DNA of 64,000 nt, from NCBI GenBank assembly GCA_052327205.1, contig JBMRGM010000035.1:52452001-52516000 (forward strand), read 5' to 3'. How positions within the stretch are numbered: position 1 is the first letter of the stretch; each line of letters opens with the position of its first letter. The notes beneath the pieces were generated by a model. That model searched no databases. It had not been told where the DNA came from and saw only the letters and a list, made by a program, of their open reading frames with translations. Source of the stretch: Somniosus microcephalus. Lineage: Eukaryota. Below are positions 1 to 64,000 of the stretch, piece by piece. Made by a program: the position numbers and the translations under genes.

Positions 1-340
1 GTCCTGAAGGACGTCGCTTTTAACCGGGTCCATACCCAGACTCCAAGAGGACCACCCCCCCGACCACCAGAGATCAGCGGGGTACATATCAGGACCACTA
101 CAAAGACCACCACCACACCAACCGAGACCAGAGAGGATCCCCATGCAAAACAACAATATCAGACCTGCACCACTCCTGTCCCACAGGGGAACAGGACCGC
201 TCCCAGCCAGACAGAGGGAGAGATGCACAGGACGTACGCAATACCTCAGACAGAAACAATCCATTAAGAGACAATAAGCAGATGTGCAGCAGCATCTACT
301 TCCGCCTTATGGATCAAGGACTAATTAATAGAAAGAACTG
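1..340 (+). pseudogene. 3' end of ORF1 of the RTE-X-like LINE (frameshifted, runs off the window start)
   Basis: Frame 1 reads VLKDVAFNR then a Pro/Thr-rich tract. A shifted frame gives a ...KQMCSSIYFRLMD tail. It lies directly upstream of the APE-RT ORF. Confidence 0.45.
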
Positions 341-454
341 TAACCAAATAGTATTAACTTTTATAGACAACTGAGATGATCTTTTTTTCCCACACTTAGA
401 CACGACAAACACGTACCACTCTTTAACCTATCATAGTAAAAGATCAAACTTAAC

Positions 455-3400
455 ATGAAATCCTTATATATTTCGACCTGGAATATCCAAGGTCTACGCT
501 CTTCGGTGCTCTACGTGAAGAGTAGGACCCCAGAGTTCATGGATGAAACTAAAGATCTAGATATTATCATTTTACAGGAAACTTGTTATAAAGGAAAAGG
601 ACACACTGGCTGTCCCCAAGGGTACACTGAGCTGGTGGTCCCCTCCAATAAATTACCAAGTGTAACCCAAGGCAGAGACTCCGGAGGCATACTGATCTGG
701 TTTAAAACAGAACTTAAGAATTACATCAAATTTATAAAAAAGGGCGAAAACCACATGTGGCTCAAAATTGAGAGGGAGATTATCTCAAACACCCAAGATG
801 TTTACATTTGCGCACTTTATATCCCTCCAATCGAATCCCCGTACTTTAAAGAGGACACCTTCTCCAACATAGAGGGGGAAATTATCCAATACCAGGCCCA
901 GGGGAACGTGTTGATCTGTGGGGACCTCAATTCAAGAACGGGCGAAGAACCAGACTTCACCAATAATCAGAGAAACAATTACGTATTCGGGAATAACCAC
1001 TTTGACATCCCTTCCCTGCCATACAGGCATAACTGCGACAAGCAGACAAATACCAACGGAAAACAGCTACTACAGCTCTATCGAAACCTGGGTCTGTACA
1101 TTGTCAATGGTAGGTTCATAGGAGACCTCCTAGGAAGATCGACCTATTGCTCACCTCTTGGCTGCAGCACAGTAGACTATATGATTACAGATTTAGACCC
1201 ATCCTCTTTCAGAGCATTCACAGTCAAACCACAAACAACACTGTCAGATCACAGTCAAATTACTATGTATCTCAAAAAGACAGAAGCAAACAACATAGAA
1301 ACACAACCCAGTAAACTGTACAACACCAAAAAATCGTACAGATGGGCCAAAAACGACACGGAAAAATATCAGAAAACAATTAGCAATGCATCAACTCAAG
1401 CTCTCTTGGACACCTTTCTGGATAACATATACACTCACAATAAAGAAGGCGTAAACCGGGCAGTAAATAACCTAAACAATATTTTTGATAATTTGGCAAC
1501 AAGTGCAAACTTGAAAGCCCGCAAGAACAAACCCAAAACAAAAAAATATGAAAAATGGTTTGACCCAGATTGCCATAACATGAGGAAAAAACTTAGAAAA
1601 ATATCAAACCAAAAACACAGACATCCAGAAAACGAGGAATTACGCCTTACTTATTGTCAGACACTAACACAATACAGAAACACACTCAGAACCAAAAAAG
1701 AGCAATATATTAAGAATACACTCAGCTCCATGGAGGAATCCATTGATTCCAATTGTTTCTGGGACAACTTGAATACACTGCACAAAAAACAACACGACGA
1801 ATTGGCCATTCAAAATGGGGACACATGGGTAAACCACTTTGAAAAATTGTACCAGAAAAACACACTAAGGCCAGAGCAACACCAAATATGCAAAAAACTG
1901 GAAAAGCTAGAAATGGCCATAAAAGATAACCAAAACCCGCTAGACTCCATAATAACAGAAAAAGAACTTTTTGAAAAACTCAAGGGCCTGCAACCAGGAA
2001 AAGCTTGCGGGACAGACGGCATACTAAACGAGATGATTAAACACACAGACGACAAAATGAAACTGGCTATCCTAAAACTCTTCAACTTGGTTCTGAGTGT
2101 CGGTTATTTCCCGGATATCTGGAACAAAGGACTCATAACGCCCATATACAAAAGTGGGGACAAAGTCGACCCAAACAACTATCGAGGCATCTGTGTAAAC
2201 AGTAACCTGGGGAAGGTATTCTGTAGCATCATAAACAAAAGACTTATAAACTTCCTTGAGGAGCACAATGTCTTGAGTAAAAGCCAAATTGGATTCCTGC
2301 CAAACTATAGAACATCAGATCATATCTTCACCCTACAGACCCTCATTGACAAACACGTTCACAATAACAAAAGCAAAATCTACGCATGCTTTATAGATTT
2401 TCAGAAGGCTTTCGACTCCATCTGGCATGACGGTTTATTCCTGAAACTTATTGAAAGCGGGGTAGTGGGAAAAACATATGATGTAATTAAATCAATGTAT
2501 ACAAACAACAAATGTGCAGTTAAAATTGGAGACAAACAAACAAAATACTTCCCACAGGGGCGGGGGGTGACGCAGGGCTCGCCAATCTCACCGACACTCT
2601 TTAACATTTACATAAATTAATTGGCAAAACTACTTGAACAATCTACAGCACCCGGCCTCACCCTATATGAATCCAAGGTTAAATTCCTCCTCTATGCCGA
2701 CGACCTGGTTCTGCTGTCACCAACTAAGGAGGGTCTACAGCAGAACCTGGACCTGCTGGAGTCGTACTGCCAGACTTGGGCACTGACAATAAATCCCCAA
2801 AAAACCAAAGTCCTTGTGTTCCAGCAAAGATCCAAACATCAGGGACCCAAAATAAATTTCACACAAGGAACAACCAAAATTGAACAAACCACTAACTACA
2901 CATTCACAATTCACAATTCAATTCAAATCGCTTTATTGGCATGATAAGTTACATCTTATGTTGCCAAAGCATCAAAATACATTTATGGTTTAGCACATAA
3001 ACGCAGTTCTATTCATACAGTGTATAAACTTGGGCTTAAAAATCAGTTCTACGGGAAACTTCAAACTGGCTGTGAATGAACTGAAAGAGAAAGCAAGAAG
3101 GGCTTACTATGCCATTAAAAAATCAATCCAAATAGAAATCCCAATTAGCATTTGGCTAAAAATTTTCATATCAGTAATTGAACCAATTGCACTCTATGGC
3201 AGTGAGGTATGGGGACCGCTAACAGAACAAGAATTTGCAAAATGGGACAAACACCCAATTGATATCCTACATGCAGAATTCTGTAAAAGTATCCTCCGGA
3301 CTCAAAGGAAAACAGTAAACAATGCATGCAGGGCGGAACTAGGCCAATATCCATTAATAATCACTATCCAAAAAAGAGCCACCAAATTTTGTAATCACCT

Positions 3401-4207
3401 ACAAATGAGCAACCCCCAATGCTATCACTACGACGCCCTGAAATGCCAAGAGCTGACCATAAAGAAGAATACCCTCAGTCAACTAGTCCTGGGACTCAGT
3501 AAAGTAACTACTAACACTACTAACAATAACCAGCCCCAGGACAGTGACAGCGTAACACAAAGAATTCGACCCAACACAATCGTCGCCAAGCAAAAGGAAA
3601 AATATCTGACATATTGGGCAGAAACAACAAAAACCCAAAGCAAACTCAATTGCTACCTGGCCCTAAACAGACAATACAACATAGCTGATTACCTGACCAT
3701 GGTAAAGGATAACAAACTGAGAAGAACCTTGACAAGGTACAGACTTAGCGAACATAGCCTAGCGATCGAAAAAGGCAGACACAGGCAGACCAGGCTCTCA
3801 CTGCAGTCAGGGAGTCGTGGAGACGGAGATGCACTTCCTCACAGCTTGTGGAAAATATCAGGGCATCAGGGAGAATTTCTACCAAAAATTCTCACACATA
3901 TGCCCTGAATTCAGAAATCTGAATGACAACCAAAAACTCCCATACCTACTGGGGGAGGAGAGAAGCTGTATAACACTGGCGGCACACTATGTTACAGCTT
4001 GCCATGAACAGAGGCACAACCAGTAAACTAAGAAAAGAGCATATATAAATAATGCGAATGTATATTTATGCACTCAGGGATACACCTGTTTATACACTGT
4101 ATGAATAGAACTGCGTTTATGTGTTCAACCATAAATGTATTTTGATGCTTTGGCAACATAAGATGTACCTTATCATGCCAATAAAGCGATTTGAATTTGA
4201 ATTTGAA
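455..4207 (+). mobile_element. RTE-X-like non-LTR retrotransposon, ORF2 (APE endonuclease + RT) and 3'UTR, disrupted
   Basis: APE motifs (WNIQGL, ILQET, GDLNSR, SDH) and RT motifs (NYRGI, FIDFQKAFDS, QGSPISP, LLYADD). C-terminus RYRLSEHSLAIEKGRH...ETEMHFL. Premature TAA at 2618-2620, insertion at about 2903-3028, frameshifting deletion near 3800. AATAAA near 4180 then a (TTTGAA)n tail. Confidence 0.85.
2903..3028 (-). mobile_element. 5'-truncated copy of the same LINE's 3' end, inserted antisense in its RT ORF
   Basis: Near-exact reverse complement of 4088-4207, including the polyA signal and tail. Removing it restores ...NYTYLGLKI. Confidence 0.9.
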
Positions 4208-4208
4208 T

Positions 4209-4305
4209 TAGTATAGTCTTAATACATACAGCTATATACAGCGCTACAGAGCTCTACGGCTCCACCTAGTGTCCACTATAGAATGACATGTTTTTGATCG
4301 TTACA
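4209..4305 (-). mobile_element. 5' part of a Gypsy LTR (same family as the 6983-9691 element), interrupted by the RTE-X LINE
   Basis: Reverse complement TGTAACGATCAAAAACATGTCATTCTATAGTGGACACTAGGTGGAGCCGTAGAGC matches the start of the LTRs at 6983 and 9430. Confidence 0.85.
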
Positions 4306-4384
4306 ATATCCTGGAAAATGAGTTTACAAACGTCACTAAGTACAGGCTAGAAATTCAGAACATTCTGTCGTCCGAGCTCCTGTC

Positions 4385-4952
4385 TGAAGATGGCCGCGCA
4401 TGCGCTGTGCAGCGCCAACCCCACTGGGTAACCCGGACCTCTCACTGATCAGAAAACCAGCAGGTTCCGCCCTTCTGGTCACAAATGGCAACCAATGGGC
4501 CAATGGATTTCCGGGTGCCCACCCCGCCCCCAGTGCCTGCGCTCTGACGTCACAGAGCCCGAGCTGCCAAGTTACAGAACGTCACATAGCGCAGGTTGCC
4601 GGGTTCCTGACGTCATAAAATCAGCGTTGAGGCGGTTAAACGGCCGCGTCTTTTCAAATCAGGAGCATCGCGACCCTCCGACCCAGAAGGTGGGCGGGTC
4701 GGCTTTGGATGCGCTCAGCCGGGCTCCCATTGGTCGGCCTGCTGTCAATCAACTTTTCCAGCCAGCAGCAGGGGCGGAAAGCAGTGACTCGATGAGCGCG
4801 CTGTGAGGCCGCACTGCGCATGTCTCGGGTCCCCGGATGGAGGCGGTTGCTGAAAGAAAACAAAATGGCGGAAAGTACGCGAGCGAATCCAAGAGGAGAG
4901 AGCCGGAATGGATTGGCCGGAGGAGCTGCGGCCTCGGGGGCTTAGGGTGAGT
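4385..4952. promoter_or_regulatory. CpG-island promoter copy 1 with a putative non-coding first exon (+) ending at donor GTGAGT 4947
   Basis: CpG-dense. YY1-like AAGATGGC (4387) and CAAAATGGCG (4861), NRF1 GCGCATGCGC (4396), CRE TGACGTCA (4545, 4608), CCAAT boxes, GC boxes, CHR-like TTCAAA (4653). Paralogous to 14400-14796 and 43460-43715. Confidence 0.7.
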
Positions 4953-5044
4953 GTCCCGGGGCTGAGCCACTGCCAGTGGGGGGAGGGGATAAGCGGGGCT
5001 GAGAGTGAGCCGGACACTCATTCTCCCTAAAGTGCTCCGAGACT

Positions 5045-5660
5045 TCCCGTCCCCCCTCTCCCCTCTCCCCGTCCCCCCTCTCCCCTCTCCGTCACCCCCT
5101 CTCCGTCCCCCTCCCCCCCGTCCCCATTCCCCCTCCCCCCCGTCCCCATTCCCCCCTCCGTCCCCCTTCCCCCCCTCTCCGTCCCCCTTCCCCCCCTCTC
5201 CGTTCCCTTCCCCCCCCTCTCCGTCCCCCCCTCTCCGTCCCCCTTCCCCCCCTCTCCGTCCCCCTTCCCCCCCTCTCCGTCACCCTTCCCCCCCTCTCCG
5301 TCCCCCTTCCCCCGCTCTCCGTCCCCCTTCCCCCGCTCTCCGTCCCCCTTCCCCCGCTCTCCGTCCCCCTTTCCCCGCTCTCCGTCCCCCTTCCCCCGCT
5401 CTCCGTCCCCCTTCCCCCCCTCTCCGTCCCCCTTCCCCCCCTCTCCGTCCCCCTTCCCCCCTCTCCCTCCCCCTTCCCCCCCTCTCCCTCCCCCTCCCCC
5501 CTCGCCCTCCCCCTTCCTCCCCCTCGCCCTCCCACTCGCCCTCCCCCTCCCCCTCCCCCTCGCCCTCCCCCTCGCCCCCGCGCCCCCCCCCCGCCCCCCC
5601 CCCCCGCCCGCCCCCCCGCCCGCCCCGCATCGCCCTCCCCCCTCGCCCTCCCCCCTCGCT
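5045..5660. repeat. C-rich low-complexity tract with a 21-bp minisatellite (CCCCCTCTCCGTCCCCCTTCC)n
   Basis: Direct reading of the sequence. It produces the spurious Pro-rich and Gly/Arg-rich ORFs. Confidence 0.9.
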
Positions 5661-5663
5661 CCA

Positions 5664-6050
5664 CAGTGAATGGCTGTTTTTCAGACTGGAGGGAGGTATA
5701 CAGTGGTGTCCCGCAGGGTTCAGTACTGGGCCAACTGCTGTTTTTGATATACATTACTGACTTGGACTTGGGGGTGCAGGGCACAATGTTGACATTTCCT
5801 GCTGACTCGAAACTTGGAAGTGTATAACACAGTGAGGAAGATAGTAATAGACTTCAGGAAGACATAGACAGGCTGGTGGATTGGGCGGACACATGGCAGA
5901 TGAAATTCAACACAGAAAGTGTGAGGTGATACAGTTTGGTAGGAACAATGAGGAGAGACAAGCCAATCTACATGGTACAAATTTAAAGGGGGTGCAAAAA
6001 CAGAGACCTGGAGGTGCTTGTGCACAAATCTTTCGGGGCAGGACAGGTTA
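5664..6050 (+). mobile_element. CR1 LINE RT fragment (decayed)
   Basis: [10 protein letters not shown]-like, ADD-like and WQMKFN motifs in broken frames. Confidence 0.75.
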
Positions 6051-6982
6051 ACCAACAACAAGAACTATTTATATAGTGCCTTTAATGTTGTAAAATGTCA
6101 TAAGGTGCTGCACAGAAGTAATTTAAGACAAAAAATTGGACACTAATCCACAAGGATAAATTAGGGCAGGTGACCAAAATCTTGCTCAGAGGTAGGTTTT
6201 ATGGAGCGTCTTAAAGGAGGAAAGAGAGGTAGCGAGGCAGACTGGTTTAGGCAGGGAATTCCATAGCTTAGGGCCCAGGCAACAGAAGGCACGGCCACCA
6301 AAGGCTGAGCGATTATGACAGCCTGTTTCTTTAACTGAATCTTTTTGGTCATTTTATAAATTTATCTGAAATGTTTGAATAATTGTCAAGCGATATCTGC
6401 TGAGTGTATTTCTATATAGGACTCTGATGGCTCGGGGGAGCAGGGTTCCCAGTCACATTAAAATAATGCTAAAAAGGCAAAGAGCTACTCTGAAATTAAA
6501 TTATCAAGGAATATAAAAAGAAAAAGTAAATTATTCTACAGATACATGAATAACAAAACAAAACAGGAGAGGGACAGGGCCACTGAAGGATGGACAAGAT
6601 AAACTCGCAGGTAATGACAGCGAAATGGCAGCAATATTGGAGAATTACTTTGCCTCAGTTCTCATCAGGTTGACTAACAAGTTGGACATGACATTGGAAG
6701 AAGAGATCAAAAAAGATATCAAGTCATTTAAAATAGAAAGGGGGGAAAATAATTAATAAACTAGCAAAAGTTAGAGAGGATAAAACCCCGATACTAAAAG
6801 AAGGAAGGGAAGAGAGAGCACCATTATATAAACTCGGGAATAGTCAGTGTAATTTCCAAATTTATAGATGACAGCAAATTCGGGCGTATAGTTTATACTG
6901 AGGAGCACTGTGACAAAATACAAGAAGATGTTAATAAACTGGCAGGTTGGTGTGTAAATGGCAAATTAATTTCAATATAGGT

Positions 6983-9691
6983 TGTAATGATCAATAACAT
7001 GTCATTCTATAGTGGACACTAGGTGGAGCCGTAGAGCTGTGTAGAGCTGTATATTGCTGTATGTCTGTACCCATGAGGCACTAGGCTACCCACAAGGCAG
7101 CAGTCAAGATGGAAACCTCTAGAATGATGCTGTAGAAGTCCTCATGTACTGAAGTCCTCATATACTAAATAAAGTGACCAGCTTAGAAGCTAGCTGTGTT
7201 CATAATAAGAATGTCTAGTTATTAATGAACACAACATGGTACCAGGAGTTGTAAATATCTGCTAAAAAATTGTGAAAAGCGACAAGGAGAATTTGAAGCC
7301 ACCAGAGCGTTTGAAACTCACGGGAAATGTCGACTACAATTGGCGGATTTTTAAACATCAATTCGAACTCTACATTGCTGCCATTGGGTTCGGTACGAAG
7401 CCAGACGCAAGGAAGGTAGCGTTGCTGCTCACGGTTGCAGGCCCACAGGCGATAGAGGTATTTAATACATTCGTATTTAATCCAGAGGAGAACAGAGACA
7501 AATTAGACGATGTGCTAAAGAAGTTTGATACACATTGTTCTCCCAAAAAGAATGAGACCTATGAAAGATACATGTTCTGTTCAAGGACACAGCAGCAAAA
7601 TGAGACTTTTGATAGCTTTGTGACTGATCTGAAACTGAAAGCACAGACATGTAATTTCTCTGAGCTGAAAGCATCCATGATTCGTGACCAAATTGTGTTT
7701 GGTATTCATGATAAAATGGTCAGGGAACGTCTGTTGAGAGAAACCGAACTGACATTGGAAAATGCTGTGAAAATATGCCAAGCCAGTGAGCTAGCTTGAC
7801 AGCACACGAAGACTTTCAGTGAAATCAATAATGATGCGATTGTAGTAAGTGCTGCTGTCGGTGCTGTGTCCTACAAGGGGAAGAAACATGGGCAGAACAG
7901 AAATGAAAAGCAATCGGAGGAAGGAATTTTTAATTGTAAACGCTGTGGATACAAACACCAGTTAAGACAATGCCCAGCGTTTGGAAAAATGTGCACAAAA
8001 TGTCGTGGAAAGAATCACTTTGCCAAACAATGCTTTTCAAAAGTAACAACAAAGAAAGGGCAACAAGTCAATATGATTGAGGACACTGATTTAAGTGAGA
8101 CATTTTTTGTAGGAATGGTGTCATGTGACAACATAGAAAAGGATACAGAAAATGTGCAGCCCTCAGGAATAAACAATGCTGAACATAACGTCAATGGAGT
8201 AAAAGAGGACAAATGGATGATCCCACTGCAGGTAAATGGAGCATTAGTTACATTGAAACTAGACACTGGGGCAAAAGCAAACTTAATCAGTATGAGTGAC
8301 ATTAAAAACATGAAAGAAAAGCCCAAAATACGGAAAAAGTCAGTACTACTGAAGAGCTATAATGGACAGAAAATAGATAGCTTAGGTGTATGCAGACTTA
8401 AAGTAACAGTCAAAGACAAAGTGCATCCTCTCATGTTTTCTGTTGTGGCTGAAGGACTTGATTCACTACTGGGTGACAAAGCTTGTGAGGACTTGGAACT
8501 GGTCAAGAGAGTCTACCGTATAAACTGTGCCATAAGCAGACCAGATGACTCGGTGGATTCTGTAGTGAATAATTTCCAGGATGTGTTCAAAGGATTTGGA
8601 GTTCTACTATTCACTTACAAGATCCAGCTAAAGGAGGATGGTCAGCCAGTGGTACATGCTCCACGAAGAGTTCCAGCACCCCTGCGTCACCGGCTCAAGA
8701 AAGAACTGGACAGAATGACCACACTAGGAGTCATCAGGAAAGTCGAAGAGCCAACAGACTGGGTTAACTCTATGGTATGTGTGAAGAAGAAGAACAATGA
8801 TCTAAGAATATGCATGGATCCAAAGGACTTAAATGCAAACATAAAACGTGAACACTACCAGATTCCCAAGCGAGAAGAAATCACCAGTGAAATGTCAGGT
8901 GCCAGATACTTTACAAAGCTCGATGCCTCAAGGATTTTGGCAACTAAAACTGGATGAAGAGAGCACCAAATACTGTACCTTCAACACACCATTTGGCAGG
9001 TATTGTTTCCTCAGAATGCCTTTAGGGATAATATCTGCATCTGAAATCTTTCATAGAGCGAAATTGAAGGTCTGGAAGGAGTCCGGGTCTATGTTGATGA
9101 CATTATCATCTGGGGCTCCACACTAAAAACACAAGAGACTATACAAGAGCAGATCGATGACAATGCCGCAACTGCATCTTGTCAATCACCACCAGATCAA
9201 TCTCATGAAGACACATCAGACTTACCCGTGTTGAGAAGATCCACACGTGAAGTAAAAAAGCCTGATAGACTTAATCTTTGAGTATAAAGTAAAACTTTGA
9301 AAATGTGTTGACTGTTGTGAAAATGTTTATGTTTATAGAGCCCTGGCAAAAGTGTTACTGATATCATCTTTATTGTTTTTCTTGAAAGTTGATTGATATT
9401 GAATTTGTTTAACATCAAAGAAAGGGGGATGTAATGATGAATAACGTCATTCTATAGTGGACACTAGGTGGAGCCGTAGAGCTGTATATAGCTGTATGTC
9501 TATAATATATATAAGACTACATTACCCACGAGGCACTAGGCTACCCACAAGGCAGTAGTCAAGATGGAAACCTCTAGAATGATGCTGTAGAAGTCCTCAT
9601 GTACTGAAGTCCTCATATACTAAATAAAGTGACTAGCTTAGAAGCTAGCTGTGTTCATAATAAGAGTGTCTATTTATTAATGAACATAACA
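6983..9691 (+). mobile_element. Ty3/Gypsy LTR retrotransposon, internally deleted (RNase H and most of integrase lost)
   Basis: LTRs 6983-7236 and 9430-9691 (TG...CA). 5-bp TSD TAGGT at 6978-6982 and 9692-9696. PBS TGGTACCAGGAG at 7237. PPT AAAGAAAGGGGGA before the 3' LTR. Confidence 0.93.
7272..9281 (+). pseudogene. Gypsy gag-pol remnants (Gag with CCHC knuckles, protease, partial RT, pol C-terminal tail)
   Basis: CKRCGYKH...CPAFGKMCTKCRGKNHFAKQC, LDTGA, RICMDP, YVDD near 9090, then a jump to LRRSTREVKKPDRLNL*. Stop at 7797 and frameshifts. Confidence 0.88.
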
Positions 9692-10574
9692 TAGGTAAGT
9701 GAAGTGATGGATTTTGGAAGGAGGAATAAGGAGGCCACATATTCCTTGGAAAGTAATTCCCAGTTCATTTCTAGAGTAAGAGAATTGCAAAGCAGAGAAG
9801 TTATGTTAAACATGTACAGACCTTGGTTAGACCACACTTGGAGCACTGTACAGTTCTGGTCTCCATATTACAAAAAGGATATGGAGACACTGGAGAACGT
9901 GGAAAATAGATTGACAAGAATGATACCAGAACTGAGAGGTTCTAAGTATCCAGAATGATTGAACATGTTTGGACTCTTTCTCTAGGAAAGAGAAGGCTGA
10001 GCAATGATCTAATAGAGATCTGTGTAATTATGAAGGGGTTTGATAGGGTAGATGTCGAAGATGTTACCATGTGTAGCGAGTCCAAAACTAGGGGTGATAA
10101 ATATAAGATAGTCACTAATAAATGCAATAAAGCCTAGCTTTAATTTTAATGTTTTGCCCCTTGTTCAGGACTTTCCCACCAGATGAAATAGTATCTCTCG
10201 ACCATCTTAAACACCTCAATTATATTACCCTTAATTTTCTATATTCAAGGAAGTAAAAGACTAGTCTGTGCAACCTGTCCTCATCATTTAACCCTTTCAG
10301 CCCCGGGTATCATTGTGGTGAATCTGTGCTGAACCCCCGCCAAAGCTAACACATCATTCTTGAGTTGTGAGGTCCAGAATGCAATGGGCTCTTCACTTGC
10401 ATGTTTTAGTATATTTGGATGCAATTCATCCTGTCCTGAGGATTTATCATCTCTAACTTTTATTAGTTTATAAATTCAGGAACAGAAATGGTATAGAGTG
10501 GGATGGGGGACCGAGCAACAGTGGTAATGTAGAGGGAGCTCAGAATTGTACCTGCCCTAGGAATGCTCGATGCT

Positions 10575-11775
10575 CCAGGGCGGATAAAGGGGAACCAGTA
10601 GATGTAGTGTATTTGGATTTCCAGAAGGCATTCGATAAGATGCCGCATAAAAGGTTACTGCACAAGATAAGAGCTCATGGTGTTGGGGATAATATATTCA
10701 GATAGAGGATTGGCTAACTAACAGAAAACAGAGAGTCGGAATAAATGGGTCATTTTCAGGTTGGCAAACTGTCTAGTGGGGTGCCACAGGGATCAGTGCT
10801 GGGGCCTCAACTATTTACATTCTATATTCATGACTTGGATGAAGGGACCGAGTGTATTGTTGCCAAATTTGCTGACGATACATAGATAGGTGAGAACGCA
10901 AGTTGTGAGGAAGACACAAAGTGTCTGCAAAGGGATAGCGATAAGTTAAGAGAGTGGGCAAAAATTTGGCAGATGGAGTATAATGTGGGAAAATGTGAAG
11001 TTATTCACTTTGGTAGGAAGAATAAAAAAGCCAAATATTATTTAACTGGAGAGAGACTACAGAATGCTGCGATACAGAGGGATCTGGGTGTCCTCGTCCA
11101 TGAAACATAAAGTTAGCATGCAGGTACAGCAAGTAATTAGGAAGGCAAATAGAATATTGGCCTTTATTGCAAGGGGGATGGAGTATAAAAGATTGGAAGT
11201 CTTGCTACAACTGTTTAGGGCGGTGAGTCCACACCTGGAGTACTGCGCACAGTTTTGATCTTCTTATTTAAGGAAGGATATATATGCGTTGAAGGCAGTT
11301 CAGAAGTTTCACTAGGTTGATTCCTGGTATGAACGGGTTGTCTTGTGAGGAAAGATTGGGCCGATACTCATTGGAGTTTAGAAGAATGAGAGGTGATCTT
11401 GAAACATATAATATTCTGAGGGGACTTGACAGGGTAGATGCAGGGAGGATGTTTCCCCTCGTGGGGGAATCTAGAATTGGGGGCATAGTTTCAGAATAAG
11501 GAGTTGCCCATTTAAAATGGAGATGAGGAGGAATTTCTTCTGAGGGTCATGAATCTTTGGAATTCTCCACCCCAGAGAGAGCTGAGGAGACTGAGTCATT
11601 GAATATATTCAAGGTGGAGATAGACAGATTTTTGAAAAACGGGAATCAAGGGTTATGGGGAAACGGCAGGTAAGTGGAGTTGAGGCCAAGATCAGATCAG
11701 CCATGATCTTATTGAATGGCGGAGCAGGCTCGAGGGGCCAAATGGCCAACTCCTGCTCGTATTTCTTATGTTCTT
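10575..11775 (+). mobile_element. 5'-truncated CR1 LINE with ATGCT target duplication
   Basis: RT motifs (VDVVYLDFQKAFDK, FADD) and a CR1 3'UTR ending (TTCTTATG)n. ATGCT at 10570-10574 and 11776-11780. Confidence 0.85.
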
Positions 11776-12035
11776 ATGCTGATACTCTGTATAAAGTGGA
11801 AGTAGAAACATAGGAACAGGAGAAGGCATTCAGCTCCTCGAGCCTGTTTTCCCCCATTCATGGCCGTTCTGTATCTTAACTGCATCCACCTGCCTTGGCT
11901 CAGTATCCTTTTATACCCTTGCCTGGCAAAAATCTACCAATCTCTGATTTAAAATGATTAATTGTGCTTGTATTTGCTTTTTGTTTGAGAGAATTCCACA
12001 CTTCTCCCACCCTTTGTGTGAAGAAGTGTTTCCTA

Positions 12036-14150
12036 AGGGAAGGCCATGTCTGACAAACTTGATTGAATTTTTTTGAGGCGGTAACAAGGAGGGTAGATGA
12101 GGATAGTGCGTTTGATGTAGTGTATATGGACTTTAGCAAGGCTTTTGAGAAGTGTCCACATGGCAGACTGGTCAGGAAGTTAAAAGCCCATGGGATCCAG
12201 GGCAAAGTGTCAAGTTGGATTTAAAACTGGCTTGGAGGCAGGAAGCAGAGGGTAATGGTTGATGGGTGTTTTTGTGACTGGAAGGCTGTTTCCAGTGGGA
12301 TTCCGCAGGGCTCAGTACTTGGTCCCTTGCTTTTTGTGGTATATATCAATGATCTAGACTTGAATATAGGGGGTATAGCGGTCCCACGGGTTGTTCTATA
12401 CATAGAGATACATAATTCTCTTTAACTTAACTTATGCATGTATAACTTACTTTCCTTTAGTTTAACTTATTTATGCATGTATAACTTACCTAACTGTATG
12501 TATTTAATTTACTTAATTGTATTACTTACCAGTTAGGGCTGTTACCCCTTTAATGTACTTGTTGGGTCGTTGCCCCTTTAAGAGTCGACCTAACGCTCTG
12601 ACGTCACGCATCACGTGACGCATGCGCGTTTGCTGTCGACCTAACGCGCTGACGTCACGCGTTGCGTGGCGCATGCGCACTGGCCGTCGGCCCGATTCGG
12701 GCTTCCCAGGCGGCCGCCGGCATAGTCCGGCCTACCGCGACTTTGGCTGCATTGGCTAGCAGGCGGGAGCGATGAGATTCTCCGCTCCCGCAGCAAGTGC
12801 TGGCATGGCTCGGCCTGGTGACTTCGGCCTTAAAGGCCTGCTTCTGTATTGGGGGGATGCACCCACAACGGCGCAGGTCACGTGGCCGCTTGGGCGTACG
12901 TGATCGTGTTGACGTCACGACGCGGTCACGTGACAAACTAAGCCCGGGAATAAAGAGTGGAGCAGAAAGAGGCTTAGGACTCGCTCCCCACGGGACTGGG
13001 ACAACACTTACAAGATGGTGCTCCTGCAGATAACCATCTTACCTGCTGTAACTATCCTGTTCTGGTAAGACCTACAACATGGTGCTCCTGCAGTCAGCCA
13101 TCTTACCTGCTACCTTACCTGCTGTAATTATCCTGTTCTGGTAAATAAACCTCTTATTTATAGTTCGTCGAAGACTAATCTCTTTCATTTGGTGGCGATT
13201 TACTCGGACCACCACAGGGGTATGATTAAGAAGTTTGCAGATGATACTAAAATCGGCTGTGTGGTTGATACTGAAGAAGGAAGCTGTAGACTGCAGGAAG
13301 ATATCAATATATTGGTCAGGTGGGCAGAACAGTGGCAAATGGAATTCAATCCGGAGAAGTGTGAGGTAATGCATTTGGGGAAGGCTAACAAGGAAAGGGA
13401 ATACACATTAAATGGTAGGACACTGAGTAGTGTAGAGGAAAAAGGGACCTTGGAGTACATGTCCACAGATCCCTGAAGGTAGCAGGCCAGGTAGATAAGG
13501 TGGTCAAGAAGGCACACGGAATTGCTTGCATTTATTAGCCGTGGCATAGAATACGAGCAAGGGGGTTCAACTGTATAAAACACTAGTTAGGCCTCAGCTA
13601 GAGTACTGCGTGCAGTTCTGGTCACCACATTACAGGCAAGATGTAATTGCACTAGAGAGGGTACAGAGGAGATTTACAAAGATATTGCCGGGAGTAGAGA
13701 ATCTTAGCTATGAGGAAAGACTGGATAGGCTGGGTCTGTTTTCCTTGGAACAGTGGAGGCTGAGGGGAAACTTTATTGAGGTGTATAAAATTATGAGGGG
13801 CATAGATAAAGTGGATAGAAAGGACCTATTTCCCTTAGCAGAGGGGTCAAAAACCAAGGAGCACCGATTTAAAGTAATTGATGGAAGGTTTAGAGGGGAT
13901 TTGAGGGGAAATTTCTTCACCCAGAGGGTTTTGGGAGTCTGGAACTCACTGCCTGAAAGGCTGGTAGAGGCAGGAACCCTAACCACATTTAAAAAGTCTT
14001 TGGATGTGCACTTGGGATGCTCTAACTTGCAGGGCTACGGACCAAGAGCTGGGAAGTGGGATTAGGCTGGATAGCTCTTTGTTGGCCGGCGCGGACACAA
14101 TGGGCCGAAATGGCCTCCTTCTGTGCTGTAACTTTCTCTGATTCTATTAT
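12036..14150 (+). mobile_element. 5'-truncated CR1 LINE interrupted by a solo LTR
   Basis: RT fragments KFADDTK, WQMEFN, QFWSPHY...WNSLP and a CR1-type 3' tail. Confidence 0.85.
12374..13216 (+). mobile_element. Solo LTR (843 bp), CpG-rich, 4-bp TSD GGGG
   Basis: Termini TATAGCGGTCC...GGACCACCACA form an imperfect inverted repeat (TG changed to TA). Removal restores the CR1 sequence. AATAAA near 13144 and several TGACGTCA sites. Confidence 0.75.
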
Positions 14151-14399
14151 ACCATTTCATTTCCTAATTGTTTGCTGTATCTGCATGTTAACTTTCAGTG
14201 ATTCGTGTAGAAGAAGACCCAGGTCCCTCTGAACACCAACATTTCCCAATCTCTCTCCATATAAAAAATACTCTGCTTTTCTATTTTTCTGACCAAAGTG
14301 GATAACTTCACATTTCTCCACATTATATTCCGGGCCCCTCAATGACGATAAAACCCGCAGCTTCTGCCCCGCTGGACACACACGTCACAACCAACGGGA

Positions 14400-14796
14400 C
14401 AATGGTTGCTGACGTCACACAAGCCGTTTTGCCGGCTTGCTGACTTCTCACAGCCGCCGTTGCCGGGTTACATGACGTCACTGATGCTGAGGCGGCTTAA
14501 CGACTGTGCTGATTCAAATCGGTCGCCGCGCGACCACGAGCAGCGCCGCCTCCGACTGAGAATATGGGCGGGGTGCGTGGTGCTGTGCCGGGCCCCGATT
14601 GGTGGGTGCGCTGTGAATCAGCTGTTTCCACCCAATAGCAGGGGCAGATAACTGAGGCCACACTGCGCATGTCCAATGTCACCAGATGGAGACAGTTGTA
14701 GGGAAACAAAATGGCGAAAAGTGAACTTGAGAGCGCGGCGCCGGAATGGATTGACCAGAGGATCGGGACCGCCTGGACCAGGGGCTGAGTGTGAGT
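14400..14796. promoter_or_regulatory. CpG-island promoter copy 2 with a putative non-coding first exon (+), donor GTGAGT 14791
   Basis: Collinear with 4540-4952: CRE x2, GTTGCCGGGTTAC, TTCAAA, ATTGG, GC box, CTGCGCATG, AAAATGGCG. The ATG frame hits TGA before the donor. Confidence 0.7.
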
Positions 14797-15366
14797 GTCC
14801 CGGGACTGAGCCGCTGCTCGGAGCCGCGATGGGCGCAGCCCGGGGGGTGAGGAGCAGGGCTGCGAGTGAGCCGGACCCTCATCCTCCCTAAAGTGCGGGG
14901 CCCAGACTCGGCCCCCAGACCCCAGCTGGGACTGAAGCAGAGTTTGATACAGGCTCGGCTCAGCACAGCGGCCGGACTCTCGTCCTCTCACCCCGCCCGC
15001 CTCTGTCTGGAAAGCCCCGGATCCCCAGCACAGACTTTATTCTCCGCTTTGTTCACCGGTGCCGCCAGCTTCAGAGATTTGAGCACCAACACCCCCGGCT
15101 CTCTCTCTCCTCCCGCCCCCTTTAAAATCACCCCCGTTTGGCTCCTCTAGTCTCCTCATTCTCCCCCAGACTCTCCGCCCTCCCTCACACTCTCTGCACT
15201 CAATCCCACCGGTCCTGTGTCCGCCCATTCCCCCAGCCTGTCTGTCCTCCTCACTCTTCACCACACGGCCCAGGCTCGGCTCATCGGCGCGGCGCACAGT
15301 CCCGCACCGAGCCCCCGAGCTCACGGCAGCTTCACACCGACACAACCGCCCTCAGAGCCACAGACA

Positions 15367-15647
15367 GTTTGATGGGACGGTGTAGAGGGAGCTTTACTCT
15401 GTATCTAACCCGTGCTGTACCTGCGCTGGGAGTGTTTGATGGGACAGTGTAGAGGGAGCTTTACTCTGTATCTAACCCGCTGTACCTGCCCTGGGAGTGT
15501 TTGATGGGACAGTGTAGAGGGAGCTTTACTCTGTATCTAACCCGTGCTGTACCTGCCCTGGGAGTGTTTGATGGGATAGTGTAGAGGGAGCTTTACTCTG
15601 TATCTAACCTGTGCTGTACCTGCCCTGGGCGTGTTTGATGGGACAGT
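15367..15647. repeat. 67-bp satellite, about 4 units
   Basis: Unit GGGACAGTGTAGAGGGAGCTTTACTCTGTATCTAACCCGTGCTGTACCTGCCCTGGGAGTGTTTGAT repeated in tandem. Confidence 0.92.
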
Positions 15648-16705
15648 TGTACAGTGTGCCGTCTCTCTCTCCCCCCTCTGTCTCTGTAATTGAAGCAGAT
15701 TGGTTATTTTGTAAATTTATCTGAAATTTTAGAGCAAGTGACAAGCGATTCCTGCTGATCGCGTATTTCCATGTAGGACACAGATGCTTCGGGGGAGCGG
15801 AGCTCTCGGTCATGTTGAAATAATGCTAAACAGGTTACTGTAGAGACCGCCTGGCAGTGGAAGGAAACTATGTCAGCAAATCTATAAAAAGAGTAAAATA
15901 CATATCCTAATCATGGGAGATTTTAGCTACACCAAATAATCCGTCAATAAGAGGAAGGGAATGGAGTATTTGCAGTATGTTCAGGACTCCTTTCTTACCC
16001 AGTACGTAAGAAGCCCAACAAGAGAGGATTCACTGATGGATCTATAATGGGAAATGAACCAGAGCAGATAAGAGAAGTAAACTTAGGTGAAAATCTAGAC
16101 AGTATAGATCACAACATAGTAATAACGATTGACAAAGACATAAGTAGTAATAAGATTGTGAAATATCTGATTTTGAGGTGATGACAATGGAACTAGGGAA
16201 GATAAACATGGAACAGAAGAAACAGACACAGAGAGAGAGAACAGTAGTGGGAAATATTTAAAAAGGTGATCAGTAGAGTTCAAGAGAAATATATTCCACT
16301 GCAAAACAAGAACAAACTAGCCAATAATAAAACACCAGGGCTGAATAAAGAGATGAGGGTAAAATGGATACTGAAGAAAAATGCTGAGTACAGTGAAAAT
16401 AAAGGAGAGGATGACAAAAGGTAATTGGAGAAGGCTGGGAAAGTATTAGAAAAACAATTAGGAAGGTGAGAAGGAACTGCAAAATTAAATTATCAAGGAA
16501 TATTAAAAGCAATAGTGAAGTATCGTACAGGCACATAAATAATAGGAAATTCAGGATAGGGACAGAGCCACTAAAGGATCACAAGATAAACCAACAGGTA
16601 ATGACAGTGAAATGGCAGGAATATTGGATACAAAAGCCTGACCTGCTGAGTATTTGCAGCGCCTGACTGGCTGAGTATTTCCAGCATTTTCTGTTTGTTT
16701 CAGAT

Positions 16706-17473
16706 GGCCCAGAAATTCGGGTCTCCACGGGTGAGTACGCACGGGGTACTTGCCCGTAGGCCGAATGGAAGTGCCGGTTTTCTGCATGCACTGCGCATGC
16801 GCGGGAAACCGACACTTCCATTCCCCTGAAGGAAGAGGTTCAGAGGTCGAACGCGCGTGCAGGAGAGGCTGCGTGTGCGCATCAAACTTACAATTCTTTT
16901 TACAGGTTTTCCCGGGATCGTAAGCCTGCAGGATTTAGAAATATAAAAAGCAGGCGTAAGGCCTGCTTTTTACAAGGTAAGTGGTCAATTAATTAAAATT
17001 AAAAACATTTTCCACAGGTTTATTATTTTTAAATATTTTAAAGCAAGGTAAGTTTATTTTTAGCCCCGTTAGAATATAAAATTATTTTTTTCAAAAATTT
17101 AAATTATTGTTTAAAATAGTTATTTAATGTAATTTATAGTTTATTTAAAAAGTGTGATTTAAAAAAAAAAAAAAAATATTTGAATGTTTACTGCTATTTT
17201 GGGGCCGTAGTATTTAAGTCTTGACAGCTCTTCCTGTCAATACTTATGAATGGAGCATTCCCTGCTCCGATTGGCTGCCCATGGCCCACGTGATCCCAGG
17301 GGATGCATCAAACTAACTGCGCCCCTGGGACACGCAAGCACTGCGCGCCGGCAGTTGGGGCAGGCCCAGGATCAGAATTCCACGGGGGCCCACAGCACAA
17401 CGGCCGGCGCGCTAGCTAAGTGCAGGTCGGGGGCTTACACCCGCGGGGAGCCCCTGACCTGAATTTCTGGGCC
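16706..17473. mobile_element. Non-autonomous TIR element (MITE), probably PIF/Harbinger
   Basis: TIR GGCCCAGAAATTCGGGTC / GACCTGAATTTCTGGGCC, GC-rich ends and AT-rich centre, no ORF. The TIR resembles the Harbinger-like end at 61501-61521. Confidence 0.7.
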
Positions 17474-18067
17474 ATTGGATAGTTACTTTGCCTCAGTTTT
17501 TACCAGGTAGACGAAAAATGTGGACATGACATTGGAAGAAGAGATGAGAAGAGAGATCAAGACATATAAAATAGAAAGGGTGAAATAATTGATAAACTAG
17601 CAAAAGTTAGAGAATAAAACCCCTGTACTAAAAGAAGCAAGGGAGAGAGAGAACAGAGGCTCCATTATATATACTCGTGAATAGTTATTGTAGTTTCCAA
17701 ATTTACAGATGACACCAAATTCTGGTGCATAGTTAATACTGAGGAGCACTGTGACAAAATACAAGGTGTTAATAAACTGGCAGGTTGGCGTGTAAATGGC
17801 AAATTAATTTCAATATAGATAGATGAGAGATGCTACAATTTTGGTAGGAGGAATAAGGAAACATACTCCTTGTAAAGTTAATCTCTAAATGGGGTAGAGG
17901 AGCAAAGGGATCCAGAGGGACAGATGCACAAATCATTAAAAGCAGGTTAACCAGGCCATGACAATGCAGACAAAGCACTGGGGTTCATTTCTAGAATGAT
18001 AGATATGCAAAGCAGGGAAGGTATTTTAAACATGTATAGAACCTTGGTTAGACCGCACATGGAGTTC

Positions 18068-18575
18068 TAAAAGCTTTCCCACCGCCAAGGTTAAGCTGAC
18101 TGGCCTGTAATTGCCAGGTTTATCTTTCTCTCCTTGTTCGAACCAGGGTGTAACATTTGCAATCCTCCAGTCCTTTGGCACCACCCTTGTAATCGAAGGG
18201 AGGGTTGGAAGATTGTGGCCAGCACCAATGCAATTTCTACCCTTACTCCCCACAGTAACCTCGGGTGCATCCCATCCGGACCGGGTGACTTATTCACTTT
18301 ATTTACCGCCAGCCTGTCTGGTACCTCCTCTTTATCTATTTTTATGTCATCCAGTATCTGTTTTTATGTCATCCAGTATCCCAGCAATCTCCTTGTTTAC
18401 CATAACTTTGACAAATGCTCTTCCTTAGTTAACGCTGATGCAACGTACTCATTAATACCTCAGACATGCCTTCTGCCTCCACCGGTCGTTCTCCATTTTG
18501 GTTCCTAATCGGCCCCACCGCTCCTCTGACGACGCTTTTTCTGTTAATATGCCTAAAGAAGACCTTTTGGATTAC
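18068..18575 (-). mobile_element. CR1 ORF2 fragment
   Basis: Minus-strand KSPGPDGMHPRLL and DWRIANVTP...PGNYRPVSLT. Confidence 0.8.
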
Positions 18576-18578
18576 GGT

Positions 18579-18771
18579 TATGTAATTCTGTGGTGAATTC
18601 TGAAAAGCCATGGTAAAGCACTCGAAACACTCTTCAGCAATGGGCTGGGTGTCAGAGGGTCAAAACTCCGACCTTTCACCCCTACCGATCTGAAGGTCTT
18701 GTGTAAAATGAATGTGGGGATTTCAAACACAGTCCTTGGTCAGAGGTCAGATTTGTGCCAAACTAGGCCGT
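18579..18771. repeat. Unclassified 300-bp module, copy 1 (others at 25197-25503, 43727-43860, 53761-54075, 56798-57110)
   Basis: Shared text such as CCGATCTGAAGGTCTTGTGTAAAATGAATGTGGGGAGTTCAAACACAGTCCTTGGTGAGAGGTCAGATTT, all copies in the same orientation. Confidence 0.85.
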
Positions 18772-19626
18772 TTGACAGTTCAAGATTTCCACTGGGCTTT
18801 GTGTGAAGACGTGCTTCCTGATCTCACCCCTGAATGGACTGTTTATAATGTAAATATTGTGCACTCTTGTTCTGGACTCCCACACTAGAGGAAAGAGTTT
18901 CTCTGTCATTTTGACCAACTTGATTTGAGGTTTTTGACGAGGTAACAGAGGGTGGATGAGGGCTGTTCAGTTGATGCTGTGTATATGGACTTTAAAAAGT
19001 CCTTTGATGAAGTATCACGTAATAGGCTTGTTGGCAAAATTGAAGCCTGTGTGATAAAAGGGGCAGTAGCAGCAGGGATACAAAATTGTCTAAGGGATAG
19101 AAAGCAGAGAGTTGTGGTGAATGCTGTTTTTTGGACTGCAGGGAGGTATTCAGTGGTGTTCCCCGGGGATCAGTGCCAGGATAACTGCTGGTTATCCCCA
19201 GAGACCAGGTAAGGCCTCACAGTGTTGGCGGGAAACTCGAGCAGCAGAGCGGGGCTATCAAAGGCCCCAGAGACCAGGTAAGGCCTCACAGCGTCGGCTG
19301 GAAACTCGAGCGGCAGAGCGGGGCTATAAAAGGCCCCAGAGACCAGGTAAGGCCTCGCAGCGTCGGCTGGAAACTCGAGCGGCAGAGCGGGGCTATAAAA
19401 AGCCCCAGAGACCAGGTAAGGCCTACCAGTCTCCGAACTCGGAGGGAAGGAGAGAGGTAAAAAGTAATCCAAGTGTGACGTCACCAGAAAGCGGGTAAGT
19501 GATTGGTTGGTAAGTATTTCTCTTTTTTAAGCTTAAACTCTGGTTTATAGTTTCTAAGGTGCGATATTCATCATCTAGACGGTGCAGAGTGTATTGAGAA
19601 ATAATAAATTAAATTAATTACATAGA

Positions 19627-20575
19627 ATGGGCGATCAGGTGATGTGTTGCTGCTGCAATATGTGGGAGCTGGTGGACACCATTGATGCTCACGGTGATCA
19701 CATTTGCAGTAAGTGTTGGCTGCTCGAGGAATTCCGGCTCCGTGTTGAAGAGCTGGAGTCCGAGTTTCAAACACTGAGACACATCAGGGAGGGGGAGAGT
19801 TACCTGGACCCTGTGTATCAGGAGGTAGTCACACCAATTAGATTAATTAATTCAGATGTAGTCCGTAGCCAGGGTCAGGATGGTGTGACTAGAAGTGAGG
19901 CAGGTACGGGGATACAGGAGGTAGTGTTGGAGGAGCCGCAGCCCTTGCTCTTGTCCAACAGGTTTGAGGCTCTTACTCCGTGAGGATGGGAACAGGGACT
20001 GCGGGGAGGATGAGCAACCTGGCCACAGCACCGTGGAGCGGGGGGCCATTCAAGTGGGGGGAGTTAAAAGAAATGTTGTAGTGGTAGGGGATAGTATCGT
20101 TAGGGGGATAGATAGAGTTCTTTGCAGCCGAGAGCGAGAGTCCCGAAGGCTGTGTTGCCTGCCCGGTGCCAGGGTTAAGGGCATTTCCTCTGGACTGGAG
20201 AGAAACTTGGAGGGGGAGGATCCAGTTGTCATGGTCCATGTTGGTACCAACGACATAGATAGGACAAGGAAGGAGGTTCTGCTGAGGGAGTTTGAGCAGC
20301 TAGGGGCCAAATTAAAAAGCAGAACCACAAGGGTAATAATCTCTGGATTACTACCTGAGCCACGTGCAAATTTGGCTAGGGTAAATAAAATTAGAGAGTT
20401 AAATGTGTGGCTCAAAGAATGGTGTTGGAGAAATGGGTTTTGCTTCCTGGGACACTGGCGTCAGTACTGGGACAGGAGAGAGCTGTTCCGTTGGGACGGA
20501 CTTCACTTGGCCAGTGCTGGGACTAGAATCCTGGCGAATCGAATAACTAGGGCTGTAGAGAGGGCTTTAAACTAA
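19627..20575 (+). pseudogene. CR1 ORF1: zinc finger/leucine zipper plus SGNH esterase, frameshifted near 19980
   Basis: CCCCNMW...HICSKC, LRVEELESE, SNRFEAL, VVGDSIVR, HVGTND, WDGLHL. Confidence 0.88.
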
Positions 20576-20613
20576 TTAGTGGGGGGGAAGTTTTAAGAGC
20601 GCGAAAAATAAAA

Positions 20614-23600
20614 ATGACAGCGGAGAAGGCAATAGAGCAAGGTAGCAGTGGGGGAATTAAAAACCAGAGCGTGTCAGGAAGGGACAGAATATATAATGAT
20701 AAAGGTAAAGTAGTAAAAGGGGTAAAAGCAGGAATAAATTGCCAGAAAACATATTTGAAAGCTCTTTATGTGAATGCACGCAGCATTCGTAACAAAATTG
20801 ACGAGTTGACGGTGCAAATAACTACACATGGGTATGATCTGGTGGCCATTACGGAAACATGGCTGCAAGATAATCATGACTGGGAACTAAACATACAAGG
20901 GTATTTGACAATTAGGAAGGACAGACAGGAAGGAAAGGGAGGTGGGGTTGCTATGTTAATCAAGGATGGAATCACTGCAATAGTCAGAAATGATATTGGG
21001 TCAAAGGATCAGGCTAGAGAAACAGTTTGTGTGGAGATAAGGAATAATAAGGGGAAAAAGTCACTAGTGGGCGTAGTCTATAGGCCTCCTAACAGTTGCA
21101 ACTCTGTTGGTCGGAGTATAAGTCGGGAAATAGTTGGGGCTTGTAATAAGGGAACAGCTATAATCATGGAATAACAACAGAAAATGCTGGAAAAACTCAG
21201 CAGGTCAGGCAACATCCGTGGAGAGAAATTTGAGTTGACATTTCGGGTCGAACCCTTCTTCAAAACTAGAAAGAAAAGAAAATAGATCGAAGGCAGGGCT
21301 ATAATCATGGGGGATTTTAACTTTCATATTGACTGGACTAATCAAATTGGGCATGGCAGCATTGAGGAAGAGTTCATAGAGTGTATTAGGGACGGGTTCC
21401 TTGAGCAGTATGTAACTGAACCAACCAGGGGGCAGGCAATCTTAGATCTGGTCCTGTGTAATGAGACAGGATTAATAAAAAATGTCCCAGTAAAGGATCC
21501 CCTTGGAATGAGTGACCATAATATGGTTGAATTCCAAATTCAGTTTGAGGGTGAGAGAGTTGGATCTCAAACCAGCATACTAAGCTTAAATAAAGGAGAC
21601 TATGAAGGTATGAGAGTAGAATTGACTAAAGTGGACTGGGAAAACAGATTAAAGTGTAAGACGGTACAAGAGCAGTGGTCGACATTCAATGAGATATTTC
21701 ACATCTTTCAAGATAAATATATTCCACTGAGGAAAAAGGGGAGTAAAAGAAAAGACAGCCATCCGTGGCTTAGTAAAGTAATAAAGGATAGTATTCGACT
21801 GAAAACAAGGGCATATAAATTAGCCAAATCTAGTGGGAGGATAGAAGATTGGGAAGCATTTAAAAGCCAGCAAACAATAACTAAAAGATTAATTAAGAAA
21901 GGCAAGATAGATTATGAAAGTAAACTAGCAAAAAATATACAGCTATATAAAAAGAAAAAGGGTGGCTAAAGTGAACGTTGGTCCCTTAGAGGATGGGACC
22001 GGGAAAGTAGTGGTGGGGAACATGGAGTTGGCAAAGACGCTGAACAAATATTTTGCATCAGTCTTTACAGTAGCGGACACTAAAAATATCCCAACACTGC
22101 ACAAACTGGGGGCAATTGGGGGTGGGGGGTGGAGGAGCTAAGCACGATTAAAATCACTAAGGAGATGGTACTCAGTAAAATAATGGGACTTCAGGCGGAT
22201 AAATTCCCCGGACCTGATGGCCTACATCCTAGGGTCTTGAGAGAAGTGGCGGTAGGGATTGTGGATGCATTGGTGATCATTTTCCAGAACTCCCTGGACT
22301 CAGGAAAGGTCCCGGCAGATTGGAAAACTGCTAATGTAACACCCTTATTTAAGAAGGGAAGTAGACAAAAAGCTGGCAACTATAGACCAGTTAGCCTAAC
22401 ATCTGTGGTTGGCAAAATGTTGGAGTCCATTATTAAGGAAACAGTAACAGAGCATTTGGATAAACATAATTTAATAGGACAGAGTCAGCATGGTTTTACG
22501 AAGGGGAAGTCATGTTTGACAAATTTGCTCGAATTCTTTGAGGATGTAACATACAGGGTGGATAAAGGGGAACCAGTGGATGTAGTGTATTTGGACTTCC
22601 AAAAGGCATTTGACAAGGTTCCACACACAAGATTACTGATCAAGATAAAACATCACGGGATTGGGGGTAATATACTGACATGGGTGGAAGATTGGCTATC
22701 TAACAGAAAACAAAGAGTTGGGATAAATAGTTCATTCTCGGGCTGGCAATCAGTAACTAGTGGTGTTCCGCAGGGGTCAGTGCTGGGACCCCAACCCTTT
22801 ACGATCTATATTAACGATTTGGAGGAAGGGACCGAGTGCAACATATCCAAGTTTGCTGACGATACAAAGATGGGAGGGAAAGCAGTGAGTGAAGAGGACA
22901 TAAAAAACCTGCAAAAGGACATAGACAGGCTAAGTGAGTGGGCAGAGATTTGGCAGATGCAATATAATGTTGGAAAGTGTGAGGTTATGCACTTTGGCAG
23001 AAAAAATCAAAGAGCAAGTTATTATCTAAATGGAGAGAAACTGCAAAGTGCTACAGTACAAAGGGATCTGGGGGTCCTGGTGCATGAAACACAAAAAGTT
23101 AGTATGCAGGTGCAGCAGGTGATCAGGAAGGCCAATGGAATCTTGGCTTTTATTGCAAGGGGGATGGAGTATAAAAACAGGGAAGTCTTGCTGCAGTTAT
23201 ATAGGCTATTGATGAGGCCACACCTGGAATACTGCGTGCAGTTTTGGCTTCCATATTTAAGAAAAGATATACTTGCTCTCGAGGCGGTTCAGAGAAGGTT
23301 CACTCGGTTGATTCCAGAGATGAGGGGGTTGACGTATGAGGAAAGGTTGAGTAGGTTGTGACTCTACTCATTGGAGTTCAGAAGAATGAGAGGCGATCTT
23401 ATCGAAACATATAAGATTGTGCGGGGGCTTGATCGGGTGGATGCGGTGAGGATGTTTCCACTGATGGGTGAGACTAGAACTAGGGGGCATAATCTTAGAA
23501 TAGGGGGCTGCCCTTTCAAAACTGAGATGAGGAGAAACTTCCTCACTCAGAAGGTAGTAAATCTATGGAATTTGCTACCCCAGAGAGCTGTGGAAGCTGC

Positions 23601-23691
23601 AACATTAAATCAATTTAAAATGGAGATAGACATTTTCCTAGCAGATAAGGGAATTAGGGGTTACGGGGAGAGGGCAGGGAAGTGGACGTGA
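20614..23691 (+). pseudogene. CR1 ORF2 (APE + RT), broken by an insertion, frameshifts and a stop
   Basis: YVNARSIRNK, ITETWL, GDFN, SDH, NYRPVSLTS, YLDFQKAFDK, QGSVLGP, FADD. Confidence 0.92.
21170..21297 (-). mobile_element. Penelope-like terminal fragment with a 13-bp target duplication
   Basis: GCTATAATCATGG at 21157-21169 and 21298-21310. Minus strand reads TTGAAGAAGGGTTCGACCCGAAA, a degenerate hammerhead-like core, then CTGACCTGCTGAGTTTTTCCAGC. Confidence 0.65.
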
Positions 23692-26600
23692 GTCTAGATT
23701 CAGATCAGCCATGATCCTATTAAATGGCGGAGCAGGCCCGAGGGGCCGTATGGCCTACTCCTGCTCCTATTTCTTATGTTCTTATGATATATATTCATGA
23801 CCTGGATTTGGATAAAGGGCACAATTTTGAAATTTGCAGCTGACTCAACTTGGAAGTGTTTAAAACAGTGAAGAAGTTAGTAATGGACTTCAAGAGGATG
23901 TAGACAGGCTGGTGGATTGGACGGACACATGGCAGATGAATTACAACAAAGAAAAGTGTGAGGTTATACAGTTTGGGAGGAAGAATGAGAAGAGACAATG
24001 CAAGCGAAATGGTACAATTTTGAAACTGTGCACGAACACTGACCTGGGGGGATGTTTGTGCACAAATCTTTGGTGGCAAGACAGGTTAACAAAGCAATTG
24101 TAGTTAATAAAGCCAATTGGATCCTGGACTTTATAAATAGGCGTAGAGTACAAAAGCCAGGAATCGATGGTAAACCTGTATAAGACACGAGTTTGGCCTC
24201 AGCTGGAGTATTGTGTCAATTCTGGGCACCACACTAGGAAGGGCGTGAAGGCTTTGGAGAAGAGACTTGCTAGAATGGTTTCAGGGATGAGGGATTACAG
24301 TTACTTGGAGAGACTGGAGAAGCTGGGATTGTTCCCCTTCGAGCAGAGAAGGTTAAGAGGAGATTTGATCGAGGTGTTCTAAAATGAAGAATTGTTTAGA
24401 TAGAGTAAATAGAACAACTTGTATTTATATAGCACCTTTAACGTAGTGTAACGTCCCAAGGTGCTTCGCAGGAGCCGCATAAGAATATATTGGGGCAGAT
24501 GACCAAAAGCTTGGTCAAAGAGTTTGGTTTTCAGGAGCGTTTTAAACAGGCCATGAAAATGTAAACACAGCGCTGGGGTTCATTTCTAGAGAGATCGAAT
24601 TGCAACGCAGCGAAGTGATGTTCAACATGTAGATTCTGTTAGAACCTTGGTTAGACCACACTTAGTGCACTCTGTACAGTTCTAGTCTCCATATTATGAA
24701 AAGGATAGAGAGACACTGGAGAAGGTGAAACAAAGATTGACGAGAATGATACCAGAACTGAGAGGTTCTAAGTATCCAGAATGACTGACCGTGCTGGGGC
24801 TCTTTTCTCTAGAAAAGTGAAGTCCGATGGGTTATTTATTAGAGATCTGTATAATTATGAAGTGGTTTGATCGGGTAGATGACAAAGATGTTGCCACTTG
24901 TGGGGAATCCAAAACTGGGGGTCAAAAACATAAGATAGTCACTAATAAATCCAATAAGGAGCTCAGGAGAAACCTCTTCACCCAGAAAGTAGTCAGAATG
25001 CAGAGCTTGCTGGTACATGGCGTAGTTGAGGTGAATCGCAGAGTGCCTTTAAGGGGAAGCTGGATAAGTACGAGGTAGAAAGGTATGGACGGATATGATG
25101 ATAGGGTGAGGTAAAGTAAGGTGGGTGGAGGCTCGTGTGGAACATAAACACTGGCATGGACCTGTTGGGCTGAATGGACTGTTCTGTGCTGTATATACTA
25201 TAATTCTACGGTGAATTCTGAATAGGCACGGTACAGCACTCGAAACAATCTTCAGCGAGGGGCTGAGGGTCAAAACTCTGACCTTCCACCCCATCCGATC
25301 TGAAGGTCTTGTGTAAAATGAATGTGGGGAGTTCAAACACAGTCCTTGGTGAGAGGTCAGATTTATACTACACTAGGCTGTAAATCGGCAGACTGGCTGT
25401 TACGTGCCGATGAAGTGCCTTCAAAATCCTGTTTAAAACCTCTCTCTCCGTCACTGATCTCAATCCACCTACAACCTTAACCCGTTCTCTGCTGCTCAGT
25501 CTGTTTGTGTCTCTACGAGCGTGTGTTTCTGTGTCCCACTATACATGTGTTTTTATATGTGGGTATGTCTGTGTAGGTGTTTCTCCATGTGTCTCTTGTA
25601 CTGATGTGTGTGTCTATAAACAGAACCCTACCTAATGAAAATATATCAATCTGAGGCTTGAACTTTTCAATTGAGCTCCAGCATGAACAGCATTTTTGGG
25701 GAAAGTTCCAGATTTCTACTACCCTTTGTGTGAAGAAGTGCTTCCGGACATCACACCTGAACAGCCTAGCTTTAACTTTAAGCTTTTGCCCCTTGTTCTG
25801 GACACTCCCACCAGATGAAATAGTATCTCTCGATCATCATAAAACCTCAGTGATCGCATCCTTAATTTTCTAAATTCAAGTTTATAAATTCAGGAACAGA
25901 AATGGTATGGAGCGGGGAGGGGAGCAGAGTAACAGTGGTAATGTCTAGGTAATGAAGAGGGAGCTCAGTATTTTACCTGCCTTTGAGGGCTCAATGCTGA
26001 CACTCTATAAAGTGGAGGTAGGAACAGGAGTCGGCTATTCAGCCCCTCGAGCCTGTTCCCCCATTCAGTGAGATCATGGCTGATCTATCGTAACTCCATC
26101 CACCTGTCTTGGCTCTGTATCCTTTATCCACCCTTGCCTGGCAAAAATCTATTGATCTCGGAATTAAATTATTAATTACGCGAGCATCTACTGCTTTTTG
26201 TGGGAGAGTTCCATACTTCTACCACCCTTTGCGTGAAGAAGTGTTTCCAAACTTCTCTCCTGAATGGCCTGGCTTTGATTTTGAGATTATGTCCCCTTGA
26301 CCTAGACTCCTCAACCAGTGGAAATAGTTTCTCTCTCTCTACCTTGACAATTCCTTTTAACATCCTAAAATCCTCAATCAAATGAAATCGCCCCTTAACC
26401 TTCTATATTCCATGGACTACAAGCCCAGTTTATGTAATCTCTCCTCACACAATCCTGGCACTCCCTCCCTAACAGCACTGGGAGTACCTTCACCACATGG
26501 ACTGCAGCGGTTCAAGAAGGCGGCTCACCAATATCTTTTCGAGGACAATTAGGGATGGACAATAAATGCTGGCCTTGCCAGCGATGCCCACATCCCAGAA

Positions 26601-26924
26601 ATGAATAAAATAAATAATTTAACCTTTGGTACCCTGGTAACATTCTGGTCTATCTGTGCTGCACTCTCTCCAAGGCCAGTATATCCTTCCTGAGGTGCGG
26701 TGCCCAGAACTGAATGCAATTCTGCAGATGGGGTCTTTCCAGAGCTCTCTACAGCTGAAGTACCAACATTCCATTAGCCTCTTTAATTATTATTGTACCC
26801 GTCCACGAGCTTTTACTAATTTAAGTACTTGGACCCCTAAATCTCGCCAGTAAGAGGTGTGGGGTGTGTGTATTTTCTGTTTAAATTGGTGCATTTGATT
26901 TAATTTGATTCTGGTATTTAACAG

Positions 26925-27230
26925 CAACAAACAACTCCTGTAAACCCTCAGCAACTGAATCTCTATTTGGAATAGTTCACCAGTCCCGGCGACTGATCCA
27001 ACTCTCCCTACGTATCTCTCTGCCCCACTATCCTTCCCCGGTGGGTTCAGATGTTGCAGACCGAAACAGTGAAAGATCCAGTGATTGTTTCCCACCAGCC
27101 CGAGCACTCCATGTTCTCACTGAATGAAACCTTCCTTCACGGGAAGCAGGCTCTGTTTGATTGTTTAGGTCCCGTAACCCCTGACCCTGTATTACTGCTG
27201 TCAGAATAATGGGCTGTACTCAGAAATAAA
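26925..27230 (+). pseudogene. Decayed beta-defensin-like terminal exon plus 3'UTR (paralogue of 63437-63744)
   Basis: Acceptor TTTAACAG at 26917-26924. Ends ...FPGGFRCCRPKQ* (TGA 27070-27072) at the position of the intact gene's stop region. The 3'UTR closely matches 63584-63744, with AATAAA at 27225. In-frame stops and a frameshift lie upstream. Confidence 0.7.
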
Positions 27231-27854
27231 ACTTACTGCATTGATCACAGCTTCACACCCATGTCTTGTTTCTCGTTAGGGTCAATGTGCTGGAGGACAA
27301 GGTGTCTGGGGATGAAATGAGACTGGGAGAAGATTTGGGAATCGCAGGAAATGGGAAGAGGAAACTGGCACAGGGAATCTCTCCAAGTGTCCAATAACAC
27401 ATTCAGAAAGTTACTGAGATAAGATGGCTGTCCCAGAGCGTCAGCACTCTGACCGTTTGGGGTTCAAGCTGTTTAACTTGAAACGGTGCCTTCAGGCAGA
27501 TTGGAAATTGACATCTATTGCATCAGACCCACAGATCGTTTGATGGGACAGTGTAGAGGGAGATTTACACTCAGTCTAACCTGTCCATCCTCTATCTTGT
27601 TTTTTCTCTAGCTACCTCATTTAATCTCTCTCTCTCTCTTTGCCTCAACTCACTCTCGTCTCTTTCTTTCTCAATGGCTCTATCTCTCCTCACCTCGTTT
27701 TCTCTCTCTCATACACCTTTGCTCTGTCTCTCCTCTCTCTATCTCTCTCATTTCTCTCTGCCTCGCTGTGTCTCACGCTTTCTGCCTTTCTCTTCTCTCC
27801 CTCGGTCCCTACTTCTGCCTCACTCTCAGTCCCCCTCTCTCTGCATGTATCGAC

Positions 27855-28756
27855 TGTTGTATCCTGAAAAGTGGACCTGGTGTTGTGCCAGGTCGACACT
27901 TAACCCTTTCCCCCTCAGAGCGGACTAAGTGATATACAAAGTCGACGCTTAGCTTTGGTGCAGATGACAGACTTCGAGTGAAGGATGGTTCAAAACGGTC
28001 TTTGTTCACAGGCCTGGGGAGAACCTTCTGAGACCCCTCTCAGATCCGACTCCACCGATTCCCTAGCAACAATTACAGTTATACAAAAACAAACCCCTGC
28101 CCTAGGGGCGGGGATAAAGCTTATCAGCATATACAGAGTTATAGCTAAACGGCAATTATAAACCGTGACATTTCATCTTCTTGCCGCCAACAAATCCCAC
28201 ATTTCAGTTTATCAGTTTGTCCCATCACCTCCTGTGACTGTGGGCCTCATCTTAATTGCTCAACAACCATCCATTTGCCCATAGCCAGGTGGTTTTGCTT
28301 GTTACATGTTGTCTTAAGATAACAGTCCTCGTTAAGGCGTGCAAAGCACAGACTTTCGGCCTCGTCTCGGGTTACCTCTGCAAAGCAAGCACATTCTGAT
28401 TAGTCCCACCATACTTTGAAGAATGGAACCCTGTTGTGATTTACAACAAACAAATTCTTAGGTGCGTTTTCTTGCATATGTGTTGCCTGGCCTGGCCAAA
28501 TAGACCTCCTCCCCAATCTTCCCGTGAGTTGTTCTGCAGTTTAATCTCTCAGGATTTGAAGTCACTTAATCATGTTTTAAAACTTAGCTGGGTAAATGCA
28601 ATATACAGACCTCTATATCGTTTAACTCAGGATAGGGATTAACCCATTATCTCCACCTTGTACATTGGTGCTGCATTATACATATTCTAACATAAAAACT
28701 AAATTATAAATATTCTAACATAAAAACTAAGCTTTAATAGTAATTTGGCTACTTCA
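27855..28756 (-). repeat. Provirus 3' LTR (902 bp)
   Basis: Minus-strand TGAAG...ACAACA, preceded by the PPT AAGGGGGGAC (28757-28766). Collinear with 37096-37969. Confidence 0.92.
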
Positions 28757-28914
28757 GTCCCCCCTTATGGACCATTGGTCATTTTGACCCAATACAGCCA
28801 ATATGCTGCAGTTTAAGATTGTTTGCTAAGAGTACCATCGCCCTAGTGGTACCAAGCCAGGGTGTCTAATACTCATACTTCCGCAATCCTAAACGCAGTC
28901 TTCATAATGATTCT

Positions 28915-31240
28915 ACTCACACCCTACCCCTTGCTTGTTGGTGGTTAGCAACAGTGTTTCTTTCTCTTCTTCCTTCGTTATTCGTTTGGTTATGGCCTGT
29001 GCGAGGTTGTGGTTCTTTCGCCATCGGCAATATCCACAAAGTTAGAACAAAGGGATCATTAATACGGCGCCTTGCACAACTACCAGCACGTTTGACATGA
29101 TCCTGATCCAGGGGTGTATATCGACATTTAGCCCCCAGTTCCAGATCTTATTGTACCAAGGAGTTTCCGCTAATGTTGTACCAATGTCTTTTTGTTGTTT
29201 CTTTAAGTCTTCCTCTATTTTATGATAATATAATTTAAACTTTCCTTCGTTTCCTGCCGTAATTTCTTCCAAGCCTCCTCTTCCTCTAACTTAGGAATTG
29301 CCTTGGGCTCTGGTATGACATAAGCTTCAACCTCTTTATTAAGTACCATACCATCAAGTGACCATGTTTTCGTTTCCTGTGGTCTTGGTGGGTGTATATA
29401 TTGATGTCCTATCTGTGTAGATATCTTTGGATCAAAACAAAAGTTTGGCTGGGGAATGGGACAAATCATACCTTGATATTCATATTTCTGTTCAGTTGTG
29501 GTGACACAAAATGTCCCGTTGTTCCTTGGTGCTACCCTTGTCCGGTGTATCCCCCTTGGGTGTACCTCAATGGTGCAATTGGTGTTTTTGGGAATCCGCA
29601 CTCGGATGTGTCTCCCTCGGTGGGGGGGCGGTGTGCACGCCCATGTCCTTCCCTTGTGGTGGCACCCGTCCATTACCACCCCACTTAAGGTTCCATTCTT
29701 CTGTTTATTCTCTTCATCCCCGTCCCAAAGTGCCTTGGTAGGGACATCATGATATTTAACCCAACTTTCCCTTTGTATCTCTCCTATGTTAATCACGTCG
29801 TATAGGGGCTGTCCCTCTTCTGGGAGTTGTGGGATGGCCAGTACAAAGCCAATCATCTTAGTCCATGGGGTCAGACAATTGCCTGCCCGGTATACTTGTC
29901 CCATTTTACGCCCCTTACATAGGCTTTCATTTGCGTCAATCAAAGGTTCCAGATCCTCATTAGTAATCCAGTCAGGGATCTGTCCATTATTTATTTGCCT
30001 CATGTTATGTTGAGCATTTGACAATAGCCATGACCCATACATGGCACATACTAGTTCCTTATGGGTTTGGCGAGAAGCATTGTCAAGTCGATCAATAATT
30101 GTATTGATTGTTTCTGCATGGGGGGCTACTACCTCTTCCACCCCCAACAATTGCATTATTGTTTGTTTTCCTGCCAGTGCCAATTGCTGGCTATTTCCAG
30201 TGGTTTGTTTTAGTAGCCTTTTTTATTTTTGGTTGTAGTTCCTCTATTCCTTCGTTTACTCCTTCTATGTCCAAGCTATTAACTGTTGCTAACCCGGCCG
30301 CATGCCCTGCTCCGGCCATTTCCAGTGCTCCCCTTTTCTTGCGTCTTTGTAAGAGAGATTTTCCCTGTGGACCCTCTAATTGTTTTACCCACAGGGAGTT
30401 CCATATTTGTTTTGTATGATTGTTACACATCGCGGGCATCTCTAGAGTACTCCTATTAATGGCAACCTTAATAGTTCTATGTGTTACACTAAAGTACACC
30501 TCATCTTGTGTTTTCCTTGTTATTAAATCCCCGGGTGCCCCTTTTTCCATTGGTGGGCCAGTTAGTGTAGTGAGGGTATTTTTATGCTTGTTGCTTTTCC
30601 TTTGTAACCCTATCCCCTCCGTCCTTTCCCTGATTTCCATCTGTAATATTTGTCCTCGCCGGGATCCCTTTTTGCGTTCCGCATTATAACATCATATCAT
30701 TCCCCTTTGTCTTTGACCTATTTTGGGCCAATTTAGTGGATTCGAACTCTGTCCCAAATATGGGAGCCCTATGTAATTTGGTGTAATCTCAACTGCTTTA
30801 TTGAATCCGGATCCTGTATCTACGAAATATCCCTTTCCTACTCAAAACTTTGGAGTTATTTGAACATTGTCCTTAGTACATAGGCACTCTATTTTAATCC
30901 CTTCGCCCTCCGTGACCCAGACAAACAAAGTCCCGTTAGCTGTACTTTCGTATTCACAATAATCACAGTACACAGTCACATCGCATCCGTTTCCCGAAGC
31001 CGCCCCCCATTCTAATGGTGGTGTATTGTTGGTGGGCATCTTGATTCAATTCTGGATGATGATTATGTTTCAAGTCGGGTCGATACCAAAGAGCATCAGA
31101 AGTCCCATTACAGATTCAGGGCGTATATTTAAGCATAAACTCCCGAGTTGTTCGCGCCTCCCACTAGACCCAGCGCTTATACTTCGGCATAGAATCCCGA
31201 TGAGAGCGCGATTGATGCTCCACTTCATTTTTCTATGCAT
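28915..31240 (-). pseudogene. env: env, a class I fusion glycoprotein with a Mononegavirales F-like layout, several stops and frameshifts
   Basis: Splice acceptor TTCTTTACAG at about 31250 then ATG 31240. Furin site RRKKR followed by GALEMAGAGHAAGLATVNSLDI and a heptad region. Cys-rich ectodomain (ORF 29215-30183). Membrane-proximal PWYNKIWNW and TM IMSNVLVVVQGAVLMIPLF. Confidence 0.8.
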
Positions 31241-31288
31241 TTATCGTTCCTGTAAAGAAAAATAAAGGGGCCAGTCGTCACCAGCCAA

Positions 31289-31522
31289 TTAGAACGGATA
31301 AGAATGGCATAATTCTATCACTTCAAACTGCTGTACGTCTGGTTCATTTCTTGGTCTGTGGCTCTGTTTCCAGATATACTTGAAGATGCAAACCACGACG
31401 TATAATATTAACATCCCGCACAGCCCTAGCATTAATATATGTAGAAACTGCCCTTCCCATTCTTTATACCTTCTAGCATACTCCTCACTCTCCTCAAAAG
31501 GCGCCATCTCTGGTTTACTCAT
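31289..31522 (-). CDS. Small proviral accessory ORF, 77 aa, predicted single-pass membrane protein
   Basis: Intact ATG to stop. The ATG overlaps the inferred pol stop (AATGAGTAA). Hydrophobic run FLHILMLGLCGMLILYVVVCIF followed by basic residues. Ends just before the env splice acceptor. Confidence 0.55.
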   Translation of the reverse strand: MSKPEMAPFEESEEYARRYKEWEGQFLHILMLGLCGMLILYVVVCIFKYIWKQSHRPRNEPDVQQFEVIELCHSYPF

Positions 31523-34500
31523 TGTTTTTGTTATATATTTTTAACTGAGTCCAGTGCTTCCACCGTCCTTTACCTGTTCCGGACTCATCTATACAAGCGA
31601 ATGTGTCACTGTTCATTCATACTTAGTAAGGTCCTGACCATCTGGGTGCCAGCCCTGGTTTGGCTGGTATTATTTTTGCCATCACCTTGCTACCTACAGC
31701 TGGGACCTCCTTCTGGTCGTCCTGTGCATCCTGTTCTAGATCCTGTATAATCTGTTGGTCTTTGGCCTCATGTCTGAGAGCGTGTAATTGCGTACACAAT
31801 TGTTTAATAAATCTCCTAATTCTATCCTTCAGGGGCCCTACTTCCTCACCCCCGGTAGCGACTCCTTCCGGCAGTGTCATTGCTCGTCCGGTCATTAGTT
31901 CGAAAGGTGTCAGCCCCGTGGTTCTATTCGGAGTTGCTCTAAGTCTCATCAGTATACTCGGGAGTAACTCTGCCCATCCCTTCCCCGTGTCTTCTATTGC
32001 TTTAGCTAAGGATAATTTCAAAGTCCGGTTCATCCTTTCCACCATCCCTGAACTCTGAGGGTGATATGGTATGTGGAACCTTTGTCTGATACTTAATAAT
32101 GCGCATGTTTCCTTTATAACCTTTCCTGTAAAGTGTGTTCCCTGGTCTGAATCAATCTGCAGCGGGACCCCCCATCATGGTACAACCTCCTCTGCCATTA
32201 TTCGTGCTACGGTTGCTGCTGTGCAATCTCTAGCGGTGAAAGCTTCAACCCATCGAGTAAATTGATCTATTATTACCAAACAGTACATTTTCCCCATTGA
32301 TTTCGGTAGAGGTCCAGTAAAGTCTATCTGCAACTTCTCCCATGGGCCTCTTGGTCTCGGCTGATGTCTCCACTTTACCTCGACAGGTTTCCCTATGTTA
32401 TACTGCGCACATATGGGGCAGTGTCTACAGAATCTGTCCACAGCTTGTTTCATTCCGGGCCACCACCAGCATCGCTGGAGGTTGTTTAACATATTGGATA
32501 TACCTGTGTGTTGCCTACCATGGTACATTTTCATTAATTCCTGTTGTATTCAGCCTGGTGCACATATCTGCTGCTCTTTCCTCCATATTCCCCCCGCCCT
32601 TTCTCCTTGTCCCCCTCGTTCCCATAGCTGTTTCTCCTCCTGGGATACTTCCTTATGTAATTTGGATATATCTATATCTTCTGGCAATGCAGTTATAGCA
32701 GCTATGTCTATCTGTGTTTCTGGTTCTGTGCTTCTCTTGTTTGCTGCTGCAACCTGTTGCTCTACCAATTTTCTGTCTGCACGATCGGCGGCTCTGTTTC
32801 CCTTTCTGTGGGGGAGTTCCTCCTCTGGTGGGCTTTTACCTTCACTACAGCTGTTTCAGTGGGTAACCCTGAGGCAGCTACCAATTCCTTTACTAATTCC
32901 TCATGCTGTATGGGTTTGCCACCTGAGGCAATATACCCCCTTCTACTCCAAGCTGCCATATAATCATGTACATAACAACTATCGGTATAGATATTCACCC
33001 GTTTCCCTGCTGCCAATTTTAATGCTTCTGTCAACGCTGTTAACTCAGCAACCTGTGCTGAACTACCCCCTGGTAATCTTCCTTCCCTCTGGACAGTGCC
33101 ATCTCTTGTCACCATGGCCCGACCTGTTCGTAGTGTTCCGTTAAAATATTTACGGGACCCGTCCACATATAGCTCTAGGTCTGCCTGTGTCAAAGGCAAT
33201 TCCCTGATCCTGTCTACATATTCTGATTCTTCTTCACTGGTGCAATAGTGTTCCTCTCCTTCCATTCCCATCATAGCTGCGGGGTTCTGGCTCATATCTC
33301 TAACTATCTGTATGGATTTATCTTTAGGTAACAGGACAGCCTCCCAAGCAGCCTTCCGGCCGTTTGAGACGGTTTTTAATCGTCCGGTGTTTAACAATTC
33401 CACTAGGGTGTGTTATGTATGTAACACAATATCCCCTGTCATTACTACAGGTTCACTCACTTTGTGCACGGTGGGCAGTCAATCAATCGCGGCAACGCAT
33501 CTTGGCATACCGGCTACTATCGGGGATCTCCGTGTCGAATAGTAGGCTACAGGTCTCATGTAATCCCCATGCTTTTGTGCTACCACTGCACTGTACTGTC
33601 CCCCGTGATTGTGGCAGAAGATATGATATGGTCTCCCCATATCAAGTAATCCTCAGGCTGGTGCGGCAGTCAGTGCCTGTTTTAATTTAGTGAAGGCCTG
33701 TAACTCTGTCCATTCAATGGGTTCGTCTGGAGCTTTTCCCCCTTTGGTCAATTCACAGAGAGGTGCAGCTAGTTGTGAGAATCCTTCAATAAAATTTCTG
33801 CTATAATTAAATAGTCCCATTACTTGTCACACTCCCCTTGTATTCACAGGTTTGGGCATATCGTTTATAGCCCACTTTCGATCCCCTGCCATGGCTCTCT
33901 TGCCCATGCTGATGTTATATCCCAGATAGGTTACCTCTGATTTCCCTACTTAAGCTTTGGTGGGGTTTACTTTGTGGCATTGCCACATTGGGGAAACACT
34001 GTGTGTATGTAGATAAACCTGTATAATCCCCTTTTAACTGCTGTATTCCCCTCCCCCTGCAAGACAGTTGCAAGCTGAGAGGAATAAGGCACGTGTAGAC
34101 TTGCCTGCTGCTGAGAGAAGGAAAACCAATCGGGTTCCAGCAGGTGACCAATCCGTGAGTCATCACAGGTTCGCGGGCTTCACGAATTCAGTATTGTATT
34201 GTGAGAGTTGGAGTAAAGACCTATTTCTTGTAGCTCGCTGTGTTGCCTATTTGTTTACGCGGGAGACCGTAGTCCCCCACAACTTTAAAGCCTGCATCCC
34301 GAAGAGCTTTCAGAATTTTAGACAAGGCTTTAACATGCCCCTGAGTGCTTGTGGAAGCTATCAGTAGATCGTCGACATACTGCAACACAGTGCTGCCGTC
34401 CTCCTCTAACTTTACTTCCTCCAGGGCCTTGGCCATGTGTCGGTGGAATATAGCTGGACTATTATGGAACCCTTGAGCGACCCTCGTCCAAGTATATTGT

Positions 34501-35250
34501 TTCCCATCTAGTGTGAAAGCAAATTTCTCTTGCGATTCTTTGTCCAATGGTATGGACCAGAATCCGTTCACAATGTCTAATACTGTAAAAATTTTGTGTT
34601 CAGGCTTTAGTTCATTAAAAATTGTAGCAGGGCTTGCTACTATCGGGCATTCCTTTGGGGTTACCTTATTTAGTTCTGTGTAATCTATTGTCAGTCGAAA
34701 TGATGCATCTGGTTTCCTTACTGGCCATATCGGGGAATTAGTTTCAGATATAGTTTCTCGTAAGATTCCCTGTTTGGTTAATTCCAACACTGTCCCGTAC
34801 TGCTGCTTTGGCTTCCTCCTTTAAAGGATATTGTTTGTGGGCGATGCATTGGTCCTGGTATTTTCACCAGAGGGGTTTGGACTAGTCCACAATCTTGTTT
34901 GTGTTACCCACACCCCAATATACTCTCTGCATGGGATTGTCCACGGTCCCTTCTTATCCCATTCTGGGTCTATAATCTTCGTTGCCCCTGCCCGATCTGC
35001 TTTGTTTCCCGGGGCTGCCTGTTTGTTTGACTTATAATCTGGTGGCCAGTACACTTCATTTGCTTTAGGGTCGACTAAAGCTCCTACTTCTCGCAGTATG
35101 TCTATCCCTAGGATTGTTCCTTCAGTATTCTCGCATACCCACAACTGTGCAGGTATTATTATACATCCAATTTCTAGTAAAACTGTTTCGCTCTTATGAG
35201 CCCTGATTTTTCGTCCACCGATTCCTGTTACATTAATTGAAAGTTTTGTT
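31515..35250 (-). pseudogene. pol: pro-pol remnants (partial protease, RT, connection/tether, RNase H, integrase)
   Basis: VTGIGG...ILGIDIL, NSPIWPVRK, LDIVNGFWS, QGFHNSP, QYVDDLL, YVDGS...SAQVAEL...YTDS, HHCC zinc finger, QIDFTGP, SDQG, VERMN, WSGPY. Confidence 0.9.
33973..34281 (+). mobile_element. Solo LTR (309 bp) of another element, inserted in the proviral RT, 4-bp TSD ACTT
   Basis: TGTGG...CCACA termini. ACTT at 33969-33972 and 34282-34285. Removal restores DAGFKVNP on the minus strand. Confidence 0.85.
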
Positions 35251-36482
35251 CGGGGCAACTCCTCTGCGGCAGCTATCTTAAACTTTTGCATGTTATCCAC
35301 TTCTGTCGCCCACCTAATTAAGTCTTCATAGTTGTTCATTGTAACAACTCCTAATCGTATGGCTGCCTGATGTGCGGGACCCAGTCCGGCTTTAAATGAC
35401 TGCAGGAAACATTGGTTCTCTGTGGTGGGGTTTCAGATGCCGGAACATCCCACAAACCTTTCCCATTTCCGTTTACTATAGTCTACGGCAGATTCCCCCT
35501 TCTCCTGAGTTATATTGGTTATGGCTGCCCAATTTACCGGCGCCTGTCCCATAACCTCTTCTACAGCTCGCTTGAATAACTCGTAGTTTTGGTCTAACTG
35601 TTGCGGGGTGAGATTACACTCCAGGCACCAAGTTCCGTCCCTGAAATTCACGGGCAATTGGTCCCAACGATCATCCGAAACTTTTGCTCGCACCAACTGG
35701 TTTACATCTTTATTGTGTAAACTATGACTGATCCTCAATTCCCTCATCTTTTGCCAAAATGGGTAGTTATTCCCCCGATGTTGCAGCTGGGGTAATTTAT
35801 CCACCAGCATTTGTTTCTCTAAGGGTTTGAAGGGCTGGTAGGTAGTTCGAATTATCTGGGGTCTTGCCGGAACTGCAGGGACCGCTGGAATTTCCAGTTT
35901 GTCTCCTGCCGTGGGGATCATGGCGGTACCGGGAATCTCTGGGTGTCCTGGGATTACTTCAGTTTTTACCGGGGCCACTTTTACCGTGCGGTCCAGCGGA
36001 TTATAGGGTGGTGGGAAATTATTTTCTTCTGGCCAAGGCAGTGGCTCCAGCCAGTCCCTTTCCTTACTATCTCCTGCTGATTTCTCTCCTAACCCACCCC
36101 CATCTATATTACCTTTTCCCAGTAGGTTTGGGTATAGGGACGTACTGCTGGAACTGGCTGCCGCCACCAGGTGTCCCTCTCCTCCTGGTTTGGGAGTTGT
36201 AACTTCTTTCTCTTCCCTTTCTCCCTTTTCCTTCTGTTTCAACTCATTACATAGTTTCTGGTAACCAGCTAAAACTACCATTCCCCCTTTCCCCTCTTTA
36301 TCTCTGCATTGTCCTCTCCGCCAAGCTCTTTGGCTCTCTGCACTATCTTCAGGATCCCATCCTTTTTCATATTTTCGATAAATGTTCGATTCTTGTCCGC
36401 TAAATAGCGGGTGACGGAGCCGGGATCTCCCCAAGGGGACAGTCCCTTCTCCTGTATCTCTGCATTCCCTTTCGGCATTCAA
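35250..36482 (-). pseudogene. gag: gag (frameshifted near the 5' end, internal stop)
   Basis: LYPNL and PPPY late-domain-like motifs, MHR-like ITQEKGESAVDY, position between PBS and pro. Confidence 0.8.
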
Positions 36483-37075
36483 TATAGCTTCTGACTAACT
36501 TCTCAATGGTTCTTATATTACCCTATCACTCACTCACACACACTTATTTTGCACACACTCACTCGTCACGGGGTCACGATCCTGTGGTGTTTCGTTCCCT
36601 ACACCTACTTGGTCCTGGCCGTCACGTGGGACTACGTCCGCTTAATTCGGGCTCAGGCTAGGCGTTTAGGATAGACAACCACCCTTGTCCGTGTTGGTCA
36701 CCCCGTGACTCCCAAGGATCCACTATTCGTAGGAGTTACCGCCCACTTAACCACCTCTTTACCCTAGACGCCTTGCCATCTTAACGGCTCTGAGGATTTG
36801 GTTTGCCACCTCCCGGCTTCCTCGTAGGTCTTTATAGCCCACTTATCTGCCTCTTTATCCTAGAGGCCTTGCCGTCTTAACGGCTCTGAGGATTCGCCGC
36901 CTCCCGGCTCACCAGACCGCACCCCCTTTCTCGAGTCTGTCTCTAATTTAGTTCTTTTAATCACAGCTTTACCAGATCTCACAGTACGTTCTGAGCTTTC
37001 TAATTTATGGGTGGTAATTTAAAATGTACTCACCCTTCTTAGCTCGTCGTTCCTGTGGACCGGTCAGAGTCTGTT

Positions 37076-37093
37076 ATCCTGTTCGTGACGCCA
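37076..37093 (-). promoter_or_regulatory. Primer binding site complementary to the 3' end of tRNA-Ser(CGA)
   Basis: Minus strand TGGCGTCACGAACAGGAT, 2 nt from the LTR end. Plus strand ATCCTGTTCGTGACGCCA matches the 3' 18 nt of a vertebrate tRNA-Ser(CGA) as I recall it. Splice donor AAGG|GTGAGT nearby at about 37033. Confidence 0.82.
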
Positions 37094-37095
37094 AT

Positions 37096-37969
37096 TGTTG
37101 TATCCTGAAAAGTGGACCTGGTGTTGTGCCAGGTCAACACTTAACCCTTTCCCCCTCAGAGCGGACTAAGTGATATACAAAGTCGACGCTTACCTTTGGT
37201 ACAGATGACAGACTTTGAGTGAAGGATGGTTCAAAATGCTCTTTATTCACAGGCCTGGGGAGAACCTTCTGAGACCCCTCTCAGATTCAACTCCACCGAT
37301 TCCTTAGCAACAATCACAGTTATACAAAAATCAAACCCCCTCCCTAGGGGCAGGGATAAAGCTTATCAGCATATACAGAGTTACAGCTAAATGACTATTA
37401 TAAACCGTGACATTTCATCATCTTGCCGCCCACAAATCCCACATTTCTGTTATCGGTTGGTCCCGTCACCTCCTGCGACTGTGGGGCCTCATCTTAATTG
37501 CTCTACAACCATCCATTTGCTCGTAGCCAGGTGGTTTTGCTTGTTACATGTTGTCTTAAGATAACAGCCCTCGTTAAGGCGTGCAAAGCACAGACTTTGG
37601 CCTCATCTCGGGTTACCTCTGCAAAGCAAGCACACTCAAGATTAGTCCCACCATGCTTTGAAGAATGGAACCCTATTGTGATTTACAGCAAATTAATTCT
37701 TAGATGCGTTATCTCGCATATGTATTGTCTCGCCTGGCCAGACATCCTCCTCAATCTTCCCATGAGTTGTCCTGCAGTTTAATCTCTCAGCACTTGAAGT
37801 CACTTAATTATGTTTTAAAACTTAGCTGGGTAAATGCAATATACAGTCCTCTATATCGTTTAACTCAGGGTAGGGATTAACCCATTATCTCCACCTTGTA
37901 CATTGGTGCTGCATTATACATATTCTAACATTAAAAATAAATTATATATATTCTAACATACAAACTAAG
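37096..37969 (-). repeat. Provirus 5' LTR, missing about 25 bp at the U3 start
   Basis: Collinear with 27855-28731. Similarity stops at AAACTAAG, where CR1 sequence begins, so no TSD can be checked. Confidence 0.9.
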
Positions 37970-38470
37970 GTACTGCCTACCACTCGGAAAAAGACCCGTT
38001 TATTCCAACAGTTTGCTTTCTGTCAGCCAACCAGTTCTCTATCCAAGTCAATACCTTGCCCCCAATCCCATGTGCCTTAACTTTACACGCTAATCTCTTA
38101 TGCAGGACCTTATCGAAAGCCTTCTGAAAGTCCAAATACACCACATCCACTGGTTCTCCCTTATCTATCCTCAAAAAATTCCAGGAGATTCGTCAAGCAC
38201 GATTTACCTTTTGTAAATCAATGTTGACTTTGTCCGATCCTGTCACTGTTTTCCAAGTGCTCTGCTATTACATCATTTATAATGGACTCTAGCATTTCCC
38301 CCACTACCGATGTCAGGCTTTTCTCTCAGCACCTTTTTTGAATAGTGGGGTAACATTAGCTACCCTCCAATCCATGGGTACTGTTCCAGATTACATCGAA
38401 TGCTGGAAGATGATCAGCAGTGCATCTATTATTTCTGGGGCCACTTCCTTAAGTACCCTAGGATGTAGAT

Positions 38471-41071
38471 TAGGGTTGCAAAGGGGTGGAAAGTTTCCGG
38501 TAAATTTCCGGAAATTTTCCACGGGAAGTTTAGCTTGGGAATTTTGCCCAAAAAAGCACATGCTAGCATAATATTGTTTTTTTTGTATTTTTTTTCCCAC
38601 AGGTCCTCTCTTAAAATTACTAACAGAGATGGAATCTTAATTATTAAGGAATTTCTTAATCAATATATGTTTATCTTACTTGGCTTGTTTTAATAATTAC
38701 AACTTTTGTGTATGACTGTGAACAAATGTGTCCTGATTGGTTGGATGAGCGATTAGCTCCCTCTATTTGTAACATTTGCATATCGAATTGTGATTGGCCT
38801 GCAGGCATCTGTAAGACTGCTATAGTTTTTTTAAGATCCAGGTTAGGGGTCCTGAGGGAAGTCATTTTGTTTTCTGCTGATGTTGTGATGATGCAGTAAG
38901 TAAATCAGACTTTATACCAAATAAACCAGTTACTTGTTGAACTCTGTTGTCCTTCAATTTAAAATATACAAAATAATACACTATTGGTGATGTAGCGTCG
39001 TGTGTGTACAAGTCATGCTTCCATCACATGGAGCATCAGCAAAAATGTACTCACCCTGTTGCAAAAGAATGCCACAAAGATGCAGCAGCATTTATCCAAA
39101 TGCAACAACTTCACTCAAAGCTCACAGCAGTCAGCCCAGAGTTCCTCTGCTTCCATTCAAGAAGATGATGGTTCTCATTCAGTATCAGGCTCCTTATCAT
39201 CAGCAACTCCTGGCCCACTTGGAAGGTTCTTTGATACAATGGATAACCATAGCCAGAAGAATGCAGATGAGTGCCTTGTTCGAGCTGTATATGCAACAGG
39301 CTCACCCCTCATGCTCACAGCCAATGTGTACTGGAAGAGATTTTTCAATGTTATTCGCCCTGCATACTGTCCTCCCACCAGACATGCTTTGTCTACTTAT
39401 TTGCTGGAGGCTGAGTATAACAGAGTCCAAGGAAAGCTCAAAGAAACGATAGCGATGGCAGACTGAGGTGCAGTTATCTCAGATGGGTGGTCAAATGTAC
39501 GAGGGGAGGGCATCATAAACTACATCGTCTCCACTCCTCTCTCAGTGTTCTTCAAGAGCACAGACACGAAGGACAACAGACACACAGGCACATACATTGC
39601 TGATGAGCTGAAAGCGGTCATCAACGATCTTGGATCACAAAAGGTCTTTGCAGTAGTTACTGACAATGCTGCGAATATGAAGGCTGCTTGGGCTCAAGTG
39701 GAGGAGGCCTACCCTCATATTACGTCTATTGGGTGCACAGCTCATGGGCTTAACCCGCTCCTCAAGGACATCATGGGTTTGAGAACCATGGAAGCACTGT
39801 ACAAGAGAGCCAAGCAAGTTGTTAAGTATGTCAGGGGAAAACAGGTAGTTGCAACAACCTACAACTCCAAGCAAATGACAAAGAACAAGAACACCACACT
39901 GAAGCTGCCCAACAACACTAGATGGGGTGGTGTTGTCATAATGTACAACAGCCTTCTGGAGGGTAAGGAGTCGCTGCAAGAAATGGCAATATCCCAGTCT
40001 GGGGATATGGAAACCACCATCAAGAAAATACTGCTGGATGATGTGTTTTGGGAGAGAGTGGTTAGCAGCCTTAAACTACTCTCACCAGTAGCATCTGCAA
40101 TTGCTCAGATTGAAGGAGATGACGCTGTCTTGTCAGATGTTCTCAGGCTTTTTACTGATTTAAAAGAACAAATCAGCATTGCCCTACCCACATCCCTGCT
40201 GCTCACAGCAGAGGAGAAGGCAATTGTTCAATTCATACAGACGCGTCAAGAATTTTGTGTCAAGCCGATTCATGCTGCAGCATACATGCTGGACCCAAAG
40301 CATGTTGGGAGACCAGTACTTTCTGGAGAACAGATCGACAGCGCTTAGTGTGATTTCTACCCTCTCACACCATCTCAATCTGGATGTGGGCAAAGTTCTG
40401 GGAAGTCTGGCAAAGTTCTCTACCAAGCAAGGTCTTTGGAATGGGGATGGGATATGGGAATCATGCAAGCATATCTGTGCACATACCTGGTGGAAGGGAC
40501 TTTGTGCATCTGAGGCCCTGTCACCAATTGCATCGGTGATACTCCAAATCCCACCATCAGCGGCCTCTGAACGAAACTGGTCACTTTTTGGGAATACGCA
40601 TACAAAGGTGCGCAACAGGCTGACTAACAAGAGAGTGGAGAAACTGGTGGCTATCCGGGCGAACCTACAACTTATTGAGCCAGATACAGAAGTGTCCACC
40701 ACACAGCTAGACACTGACACAGAGGAGGAAATGGACACGCCAGACCCAGAGTCAGAGAATCAGGAGGAGCAATGAGGAGTAGAAGACTCAGAAGACTCAA
40801 AGGGACAAAAAAAGGACAAATTACAGGCTAAATAAGCTGACGCTTTTTATTTTATTTTAGATGGGTCTTATTTGTGGGGGTTCAAAATTATAACCTAAAT
40901 AAAGTTTTGAAAGCCTGTTTTTATTTGTATGGAACAGTATGTCTATTTTGACGACAAAGATAATATAAGGGTCAGAGACAAAAACCATCAGTGTGCAAAA
41001 AAACTCAAAATTCCCATAAATTCCCATGGAAAGTTTCCTCTTTTAAAAATTCCCAGAATTTTGCAACCCTA
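38471..41071 (+). mobile_element. Full-length hAT DNA transposon, 8-bp TSD ATGTAGAT
   Basis: TIR TAGGGTTGCAAA / TTTGCAACCCTA. TSD at 38463-38470 and 41072-41079. Subterminal GGAAA/TTTCC repeats. Confidence 0.95.
39060..40775 (+). pseudogene. hAT transposase (DUF659-type catalytic region and C-terminal dimerization domain), disrupted
   Basis: KNATKMQQHLSKC (BED finger tail), ISDGWSN, VTDNAANM, CTAH, TRW, PPSAASERNWS...RNRL. Stop at 39464, frameshift near 40345, N-terminus apparently lost. Confidence 0.9.
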
Positions 41072-43459
41072 ATGTAGATTATCAGGCCCTGGGGATTTAT
41101 CGGCCTTCAATCCTATCAATTTCCCTAACACCATTTCCCTACAAATACTGATTTCTTTCAGTTCCTCCCTTTCATCAGACCCTATGTTCCCCGACATCTC
41201 TCGGAGGTTATTTGTGTCTTCCTTTGTGAAGACAGAACCAAAATATGTATTTAATTGGTCTGCTATTTCTTTGTTCCCCATTATTAATTCCCCTGATTCT
41301 GATTGCATGGGACCTACACTTGACTTCACCAATCTTTTTCTCTTCACATATCTATAAAAGCTTTTACAGTCAGTTTTTATGTTCCCTTGCAAGTTTACTC
41401 TCGTATTCTATTGTCCCCTTAATTAATCCCTTTGTCCTCCTTTGTTGAATCCTAAACTGCTCCCAATCCTCAGGTTTACTGCTTTTTCTGGCCAATTTAT
41501 ATGTCCTCCTTGGATCTTATGCTATCCCTAATTTCCCTTGTTAGCCACGGTTGAGTCACCTTTTTTTGTTTTATTTTTATGCCAAACTGGGATGAACAAA
41601 TTCTGTAGTTCACCCATGCGGTCTTTGAATGTTTGCCATTGCCTATCCACCGTCAACCGTTTGAGTGACATTCCCCAATCAATCCTACCCAACTCGCGCC
41701 TCAGACCTTCGTAGTTTCCATTATTTAAATTGAGGACCCTTGTTTCTGAGTCAACTACTTCATTCTCCATTTTAATGAAGAATTATATCATATATTGATC
41801 GCTCCGACCCAAGGGGCCTCGTACAACAAGATTGCTAATGAATCCTTTCTTGTTACATAATACCCAGTCTAAGATGGCCTGATCTCTGGTTGGTTCCTCG
41901 ACATATTGGTCCAGGAAACCATCCCGTAAACACTCCAGGAATTCCTCCTCCACAGTATTGTTACTAATTTGGTTAGCCCAATCTATATGTAGATTAAAGT
42001 CACCCATGATGACTGCTGTGCCCTTATTGCACGCTTCTCTAATTTCCCTTTTAATTCCATCCACAATCTCCGCTTACTGTATGGAGGTCTATATACCACT
42101 CCCACTAACGTTTTCTGCCCCTTGGTATTTCTCAGCTCTACCCATACAGATTCCACATCATCAGAGCAAATATCCTTCCTTACAATTGTGTTAATCCCTT
42201 CTTTAACCAGCAATGCTACCCCACCTCCCTTTCCGTTTTGCCTATCTTTCCTGAATATTGAATACTCCTGGATGTTGAGTTCCCAGCATTGGCCACCCTG
42301 GAGCCATGTTTTTGTAATCCCAATCAAATCATATTCGTTTACCTCTATTTGCACAACTAATTCATCCACCTTATGATGAAACACACTCACTGACATAGTG
42401 TGTACATCATAACCCACCGCCAGAGACACACTGTGAACTGTAATACACTTCTACTGACCTCAGGAATATTAACACTCTGACAGAGACCCCAGGTTAATAT
42501 CACACTCACTGCGACACTCTGTCCTTATGTTTATACTGCCAAATGCTGACAGTAATCAATAACACACTCCCACAGAGCATTGGCTCATATTTGCAATGAG
42601 AGGGAGAGAAAACCTCGTACATATTAACACAGTCCCGGTATAAATATTAACTGAATCACAGAATGCCTGGCATAAAATAAAACATTACCAAAGACAGTCT
42701 TTGTGCAATAAAATTCTGCTACAAATCCACAATAAATATTAACACCCGTTTAGAGACATATTGTTCATAGTGACACTCTGTCATGGATTTCCTGTGGGAA
42801 AATCTTGTTCACTCTCTCTACTTTCCCCTCATTCTCTCTCACTTATTCTATTTGCAGTATGTACTGGAGCTGACACTGAGACACACACGGGCTATACAGT
42901 GCCAGACAGGAGTGAAGCGTTCCCTTTTACCCGCTGTGTGCTGTACATATACAGGAGCTGATACTGAGACACACATGGGCCATATAGTACCAGATAGGAG
43001 TGAATTGTTCCTTCTACAAGCTGTGTACTGTATATCACAGAGTCAGAGAGTCCATCGCCACAGAAGGAGGCCATTCGGCCCATCAAGTCCATGCCGACTC
43101 GCTGTAGAGCAATCCAGTCAGTCCAATTGCCCCACTCTATCCCTGCAGCCCTGCAAGTTTATTTCCCTCAAGTGCTTATCAAACCTCCCTTTGAAAACAT
43201 TGAGTGTCTCCGCTTCCACCACTTCCGTCGGCAGTGAATTCCAGTTCAACACCACTCACTGTAAGAAGATTTTTCCTCACATTCCCCCCTGTATCAAATC
43301 TGTGTCCCCTAGTCCTTGTACCATCAACCAGTGAGAACAGCCTTTCCCCGTCTAGCCTTTCCAAACCCGTCATAATCTTGTACACCTTGTACATCTCTAT
43401 CAAATCACCACAAGGGAAGAAGATGTTACCATGTGCGGCGAGTCCAAAACTAGGGGTGA

Positions 43460-43715
43460 TCAGTGATATCTGCTCCTGCTATTGCCTGAAGACAGCTGAT
43501 TGACAGCGCAGCCCCCAATCGGGGCCCGGCGCAGCGACCCACACCCCACCCATTTTCGCAGTCGGAGGCGGGGTCGCTGCGCAGGGCCCCGATTGGTGGC
43601 TGCGGATTTGAATCCCGCATCCGTTAAACCGCCTCAGCGGCAGTGACGTCATGTAACCCGGCAACGCGGGCTTTGTGACATCAGCAGCCCAGCAATGGGG
43701 GCCCTCCCTGCCCCT
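43460..43715 (-). promoter_or_regulatory. CpG-island promoter copy 3, inverted and lacking the first exon
   Basis: Reverse complement of about 14404-14655 (GTGACGTCATGTAACCCGGCAAC, TTTGAA, CCAATCGGGGCCCGG). Confidence 0.75.
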
Positions 43716-44473
43716 GGTGCCAGGTTACTGAGGTCAGATTTGTACCACACTAGGCCGTAAATCGGTAGACTGCCTGTTCCGTGCCGAGCAAGTGCCTTCA
43801 AAAGCCTCTTAAACCCTTTCTCTCCGTCACTGCTTTCAATCCACCTACAACCTTAACCCGTGTGTGTGTGTTTCACCGTGTCTGTCTCTCAATATACAGA
43901 CACACAAAACCCTGCCTATCAATCTGAGTCTTGAATTTTTCCAGCTCCAGCTTCAACAGCTTTTTGGGGAGAGAATTCCCGATTTCTACTACCCTTTGTG
44001 TGAGGAAGTACTTCCTGACATCACACCTGATCGGCCTAGCTTTAATTTTAAGGTTTTGCCCCTTGTTCTGGACTCTCCCACCAGATGAAATAGTATTTCT
44101 TGATCATCTTAAACACCTCAGTGATATCACCCTTAATTTTCTATATTCAAGGAAGTAAAAGGCTAGTCTATGACACCTGTCCTCCTCATTTAAACCTTTC
44201 AGCCCGGGTATCATTGTGGTGAATCTGTGCCGAAACCCCGCAAAAGCTAATACATCATTCTTGAGGTACGAGGTTCAGAATGAAATGGGTTCTTCCCTTG
44301 CATGTTTTAGTATACTCGGATGTAATTCATCCAGTCCTGATGATTTATCATCTCTAAGTTTTACTAGTTTATAAATTCAGGAACAGAAATGGTATGGAGT
44401 GGGATGGGGGACAGAGTAATTGGCAATGTAGAGGGAGCTCTGTATTGTACCTGCCCTTGCAGTGCTCGATGCT

Positions 44474-46002
44474 CCAGGGTGGATAAAGGGGAACCAGTAG
44501 ATGTAATGTATTTGGATTTCCAGAAGGCATTCGATAAAGAACCGCATAAAAGTTTACTACACAAGATAAGAGCTCATGGTGTTGGGGGTACAGGAAACTT
44601 TTTTTTATCTGGGACCGACGTGGTGCCGGTTTATCAAAAATTCCGGATAACTGAGTGCTATAGTAAAAGATACGGAGAGCTGAGAGCTCCGTATAAAGCA
44701 ACAAACCCTGTTGCTTAGCAACAGGTGCAGAACAATGGCCACAAGTTCCAAGCATCTCTGTAGCTTAGCAACAGCTGCAGCCACACCCAATTGCACAGCA
44801 ACAGATCGAGGAAGGCAAGTAATATGAAGTAAAACTTACCTGAACCACCTACTGAATTTTGCCGGTTAACCGAGATTTCCGGTTATTTAGGTGCCGGTAA
44901 ATAGAAGTTTCCTGTAATATATTAGATTGGATAGGGGATTGGCTAACGAACAGAAAACAGAGAGTCGGAATAAATGGGTCATTTTCAGGTTGGCAAACTG
45001 TAACTAGTGGGGTGCCACAGGGATCAGTGCTGGGGCCTCAACTATTTACAATCTATTAATGACTTGGATGTACTGTAGCCAAATTTGCTGACAATACAAA
45101 GATAGGTGGGAAAGCAAGTTGTGAGGAGTACACAGAGTCTGCAAAGGGATATAGATAGGTTAAGTGAGTGGGCAAAAATTTGGCAGCTGGAGTATAATGT
45201 GAGAAAATGTGAGGTTATTCACTTTGGTAGGAAGAGTAAAAGAGCAAAATCTTATTTAAGTGGAGAGACTATAGAATGCTGCGGTACAGAGGGATCTGGG
45301 AGTCCTCGTCCATGAAACACAAAAAGTTAGCATGTAGGTACAGCAAGTAATTAGGAAGGCAAATGGAATATTGGCCTTTATTGCAGGGGGATGGAGTATA
45401 AAAGTAGGGAAGTCTTGCTGCAGCTGTACAGGGCGTTGGTGAGACCACACCTGGAGTACTGCGAACAGTTTGGGTCACCTTATTTAAGGAAGGATATACT
45501 TGCATTGGAGGCAGTTCAGAGACGGTTCAGGAGGTTGATTCTGGAGATGAAGGGGTTGTCTTATGAAGAAAGGTTGAGCAGGTTGGGCCTATACTCATTG
45601 GAGTTTAGGAGAATGAGAGGTGATCTTATTGAAACATAATATTCTGAGGGAGCTTGACAGGGTAGATGCAGGGAGGATGTTTCCTCTCGTGGGGGAATCT
45701 AGAAATAGGGGGCATAGTTTCAGAATAAGTGGTTGCCCATTTAAAATGGAGATGAGGAGGAATTTCTTCTCAGGGTTGTGAATCTTTGGAATTCTCTACC
45801 CCAGAGAGCTGTGGAGACTGTCATTGAATATATTCAAGGCGGAGATAGACAGATTTTTGAAAAACAGGGGAATCGAGGGTTATGGGGAAACGGCCGGAAA
45901 GTGGAGTTGAGGCCAAAATCAGATCGGCCATGATCTTGTTGAATGGCGGAGCAGGTTCGAGGGACCGAATGGCCAACTCCAGCTCCTATTTCTTATTTTC
46001 TT
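44474..46002 (+). mobile_element. Duplicate of the CR1 insertion at 10575-11775
   Basis: Same 5' junction (GATGCTCCAGGG.GGATAAAGGGGAACC) and same 3' flank (GCTGATACTCT). Confidence 0.88.
44591..44914. mobile_element. Tc1/mariner (Tigger-like) MITE with TA duplication
   Basis: TA|CAGGAAACTT...AAGTTTCCTG|TA. Absent from the paralogous CR1 at about 10690. Confidence 0.82.
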
Positions 46003-47052
46003 GTGCTGATACTCTATAAAGTGGAAGTAGAAACATAGGAACAGGAACAGGAGAAGGCATTCAGCTCCTCGAGCCTGTTCCCCCATTCAATGAAATCATG
46101 GCAGTTCTGTATCTTAACTGCATCCACCTGCCTTGGCTCAATATCCTTTTATACCCTTGCCTGGCAAAAATCTACCACTCTCAGAATTAAAATTATTAAT
46201 TGCGCTTGTATTTGCTTTTTGTTTGAGAGAATTCCACACTTCTACCACCCTTTGTGTGAAGAAGTGTTTCCTAACTTCTCCTGAATGGCCTGGATTTGAT
46301 TTTAAGACTATGTCCCCTTGTCCCAGACTCCTCCACCAGTGGAAATAGTTTCTCTCTCTCTACCTGAACAATTCCTTTCAACATCCTAAAAACCTGCATC
46401 AAATTAAATCACCCCTTAACCTTCTATATTCTAGGGAATATGTAATCTCTCCTCATAATGTAACCCTTGGAGCCCTGGTAACATTCTGGTCTATCTGTGC
46501 TGCACTCTCTCCAAGGCCAGTATATCCTTCCTGAGGTGCGGTGCCCAGAACTGAATGCAATTCTCCAGATGGGGTCTTTCCAGAACTCTCTACAGCTGAA
46601 GCACCAACATTCCATTAGCCTCTTTAATTATTATTGTACCCGTCCACTAGCTTTTACTGATTTAAGTACTTGGAGCTCTAAATCTCTCTGCTCATCCACA
46701 GCTCCTAGCTTCTCGCCAGTTAGAGAGGTGTATGTGTCTGTGTGTCAATCTGTGTGGCTGTGTATGCGTTTATTTGTATATTGTGATCTATGTATGTGTA
46801 CATGCTTGTGTATGTGCTTCTGTGGGCATGTCTCTACATGAGTGTGTCTGCATGTCTGTGGTTATGTGTGTCTATGTACATGTGGGTCTACGTTTGTGTC
46901 TGTGAGGTTGTCTGATCCACCATCCCTTTGCTCTGTTTCTTTCTAAATACGGTTCCGTACCAATGTGTCTGGGCCATTCACCTCCACAGAAAGTGCTGAA
47001 CTTTCTGTTTCAATTGGTGCATTCTCATTAATTTGATTCTGGTATTTAACAG

Positions 47053-48412
47053 CAGCAAACAACTCCTGCAAAACCACAGCAACTGAATCTCTATTTGGAA
47101 TAGTTCACCAGTCACGGCGACTGCTCCAGAGCAACAAAGGAACAGGAGTAGGCCATTGAGCCCCTCGAGCCTGTTCTGCCATTCAATGAGATCATGGCTG
47201 ATCTGCACGTTGGCCCATATCCTTTAATACCTTTAGTTAACAAAAAGCTATCAATCTCTGATTTAAAATTAACAATTGATCTAGCATCACTTGCCATTTG
47301 CGGATGAAAGTTCCAAACTTCTACCTCCCATTGTGTGTAAAAGTGTTTCCTAATTTCACTCCTGAAAGGTCTGGCTCAAATTTTTAGACTATGCCCCCTA
47401 GTCCTAGAATTCCCAACCAGTGGAAATAGTTTCTCTCTCTCTACCCTATCTATTCCCCATAATATCTTGAAAACTTCAATCAGATCACCCCTTAGACTTC
47501 TAAATTCTAGGGATTATAACCCTAGTTTGTGTAATCTCTCCTCGGAACAACCCTTGGAGTCCGGGTATCATTCTGGTAAACCTACGCTGCACTCCCTCCA
47601 AGGCCAATATATCCATCCTAAGGTGTGGTGCCCAGAACTGCTCACTGTACTCCAGGTGTGGTCTAACCGGGGTTTTGTATAGCTGCAGCATAACCTCTAC
47701 CCCTCTGTACTCTGGTCCACTAGACATAAAAGCCAGCATTCCATTAGCCTTTTTGATTATTTTCTGTACCTGTTCATGACATTTTAATGATCTCTGTACC
47801 TGGACCCCCAAGTCTCTTTGGACCTCCACTATTTTTGAGCCTTTCACAATTTAGAACGTACCCTGTTGTATCATTTTTAGGTCCAAAGTGGATGACTTCA
47901 CATTTGCCTACACTGAAATCCATTTGCCACAGTTTTACCCATTCACATAATCTATCGATATCACTTTGTAATTTTATGCTTTCATCTACACTCCCTACAA
48001 TGCAGCCTATCTTTGTGTCATCGCAGATTTAGATATATGACTTTCTATGCCATCATCTAAGTTGTTAATAAATACTGTTAATAGTTGAGGCCCCAACACA
48101 GATCCCTGTGGGACACCACAGTCACATCCTGCCAATTTGAGTACGTATCCATTATCCCTACTCTCTGCCTCCTGCAGCTCAGCTAATTTCCTAACTAGGT
48201 CAATAATTTGCAATGAATTCCTACTATCACCAAATTCTTCCACTCTGCTTGTGTGAAAGATCCAGTGATGGATTCCCGCCAGCCCGAGCTCTCCACGTTC
48301 TCACTGAATGAAACCTTCCTTCACGGGAAGCAGGCTCTGTTTGATTGTTTAGGTCCCGTAACCCCTGACCCTGTCTTACTGCTGTCAGAATAATGGGCTC
48401 TACTCAAATAAA
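47053..48412 (+). pseudogene. Second decayed defensin-like terminal exon plus 3'UTR, split by an antisense CR1 (about 47130-48210)
   Basis: 47053-47128 matches 26925-27000 (here GAC TGC where the other copy has GAC TGA). The 3'UTR from 48254 matches 63584 onward, with AATAAA at 48407. Confidence 0.65.
47130..48210 (-). mobile_element. 5'-truncated CR1 LINE
   Basis: Minus-strand [22 protein letters not shown] and a CR1 3'UTR. Confidence 0.85.
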
Positions 48413-48783
48413 ATTTACTGCATTGATCACCGCTTCACATCCGTGTCTTGTTTCTCTTTAGGATCAGTGTGTCCGAGGACAAGGTGTTCGGGGTGGATTG
48501 AGGCTGGGTGCAGATTTGGAAATCGCAGGAAATGGGAGGGGGAAACCGCTGCAGGGAATCTCTGCAAGTGCCTAAACACATTCAGGAAGGTACTGAGATA
48601 AAACGGGTGTCCCAGAGTTTCAGCACTCTGACCGATTGGATTCAGCATATCTCACTTACAGAATCATAGAATGAACCAGCACAGAAGGAAGCCCTTCGGC
48701 CGATTGACGCTGCACCGGCTCTTTCACAGAGTAATCCAGTTTGTCCCCCTCCCCCGCTCTTTCCCCATATCACGGCAATTATT

Positions 48784-48918
48784 AGTACGATAGCAAAATA
48801 CTGCAGATGTTGGAAATCCGAAATAACAACAGAAAATGCTGGAAAAACTCAGCAAGTCAGGCAACCTCCACGGATGTTGCCTGACTTGCTGAGTTTTTCC
48901 AGCATTTTCTGTTGTTAT
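48784..48918. mobile_element. Penelope-like end forming a 43-bp perfect inverted repeat, flanked by a target duplication
   Basis: Arms 48823-48865 and 48876-48918 with a 10-nt loop. CACGGCAATTATT at 48771-48783 and 48919-48931. Confidence 0.75.
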
Positions 48919-49724
48919 CACGGCAATTATTTCTCCTTCACGTATTTAGCCAATTCCATTTTGATGGCTATTCCTGAATCTGTATCCAGCACCCTATCAG
49001 TCAGTCATTCCAAATTCTAACCACTCGTTGCATAAACACATTTTTCCTCATGTCACCTCTGATTCTATTGACAATCACATTAAATCTCTCGTTATCGACG
49101 CTTCAGCCATTAGAGAGAGATTCTCATTATTGACTCTCTGAACCCTTCATGATTTTAAACTCCTATCAAATCTCTACTTGGCCTTCCCCGCTCCAAGGAG
49201 AAAACCCCGTCTTCTCCAGTCTATCCATGTAACAGTAATCCCTCATCCCTGAAACCATTCTAGTAAATCTCTTCTGTACCCTCTCCAAAACATTCTCATC
49301 CATCCTAAAGTGTAGAGCCCAGAATTGGACACACTACTCCAGCTGGGACCGCACTAGTGTTTTATATCGGTTTAACACATTGTTCTGACTGTTGTTAACC
49401 TGTCCTCCCCCCAAAGGTTTGTGCACAAACAACCCCAGGTCTCGTTCTCGCACCCCCTTTAAAATTGGAACATTCAGATTGTGTTGTCTCTCCTCATTCC
49501 TCCGACCAATCTGTATCACCTCACACTTTCTGTGTTGAACTTCGTCCACTATTCCAGCCTGTCTATGTTGTCTTGAAGTTTATTACCATCTTCCTCACTC
49601 TTTACTGCACTTCCACATTTCGTGTCATCTGTACATTTCTAAATTCTGCTCTGTATCCCCAAGTTCATGGGTTTCCTCAGGCAGACTGAAATGAGACATA
49701 ATCTACATTAGACCCACAGACACT

Positions 49725-50995
49725 ATCTAACCCGTGCTGTACCTGCCCAGGGAATTTTCGATGGGACATTGTAGAAGGAGCTTTAGTCTTCGGCTAACCA
49801 GTGCTGTACCTGCCCTGAGAGTGCTTGATGGGACAGTGTAGAGGGAGCAATACTCTGCATCTAACCCGAGCTGTACCTGCCCTGAGAGTGTTTAATGGGA
49901 CAGTGTAGACTGAGCTTTACTCTGTTTCTGTCCTGCACTGCACCTGCGCTGGGAGTGTTTGATGGGACAATGTCGATGGAGCTTTACTCTGTATCTAACC
50001 TGTGCTTTACCTGCCCTGGGAGGTTTTGATAGGGACAGTGTAGAGTGAGCTTTATTCTGTATCTAACCCGTGCTGTACTTGCCCTGAGTGATTAATGGGA
50101 CAGTGTCGACTGAGTTTTACTCTGTTTCTGTCCTGTGCTTCACCTGCCCTGGGAGTGTTTGATGGGACAGTGTAGAGGGAGCCTTACCCTGTAACTAACC
50201 CAAGTAGTGCCTGCCCTGAGAGTTTTTGATAGGGACAGTGTAGAGGGAACATTACTCTGTATCTAACCCGTGCTGTACCTACCCTGGGAGTGTTTGATGG
50301 GATGCTGCAGAGGGGGCTTTACTCTGTATCTAACCTGTGCTGTACCTGCCCTGGGAGAGTTTGATGGGACAGTGTAGAGTGAGCTTTACTCTGTATCTAA
50401 CCCGTGCTGTACCTGTCCTGGGAGTGTTTGATGGGACAGTGCAGAGGGAGCTATTCTGTGCAACTAACCCGTGCTGTACCTGCCCTGAGAGTTTTTGATA
50501 GGGACAGTGAAGACTGAGCTTTACTTTGTTTCTTTCCTGCACTGCACCTGCCTTGGGAGTGTTTGATGGGACAGTGTAGAGGAAGCTTTACTCTGTATCT
50601 AACCCGTGCTGTACCTACCCTGGGAGTGTTTGATGGGGACAGTGTAGAGGGCACATTACTTTGTATCTAACCTGTGCTGTACCTACCCTGGGAGTGTTTG
50701 ATGGGATGCTGCAGAGTGAGCTTTACTCTGTATCTTATCCGTGCTGAACCTGCACTGAATTTTTTTGATGGGACAGTTTGAGTGATCTTTACTCAGTTTC
50801 TGTCTTGTGCTGTACCTCCACTGGGAGTGATTGATGTGACAATGTAGAGTCAACTTTACTCTCTATATCTGTCCTGTGCTGTACCTGCCCTGGGAGTGTT
50901 TGATGGGGACCGTGTCGAGGGAGATTTACTCTGTATCTCTCCCGTGCTGTACCTGCCCTGGGAGTGTTTGATGGGGCAGTGTAAATGGAGTTTGA
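49725..50995. repeat. 67-bp satellite array, roughly 19 diverged units
   Basis: Same unit as 15367-15647. Confidence 0.93.
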
Positions 50996-51999
50996 CCGGG
51001 GACCCATGTGAAGCTGGCAGTATAACTCAGATCTGCTGGATAACCCTGCTCTGAAGTCAGTGCCTGTCTCAAAACCTGTACTGACTGAACAAAATCTCAT
51101 TGCTTTAAAGTTAGTGATTATAACCTGACATCGATATGATATGATAGAGTAAGAAAACTTCGAGAAATATTAAACTGAACAGAGAAGGAGCGATTAAAAA
51201 AAAAAATCTCTTTCCGTCTCTCTGCCTCTTTCTCTCTTACTATGCCTCATTCCGGCGCGCTCTCGCGCTCTCTCATCTTTCTCTCTGCCTCGCTGTCCTT
51301 TACTCTTTCAGCCTTTCTCTTCACTTCCATTTGGTCCCTCTTTTTGCCTCTCTCTGTCTCCCTTCCCTTCTCTGTCTCCCTTCCCCTCTCTCTCTCCCTA
51401 CCACCTCACCCCCCTCCCCTCCCGTCTGTCAGTTTCTACCTTCTCAGTCAAGATTCCTCACCTAACTGCGCTCTCTGAACACAACCACTTTATCACTGAG
51501 CCCAGACTGTGCTCTGAACACATTGCATGAGCTGGTCACAGCTTCTTCACCCCCCAGTTTTAAAATGTGCTTTCCAGGATGTGTCCGGTCCCACCAGGGG
51601 CTTGGAGTCCTGCAAGATTTCGCTGTTAATCTAGAGGGAAGCTTGCTTTTTATTCTAACCTCTGCTGCACCTCTTCCGCCACATCTCATTCATCCCCATT
51701 CCTGAATTCATTTTTTTACATTTCATCGTCCACTGACATCTCCGCCCACATATGTACACATTGCCTCCGATGTGCTCCTCTCTGTAAATCTACTGGGCCT
51801 TGTTTTTCAAGATTTTTGTCAGCCTGCCTCTGTAATTGAAGCAGTTTGGTCATTTTGTAAGTTTATCTGCAATGTTTCAATAATTGGCAAGCGATTTCTG
51901 CTGATCTGCTGAGCGTATTTCCATAGGACACAGATGCCTCAGGAGAGCAGGCATCCAAACCAGGTTAACATGACACTGAAAATGTTATTCTACAGTCCA

Positions 52000-53760
52000 G
52001 CTAACAGTGGAAGGGAATTGGAGGGAAAATATGTCAGTACATCTATAAAATAAGTCAAATACAAATCCTAATCATGGGAGATTTCAACAACACCAAATAA
52101 TCTGGCAAGGAGAGGTAGGGAAAGGGGAAAAGGGAATGGAGAATTTACAGTGTGTTCAGGACTCCTTTCTTACACAGAACGTAAGAAGCCCAACAAGAGA
52201 GGGATCAGTGATGGATCTATAATGGGAAATGAACCAGAGCAGATAAGAGACAGACAGAGAGATAGAACAGCAGTGGGAAATACTTACAAAGGTGATCAAT
52301 TGAGTTCAGGAGGAAGATATTCCACTAAAATAAACAAGAATAAACTAGCCAATAATGAAACACCATGGAAAAGGGCAAAATTTAAACAAAAGGAAAGGCA
52401 GACACTGAGTACAGTGACAATAAAGGAGAGGATGAGAAAAGGAGTAGGGCGAGGTTGGGAAAGAAGCAAAAAAACAATTAGGAAGGCGAAAAGGAACTGC
52501 GACATTAAATTATCAAGTAATATGCCAAGAAATAGTAAAAAGTAATCTACAGACCCACAAAAGAAAAGGTAAAACAAGATAGGGTCAGGGCCACTAAAGG
52601 ATGCAGAAGATAAACTCGCAGGTAATGACAGCAAAATGGCAGAAATATTGGAGAATTACTTTGCCTCAGTTTTTAACCAGGTCGACTAACAAGGTGGATA
52701 TGACATTGCAAGAGGAGATCAAAAAAGATACCAAGACCTTTAAAATTGAAAGGGGAAAATAACTGATAAACTAGTAAAAGTTAGAGAGGATAAAGCGGCG
52801 GGTCTGGATGTGTTAATTCACACATACTAAACGAAGCAAGGAAGAGATAGCAGCGGCACTAATATATTTACTCAGAATTGTTGGTACAATATCAAAATTT
52901 GTGGATGACACCAAATTTGGGATTGTAATCAATACTGAGGAGGATTGTGACAATACAAGATGTTAATAAACTTGGGTGATGGGCGTGTGAAGGGCAAATT
53001 AATTTCAATACAGATAGGTGTGAGGTGGTGCATTTCCTTGGAAAGTAAGTGTCTAAATGGGGTAGAGGAGCAAAGGGATCTGGAGGAACAGCAGTACAAA
53101 TCGTTAAAAGCAAGCTAATAAGGCCATGGAAATGCAAACAAAGCATTGGAGTTCATTTCTAGAGTAAGAGAATTGCAAAGCAGAGAAGTTATGTTAAACT
53201 TATATAGAACCTTGGTTACACCCCACTTGGAGTACTGTATACAGTTCTGGTCTCCATATTACAGTAAGGGTATAGAGTCACTGGAGAAGGTGCAAAAAAG
53301 ATTTACACGCATTATACCGTAACTGAGAGGTTCTTAGTATTCTGAATGACTGAATAGGCTGGGGCTCTTTCTCTCGAAAAGGGAAGGCTGAGCGATGATC
53401 TAATAGAGACCTTTATAATTCTGAAGGGGTTTGATGGGGTAGATATAGAGATGTTACTACTTGTGGGGAGTCCAAAATCAGGGGTCATAAATATAAGATA
53501 GTTACTAATAAATCCAATAAGAAATTCAGGAGAAACTTCTTCACCCAGAGAGTGGTTAGAATGTAGAGCTTGCTGGCACATGGAGTAGTTGAGGTGAATA
53601 GCAGAGTGTCTTTAAGGGGAAGCTAGAGAAGTACACGAGAGAGAAAGGTATAGAAGGATATGATAGGGTGAGGTGAAGTAAGGTGGGTGGAGACTCGTGT
53701 GGAACATAAACACCGGCATGGACCTGGTGGACTGAATGGCCTGTTTCTGTGCTGTAAATT
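52000..53760 (+). mobile_element. Old, heavily deleted CR1 relic (duplicated at 55075-56800, 15850-18060 plus 24550-25195, and 6475-6980 plus 9697-10130)
   Basis: Degenerate APE/RT words and a CR1 3'UTR. The copies are collinear. Confidence 0.7.
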
Positions 53761-54149
53761 CTATGTAATTCTGTAGTGAATTCTGAACAGACACGGTACA
53801 ACACTCGAAACAATCATCAGCAAGGCCTGGGTGTCACAGAGGGCCAAAGCTCTGACCTTTCACCCCTACCGATCTGAAGGTCTTGTGTAACATGAATGTG
53901 GGGAGTTCAAACACTGTCCTTGGTGAGAGGTCAGATTTGTACCACACTCGGCCCTAAGTTGGCAGACTGGCTGTTTCATGCCAAACACGTCCCTTCAGAA
54001 GCCTGTTTAAAACCTCTCACTCCGTCACTGATTTCAATCCACCTACAACCTTAACCCTCTCCCTCCTGCTCAGTCTGTGTGTGTGCCTATCTGGACGTGC
54101 GTGTGTTCTGTCTGTCTGTACGTGTATGCATGTCAGTGTCTGTTCATGT

Positions 54150-55072
54150 TTTTGTGTGTGTGTTTCTTGGCACCATGTGCAGATCCCGCATCTATATTAC
54201 CCTCTATATTCCGCACAGTGCCAGTTTCTGAGCTGGTGTCTGAGTGTCTGATGCAGTGACGTTTGGTGGGCCATCTTCTTCTTCTCCACTTTCCTCCATT
54301 ATTTCGGGGACAGGCTACGTGGGTGGCAGATCTTGGTCATCTGAAAGCAGAAAGGCACAAGTGTCAGGTTATGATGAGGGGAGGGGGGAAAGCAAGATAT
54401 CCATGCATGCAGCATCAGCAGCTTGTAAGTGAGAAGAGCTTGTGGGATGAGGGGATGTGGGATATGAGAAGGAGGATTAGGAATGAGCAGAGCGTTATTG
54501 CCCCCAAGGGCTTCAACTTCCCCGTTTTCGTGGCTTCGGTGACTGCCCCTCCAATCATGTCGAGCACTGTCTCCTCCAGTTGGCAAAGGTCTGTAAAGCG
54601 GTTTGGCCGCTTCCCGTCTGCCGTTGCTCGCGGCGGTTGTGAGCTACCTTGGCCTGCAAGAAAAAGGGAAGTGTGTCAGTGAGTGCAGTGAGTGTTTGGG
54701 TGATGTGCCTGCCTTAGTTGAATAGCTCTTAGTATGTGCAAGGTGTGAGATGTGGCTGTGAGTGTTGCAGCAGTGGTAAGGTTGTGAGGGTGAAAGGAAG
54801 CTATGATTGTGAGGTCTGTGTGGTGAAAGGTAGGTGAATGATGGGGGTGTGGTATATTGAGCAGTGTCTGAGGCTTGTGGTGCAGATGCTGGGATATGAC
54901 ATTTGCTGAAGCCTTCACTCACCTTGACCTGCCGTGTGAGGTCGTTAAACTTCTTGCGGCACTGGATCCATGTCCGCGGGACGACACTAATGACCGTGAC
55001 ATGATACTGTTGGCCGTGATGTACCAGCTATCTCCTGCCACAGCCTTCTCGAAGTGTGCACTGATGGCTTCC
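54150..55072 (-). mobile_element. PIF/Harbinger-like element fragment with a Myb/SANT-like exon (duplicate of part of 57170-61521)
   Basis: Minus strand RTWIQCRKKFNDLTRQVK|GTGAGT. Confidence 0.65.
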
Positions 55073-57689
55073 TGATGGATCTATAAAGGGTGATGAACCA
55101 GAGCAGATAAGAGAAGTGAGCTTCGGTGAAAATCTAGACAATATCAATCTCAACATAATAAGGTTTATGATTTGAGAAAGACAAAAATAATCATTTGGAA
55201 AAAGCTGATTGAGGTGATGTAAATGGAGCTAGTGAAGATAAATTGGAACGGAAGAGACAGAAAAAGAGAGAGAGCAGCAGTGGGAAATATATAAAAGGGT
55301 GATCAGTAGAGTTCAGGAGGAATATATTCCACTAAAATAAACAATAAACTAGCCAATAATGAAGCACCATGGATGAATAAAGAGATGAGGGCAAAATTGA
55401 AACTAAAGAAAAAGGCAGAGACTGAGTACAGTGACAATAAAGGAAAGGATGACAAAAGGGAATAGGAAGAGATTGGGAAAGAAATTTAAAAAAAACAATT
55501 AGGAAGGCGAAAAGGAATTGCGACATTAAATTATCAAGTAATATAAAAAGAAATAGTAAATAGTAAAATCTACAGACACACAACAAAAGGTAAAACAGGA
55601 TAGGGACAGAGCCACTAAAGGATGCACAAGATAAACTCGCAGGTAATGACAGCGAAATGGCAGGAAATGCCTCAGTTTTTAAACTGGCTGACTAACGAGG
55701 TGGATATGACCTTGCAAGAGGAGATCAAAAAAGATATCAAGACCGTTAAAATTGAAAGGGGAAAATAACTGATAAACTAGCAGAAGTTTGAGAGGATAAA
55801 ATCGCAGGTCTGGATGTGTTAATTCACACAGACTAAATGGAGCAAGGGAAGAGATAGCAGAGGCACTAATATATTTACTCGGAATTGTTGGTACAGTTTC
55901 AAAATTTGTGGATGATGTCAAATTTGGGATTTTAATCAATATTGAAGAGGATTGTGACAATACAAGATGTTAAACTTGGATGATGGGTGTGTAAATGGCA
56001 AATTAATTTCAATATAGATCGGTATGAGGTGGTGAATTTTGGTAGGAGGAGTAAGGAGGCTACGAGCTCCTTGGATAGCAAGTGACTAAATGTGGTAGAG
56101 GAGCAAAGGGATCTCGGGGAACAGATGTACAAATCATTAAAAGCAGGTTAACAAGGCCATGAAAATGCAAACCAAGCACTGGGGTTCATTTCTAGAGTAA
56201 GAGAATTGCAAAGCAGAGAAGTTATATTAAACGTGTACAGACTTTGGTTAGACCACACTTGGAGCACTGTGTACAGTTCTGGTCTCCAAATTACGAAAAG
56301 TATATCGAGACACTGGAGAAGGTGCAAAATAGGATTGACGAGAATTATACCAGAACTGAGAGGTTCTAAGTATCCAGAATGACTGAACATGTTGGGGCTC
56401 TTTCTCTAGAAAAGAGAAGGCTGAGCAATGTCTAATAGAGATCTTTATATTTATGAAGGGCTTTGATGGGGTAGATGTAGAGAAGATGATCCCACTTTAG
56501 GGAGTCGCAAACTAGGGATCATAAACATAAGATGGTCATTAATAATTGCAATAATGAACTCGGGAGAAACCTCTTTACCCAGAGAGTGGTTAGAATGTAA
56601 AGCTTGCTGGCAAATGGAGTAGTTGAGGTGAATAGCAGAGTGCCTTTAAGGGGCAACCAGATAGGTATATGATGGAGAAAGGAATAGAAGGATATGATGG
56701 TAGGATGAGGTGAAGTAAGGGGGGAGGAGGTTGGTGTGGAGCATAAACACCGGCATGGACCTGTTGGACTGAATGGCCTGTTTCTGCGCTGTAAATACTA
56801 TGTAATTCTATCGTGAATTCTGAATAGACACAGTACAGCTCTCGAAACAAACTTCAGCGAGAGGCTAGGTGTCACAGAGGGTCAAAACTCTGACCTTTCT
56901 CCCCTACCGATCTGAAGGTTTTGTGTAAAATGAATGTAGGGAGTTCAAACACAGTCCTTGGTGAGAGGTCAGATTTGTACCACACTGGGCCCTAAATCGA
57001 CAGACTGGCTGTTACGTGCCGAGCAAGTGTCTTTAAAAGCCTGTTTAAAACCTCTCTCTCCGTCACTGATCTCAATCCACCTACAACCGTAACCCTTTCC
57101 CTCCTGCTCTGTGTGTGTGTCTGTATGTATGTGCGTGTTATCAGTCTGTCTACGTGTATGCATGGCAGTGTCTGTGTGTGTGTTTCTTGGCACCATGTGC
57201 AGATCCCGCATCTATATTACCCTCTACATTCCGCGCAGTGCCAGTTTCTGAGCTGCTGTCTGAGTGTCGGATGCAGTGACGTGTGGTGGGCCATCTTCTT
57301 CATCTCCACTTTCCTCCATTATTTCGGGGACAGGCTATGCGGGTGACAGATCTTGGTCATCTGAAATCAGAAAGGCACAAGAGTCAGGTTATGATGAGGG
57401 GAGGGGGGAAAGCAAGATATCCATGTATATAGCATCAGCAGCTTGTAAGTGAGAAGAGGTTGTGGGATGAGGGGATGTGGGATATGAGAAGAAGGATTAG
57501 GAATGAGCATTATTGACCCCCAGGGCTGCAACTTCCCCGTTGTTGCGGCCTCGGTGACTTCCCCTCCAATCATGTCGAGCACTGTCTCCTCCAGTTGGCA
57601 AAGGCCTGTACAGCGGTTTGGCCGCCTCCCGTCTGCCGCTGCTCACGGTGGTTGTGAGCCACCTTGGCCTGCAAGAGAAAGGGAAGTGT

Positions 57690-58092
57690 GTCAGTGAGTG
57701 CAGTGAGTGTTTGGTGATGTGTCTGTCAAAGTTGAATAGCTGTCGGTGTGTGCAAGGTGTGAGATGTGGCTGTGAGTGCAGTGAGTGTTTGTGTGATGTG
57801 TCTGTCAAAGTTGAATAGCTGTCGGTGTGTGCAAGGTGTGAGATGTGTCAGTGAGTGCAGTGAGTGTTTGTGTGATGTGTCTGTCAAAGTTGAATAGCTG
57901 TCGGTGTGTGCAAGGTGTGAGATGTGTCAGTGAGTGCAGTGAGTGTTTGGGTGATGTGTCTGCCAAAGTTGAATCGCTGTCGGTGTGTGCAAGGTGTGAG
58001 ATGTGTCAGTGAGTGCAGTGAGTGTTTGTGTGATGTGTCTGTCAAAGTTGAATAGCTGTCGGTGTGTGCAAGGTGTGAGATGTGTCAGTGAG
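57690..58092. repeat. 79-bp tandem repeat, about 5 units
   Basis: TGTCAGTGAGTG recurs at 57846, 57925, 58004 and 58083. Only one unit in the paralogue at about 54675-54760. Confidence 0.9.
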
Positions 58093-59417
58093 TGTTGCAG
58101 CAATGGTAAGGTTGTAAGGGTGAAATGAAGCTATGATTGTGAGGTCTGAGTGGTGAAAGGTCGGTCAGTGATGGGGGTGTGATGCATTGAGCAGTGTCCG
58201 AGGCTTGTGGTGCAGATGCTGGGATATGACATTTGCTGAAGCCTTCACTCACCTTGACCTGCCGTGTGAGGTCGCTAAACTTCTTGCGGCACTGTATCCA
58301 TGTCCGCGGGACAACACTATTGACCGTGACATGATACTGTTGACCGTGATGTAGCTAATGTTACCCCACTATTCAAAAAAGGTGGTAGAGAAAAAGCGGG
58401 GGATTATAGACCGATAAGCCTGACATCGGTAGTGGGGAAAATGCTAGCGTCCATTATAAAAGATGTAATAGCAGAGCACTTGGAAAGCAGTGACGGGATC
58501 GGACAAAGTCAACATGGATTTACAAAAGGTAAATCATGCTTGACTAATCTACTGGAATTTTTGGAGGATGTAACTGGTAAAATAGATAAGGGAGAACCAG
58601 TGGATGTGGTATACTTGGACTTTCAGAAGGCTTTCGATAAGGTCCCACATAAGAGATTAGCGTGCAAAATTAAGGCACATGGGATTGGGGGCAAGGTATT
58701 GACTTGAATAGAGAACTGTTTGGCAGACAGAAAGCAAAGAGTTGGAATAAACGGGTCGTTTTCCGAGTGGCAGGGAGTGACTAGTGGGGTACCGCAAGGA
58801 TCGGTCCTAGGACCCCAGCTGTTAACAATATATATTAATGATCTGGACGAGGGAATTGGATGTAATATTTCCAAATTTGCAGACGACACAAAGCTGGGTG
58901 GGAGGCTATGCTGTGAGGAGGATGTCGTGAAACTCCAGTACGATTTGGACAGGTTGGGTGGTTGGGCAGACACATGGCAAATGCACTATAATGTGGATAA
59001 ATGTGAGGTTATCCACTTTGGTGGCAAAAACAGGACGGCAGATTATTATTTGAATGGCAATAGATTGGGAGAAGGGGAAGTGCAAAGAGACCTGGGTGTC
59101 CTTGTGCACCAGTCGCTGAAGGTAAGCATGCAGGTGCAGCAGGCGGTTAAGAAGGCAAATGGTATGTTGGCCTTCGTAGCACGAGGGTTCGAGTACAGGA
59201 AAAAGGATGTCTTGCTACAGTTGTACAGGGCCTTGGTGAGACCGCACCTTGAGTATTGTGTGCAGTTTTGGTCGCCTTACCTGAGGAAGGACGTTCTTGC
59301 CATGGAAGGAGTGCAGCGAAGATTCACCAGGCTGATACCTGGGATGGCAGGAATGACGTATGAGGAGAGATTGTGTCAATTGGGCTTATACTCACTGGAG
59401 TTTAGAAGATTGAGAGG

Positions 59418-60681
59418 TGTAAGGATTCCGGGGGCTTCTTTTAAACTGGTTTAAGGTAATCTACCTGGCCAGCAGTCTTTTTGCTGCTGCACTCTAAACC
59501 AGTTTACAAACAGCGGTTTCGAATCGCTACCCCTCCTTTAGTTCTGAGTGGAGGAACTTATAATTAATGATATTAAAACGGAACAAGTGGTTTGGATGAG
59601 AGCAAAAATCAAGCTTTATTAACTAAAAGAAACTATAATCAAAAATACCAAACTATCCCACACGAACACAGTGAAATTGTAAAACTATATAACGGGGGTT
59701 GCAGACATTGAAAACGAGGGATACAATGGCTACAATGTTATTTAAACAATCTTAGCAATTCCCTTAAATCACCATCCCCCCTTAACTCCTGCTTGGTTGC
59801 CTTGTTGAGGAGTCAGAAACTCTGCTCACATGTGGTCCAGCAAAGAGGAAGAGGAAGAGAGAGAGAGAGAGAGAGAGCTCACCTATGGTCCCAGGAAGTC
59901 AAGAGAGCGAAATAGCTTCAGCATCTATCTTTATACCTGGTGAGCCCCTCCCGTTCTGCCTTGCAAGGCTGTGTGCAAAATTCCCCACCCAAAAGGGTCC
60001 AATACACAAGAGAAAGCTGTGATAGGTTAACTCAAAGTGGTTGGATTGAGTTAATGTGATTTTCGGAGCTCCCTGTGCTGAAACAAAAGGGAGATACGAC
60101 TGCTCTATTGTCCAGTACTGGGGTGATTTAAAATCCATTCAAATGTTAACGCTTCCCGTTCATGATACAAAAGTCTCTTCTGCAGTTTAGATGTCCTCCA
60201 CTCGATATACAAACAAATGCTAATAGCATTCAGTTGCTTTGTAAACAAAGCATTGACCTTTGTCTTCATCGAACCTTACTTCCAGACATACAAAGCTGCA
60301 TTCCAAGCCTCTTTTGTCATTCGGCCATGTGATGCGACTGCCACTCGGCCTCGGGCGACTGTCTGTGTGGAGTTTGCACATTCTCCCCGTGTTTGCGTGG
60401 GTTTCCTCCGGGTGCTCCGGTTTCCTCCCACAGTCCAAAGATGTGCGGGTTAGGTTGATTGGCTATGATAAAATTGACCCTTAGTGTTGGGGGGATTAAA
60501 TACGTGGAGTTACGGGGATAGGGTGGGATATGTGTTGGTGTAGGGGTTACGGGGATCGGGTGGGATATGTGTCGGTGCAGGCTCGATGGGCCGAAATGGC
60601 CTCTATCTGCACTGTGGGGCTTCTGTGATACTTTAATCAAAAAAATGAATCTTCAGAACTGTAAATTATTGCGAATTCTTA
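59418..60681 (-). mobile_element. Probable solo LTR inside the CR1, GAGG flanks
   Basis: Termini TGTAAGGATTC...GAATTCTTA (inverted, terminal CA missing). Minus-strand AATAAA near 59615. Removal restores CR1 LRGDL. Confidence 0.65.
60334..60623 (+). mobile_element. V-SINE (HE1-like), 5'-truncated, TGTGAT flanks
   Basis: V-domain text GTGTGGAGTTTGCACATTCTCCCCGTG...GGGTTTCCTCCGGGTGCTCCGGTTTCCTCCCACAGTCCAAAG and a CR1-like 3' end. Confidence 0.85.
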
Positions 60682-61799
60682 GAGGGGATCTCATGCAAAC
60701 CTACAAAATTCTGTCAGGCCTGGACAGACTAGATGCAGGAAGGATGTTTCTGATGGCCGGGGAGTCCAGAACTAGGGATCACCGTCTAAGGATAAGGGGT
60801 AAGCCATTTAGGACTGCAATGAGGAGGAATTTCTTCACCAAGGGAGTGGTGAACCTGTGGAATTCTCTGCCACAGAGGGCGGTGGAGGCCAGTTCATTAA
60901 ATATATTCAAGAAAGAGTTGGATATATTTCTTAAGGCTCAAGGGATATGGGGAGAAGGCAGGGACAGGGTACTAACTTTGCATGATCAGCCATGATCTCA
61001 TTGAATGGCGGAGCAGGCTCGAAGGGCCGAATGGGCTACTCCTGCTCCTATCTTCTATGTTTCTATGTGATGTACCCAGCTATCTCCTGCCACAGCCTTC
61101 TCGAAGTGTGCACTGATGGCTTCCTGCCACGCTGCAGGAACAGGACAGCCTGCCTCCTCTCCACTGCCACGACCAATGCCTCCAGAGCCGCATCGGAGGA
61201 CCTTGTGGCTCGTTCTCTTTGCTGCTGCTGAGACTTGTGGGCCAACTGCAATTCCAACCCCTACTTCAGTGACAATGAGGTGCTGCTGCATCAAAGCACC
61301 TCCACTCTAAGTAGTGGAGAAACACTAGGCCACACATTACAGGCCATTAGACTGCACAAGATATTAGCCCACCTGTTTAGCGCTGTGATCAGCACTACAA
61401 TCATGTAAATGAGCAGACAGCATGAATTGTGCATGCTGCCTGGGCCACTCTGAACGGGGGCAGCCAAATAGCACTGGGCCATGACACCGCCCGTTTTCGG
61501 GCCATATCCAATTTCTAGGCCTAGGTTTGATGGGTTAAAAGTCCTGTTGAGAACATAAGGACATAAGAATAAGGAGTAGGAGTAGGCCATACGGCCCTTC
61601 CAGCCGGCTCCGCCTATCAAAAATACCATGGCTGATCTTTGACCTCAACTCCACTTCCCCGCCTGATTCCCATAATGTTTGTGGACCAGCTGCATCATGC
61701 CAGCTGAGCTCAGGAGTTCAGACCTGGAGTTGGGCCCAAACACACAACCTTGTCTTCTGAAAGATAGAGAACTGCCAACTGGGTCCAGCTGCCAACTGA

Positions 61800-61900
61800 T
61801 CCACGTCACATAAAAAGGAAACGCCTTTTCCCAGGATATCTCCAGAGAACAGAGCCACTCCCCGTGTGTGTGACTATAAATGCAGCAAACTCGGAGTCCG
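61800..61900 (+). promoter_or_regulatory. TATA-box promoter of the defensin-like gene
   Basis: TATAAA at 61875-61880, 84 nt upstream of the ATG. Half-CRE ACGTCA and a STAT-like TTCCCAGGA upstream (weak evidence). Confidence 0.6.
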
Positions 61901-61958
61901 GATTCAGAACATTTCCACTCCAGCCGCCTTAATCTGACTCTGGAAAACATCACAGAAG

Positions 61959-62019
61959 ATGAAAGCTCTGCTCTTGCTTCTTGGATTCCTGGTGCTGACT
62001 CAGGCCAGCCTCACTGGAG
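61959..62019 (+). CDS. Beta-defensin-like gene exon 1, signal peptide MKALLLLLGFLVLTQASLTG
   Basis: Good Kozak context (AAGATG), classic signal peptide, 61-nt phase-1 exon. The expected donor reads G|GGGAGA (non-canonical). In-phase GT donors exist at 62029 and 62068. Confidence 0.72.
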
Positions 62020-62785
62020 GGGAGATCGGTGGAGGCGCCAATTGGAAGATATTAGGAGGAGGAAGAGGTAGATTTGGAGGAGTAGGAATAGGTTTTGGTT
62101 TCTAGGTTTCTCTGATCTCTCCGCAGTCAGTGTCCAGTCAGTTTTATGTTTTAAACTATTGTATTCTCTGTTTGAATGTCACAGTTTGATTAATTGAGTG
62201 AAGGTGATTGTAAGAAAGTCTGAAGAATTTAACCTGAACCAGTTCCACGGGTAAATCCCCCGATTATTCAGCGGGTACCTCAGTGGGTCAAGGGAATGGC
62301 GGGTGTTTGCTGATCCAAACAGACCAGCAATAAAAGCACAAATTACTGGCCGGTGCCGAGTGGGCGGATCTCAGCCGCAGCATTGACCCGGTTAGGAGAC
62401 TCTGTAATTGGCCTCAGTACCCAGGTACTGCGGAGGGGAAACTCCCAGTTGTTGCTTCCGATCACTGCTACCCGCTGCAAAGTGTGAGAGTGCGGACTCT
62501 GTGTGAGGACCGGAGCGGGAGATCCTTCAGTCCCTTTCCCCCACACTCACTGTCCAGTCTCACAGATGAAGAATGGTGAATTGGGAGCGATGCTGGAGGT
62601 GTGAGAGGAACCGGTCCCCAGACAAGAGTCAGCTTTTCATTACAGGAGGGTAGGGAATGGGATCAAAAAGGTTTCAAAACAGGTTTATTTAATTGGAATA
62701 ATTCTGCAGCCTTCATAGAGATCGGGATGTGAGAACACGGACTAAGTAGAGGAGGCAAGCGGTGAAATGATCAATTGCCAGTAGC

Positions 62786-63205
62786 TGGGTGTCAGTTTGG
62801 CTCAGTTGGGAGTTGAGTGAACAAGTTGTGGGTTGATGCCCCAGTCCAGTACATACAGCCCAGCACTGGGGGAGTGCTGCTCTGTTGGAGGTGTCATGTT
62901 GTGGATGAAACGTTAAACGGAGACCCTGTCTACCTGTTCATGGGGCAGGAAACATCTGGTGACATTATTTGAAGAGCTGGGAGTTCTCCCGGTGTCTTGG
63001 ACCGACATCACTCTCTCATCCAACATGAGCAGAGACTCCCCATCCTGTCCAATCTCATTTGCTGTTTGTGGGACTTTGCTATGAGCTAATTGGCTGCCAC
63101 ATTTCCTACAAAACAGTGTCGGCACTTCAGAAACAAGCCCTGGTCTGTGAAACTCTTTGGGCCCTTCTGGTGCCGGGAAAGGTTCTCCATCAATGTCAGA
63201 TCTTT
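62786..63205 (+). mobile_element. Deu-domain SINE (SacSINE1-like), decayed, in intron 1
   Basis: tRNA-like head TGGCTCAGTTGG, Deu core CGTTAAAC...GGAGTTCTCCCGGTGTC...TTGCTGTTTGTGGGA...AATTGGCTGCC. Confidence 0.75.
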
Positions 63206-63228
63206 CCTCTCTGTGTCTCTGGTCTCAG

Positions 63229-63290
63229 ATAGCGGGTGTGGTGGGCTCCTTTCTGAGGAAATCCCCTTGGGCTGCCCTTCAGGACAAAGA
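63229..63290 (+). CDS. Beta-defensin-like gene exon 2, propiece DSGCGGLLSEEIPLGCPSGQR
   Basis: Polypyrimidine tract plus CAG acceptor and a consensus GTGAGT donor. Phases 1 and 0 join exons 1 and 3 in frame. Confidence 0.7.
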
Positions 63291-63436
63291 GTGAGTCTGC
63301 ACAGGTCGGGGGAGAGGTGTGGAGTTTCATTAAGTATAAAAGAGTTAATGTTCATGTGTGGTCCAGAGTCAGTCTTAGTAACACTGACAGACTCAGCTTC
63401 ATGTTTTCTCATTGTTCTCCCTCCCTCTGTGTACAG

Positions 63437-63583
63437 AACCATCAATCAATTCATTCTTCATTTTGGATTTTAGTGCCCTGCACCTGGTATGGAGGAGCAT
63501 GTCGTGAGGGCGGCTGTAACAGAGACGAGATGCCTTTCCCAAAAAAGTGCCCTGATATGTTACAATGCTGCTTTCTGAAATGA
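63437..63583 (+). CDS. Beta-defensin-like gene exon 3, six-cysteine domain NHQSIHSSFWILVPCTWYGGACREGGCNRDEMPFPKKCPDMLQCCFLK
   Basis: Pyrimidine tract plus CAG acceptor. C-x6-C-x4-C-x10-C-x5-CC with G-x-C at C2 and Glu four residues after C3. Tandem TGA TGA stop. Confidence 0.82.
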   Translation, partial: NHQSIHSSFWILVPCTWYGGACREGGCNRDEMPFPKKCPDMLQCCFLK

Positions 63584-63738
63584 TGAAAGATCCAGTGACG
63601 GATTCCCACCAGCCCGAGCTCTCCACGTTCTCACTGAATGAAACCTTCCTTCACGGGAAGCAGGCTCTGTTTGATTGTTTAGGTCCCGTAACCCCTGACC
63701 CTGTATTACTGCTGTCAGAATAATGGGCTGTACTCAGA

Positions 63739-63744
63739 AATAAA
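63739..63744 (+). terminator. Polyadenylation signal of the defensin-like gene
   Basis: AATAAA about 155 nt after the stop, followed by a GT-rich tract (GTGTCTTGTTTGTC). Conserved at 27225 and 48407. Confidence 0.75.
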
Positions 63745-64000
63745 ACTTACTGCATTGATCACAGCTTCACATCCGTGTCTTGTTTGTCTTCAGGGTCAAT
63801 GTGTCCGAGGACAAGGTGTTCAGGGATGGGATGAGGCTAGGAGAAGATTTGGGAATCGCAGGAAATGGGAAGAGGAAACCGCTGCAGGGAATCTCTGCAA
63901 GTGCGAAATAACACATTCAGAAAGTTATTGAGATAAGACAGGTGTCCCAGAGTGTCGGCACTCTGACCGTTCAGGGTTCAGGATATCTCGGTTGAACGGA

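What the first reader, a model, noticed from the sequence alone, without database searches (positions are those of the whole stretch)
26888..64000. Birth-and-death cluster: three copies of the defensin terminal exon and 3'UTR spaced 15-21 kb apart
Seen: about 400 bp starting TGAAAGATCCAGTGA (stop region, 3'UTR, AATAAA, downstream flank) occurs at 27070, 48254 and 63584, all on +. The UTR and flank are far more alike between copies than the coding parts just upstream. Established: defensin clusters evolve by tandem duplication, with fast-diverging mature peptides and frequent pseudogenes. Inference: this window is the edge of a defensin-like gene cluster, and the conserved UTR can be used to find more members.
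Basis: partly seen in the sequence, partly recalled or inferred. Interest (0 to 1): 0.72.

Follow-up and report, generated by a model that had tools for sequence, protein, structure and literature searches.

The report
Shark-lineage defensin array with read-through exon
A cartilaginous fish carries a tandem family of small secreted defence-peptide genes (here one intact, two broken), and the repeated stretch behind each copy turns out to hold a non-coding exon that RNA data show spliced onto other copies.

Summary
The ~400-bp block is real (27070, 48254, 63584; 88-91% identical), but these are not three defensin exons. Only copy 3 has a six-Cys exon (63474-63583). Copy 1 is a frameshifted remnant, and copy 2 keeps 25 nt before a CR1 insertion. 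I found copy 3's missing promoter and exon 1 (ATG 61959): a signal peptide plus a 27-aa Gly-rich segment, then an inferred phase-1 intron. The DNA is chondrichthyan, judged by its CR1 elements. Contigs of public runs show the whole gene is multicopy, with a conserved signal and UTR and a hypervariable N-segment and Cys domain. That supports a birth-and-death family, not a dispersed transposon. The 'downstream flank' holds a 131-nt non-coding exon. In two probable RNA runs from related species its donor is joined exactly to its own acceptor type and to defensin-exon acceptors of other sequence. Best reading: a beta-defensin-like tandem array with read-through splicing between units. Back-splicing is not excluded. 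Fold, disulfides and activity are unproven (Pfam, PDB and fold searches blank; ESM Atlas lead 0.85). No chondrichthyan defensin paper turned up in the library searched; I recall, unverified, a nurse-shark report.

The parts
61875..61880 (+). TATA box of the intact gene (copy 3)
   Evidence: TATAAA 84 nt upstream of the ATG; promoter role inferred
61959..62091 (+). Exon 1, coding part: signal peptide (aa 1-16/17) plus 27-aa Gly-rich segment (12 Gly, 3 K/R); inferred phase-1 donor at 62092
   Evidence: In 3 of 3 paralog segments whose letters were printed, the frame runs to a phase-1 GT at the homologous place, and one paralog has an in-frame 51-nt Gly/Arg repeat gain. This donor was not seen directly in a spliced contig.
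62092..63473 (+). Intron (inferred), with two or three short high-copy repeat fragments
63474..63583 (+). Exon 2, coding part: beta-defensin-like domain, C-x6-C-x4-C-x10-C-x5-CC, then stop
   Evidence: ESM Atlas top hit is a beta-defensin cluster, score 0.85, 173 shared features; acceptor position confirmed by joints in paralogs
63584..63754 (+). 3' UTR of copy 3, AATAAA at 63739, likely cleavage at CA 63753-63754
   Evidence: 94-97% identical between copies; one contig of run X4 (kind not on record) covers 63563-63754 with 1 difference and ends there (weak hint, one study)
63755..63793 (+). GU/pyrimidine-rich spacer ending in AG: downstream poly(A) element that doubles as a splice acceptor
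   Evidence: Sequence; dual role inferred; acceptor use shown by loose ends in X10 and X12
63794..63924 (+). Non-coding cassette exon, 131 nt; the GT at the donor used in relatives reads TT here
   Evidence: Joints and loose ends at 63924 in X10 and X12; stops, length not a multiple of 3, no codon-position bias
26976..27072 (+). Copy 1: decayed defensin-like exon (97 nt, out of frame; only the Cys-Cys tail kept); no own promoter or exon 1 in the window
   Evidence: DNA alignment to the copy-3 exon is weak (17 of 1000 shuffles score as high)
27070..27461 (+). Copy 1 block: UTR (to 27240), spacer, cassette exon 27280-27410 (donor TT), flank
47104..47128 (+). Copy 2: first 25 nt of the exon, after an acceptor shared with copy 1
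   Evidence: 26874-27000 matches 47002-47128 at 91%
47129..48253 (-). CR1-type LINE fragment replacing the rest of copy 2's coding exon
   Evidence: Aligns to other CR1 copies up to 48246-48253
48254..48639 (+). Copy 2 block: UTR (to 48422), spacer, cassette exon 48462-48589 (128 nt) with intact GT donor
   Evidence: its first 16 nt equal the loose ends behind 63924 in X10 and X12
25353..27000 (+). Five colinear blocks shared with 43730-47128 (83-95% identical): copies 1 and 2 lie in one segmental duplication

Best explanation
A tandem, segmentally duplicated array of beta-defensin-like host-defence peptide genes in a cartilaginous fish. Each full unit is: promoter; exon 1 (conserved signal peptide plus a hypervariable, often Gly/Arg-rich N-segment); phase-1 intron; exon 2 (six-Cys domain, stop, conserved 171-nt UTR, poly(A) site); and 39 nt further a non-coding cassette exon. 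Shown: one intact unit and two dead ones in the window, many paralogs, and exact joints of the cassette donor to cassette and exon-2 acceptors in relatives. Inferred: the intact unit makes an ~80-aa secreted precursor that kills or signals like other beta-defensins. Units are born by tandem duplication and die by frameshift or LINE insertion, while the UTR is kept by selection or conversion. Because the GU/pyrimidine element behind the poly(A) site is also a 3' splice site, polymerase running through the array splices cassette to cassette and on to downstream defensin exons. That gives mostly non-coding read-through RNA: in 3 of 3 window cassettes the frame leading into a defensin exon holds a stop.
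For: The six-Cys motif occurs once, 0 of 100 shuffles. Atlas lead to PF00711 clusters; 10 of the 10 best family hits agree. TATA box, hydrophobic leader (GRAVY 1.75) and phase-1 acceptor; a phase-1 intron before the Cys domain is the shared mark of beta- and big defensins (PMC7203481, passages). One X10 contig joins the signal exon (62008) to the UTR start (63584) across other sequence; paralog N-segments keep frame in 3 of 3 cases; one shows an in-frame repeat gain. X1 contigs cover 30 of 30 bins, with many variants in promoter and intron too. The six best-supported X1 loose ends all lie at an intronic repeat (63052-63110), none at the block's edges (389 rows not shown). Colinear flanks and no target-site duplication. 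The UTR is more alike than cassette plus flank in all 3 pairs (Fisher p 1e-4 to 9e-4; p 0.02 against colinear blocks). Cassette joints: 63924 to 63490 with 16 letters that replace exactly exon-2 nt 1-16, Cys1 codon in place; same letters in two studies. The five best named CR1-RT hits are cartilaginous fish.
Against: No Pfam family for the exon-2 peptide, no PDB sequence hit, no homologue by word index, and only a spurious repeat protein by HMMER. The single-sequence model has pLDDT 58 and no fold match. The domain's net charge is only about +1. The copy-3 splice 62092 to 63474 was not seen directly; unspliced, exon 1 is a complete 48-aa ORF. X10 and X12 are RNA by guess only, come from other organisms than the best holder, and no DNA run of those organisms was laid. 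Contigs cannot separate inter-unit splicing from back-splicing. Contig depth is no measure of copy number or expression. In copy 2 the CR1 ends at exactly the first base of the block, which this model treats as coincidence.
Confidence: 0.68

Rival explanations
1. The gene family is as described, but the cassette joints are back-splices: circular RNAs of the cassette alone, or of exon 2 + UTR + cassette from one unit, not splices between neighbouring units.
For: The tool reports these joints as 'goes back' (63924 to 63490; 63925 to 63584), which a circle from one unit would also give. Library type is not on record.
Against: Cassettes of 100-131 nt are short for single-exon circles (recalled). 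Several cassette variants with different 3' ends all join a cassette start, as a chain would (tables 5c and 7). The window has 3 blocks for 1 promoter, so some cassettes have no promoter of their own nearby.
Confidence: 0.17
2. The block began as a mobile element (for example a short LTR) that was taken over as 3' UTR and poly(A) signal by the ancestral gene, and also exists as solo copies elsewhere; copy 2 could be such a copy.
For: The block starts with TG and holds a poly(A) signal; a TGAAAG start resembles gammaretroviral LTR ends (recalled, not tested). Its 5' edge falls on the same base in three different upstream contexts, including directly against CR1 in copy 2. Summed X1 depth is higher on the block than on the gene body (medians ~640-840 against 200-370; weak measure).
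Against: No target-site duplication (longest shared flank word 4-5 nt, and these lie inside the homologous sequence). Copy 2 shares five upstream colinear blocks and the exon acceptor with copy 1. Homology of copies 1 and 3 extends weakly into the coding end. No large pile of loose ends at the block's edges among the X1 rows shown.
Confidence: 0.08
3. The main product of copy 3 is the unspliced 48-aa Gly-rich peptide (exon-1 ORF 61959-62105), with the Cys exon used rarely or not at all.
For: Exon 1 is open to a TAG just past the candidate donors, and those donors are weak matches to consensus.
Against: Paralogs differ by single-base indels downstream of the homologous GT but keep frame upstream of it. 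The Cys exon is intact with a good acceptor, and a near-identical contig covers its end and the UTR. No poly(A) evidence near exon 1 was seen.
Confidence: 0.07

Closest known systems
Vertebrate beta-defensins (Pfam PF00711; teleost and mammalian DEFB clusters)
   Same: Signal peptide, six Cys ending in CC, phase-1 intron before the Cys domain (PMC7203481 passages), two coding exons as in mammals (PMC8231796 passages), tandem cluster with pseudogenes.
   Different: Below the Pfam profile threshold; a 27-aa Gly-rich, hypervariable exon-1 segment between signal and domain; two coding exons where teleosts have three (PMC8231796); a cassette exon 39 nt behind the poly(A) site; a lineage outside the 'teleost fish to mammals' range given in PMC7203481.
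Big defensins (molluscs, horseshoe crab, amphioxus)
   Same: Two-module precursor: an N-terminal region and a beta-defensin-like domain separated by a phase-1 intron (PMC7203481 passages).
   Different: The N-segment is short, Gly-rich, not hydrophobic (GRAVY 0.13) and varies from ~8 to over 40 aa among paralogs; no Atlas hit. The resemblance is architectural, with no sign of homology.
Primate SPAG11/EP2
   Same: Read-through transcription and alternative splicing across adjacent beta-defensin genes (PMC1524968 passages).
   Different: SPAG11 fuses two genes into coding isoforms. Here the linker is a repeated non-coding cassette carried by every unit, with a stop in the frame entering the next defensin exon.
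Repeated non-coding-exon host transcripts (C19MC, SNHG14 type; recalled, no paper read)
   Same: Short repeated exons spliced head to tail along a tandem array.
   Different: No Rfam family or unusual fold in the conserved part; the conserved part is a 3' UTR with a poly(A) signal.

Membership tests
Beta-defensin | Six Cys in beta-type spacing, with the last two adjacent | tested here: met
   Cys at 2, 9, 14, 25, 31, 32 of the 35-aa exon-2 peptide; copy 3 only
Beta-defensin | Disulfides Cys1-5, 2-4, 3-6 | not testable with these tools
   Needs synthesis and mapping; the model is too poor
Beta-defensin | Three-stranded antiparallel beta-sheet fold | tested here: inconclusive
   Single-sequence model, pLDDT 58; no Foldseek or VIA match; Atlas feature hit 0.85 is a lead
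Beta-defensin | Secreted precursor with signal peptide on an upstream exon | tested here: met
   Met-Lys, hydrophobic core, GRAVY 1.75; judged by inspection, no SignalP; conserved in paralogs
Beta-defensin | Phase-1 intron at the 5' end of the Cys-domain exon | tested here: met
   Acceptor 63474 needs phase 1 and is used in paralog joints; 3 of 3 paralog donors are phase 1; the copy-3 donor itself is inferred
Beta-defensin | Match to the PF00711 profile (diagnostic, not defining) | tested here: not met
   0 families; hence filed as 'beta-defensin-like'
Beta-defensin | Cationic, with antimicrobial or chemotactic activity | not testable with these tools
   Domain 5 K/R against 4 D/E; N-segment 3 against 1; activity untested
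Big defensin | Hydrophobic globular N-terminal domain | tested here: not met
   27 aa, 12 Gly, GRAVY 0.13, hypervariable; no Atlas or Pfam hit
Dispersed transposon or solo LTR | Target-site duplications and unrelated flanks | tested here: not met
   No TSD; colinear flanks between copies 1 and 2
Dispersed transposon or solo LTR | Genome-wide dispersal at high copy number | tested here: inconclusive
   No assembly held; X1 contigs show no repeat-like pile of loose ends at the block's edges among the rows shown
SPAG11-type read-through defensin locus | Splicing between adjacent defensin genes | tested here: inconclusive
   Exact donor-acceptor joints in 2 of 2 probable RNA runs; back-splicing not excluded
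SPAG11-type read-through defensin locus | In-frame coding fusion of the joined genes | tested here: not met
   Stop in the cassette frame that enters exon 2 in 3 of 3 window copies; direct exon 1 to distal exon 2 splices were not examined

The most novel reading that the evidence does not exclude
The array is a combinatorial host-defence locus. All exon-1 donors and exon-2 acceptors are phase 1, terminal exons outnumber promoters (3 to 1 here), and transcription runs through the units. One promoter and its variable Gly/Arg-rich N-module could therefore be spliced in frame to any of several downstream defensin exons, with the poly(A)/acceptor overlap acting as the switch between ending and running on. 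That would be a 3'-variable-exon repertoire of two-module antimicrobial peptides in cartilaginous fish, standing between big defensins and ordinary beta-defensins.
Probability: 0.15. Interest if true: 0.85.

Novelty: new variant of a known kind. Interest (0 to 1): 0.55.

Why it matters
Reviews in the library give beta-defensins as running from teleosts to mammals (PMC7203481) and list no defensin among shark antimicrobial peptides (PMC6795676, section 14). A large, fast-evolving, two-exon family in cartilaginous fish would push the family and its phase-1 intron back to the jawed-vertebrate ancestor. The variable exon-1 module bears on how the big-defensin N-terminal domain was lost or replaced (intronization versus exon shuffling). 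These genes escape Pfam and protein databases, so the conserved signal exon and UTR are the practical handle for finding them. The cassette exon at the poly(A) site makes read-through splicing in a defensin cluster directly testable.

Tried and rejected
Run X4 has no cover on exon 1 or the cassette: not used as evidence. Two exact-pattern scans of JGI metagenomes found 0 stretches. Word-index protein searches with exon 2 and exon 1 found no candidate. HMMER on 1.84 billion representatives gave 1 hit, P0121, a tandem-repeat translation, rejected as spurious. PDB sequence, Foldseek and VIA searches were blank on a low-confidence model. Rfam gave one chance match (E 3), and the UTR folds no better than shuffles (z 0.10), so SECIS, snoRNA and miRNA readings of the conserved block were dropped. 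A coding cassette was rejected: the 18 differences between copies 1 and 3 fall evenly on codon positions in all frames. The idea that copy 2 keeps a coding remnant before its stop was rejected: it is CR1, and no better than shuffles against copies 1 and 3. No exon-1 or promoter paralog in the window. Three look-ups of earlier findings returned nothing. Literature: 10 searches found no paper describing chondrichthyan defensins; the two 'gcdefb' listings were irrelevant (one read: grass carp; the other seen as a listing only). The library lacks most subscription journals, and I recall, unverified, a report of nurse-shark beta-defensins, so absence from print is not shown. PMC4451809 was not held. 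No supplements were consulted.
Full report
OBSERVATION. The 15-mer is at 27070, 48254 and 63584 on +, 21.2 and 15.3 kb apart. The three blocks align over 387-406 nt at 88-91%, and a profile finds no further full copy. Split by part, identity is 94-97% from the stop to 63754, 87-92% in the next 39 nt, 79-87% in 63794-63924, 82-84% beyond, and 27-49% in the 105 nt upstream. So the repeat and the contrast are real. The claim of three defensin exons is not: a six-Cys motif occurs once in six frames (0 of 100 shuffles in 1-kb blocks).

THE INTACT GENE (copy 3). Exon 2 starts at acceptor 63474 in phase 1 and encodes C-x6-C-x4-C-x10-C-x5-CC before a stop. Upstream, 1.5 kb away, lie a TATA box (61875) and an ATG (61959) opening a 16-17-aa hydrophobic leader and a Gly-rich stretch. 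Four phase-1 GT sites could give an open precursor. Paralog contigs choose among them. Three of three exon-1 variants whose letters were printed keep the frame from the signal peptide to a phase-1 GT at the place matching 62092, and an X1 contig shows an in-frame 51-nt Gly/Arg repeat gain ending at 62087 (table 5c, read by hand; arithmetic). The inferred precursor is 80 aa: signal, 27-aa segment with 12 Gly, 36-aa Cys domain. The splice itself was not seen for this copy. One X4 contig covers 63563-63754 with one difference and ends at a CA 10 nt behind AATAAA: a weak hint of the poly(A) site, from one run of unrecorded kind.

IS IT A DEFENSIN? ESM Atlas ranks beta-defensin clusters first (0.85, 173 shared features; 10 of the 10 best family hits agree), which the tool calls a lead. 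Pfam, PDB sequences, two word-index searches, HMMER on 1.84 billion proteins and two fold searches on a pLDDT-58 model gave nothing usable. Cys spacing, signal peptide and a phase-1 intron before the Cys domain fit beta-defensins (PMC7203481 and PMC8231796, passages seen). I file it as beta-defensin-like; disulfides and activity are untested.

THE TWO DEAD COPIES. Copies 1 and 2 share five colinear upstream blocks (83-95%), including an acceptor resembling copy 3's. From it, copy 1 has 97 nt to its stop against 110 nt: out of frame, with only the Cys-Cys tail recognisable and a weak DNA match to copy 3 (17 of 1000 shuffles). In copy 2 the exon breaks after 25 nt, and antisense CR1 runs to 48253. 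Neither has a promoter or exon 1 in the window. Other duplicated blocks recur from 6.3 kb to 57.8 kb, so the whole window is inside the array and an 'edge' is not shown.

LINEAGE AND FAMILY SIZE. The five best named relatives of a CR1 reverse transcriptase in the window are from rays, a skate and a chimaera (71-79%); turtles and birds reach 43-56% (120 of 4,775 hits listed). No assembly is held. Of 24 listed runs, 20 from 12 studies hold the exon-2+UTR query wholly or in part; 15 hold 0.46-0.50 of its words, about the share that the UTR makes up (only 4 of the 24 were laid). In X1 (kind unrecorded; treated as DNA because it covers 30 of 30 bins and runs on past splice sites), many variant contigs cover promoter, exon 1 and intron as well as the block. 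Its six best-supported loose ends all sit at an intronic repeat, none at the block's edges (389 rows not shown). With colinear flanks and no TSD, a dispersed transposon is disfavoured. One X10 contig links the signal exon (62008) to the UTR start (63584) through other sequence: conserved ends, variable middle. The UTR is more conserved than cassette plus flank in 3 of 3 pairs (p 1e-4 to 9e-4), and modestly more than the colinear blocks (p 0.02).

THE 'FLANK' IS AN EXON. 39 nt behind the poly(A) site a pyrimidine tract ends in AG (63793), and at 63924 copy 2 has an intact GT donor while copies 1 and 3 read TT. In X10 and X12 (organisms C and D, two studies, RNA by guess), loose ends behind 63924 read as the start of the same exon, matching copy 2's first 16 nt, and loose ends before 63792 read as its end (table 7). 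Joints from 63924/63925 go to 63490 with letters that replace exactly the first 16 nt of exon 2, the first Cys codon in place; one such joint has identical letters in both runs, and further joints go to 63584 (tables 5 and 5c; 15 joints not shown). X1 shows none of these among the rows listed. Summed contig depth falls 150-300-fold just past the donor in X10 and X12 but 1.4-fold in X1; the tool warns that depth cannot rank parts of a gene, so this only agrees with the joints. The exon is non-coding: 131, 128 and 131 nt, a stop in the frame that would enter exon 2 in 3 of 3 copies, and no codon-position bias.

MECHANISM. Shown: anatomy, decay, paralog variation, exact joints. Inferred: the intact unit yields a secreted two-module peptide. 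Tandem duplication carries the UTR, spacer and cassette with every unit. The downstream poly(A) element doubles as a splice acceptor, so transcripts that run on are spliced cassette to cassette and into later defensin exons, yielding mostly non-coding RNA (0.68). Rivals: back-spliced circles (0.17); an exapted LTR-like block with solo copies (0.08), favoured only by the unexplained fact that CR1 in copy 2 stops at the block's first base; an unspliced 48-aa Gly-rich product (0.07). No DNA run of organisms C or D was laid, so a genomic origin of the joints is improbable but not excluded.

COMPARISON AND NOVELTY. It works like a vertebrate beta-defensin cluster. It resembles big defensins only in having two modules split by a phase-1 intron; the hydrophobic N-domain test fails. 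It resembles SPAG11 in read-through splicing (PMC1524968, passages) but not in coding fusion. Ten searches found no description of chondrichthyan defensins. A 2019 review lists none among shark peptides (PMC6795676, passages and section 14), and PMC10707392 and PMC11541337 add nothing (passages). The library lacks most subscription journals, and I recall, without a call to support it, a nurse-shark beta-defensin report, so 'defensins in sharks' may be known. The Gly-rich variable module and the cassette exon are the new parts. Verdict: new variant of a known kind, interest 0.55; the combinatorial-repertoire reading has probability about 0.15 and would merit 0.85.

Noticed in passing
window 18579-18776, 25197-25496, 43727-43863, 53762-54070, 56799-57108: A second non-TE-looking block of ~300 nt in five copies (85-89% identical), each behind the same old CR1 fragment where that is kept. 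It has a donor-like site (TTG|GTGAGA in 3 copies) and weak similarity to the cassette end and post-donor flank (nhmmer E 0.004; 3 of 300 shuffles). Possibly another repeated non-coding exon of the array.
   Followed up: partly
window 27855-37969: LTR retroelement or ERV-like insertion on the minus strand just behind copy 1: ~880-bp LTR pair 92.6% identical, RT (PF00078) and integrase ORFs, several broken frames, two long ORFs without Pfam match.
   Followed up: partly
window 38471-41071: hAT-type DNA transposon: terminal inverted repeats, 8-bp target-site duplication, DUF659 ORF; transposase interrupted by stops.
   Followed up: partly
window 15367-15647, 27523-27584, 49724-50990: A 67-bp satellite (4.2, ~1 and 18.9 copies) recurs at the same place in the duplication units, behind the cassette block and before the old CR1 fragment.
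   Followed up: partly
window 52245-54764 and 55252-57778: A 2.5-kb direct tandem duplication at 86% identity upstream of the intact gene, with a 79-bp tandem repeat at 57687-58094.
   Followed up: no
window 55016-55074 and 61067-61126: A 60-bp stretch 98% identical, much younger than its surroundings; may mark a recent rearrangement junction.
   Followed up: no
window 48462-48589: Copy 2's cassette is fully open when entered in phase 1 (42 codons, 5 Cys), so an exon 1 to cassette splice could be translated there; copies 1 and 3 stop after 12 codons. Probably chance.
   Followed up: partly
window 63581-63680: In copy 3 the reading frame past the Cys domain meets four TGA stops before the first TAG; a selenocysteine reading was considered, but no SECIS-like family or fold was found.
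   Followed up: yes
window 440-3905 and 7266-8954: A LINE with endonuclease and RT domains, and a gag/aspartyl-protease LTR-element fragment, at the window's left end.
   Followed up: no

Follow-up and report, generated by a model that had tools for sequence, protein, structure and literature searches.

A gene near the 3' end of the window (the whole stretch of 64,000 nucleotides of Somniosus microcephalus DNA that was analysed) was characterised as a two-exon shark gene for a 72-amino-acid, likely secreted precursor with a predicted beta-defensin fold. We consider it a likely host-defence peptide gene within a large family that appears to be positively selected, and assign this reading as a whole a probability of roughly 0.7. 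The single gene alone is an ordinary family member. The weight of the finding lies in the family, the gene layout proven by RNA and the selection signal, and not in the features that an earlier note on this DNA had called unusual.

Two raw RNA runs (X15 and X16) were aligned to positions 63200-63640, 24% and 31% of the runs being read, at low depth. In X15, 12 reads had a loose end before position 63472, and the 30-base consensus of these ends agreed completely (1.0) with window positions 62036-62065. The next two bases match both sides of the joint, so the junction lies at 62067|63474 and the intron has GT and AG ends. Sense depth was 13-15 (X15) and 6-7 (X16) from position 63470 onwards; over 63440-63469 it was 0 in X15 and 1 in X16, where coverage is unbroken from 63305 and hence unspliced. 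Further downstream, sense depth was 12-16 at 63624-63697 and then went down to 1-5 at 63698-63771. This indicated that the gene consists of two exons joined at 62067|63474 and encodes a 72-amino-acid precursor. The reading frame stays open beyond 61 nt and offers phase-1 GT sites at 62029, 62068, 62092 and 62098; as alternative donors, 62029, 62092 and 62098 were unused by the 12 X15 junction reads. An automated listing of exon joints contained none at 62067|63474, probably because the expressed siblings of the gene have a 15-nt deletion in exon 1. The coordinates of all features are collected in Table 1.

Table 1. Features of the beta-defensin-like gene and its duplication block, numbered from the first base of the window.
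Feature	Position	Strand	Basis
TATA box (TATAAA)	61875..61880	+	Sequence; kept in 15 of the 16 upstream regions aligned, L031 differing by one base
ATG start codon	61959	+	Sequence
Exon 1, coding part, 109 nt	61959..62067	+	12 X15 junction reads; hydropathy
Exon 1 donor, phase-1 GT	62068	+	X15 junction reads
Single phase-1 GT-AG intron, 1406 nt	62068..63473	+	RNA depth; paralogue deletions, stop and frameshifts
Exon 2, coding part, 110 nt including stop; predicted beta-defensin domain, net charge +1	63474..63583	+	
Stop codon of the six-Cys exon	63581-63583	+	Sequence
3' UTR as far as AATAAA (63739-63744)	63584..63744	+	Sequence; RNA depth
Segmental duplication block with the gene and both remnants; extends some 7 kb beyond the window, about 49 kb in total	21038..64000	+	
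Truncated paralogue remnant: final ten codons with the CC pair, stop, 3' UTR	27040..27466	+	
Paralogue remnant, 3' UTR only	48254..48653	+	

The earlier note had proposed three exons, with a donor after a 61-nt exon 1, a 62-nt middle exon (63229-63290) and an acceptor at 63437. Its pieces add up arithmetically and translate to the 89-amino-acid string that it gave, and the TATA box, the ATG, the Leu-rich N-terminus, the six-Cys exon, the stop and the AATAAA are all present in the sequence. Its splice sites did not hold. The bases at 62020 are GG, neither GT nor GC, and depth rises only from 63470 and not from the supposed acceptor at 63437. Junction reads, which the note had expected at 63290-63437 and into 63229, showed the joint 62067|63474 instead in X15. 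A phase-1 intron after the signal exon, as in the note, is shown by RNA of the subfamily; it begins at 62068 and not at 62020, and it includes both the proposed middle exon and an unused upstream AG (63435-63436).

Paralogues of the gene point in the same direction. The middle segment is mostly deleted in L018, L033 and L034 and has a frameshifting 1-nt insertion in L024. The stretch 63437-63473 is interrupted by a stop in L030 and has gained one nucleotide in L033, with the Cys domain still open. The 37 bases before the acceptor at 63474 show intron-like conservation while the adjacent peptide varies, and the pyrimidine-rich end of the intron recurs in distant subfamilies, where it likewise translates to FWI-like letters. 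Because of the depth, the splice sites and the stop and indels of the paralogues, the "propiece exon" with two extra Cys and the hydrophobic FWILVP segment must be regarded as intron read as protein. A resemblance of the 48-amino-acid string to GM2 activator (E 0.07) leans on these intron-derived residues and was dismissed as chance. It is therefore extremely improbable that a three-exon, 89-amino-acid precursor with eight Cys is made: good acceptor and donor sites bound the middle segment, whose frame continues into 63437, the upstream AG is retained in distant subfamilies and a minor form in which the real donor at 62067 is joined in frame to 63229 is conceivable, but the GG donor, zero sense depth over the middle segment in both X15 and X16 and the loss or frameshift of this segment in paralogues with intact Cys exons argue against it. 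Splicing at the upstream AG would disrupt the reading frame. An AG of this kind, out of frame and accompanied by a strong pyrimidine tract, was found 37-45 nt 5' of the used acceptor at nine of 11 loci, and a nearer AG at the other two.

The RNA reads mostly carry sibling alleles and so support the subfamily rather than the exact window copy, which is presumably spliced in the same manner. At position 63517, 12 of 15 X15 reads have the base of L010/L011 and three have the window base, the variant reads beginning at only about two places; the X16 reads agree with L015 at four sites. L010, L011 and L015 are the three among 15 near-identical copies that have the in-frame 15-nt exon-1 deletion, and their splice sites are identical to those of the window gene. 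The RNA runs bear the label of an organism whose best DNA run contains 0.69 of the words, so that they may come from a related species. These alleles raise the question whether the window copy was simply carried along in a recent block duplication and is little used, its siblings with the 15-nt shorter exon 1 being the expressed ones. We regard this as rather doubtful: the whole block, dead remnants included, was duplicated at 98-99% identity, yet the donor and acceptor of the window copy are the same as in the siblings, its promoter region is 98% identical and its frame is intact, three X15 reads carry its base, and another species could have another set of copies. At the level of the family, a passenger copy would be compatible with the host-defence reading. 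Two contig runs (X1 and X5) were rejected as signs of expression; they cover the intron, look like DNA and represent related sequence in two other organisms. Among the listed holders of the stretch, none is recorded as RNA. Sense X16 reads with fixed differences from the window were also seen just 5' of the TATA box (61774-61868, depth 16).

The 72-amino-acid precursor comprises a Leu-rich signal segment, a 17-residue Gly-rich linker ending at residue 36, and the Cys domain. Exon 1 codes for the likely signal peptide (about residues 1-19) and the linker. The N-terminal Leu run has a Kyte-Doolittle mean of up to 3.1 over seven residues, and a hydrophobic N-terminus is kept across the paralogues. 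Cleavage of the signal is expected near residue 16-20, and the linker could possibly be trimmed at an Arg before the domain. The domain has the pattern C-x6-C-x4-C-x10-C-x5-CC, which occurs once in the window and never in 100 mononucleotide-shuffled windows. Its net charge is +1 for the exon-2 peptide, close to neutral as the earlier note had it, and +2 after residue 19, with a pI of 7.7-8.3. The six Cys are invariant in 17 aligned family peptides, a set picked for an intact motif.

The Cys domain was modelled with AlphaFold2, which predicted three strands with a pLDDT of 83.4; three of five models exceeded 80 and two were poor (pLDDT 59 and 48). When the predicted model was compared with 48,161 chains, the six best structural matches were all beta-defensins. 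The best match was human beta-defensin 2 (1fd3; Z 4.8, rmsd 1.3 A over 34 of 35 residues), Z-scores below 5 being modest. These matches suggest a three-stranded beta-defensin fold, and the rmsd of 1.3 A over 34 residues to 1fd3 would imply a C1-C5, C2-C4, C3-C6 disulfide pairing. In profile searches, the window peptide had no Pfam match at E up to 10, neither to PF00711 nor to PF13841. Six of 17 family peptides matched Defensin_beta (PF00711) at E up to 10, below the cut-off (best E 0.002), and the distant member L056 exceeded the cut-off (27.5 against 21 bits). A search with the family profile retrieved human beta-defensin 106 at E 0.004, and an Atlas search gave beta-defensin clusters at 0.85 and 0.84, to be taken as a lead only. 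A word-limited, weak homologue search of protein collections returned eight candidates, none at E up to 0.1, and no shark match to the family was found in the collections searched, which do contain shark proteins. Out of 1.84 billion proteins, one from an insect reached E 5.7e-5; it has two stretches rich in Cys and was taken as a look-alike.

Its motif, signal, intron phase and predicted fold would place the gene among the vertebrate beta-defensins, and its identity as a beta-defensin is very likely. The earlier suggestion of an unannotated chondrichthyan peptide with a defensin fold is supported by the motif, the family profile and the predicted model. A family of venom or ion-channel peptides with a defensin fold appears very unlikely. 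In venom families, a variable mature exon is combined with conserved non-coding DNA, and the mature region is hypervariable here as well; the same combination is described for a secreted family of gall midges (PMC2955719). Defensin-fold toxins do appear further down the list of structural matches (Z 2.4-3.2), but true beta-defensins score above them (Z 3.9-4.8).

The beta-defensin consensus has been given as C-X4-8-C-X3-5-C-X9-13-C-X4-7-C-C (PMC515299), and the spacing of the window peptide (6-4-10-5-0) fits it, as the earlier note had recognised. Beta- and big defensins are reported to have in common a phase-1 intron that directly precedes the Cys domain (PMC7203481), and the RNA junction places such an intron after 109 coding nt in the window gene. 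Like mammalian-type two-exon beta-defensins (PF00711; 1fd3 hBD-2, 2lwl hBD-6, 5ki9 hBD-4, 1e4s hBD-1), the gene has a signal exon, a phase-1 intron, six Cys in exon 2, similar Cys spacing and predicted fold, and membership in a clustered multigene family; it differs from them in the low identity of the structural alignments (24-27%), the charge of +1 to +2 and the 17-residue Gly-rich linker. The beta-defensin cluster of the Komodo dragon, reported to comprise 66 genes with neutral and anionic members (PMC6716921), is the nearest parallel in size. Reptile and bird clusters resemble the shark family in size, in the presence of cationic, neutral and anionic members and in some C-terminal extensions, and the predicted fold matches mallard AvBD3 (7lzl, Z 4.5) and crocodile CpoBD13 (7t9q, Z 4.2), whereas the shark copies are dispersed over contig C35 (5-74 Mb) and other contigs and 15 of them are about 99% identical.

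The earlier note had likened the gene to three-exon genes of fish. Teleost defb1/defb2 do share the six-Cys beta-defensin motif and a similar precursor length, but teleost beta-defensins are described as having three exons with an extra intron that splits the Cys 4+2 (PMC11541337), and as numbering one to seven per species (PMC11541337, PMC8231796). The shark gene has two exons with all six Cys in exon 2 and thus does not show the teleost-type layout. A two-exon ancestor, with the third exon of teleosts as a later gain, has been proposed (PMC8231796), and the shark gene fits this proposal. Invertebrate big defensins (oyster BigDef1 C-terminal domain, 6qbk; Z 3.5) share the phase-1 intron and an N-terminal extension. 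The shark extension is short, Gly-rich, has a hydropathy near 0 and cannot be aligned between subfamilies, and the 17-residue linker lacks the conserved hydrophobic N-terminal domain of big defensins.

A search of the shark's own genome yielded 55 matches at E up to 10, of which 43 had E <0.05 (34 of them on C35) and nine were identical over the query. Promoter, Pfam and secondary searches added 13 further Cys exons, and the genome contains at least 56 related Cys exons. The motif is intact in 47 of 54 inspected loci and lost in the other seven; three further loci (L036, L037 and L040) showed exon 1 only, and eight UTR-only loci (L044-L051) were classified as remnants, not genes. Scanning the genome with PF00711 gave four matches, and on inspection only L056 proved to be a real member. 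The 15 copies of about 99% identity are alike across exons and intron and differ by 4-17 intron positions each; some of them could be assembly duplicates. The duplication block that carries the gene is 98-99% identical, in aligned pieces, to a copy at G000:C35:51.84-51.89 Mb. Its truncated remnant is 91% identical to positions 63584-63980, no upstream part being found. Copying of a block together with its dead remnants at 98-99% identity points to amplification of the family by large block duplication.

Several side branches of the family were noticed. L054 and L068-L074 (C35 5-70 Mb; one on C37) form a compact acidic subfamily with a 61-nt exon 1 and a short intron; in L054 the intron measures 217 nt and the net charge is about -7, and L070 has lost C1. 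L056 (C35:48.44 Mb), L065 (C35:48.11 Mb) and L066 are distant members, the first two with a C-terminal tail rich in Pro, Asp and Lys. L038 (2715 onward) and L039 are an identical pair with a 7-3-11-6-0 spacing whose C-terminal tail is built of repeats rich in Pro, Ala and Arg. In L022, L023 and L055 (C32), the exon reads through the usual stop and gains two Cys, and exon 1 was not found within 6 kb. L019 and L020 lack a phase-1 GT at the homologous donor position of exon 1 and have intact Cys exons; they are probably splice-dead. In L040 (C12:186.7 Mb), exon 1 is followed by a long tandem array of units of about 73 nt that hold a piece of the intron.

The mature exon has changed much faster than its surroundings. 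In 66 pairs from 12 paralogues, pN of exon 2 was 0.29 as against 0.055 for the 3' UTR; pN was greater than the UTR distance in 65 pairs and greater than pS in 52. The UTR was taken as the reference because the mean intron distance (0.113) is inflated by indels of L032 and L042. The tree of 13 paralogues had lengths of 1.78 (first codon position), 2.54 (second) and 0.88 (third), compared with 0.33 in the UTR and 0.54 in the 5' part of the intron. A one-ratio codon model on these paralogues gave an omega of 2.8-3.1 despite six fixed Cys, and the likelihood ratio test against omega=1 gave p 6e-5 (GY) and 0.003 (MG). The mature exon is thus probably under positive selection with an omega of about 3; recombination may inflate the test, and L016 is a mosaic of two subfamilies. 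The dN/dS comparison that the earlier note had suggested was made here on paralogues of the same genome, and its result is subject to this same effect. An apparently high synonymous divergence (pS 0.21) was recognised as a counting artefact, codons for the same residue differing in 0-4 of 15-32 per pair. The earlier reading had overlooked that the gene belongs to a set of dozens of copies, apparently under positive selection.

Close subfamilies are about 95% identical in promoter, intron and UTR. Between subfamilies, no alignment of the 3' end of exon 1 is possible; the coding length of this exon ranges from 61 to 124 nt, with exon-1 donors other than that of the window gene inferred from position. 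Across 19 modelled paralogues, the net charge after residue 19 extends from -7 to +9. The best explanation of the family includes birth and death, in which block duplication would supply copies, diversifying selection would alter them and many would decay.

Once spliced and translated, the precursor would be secreted and lose its signal near residue 16-20. The fixed disulfide scaffold would then present a hypervariable surface that may bind microbial targets or host receptors, and a fixed scaffold with a surface driven to change is what would be expected in a contest with microbes. From what is generally known of cationic peptides, a net charge of +1 to +2 makes charge-based membrane lysis unlikely as the main mode of the window member, for which binding to a specific target or receptor is more probable than lysis by charge alone. 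A defence role of the peptide is predicted to be probable. Alternatively, the main role of the family might resemble that of epididymal beta-defensins and lie in reproduction or in signalling through receptors, with its rapid change reflecting coevolution with the sperm surface or a receptor. The wide span of charge with +2 here, the strongly acidic subfamily (L054, L068-L074) and the beta-defensins documented in the reproductive tract of mammals would fit this, but many paralogues are cationic (+4 to +9), and the lizard cluster, studied as a set of antimicrobial genes, is reported to have neutral and anionic members too (PMC6716921). We therefore regard such a function as unlikely and prefer host defence.

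Beyond this gene, we cautiously favour the broader view that sharks possess a large, undescribed and transcribed beta-defensin repertoire with a layout of two exons, proposed as ancestral, which has diversified by positive selection on the domain and by replacement of the 3' end of exon 1. If so, each subfamily would have gained a different N-terminal arm, the family would provide the missing test of beta-defensin gene evolution in cartilaginous fish, and its peptides might form a library adapted to high salt and urea. Among the matches listed in a literature search, no paper dealt with shark beta-defensin genes; subscription journals and supplements, where shark genome papers could list such genes, lay mostly outside its scope. 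The available sections of a 2019 review of cartilaginous-fish antimicrobial peptides name no shark defensin (PMC6795676), and in those of another paper defensin occurs only in a reference (PMC10707392). A whole effector class would be absent from inventories of shark immune genes. The finding of a transcribed shark beta-defensin with two exons is relevant to the idea of a two-exon ancestor (PMC8231796), at least 56 loci with an omega near 3 would rival the repertoires of reptiles, and the paralogues offer a testable peptide panel with charges from -7 to +9.

Finally, the genomic neighbourhood was compared with that of other vertebrates. The beta-defensin cluster of amniotes is reported to be flanked by CTSB and TRAM2 (PMC6716921). 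A direct search for these two genes found nothing, and none of the 76 genome matches to Peptidase_C1 (papain family) lies on C35. One of 20 TLC-domain matches does; it is TLCD3B-like and not TRAM2. The TLCD3B-like exon is located 2 Mb before the main cluster, and its four best matches among 98 were from sharks (89-76%), which marks the host as a shark. Bin3 and Eph, which mark the neighbourhood of teleost defb2, had matches on other contigs and none on C35, and mepce/ephb4 synteny was not found. Many Peptidase_C1 matches are packed together at 50-63 Mb of G000:C13, a region that may represent an expanded cathepsin cluster. Within the window, open frames of 180-350 codons on the minus strand (about 29200-36500) resemble gag, protease, reverse transcriptase and integrase, and we take them to belong to an LTR element or provirus; those at 440-3905, 7266-8954, 20551-23358 and 39467-40345 resemble LINE, LTR and DNA-transposon proteins. 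The window is otherwise rich in repeats.
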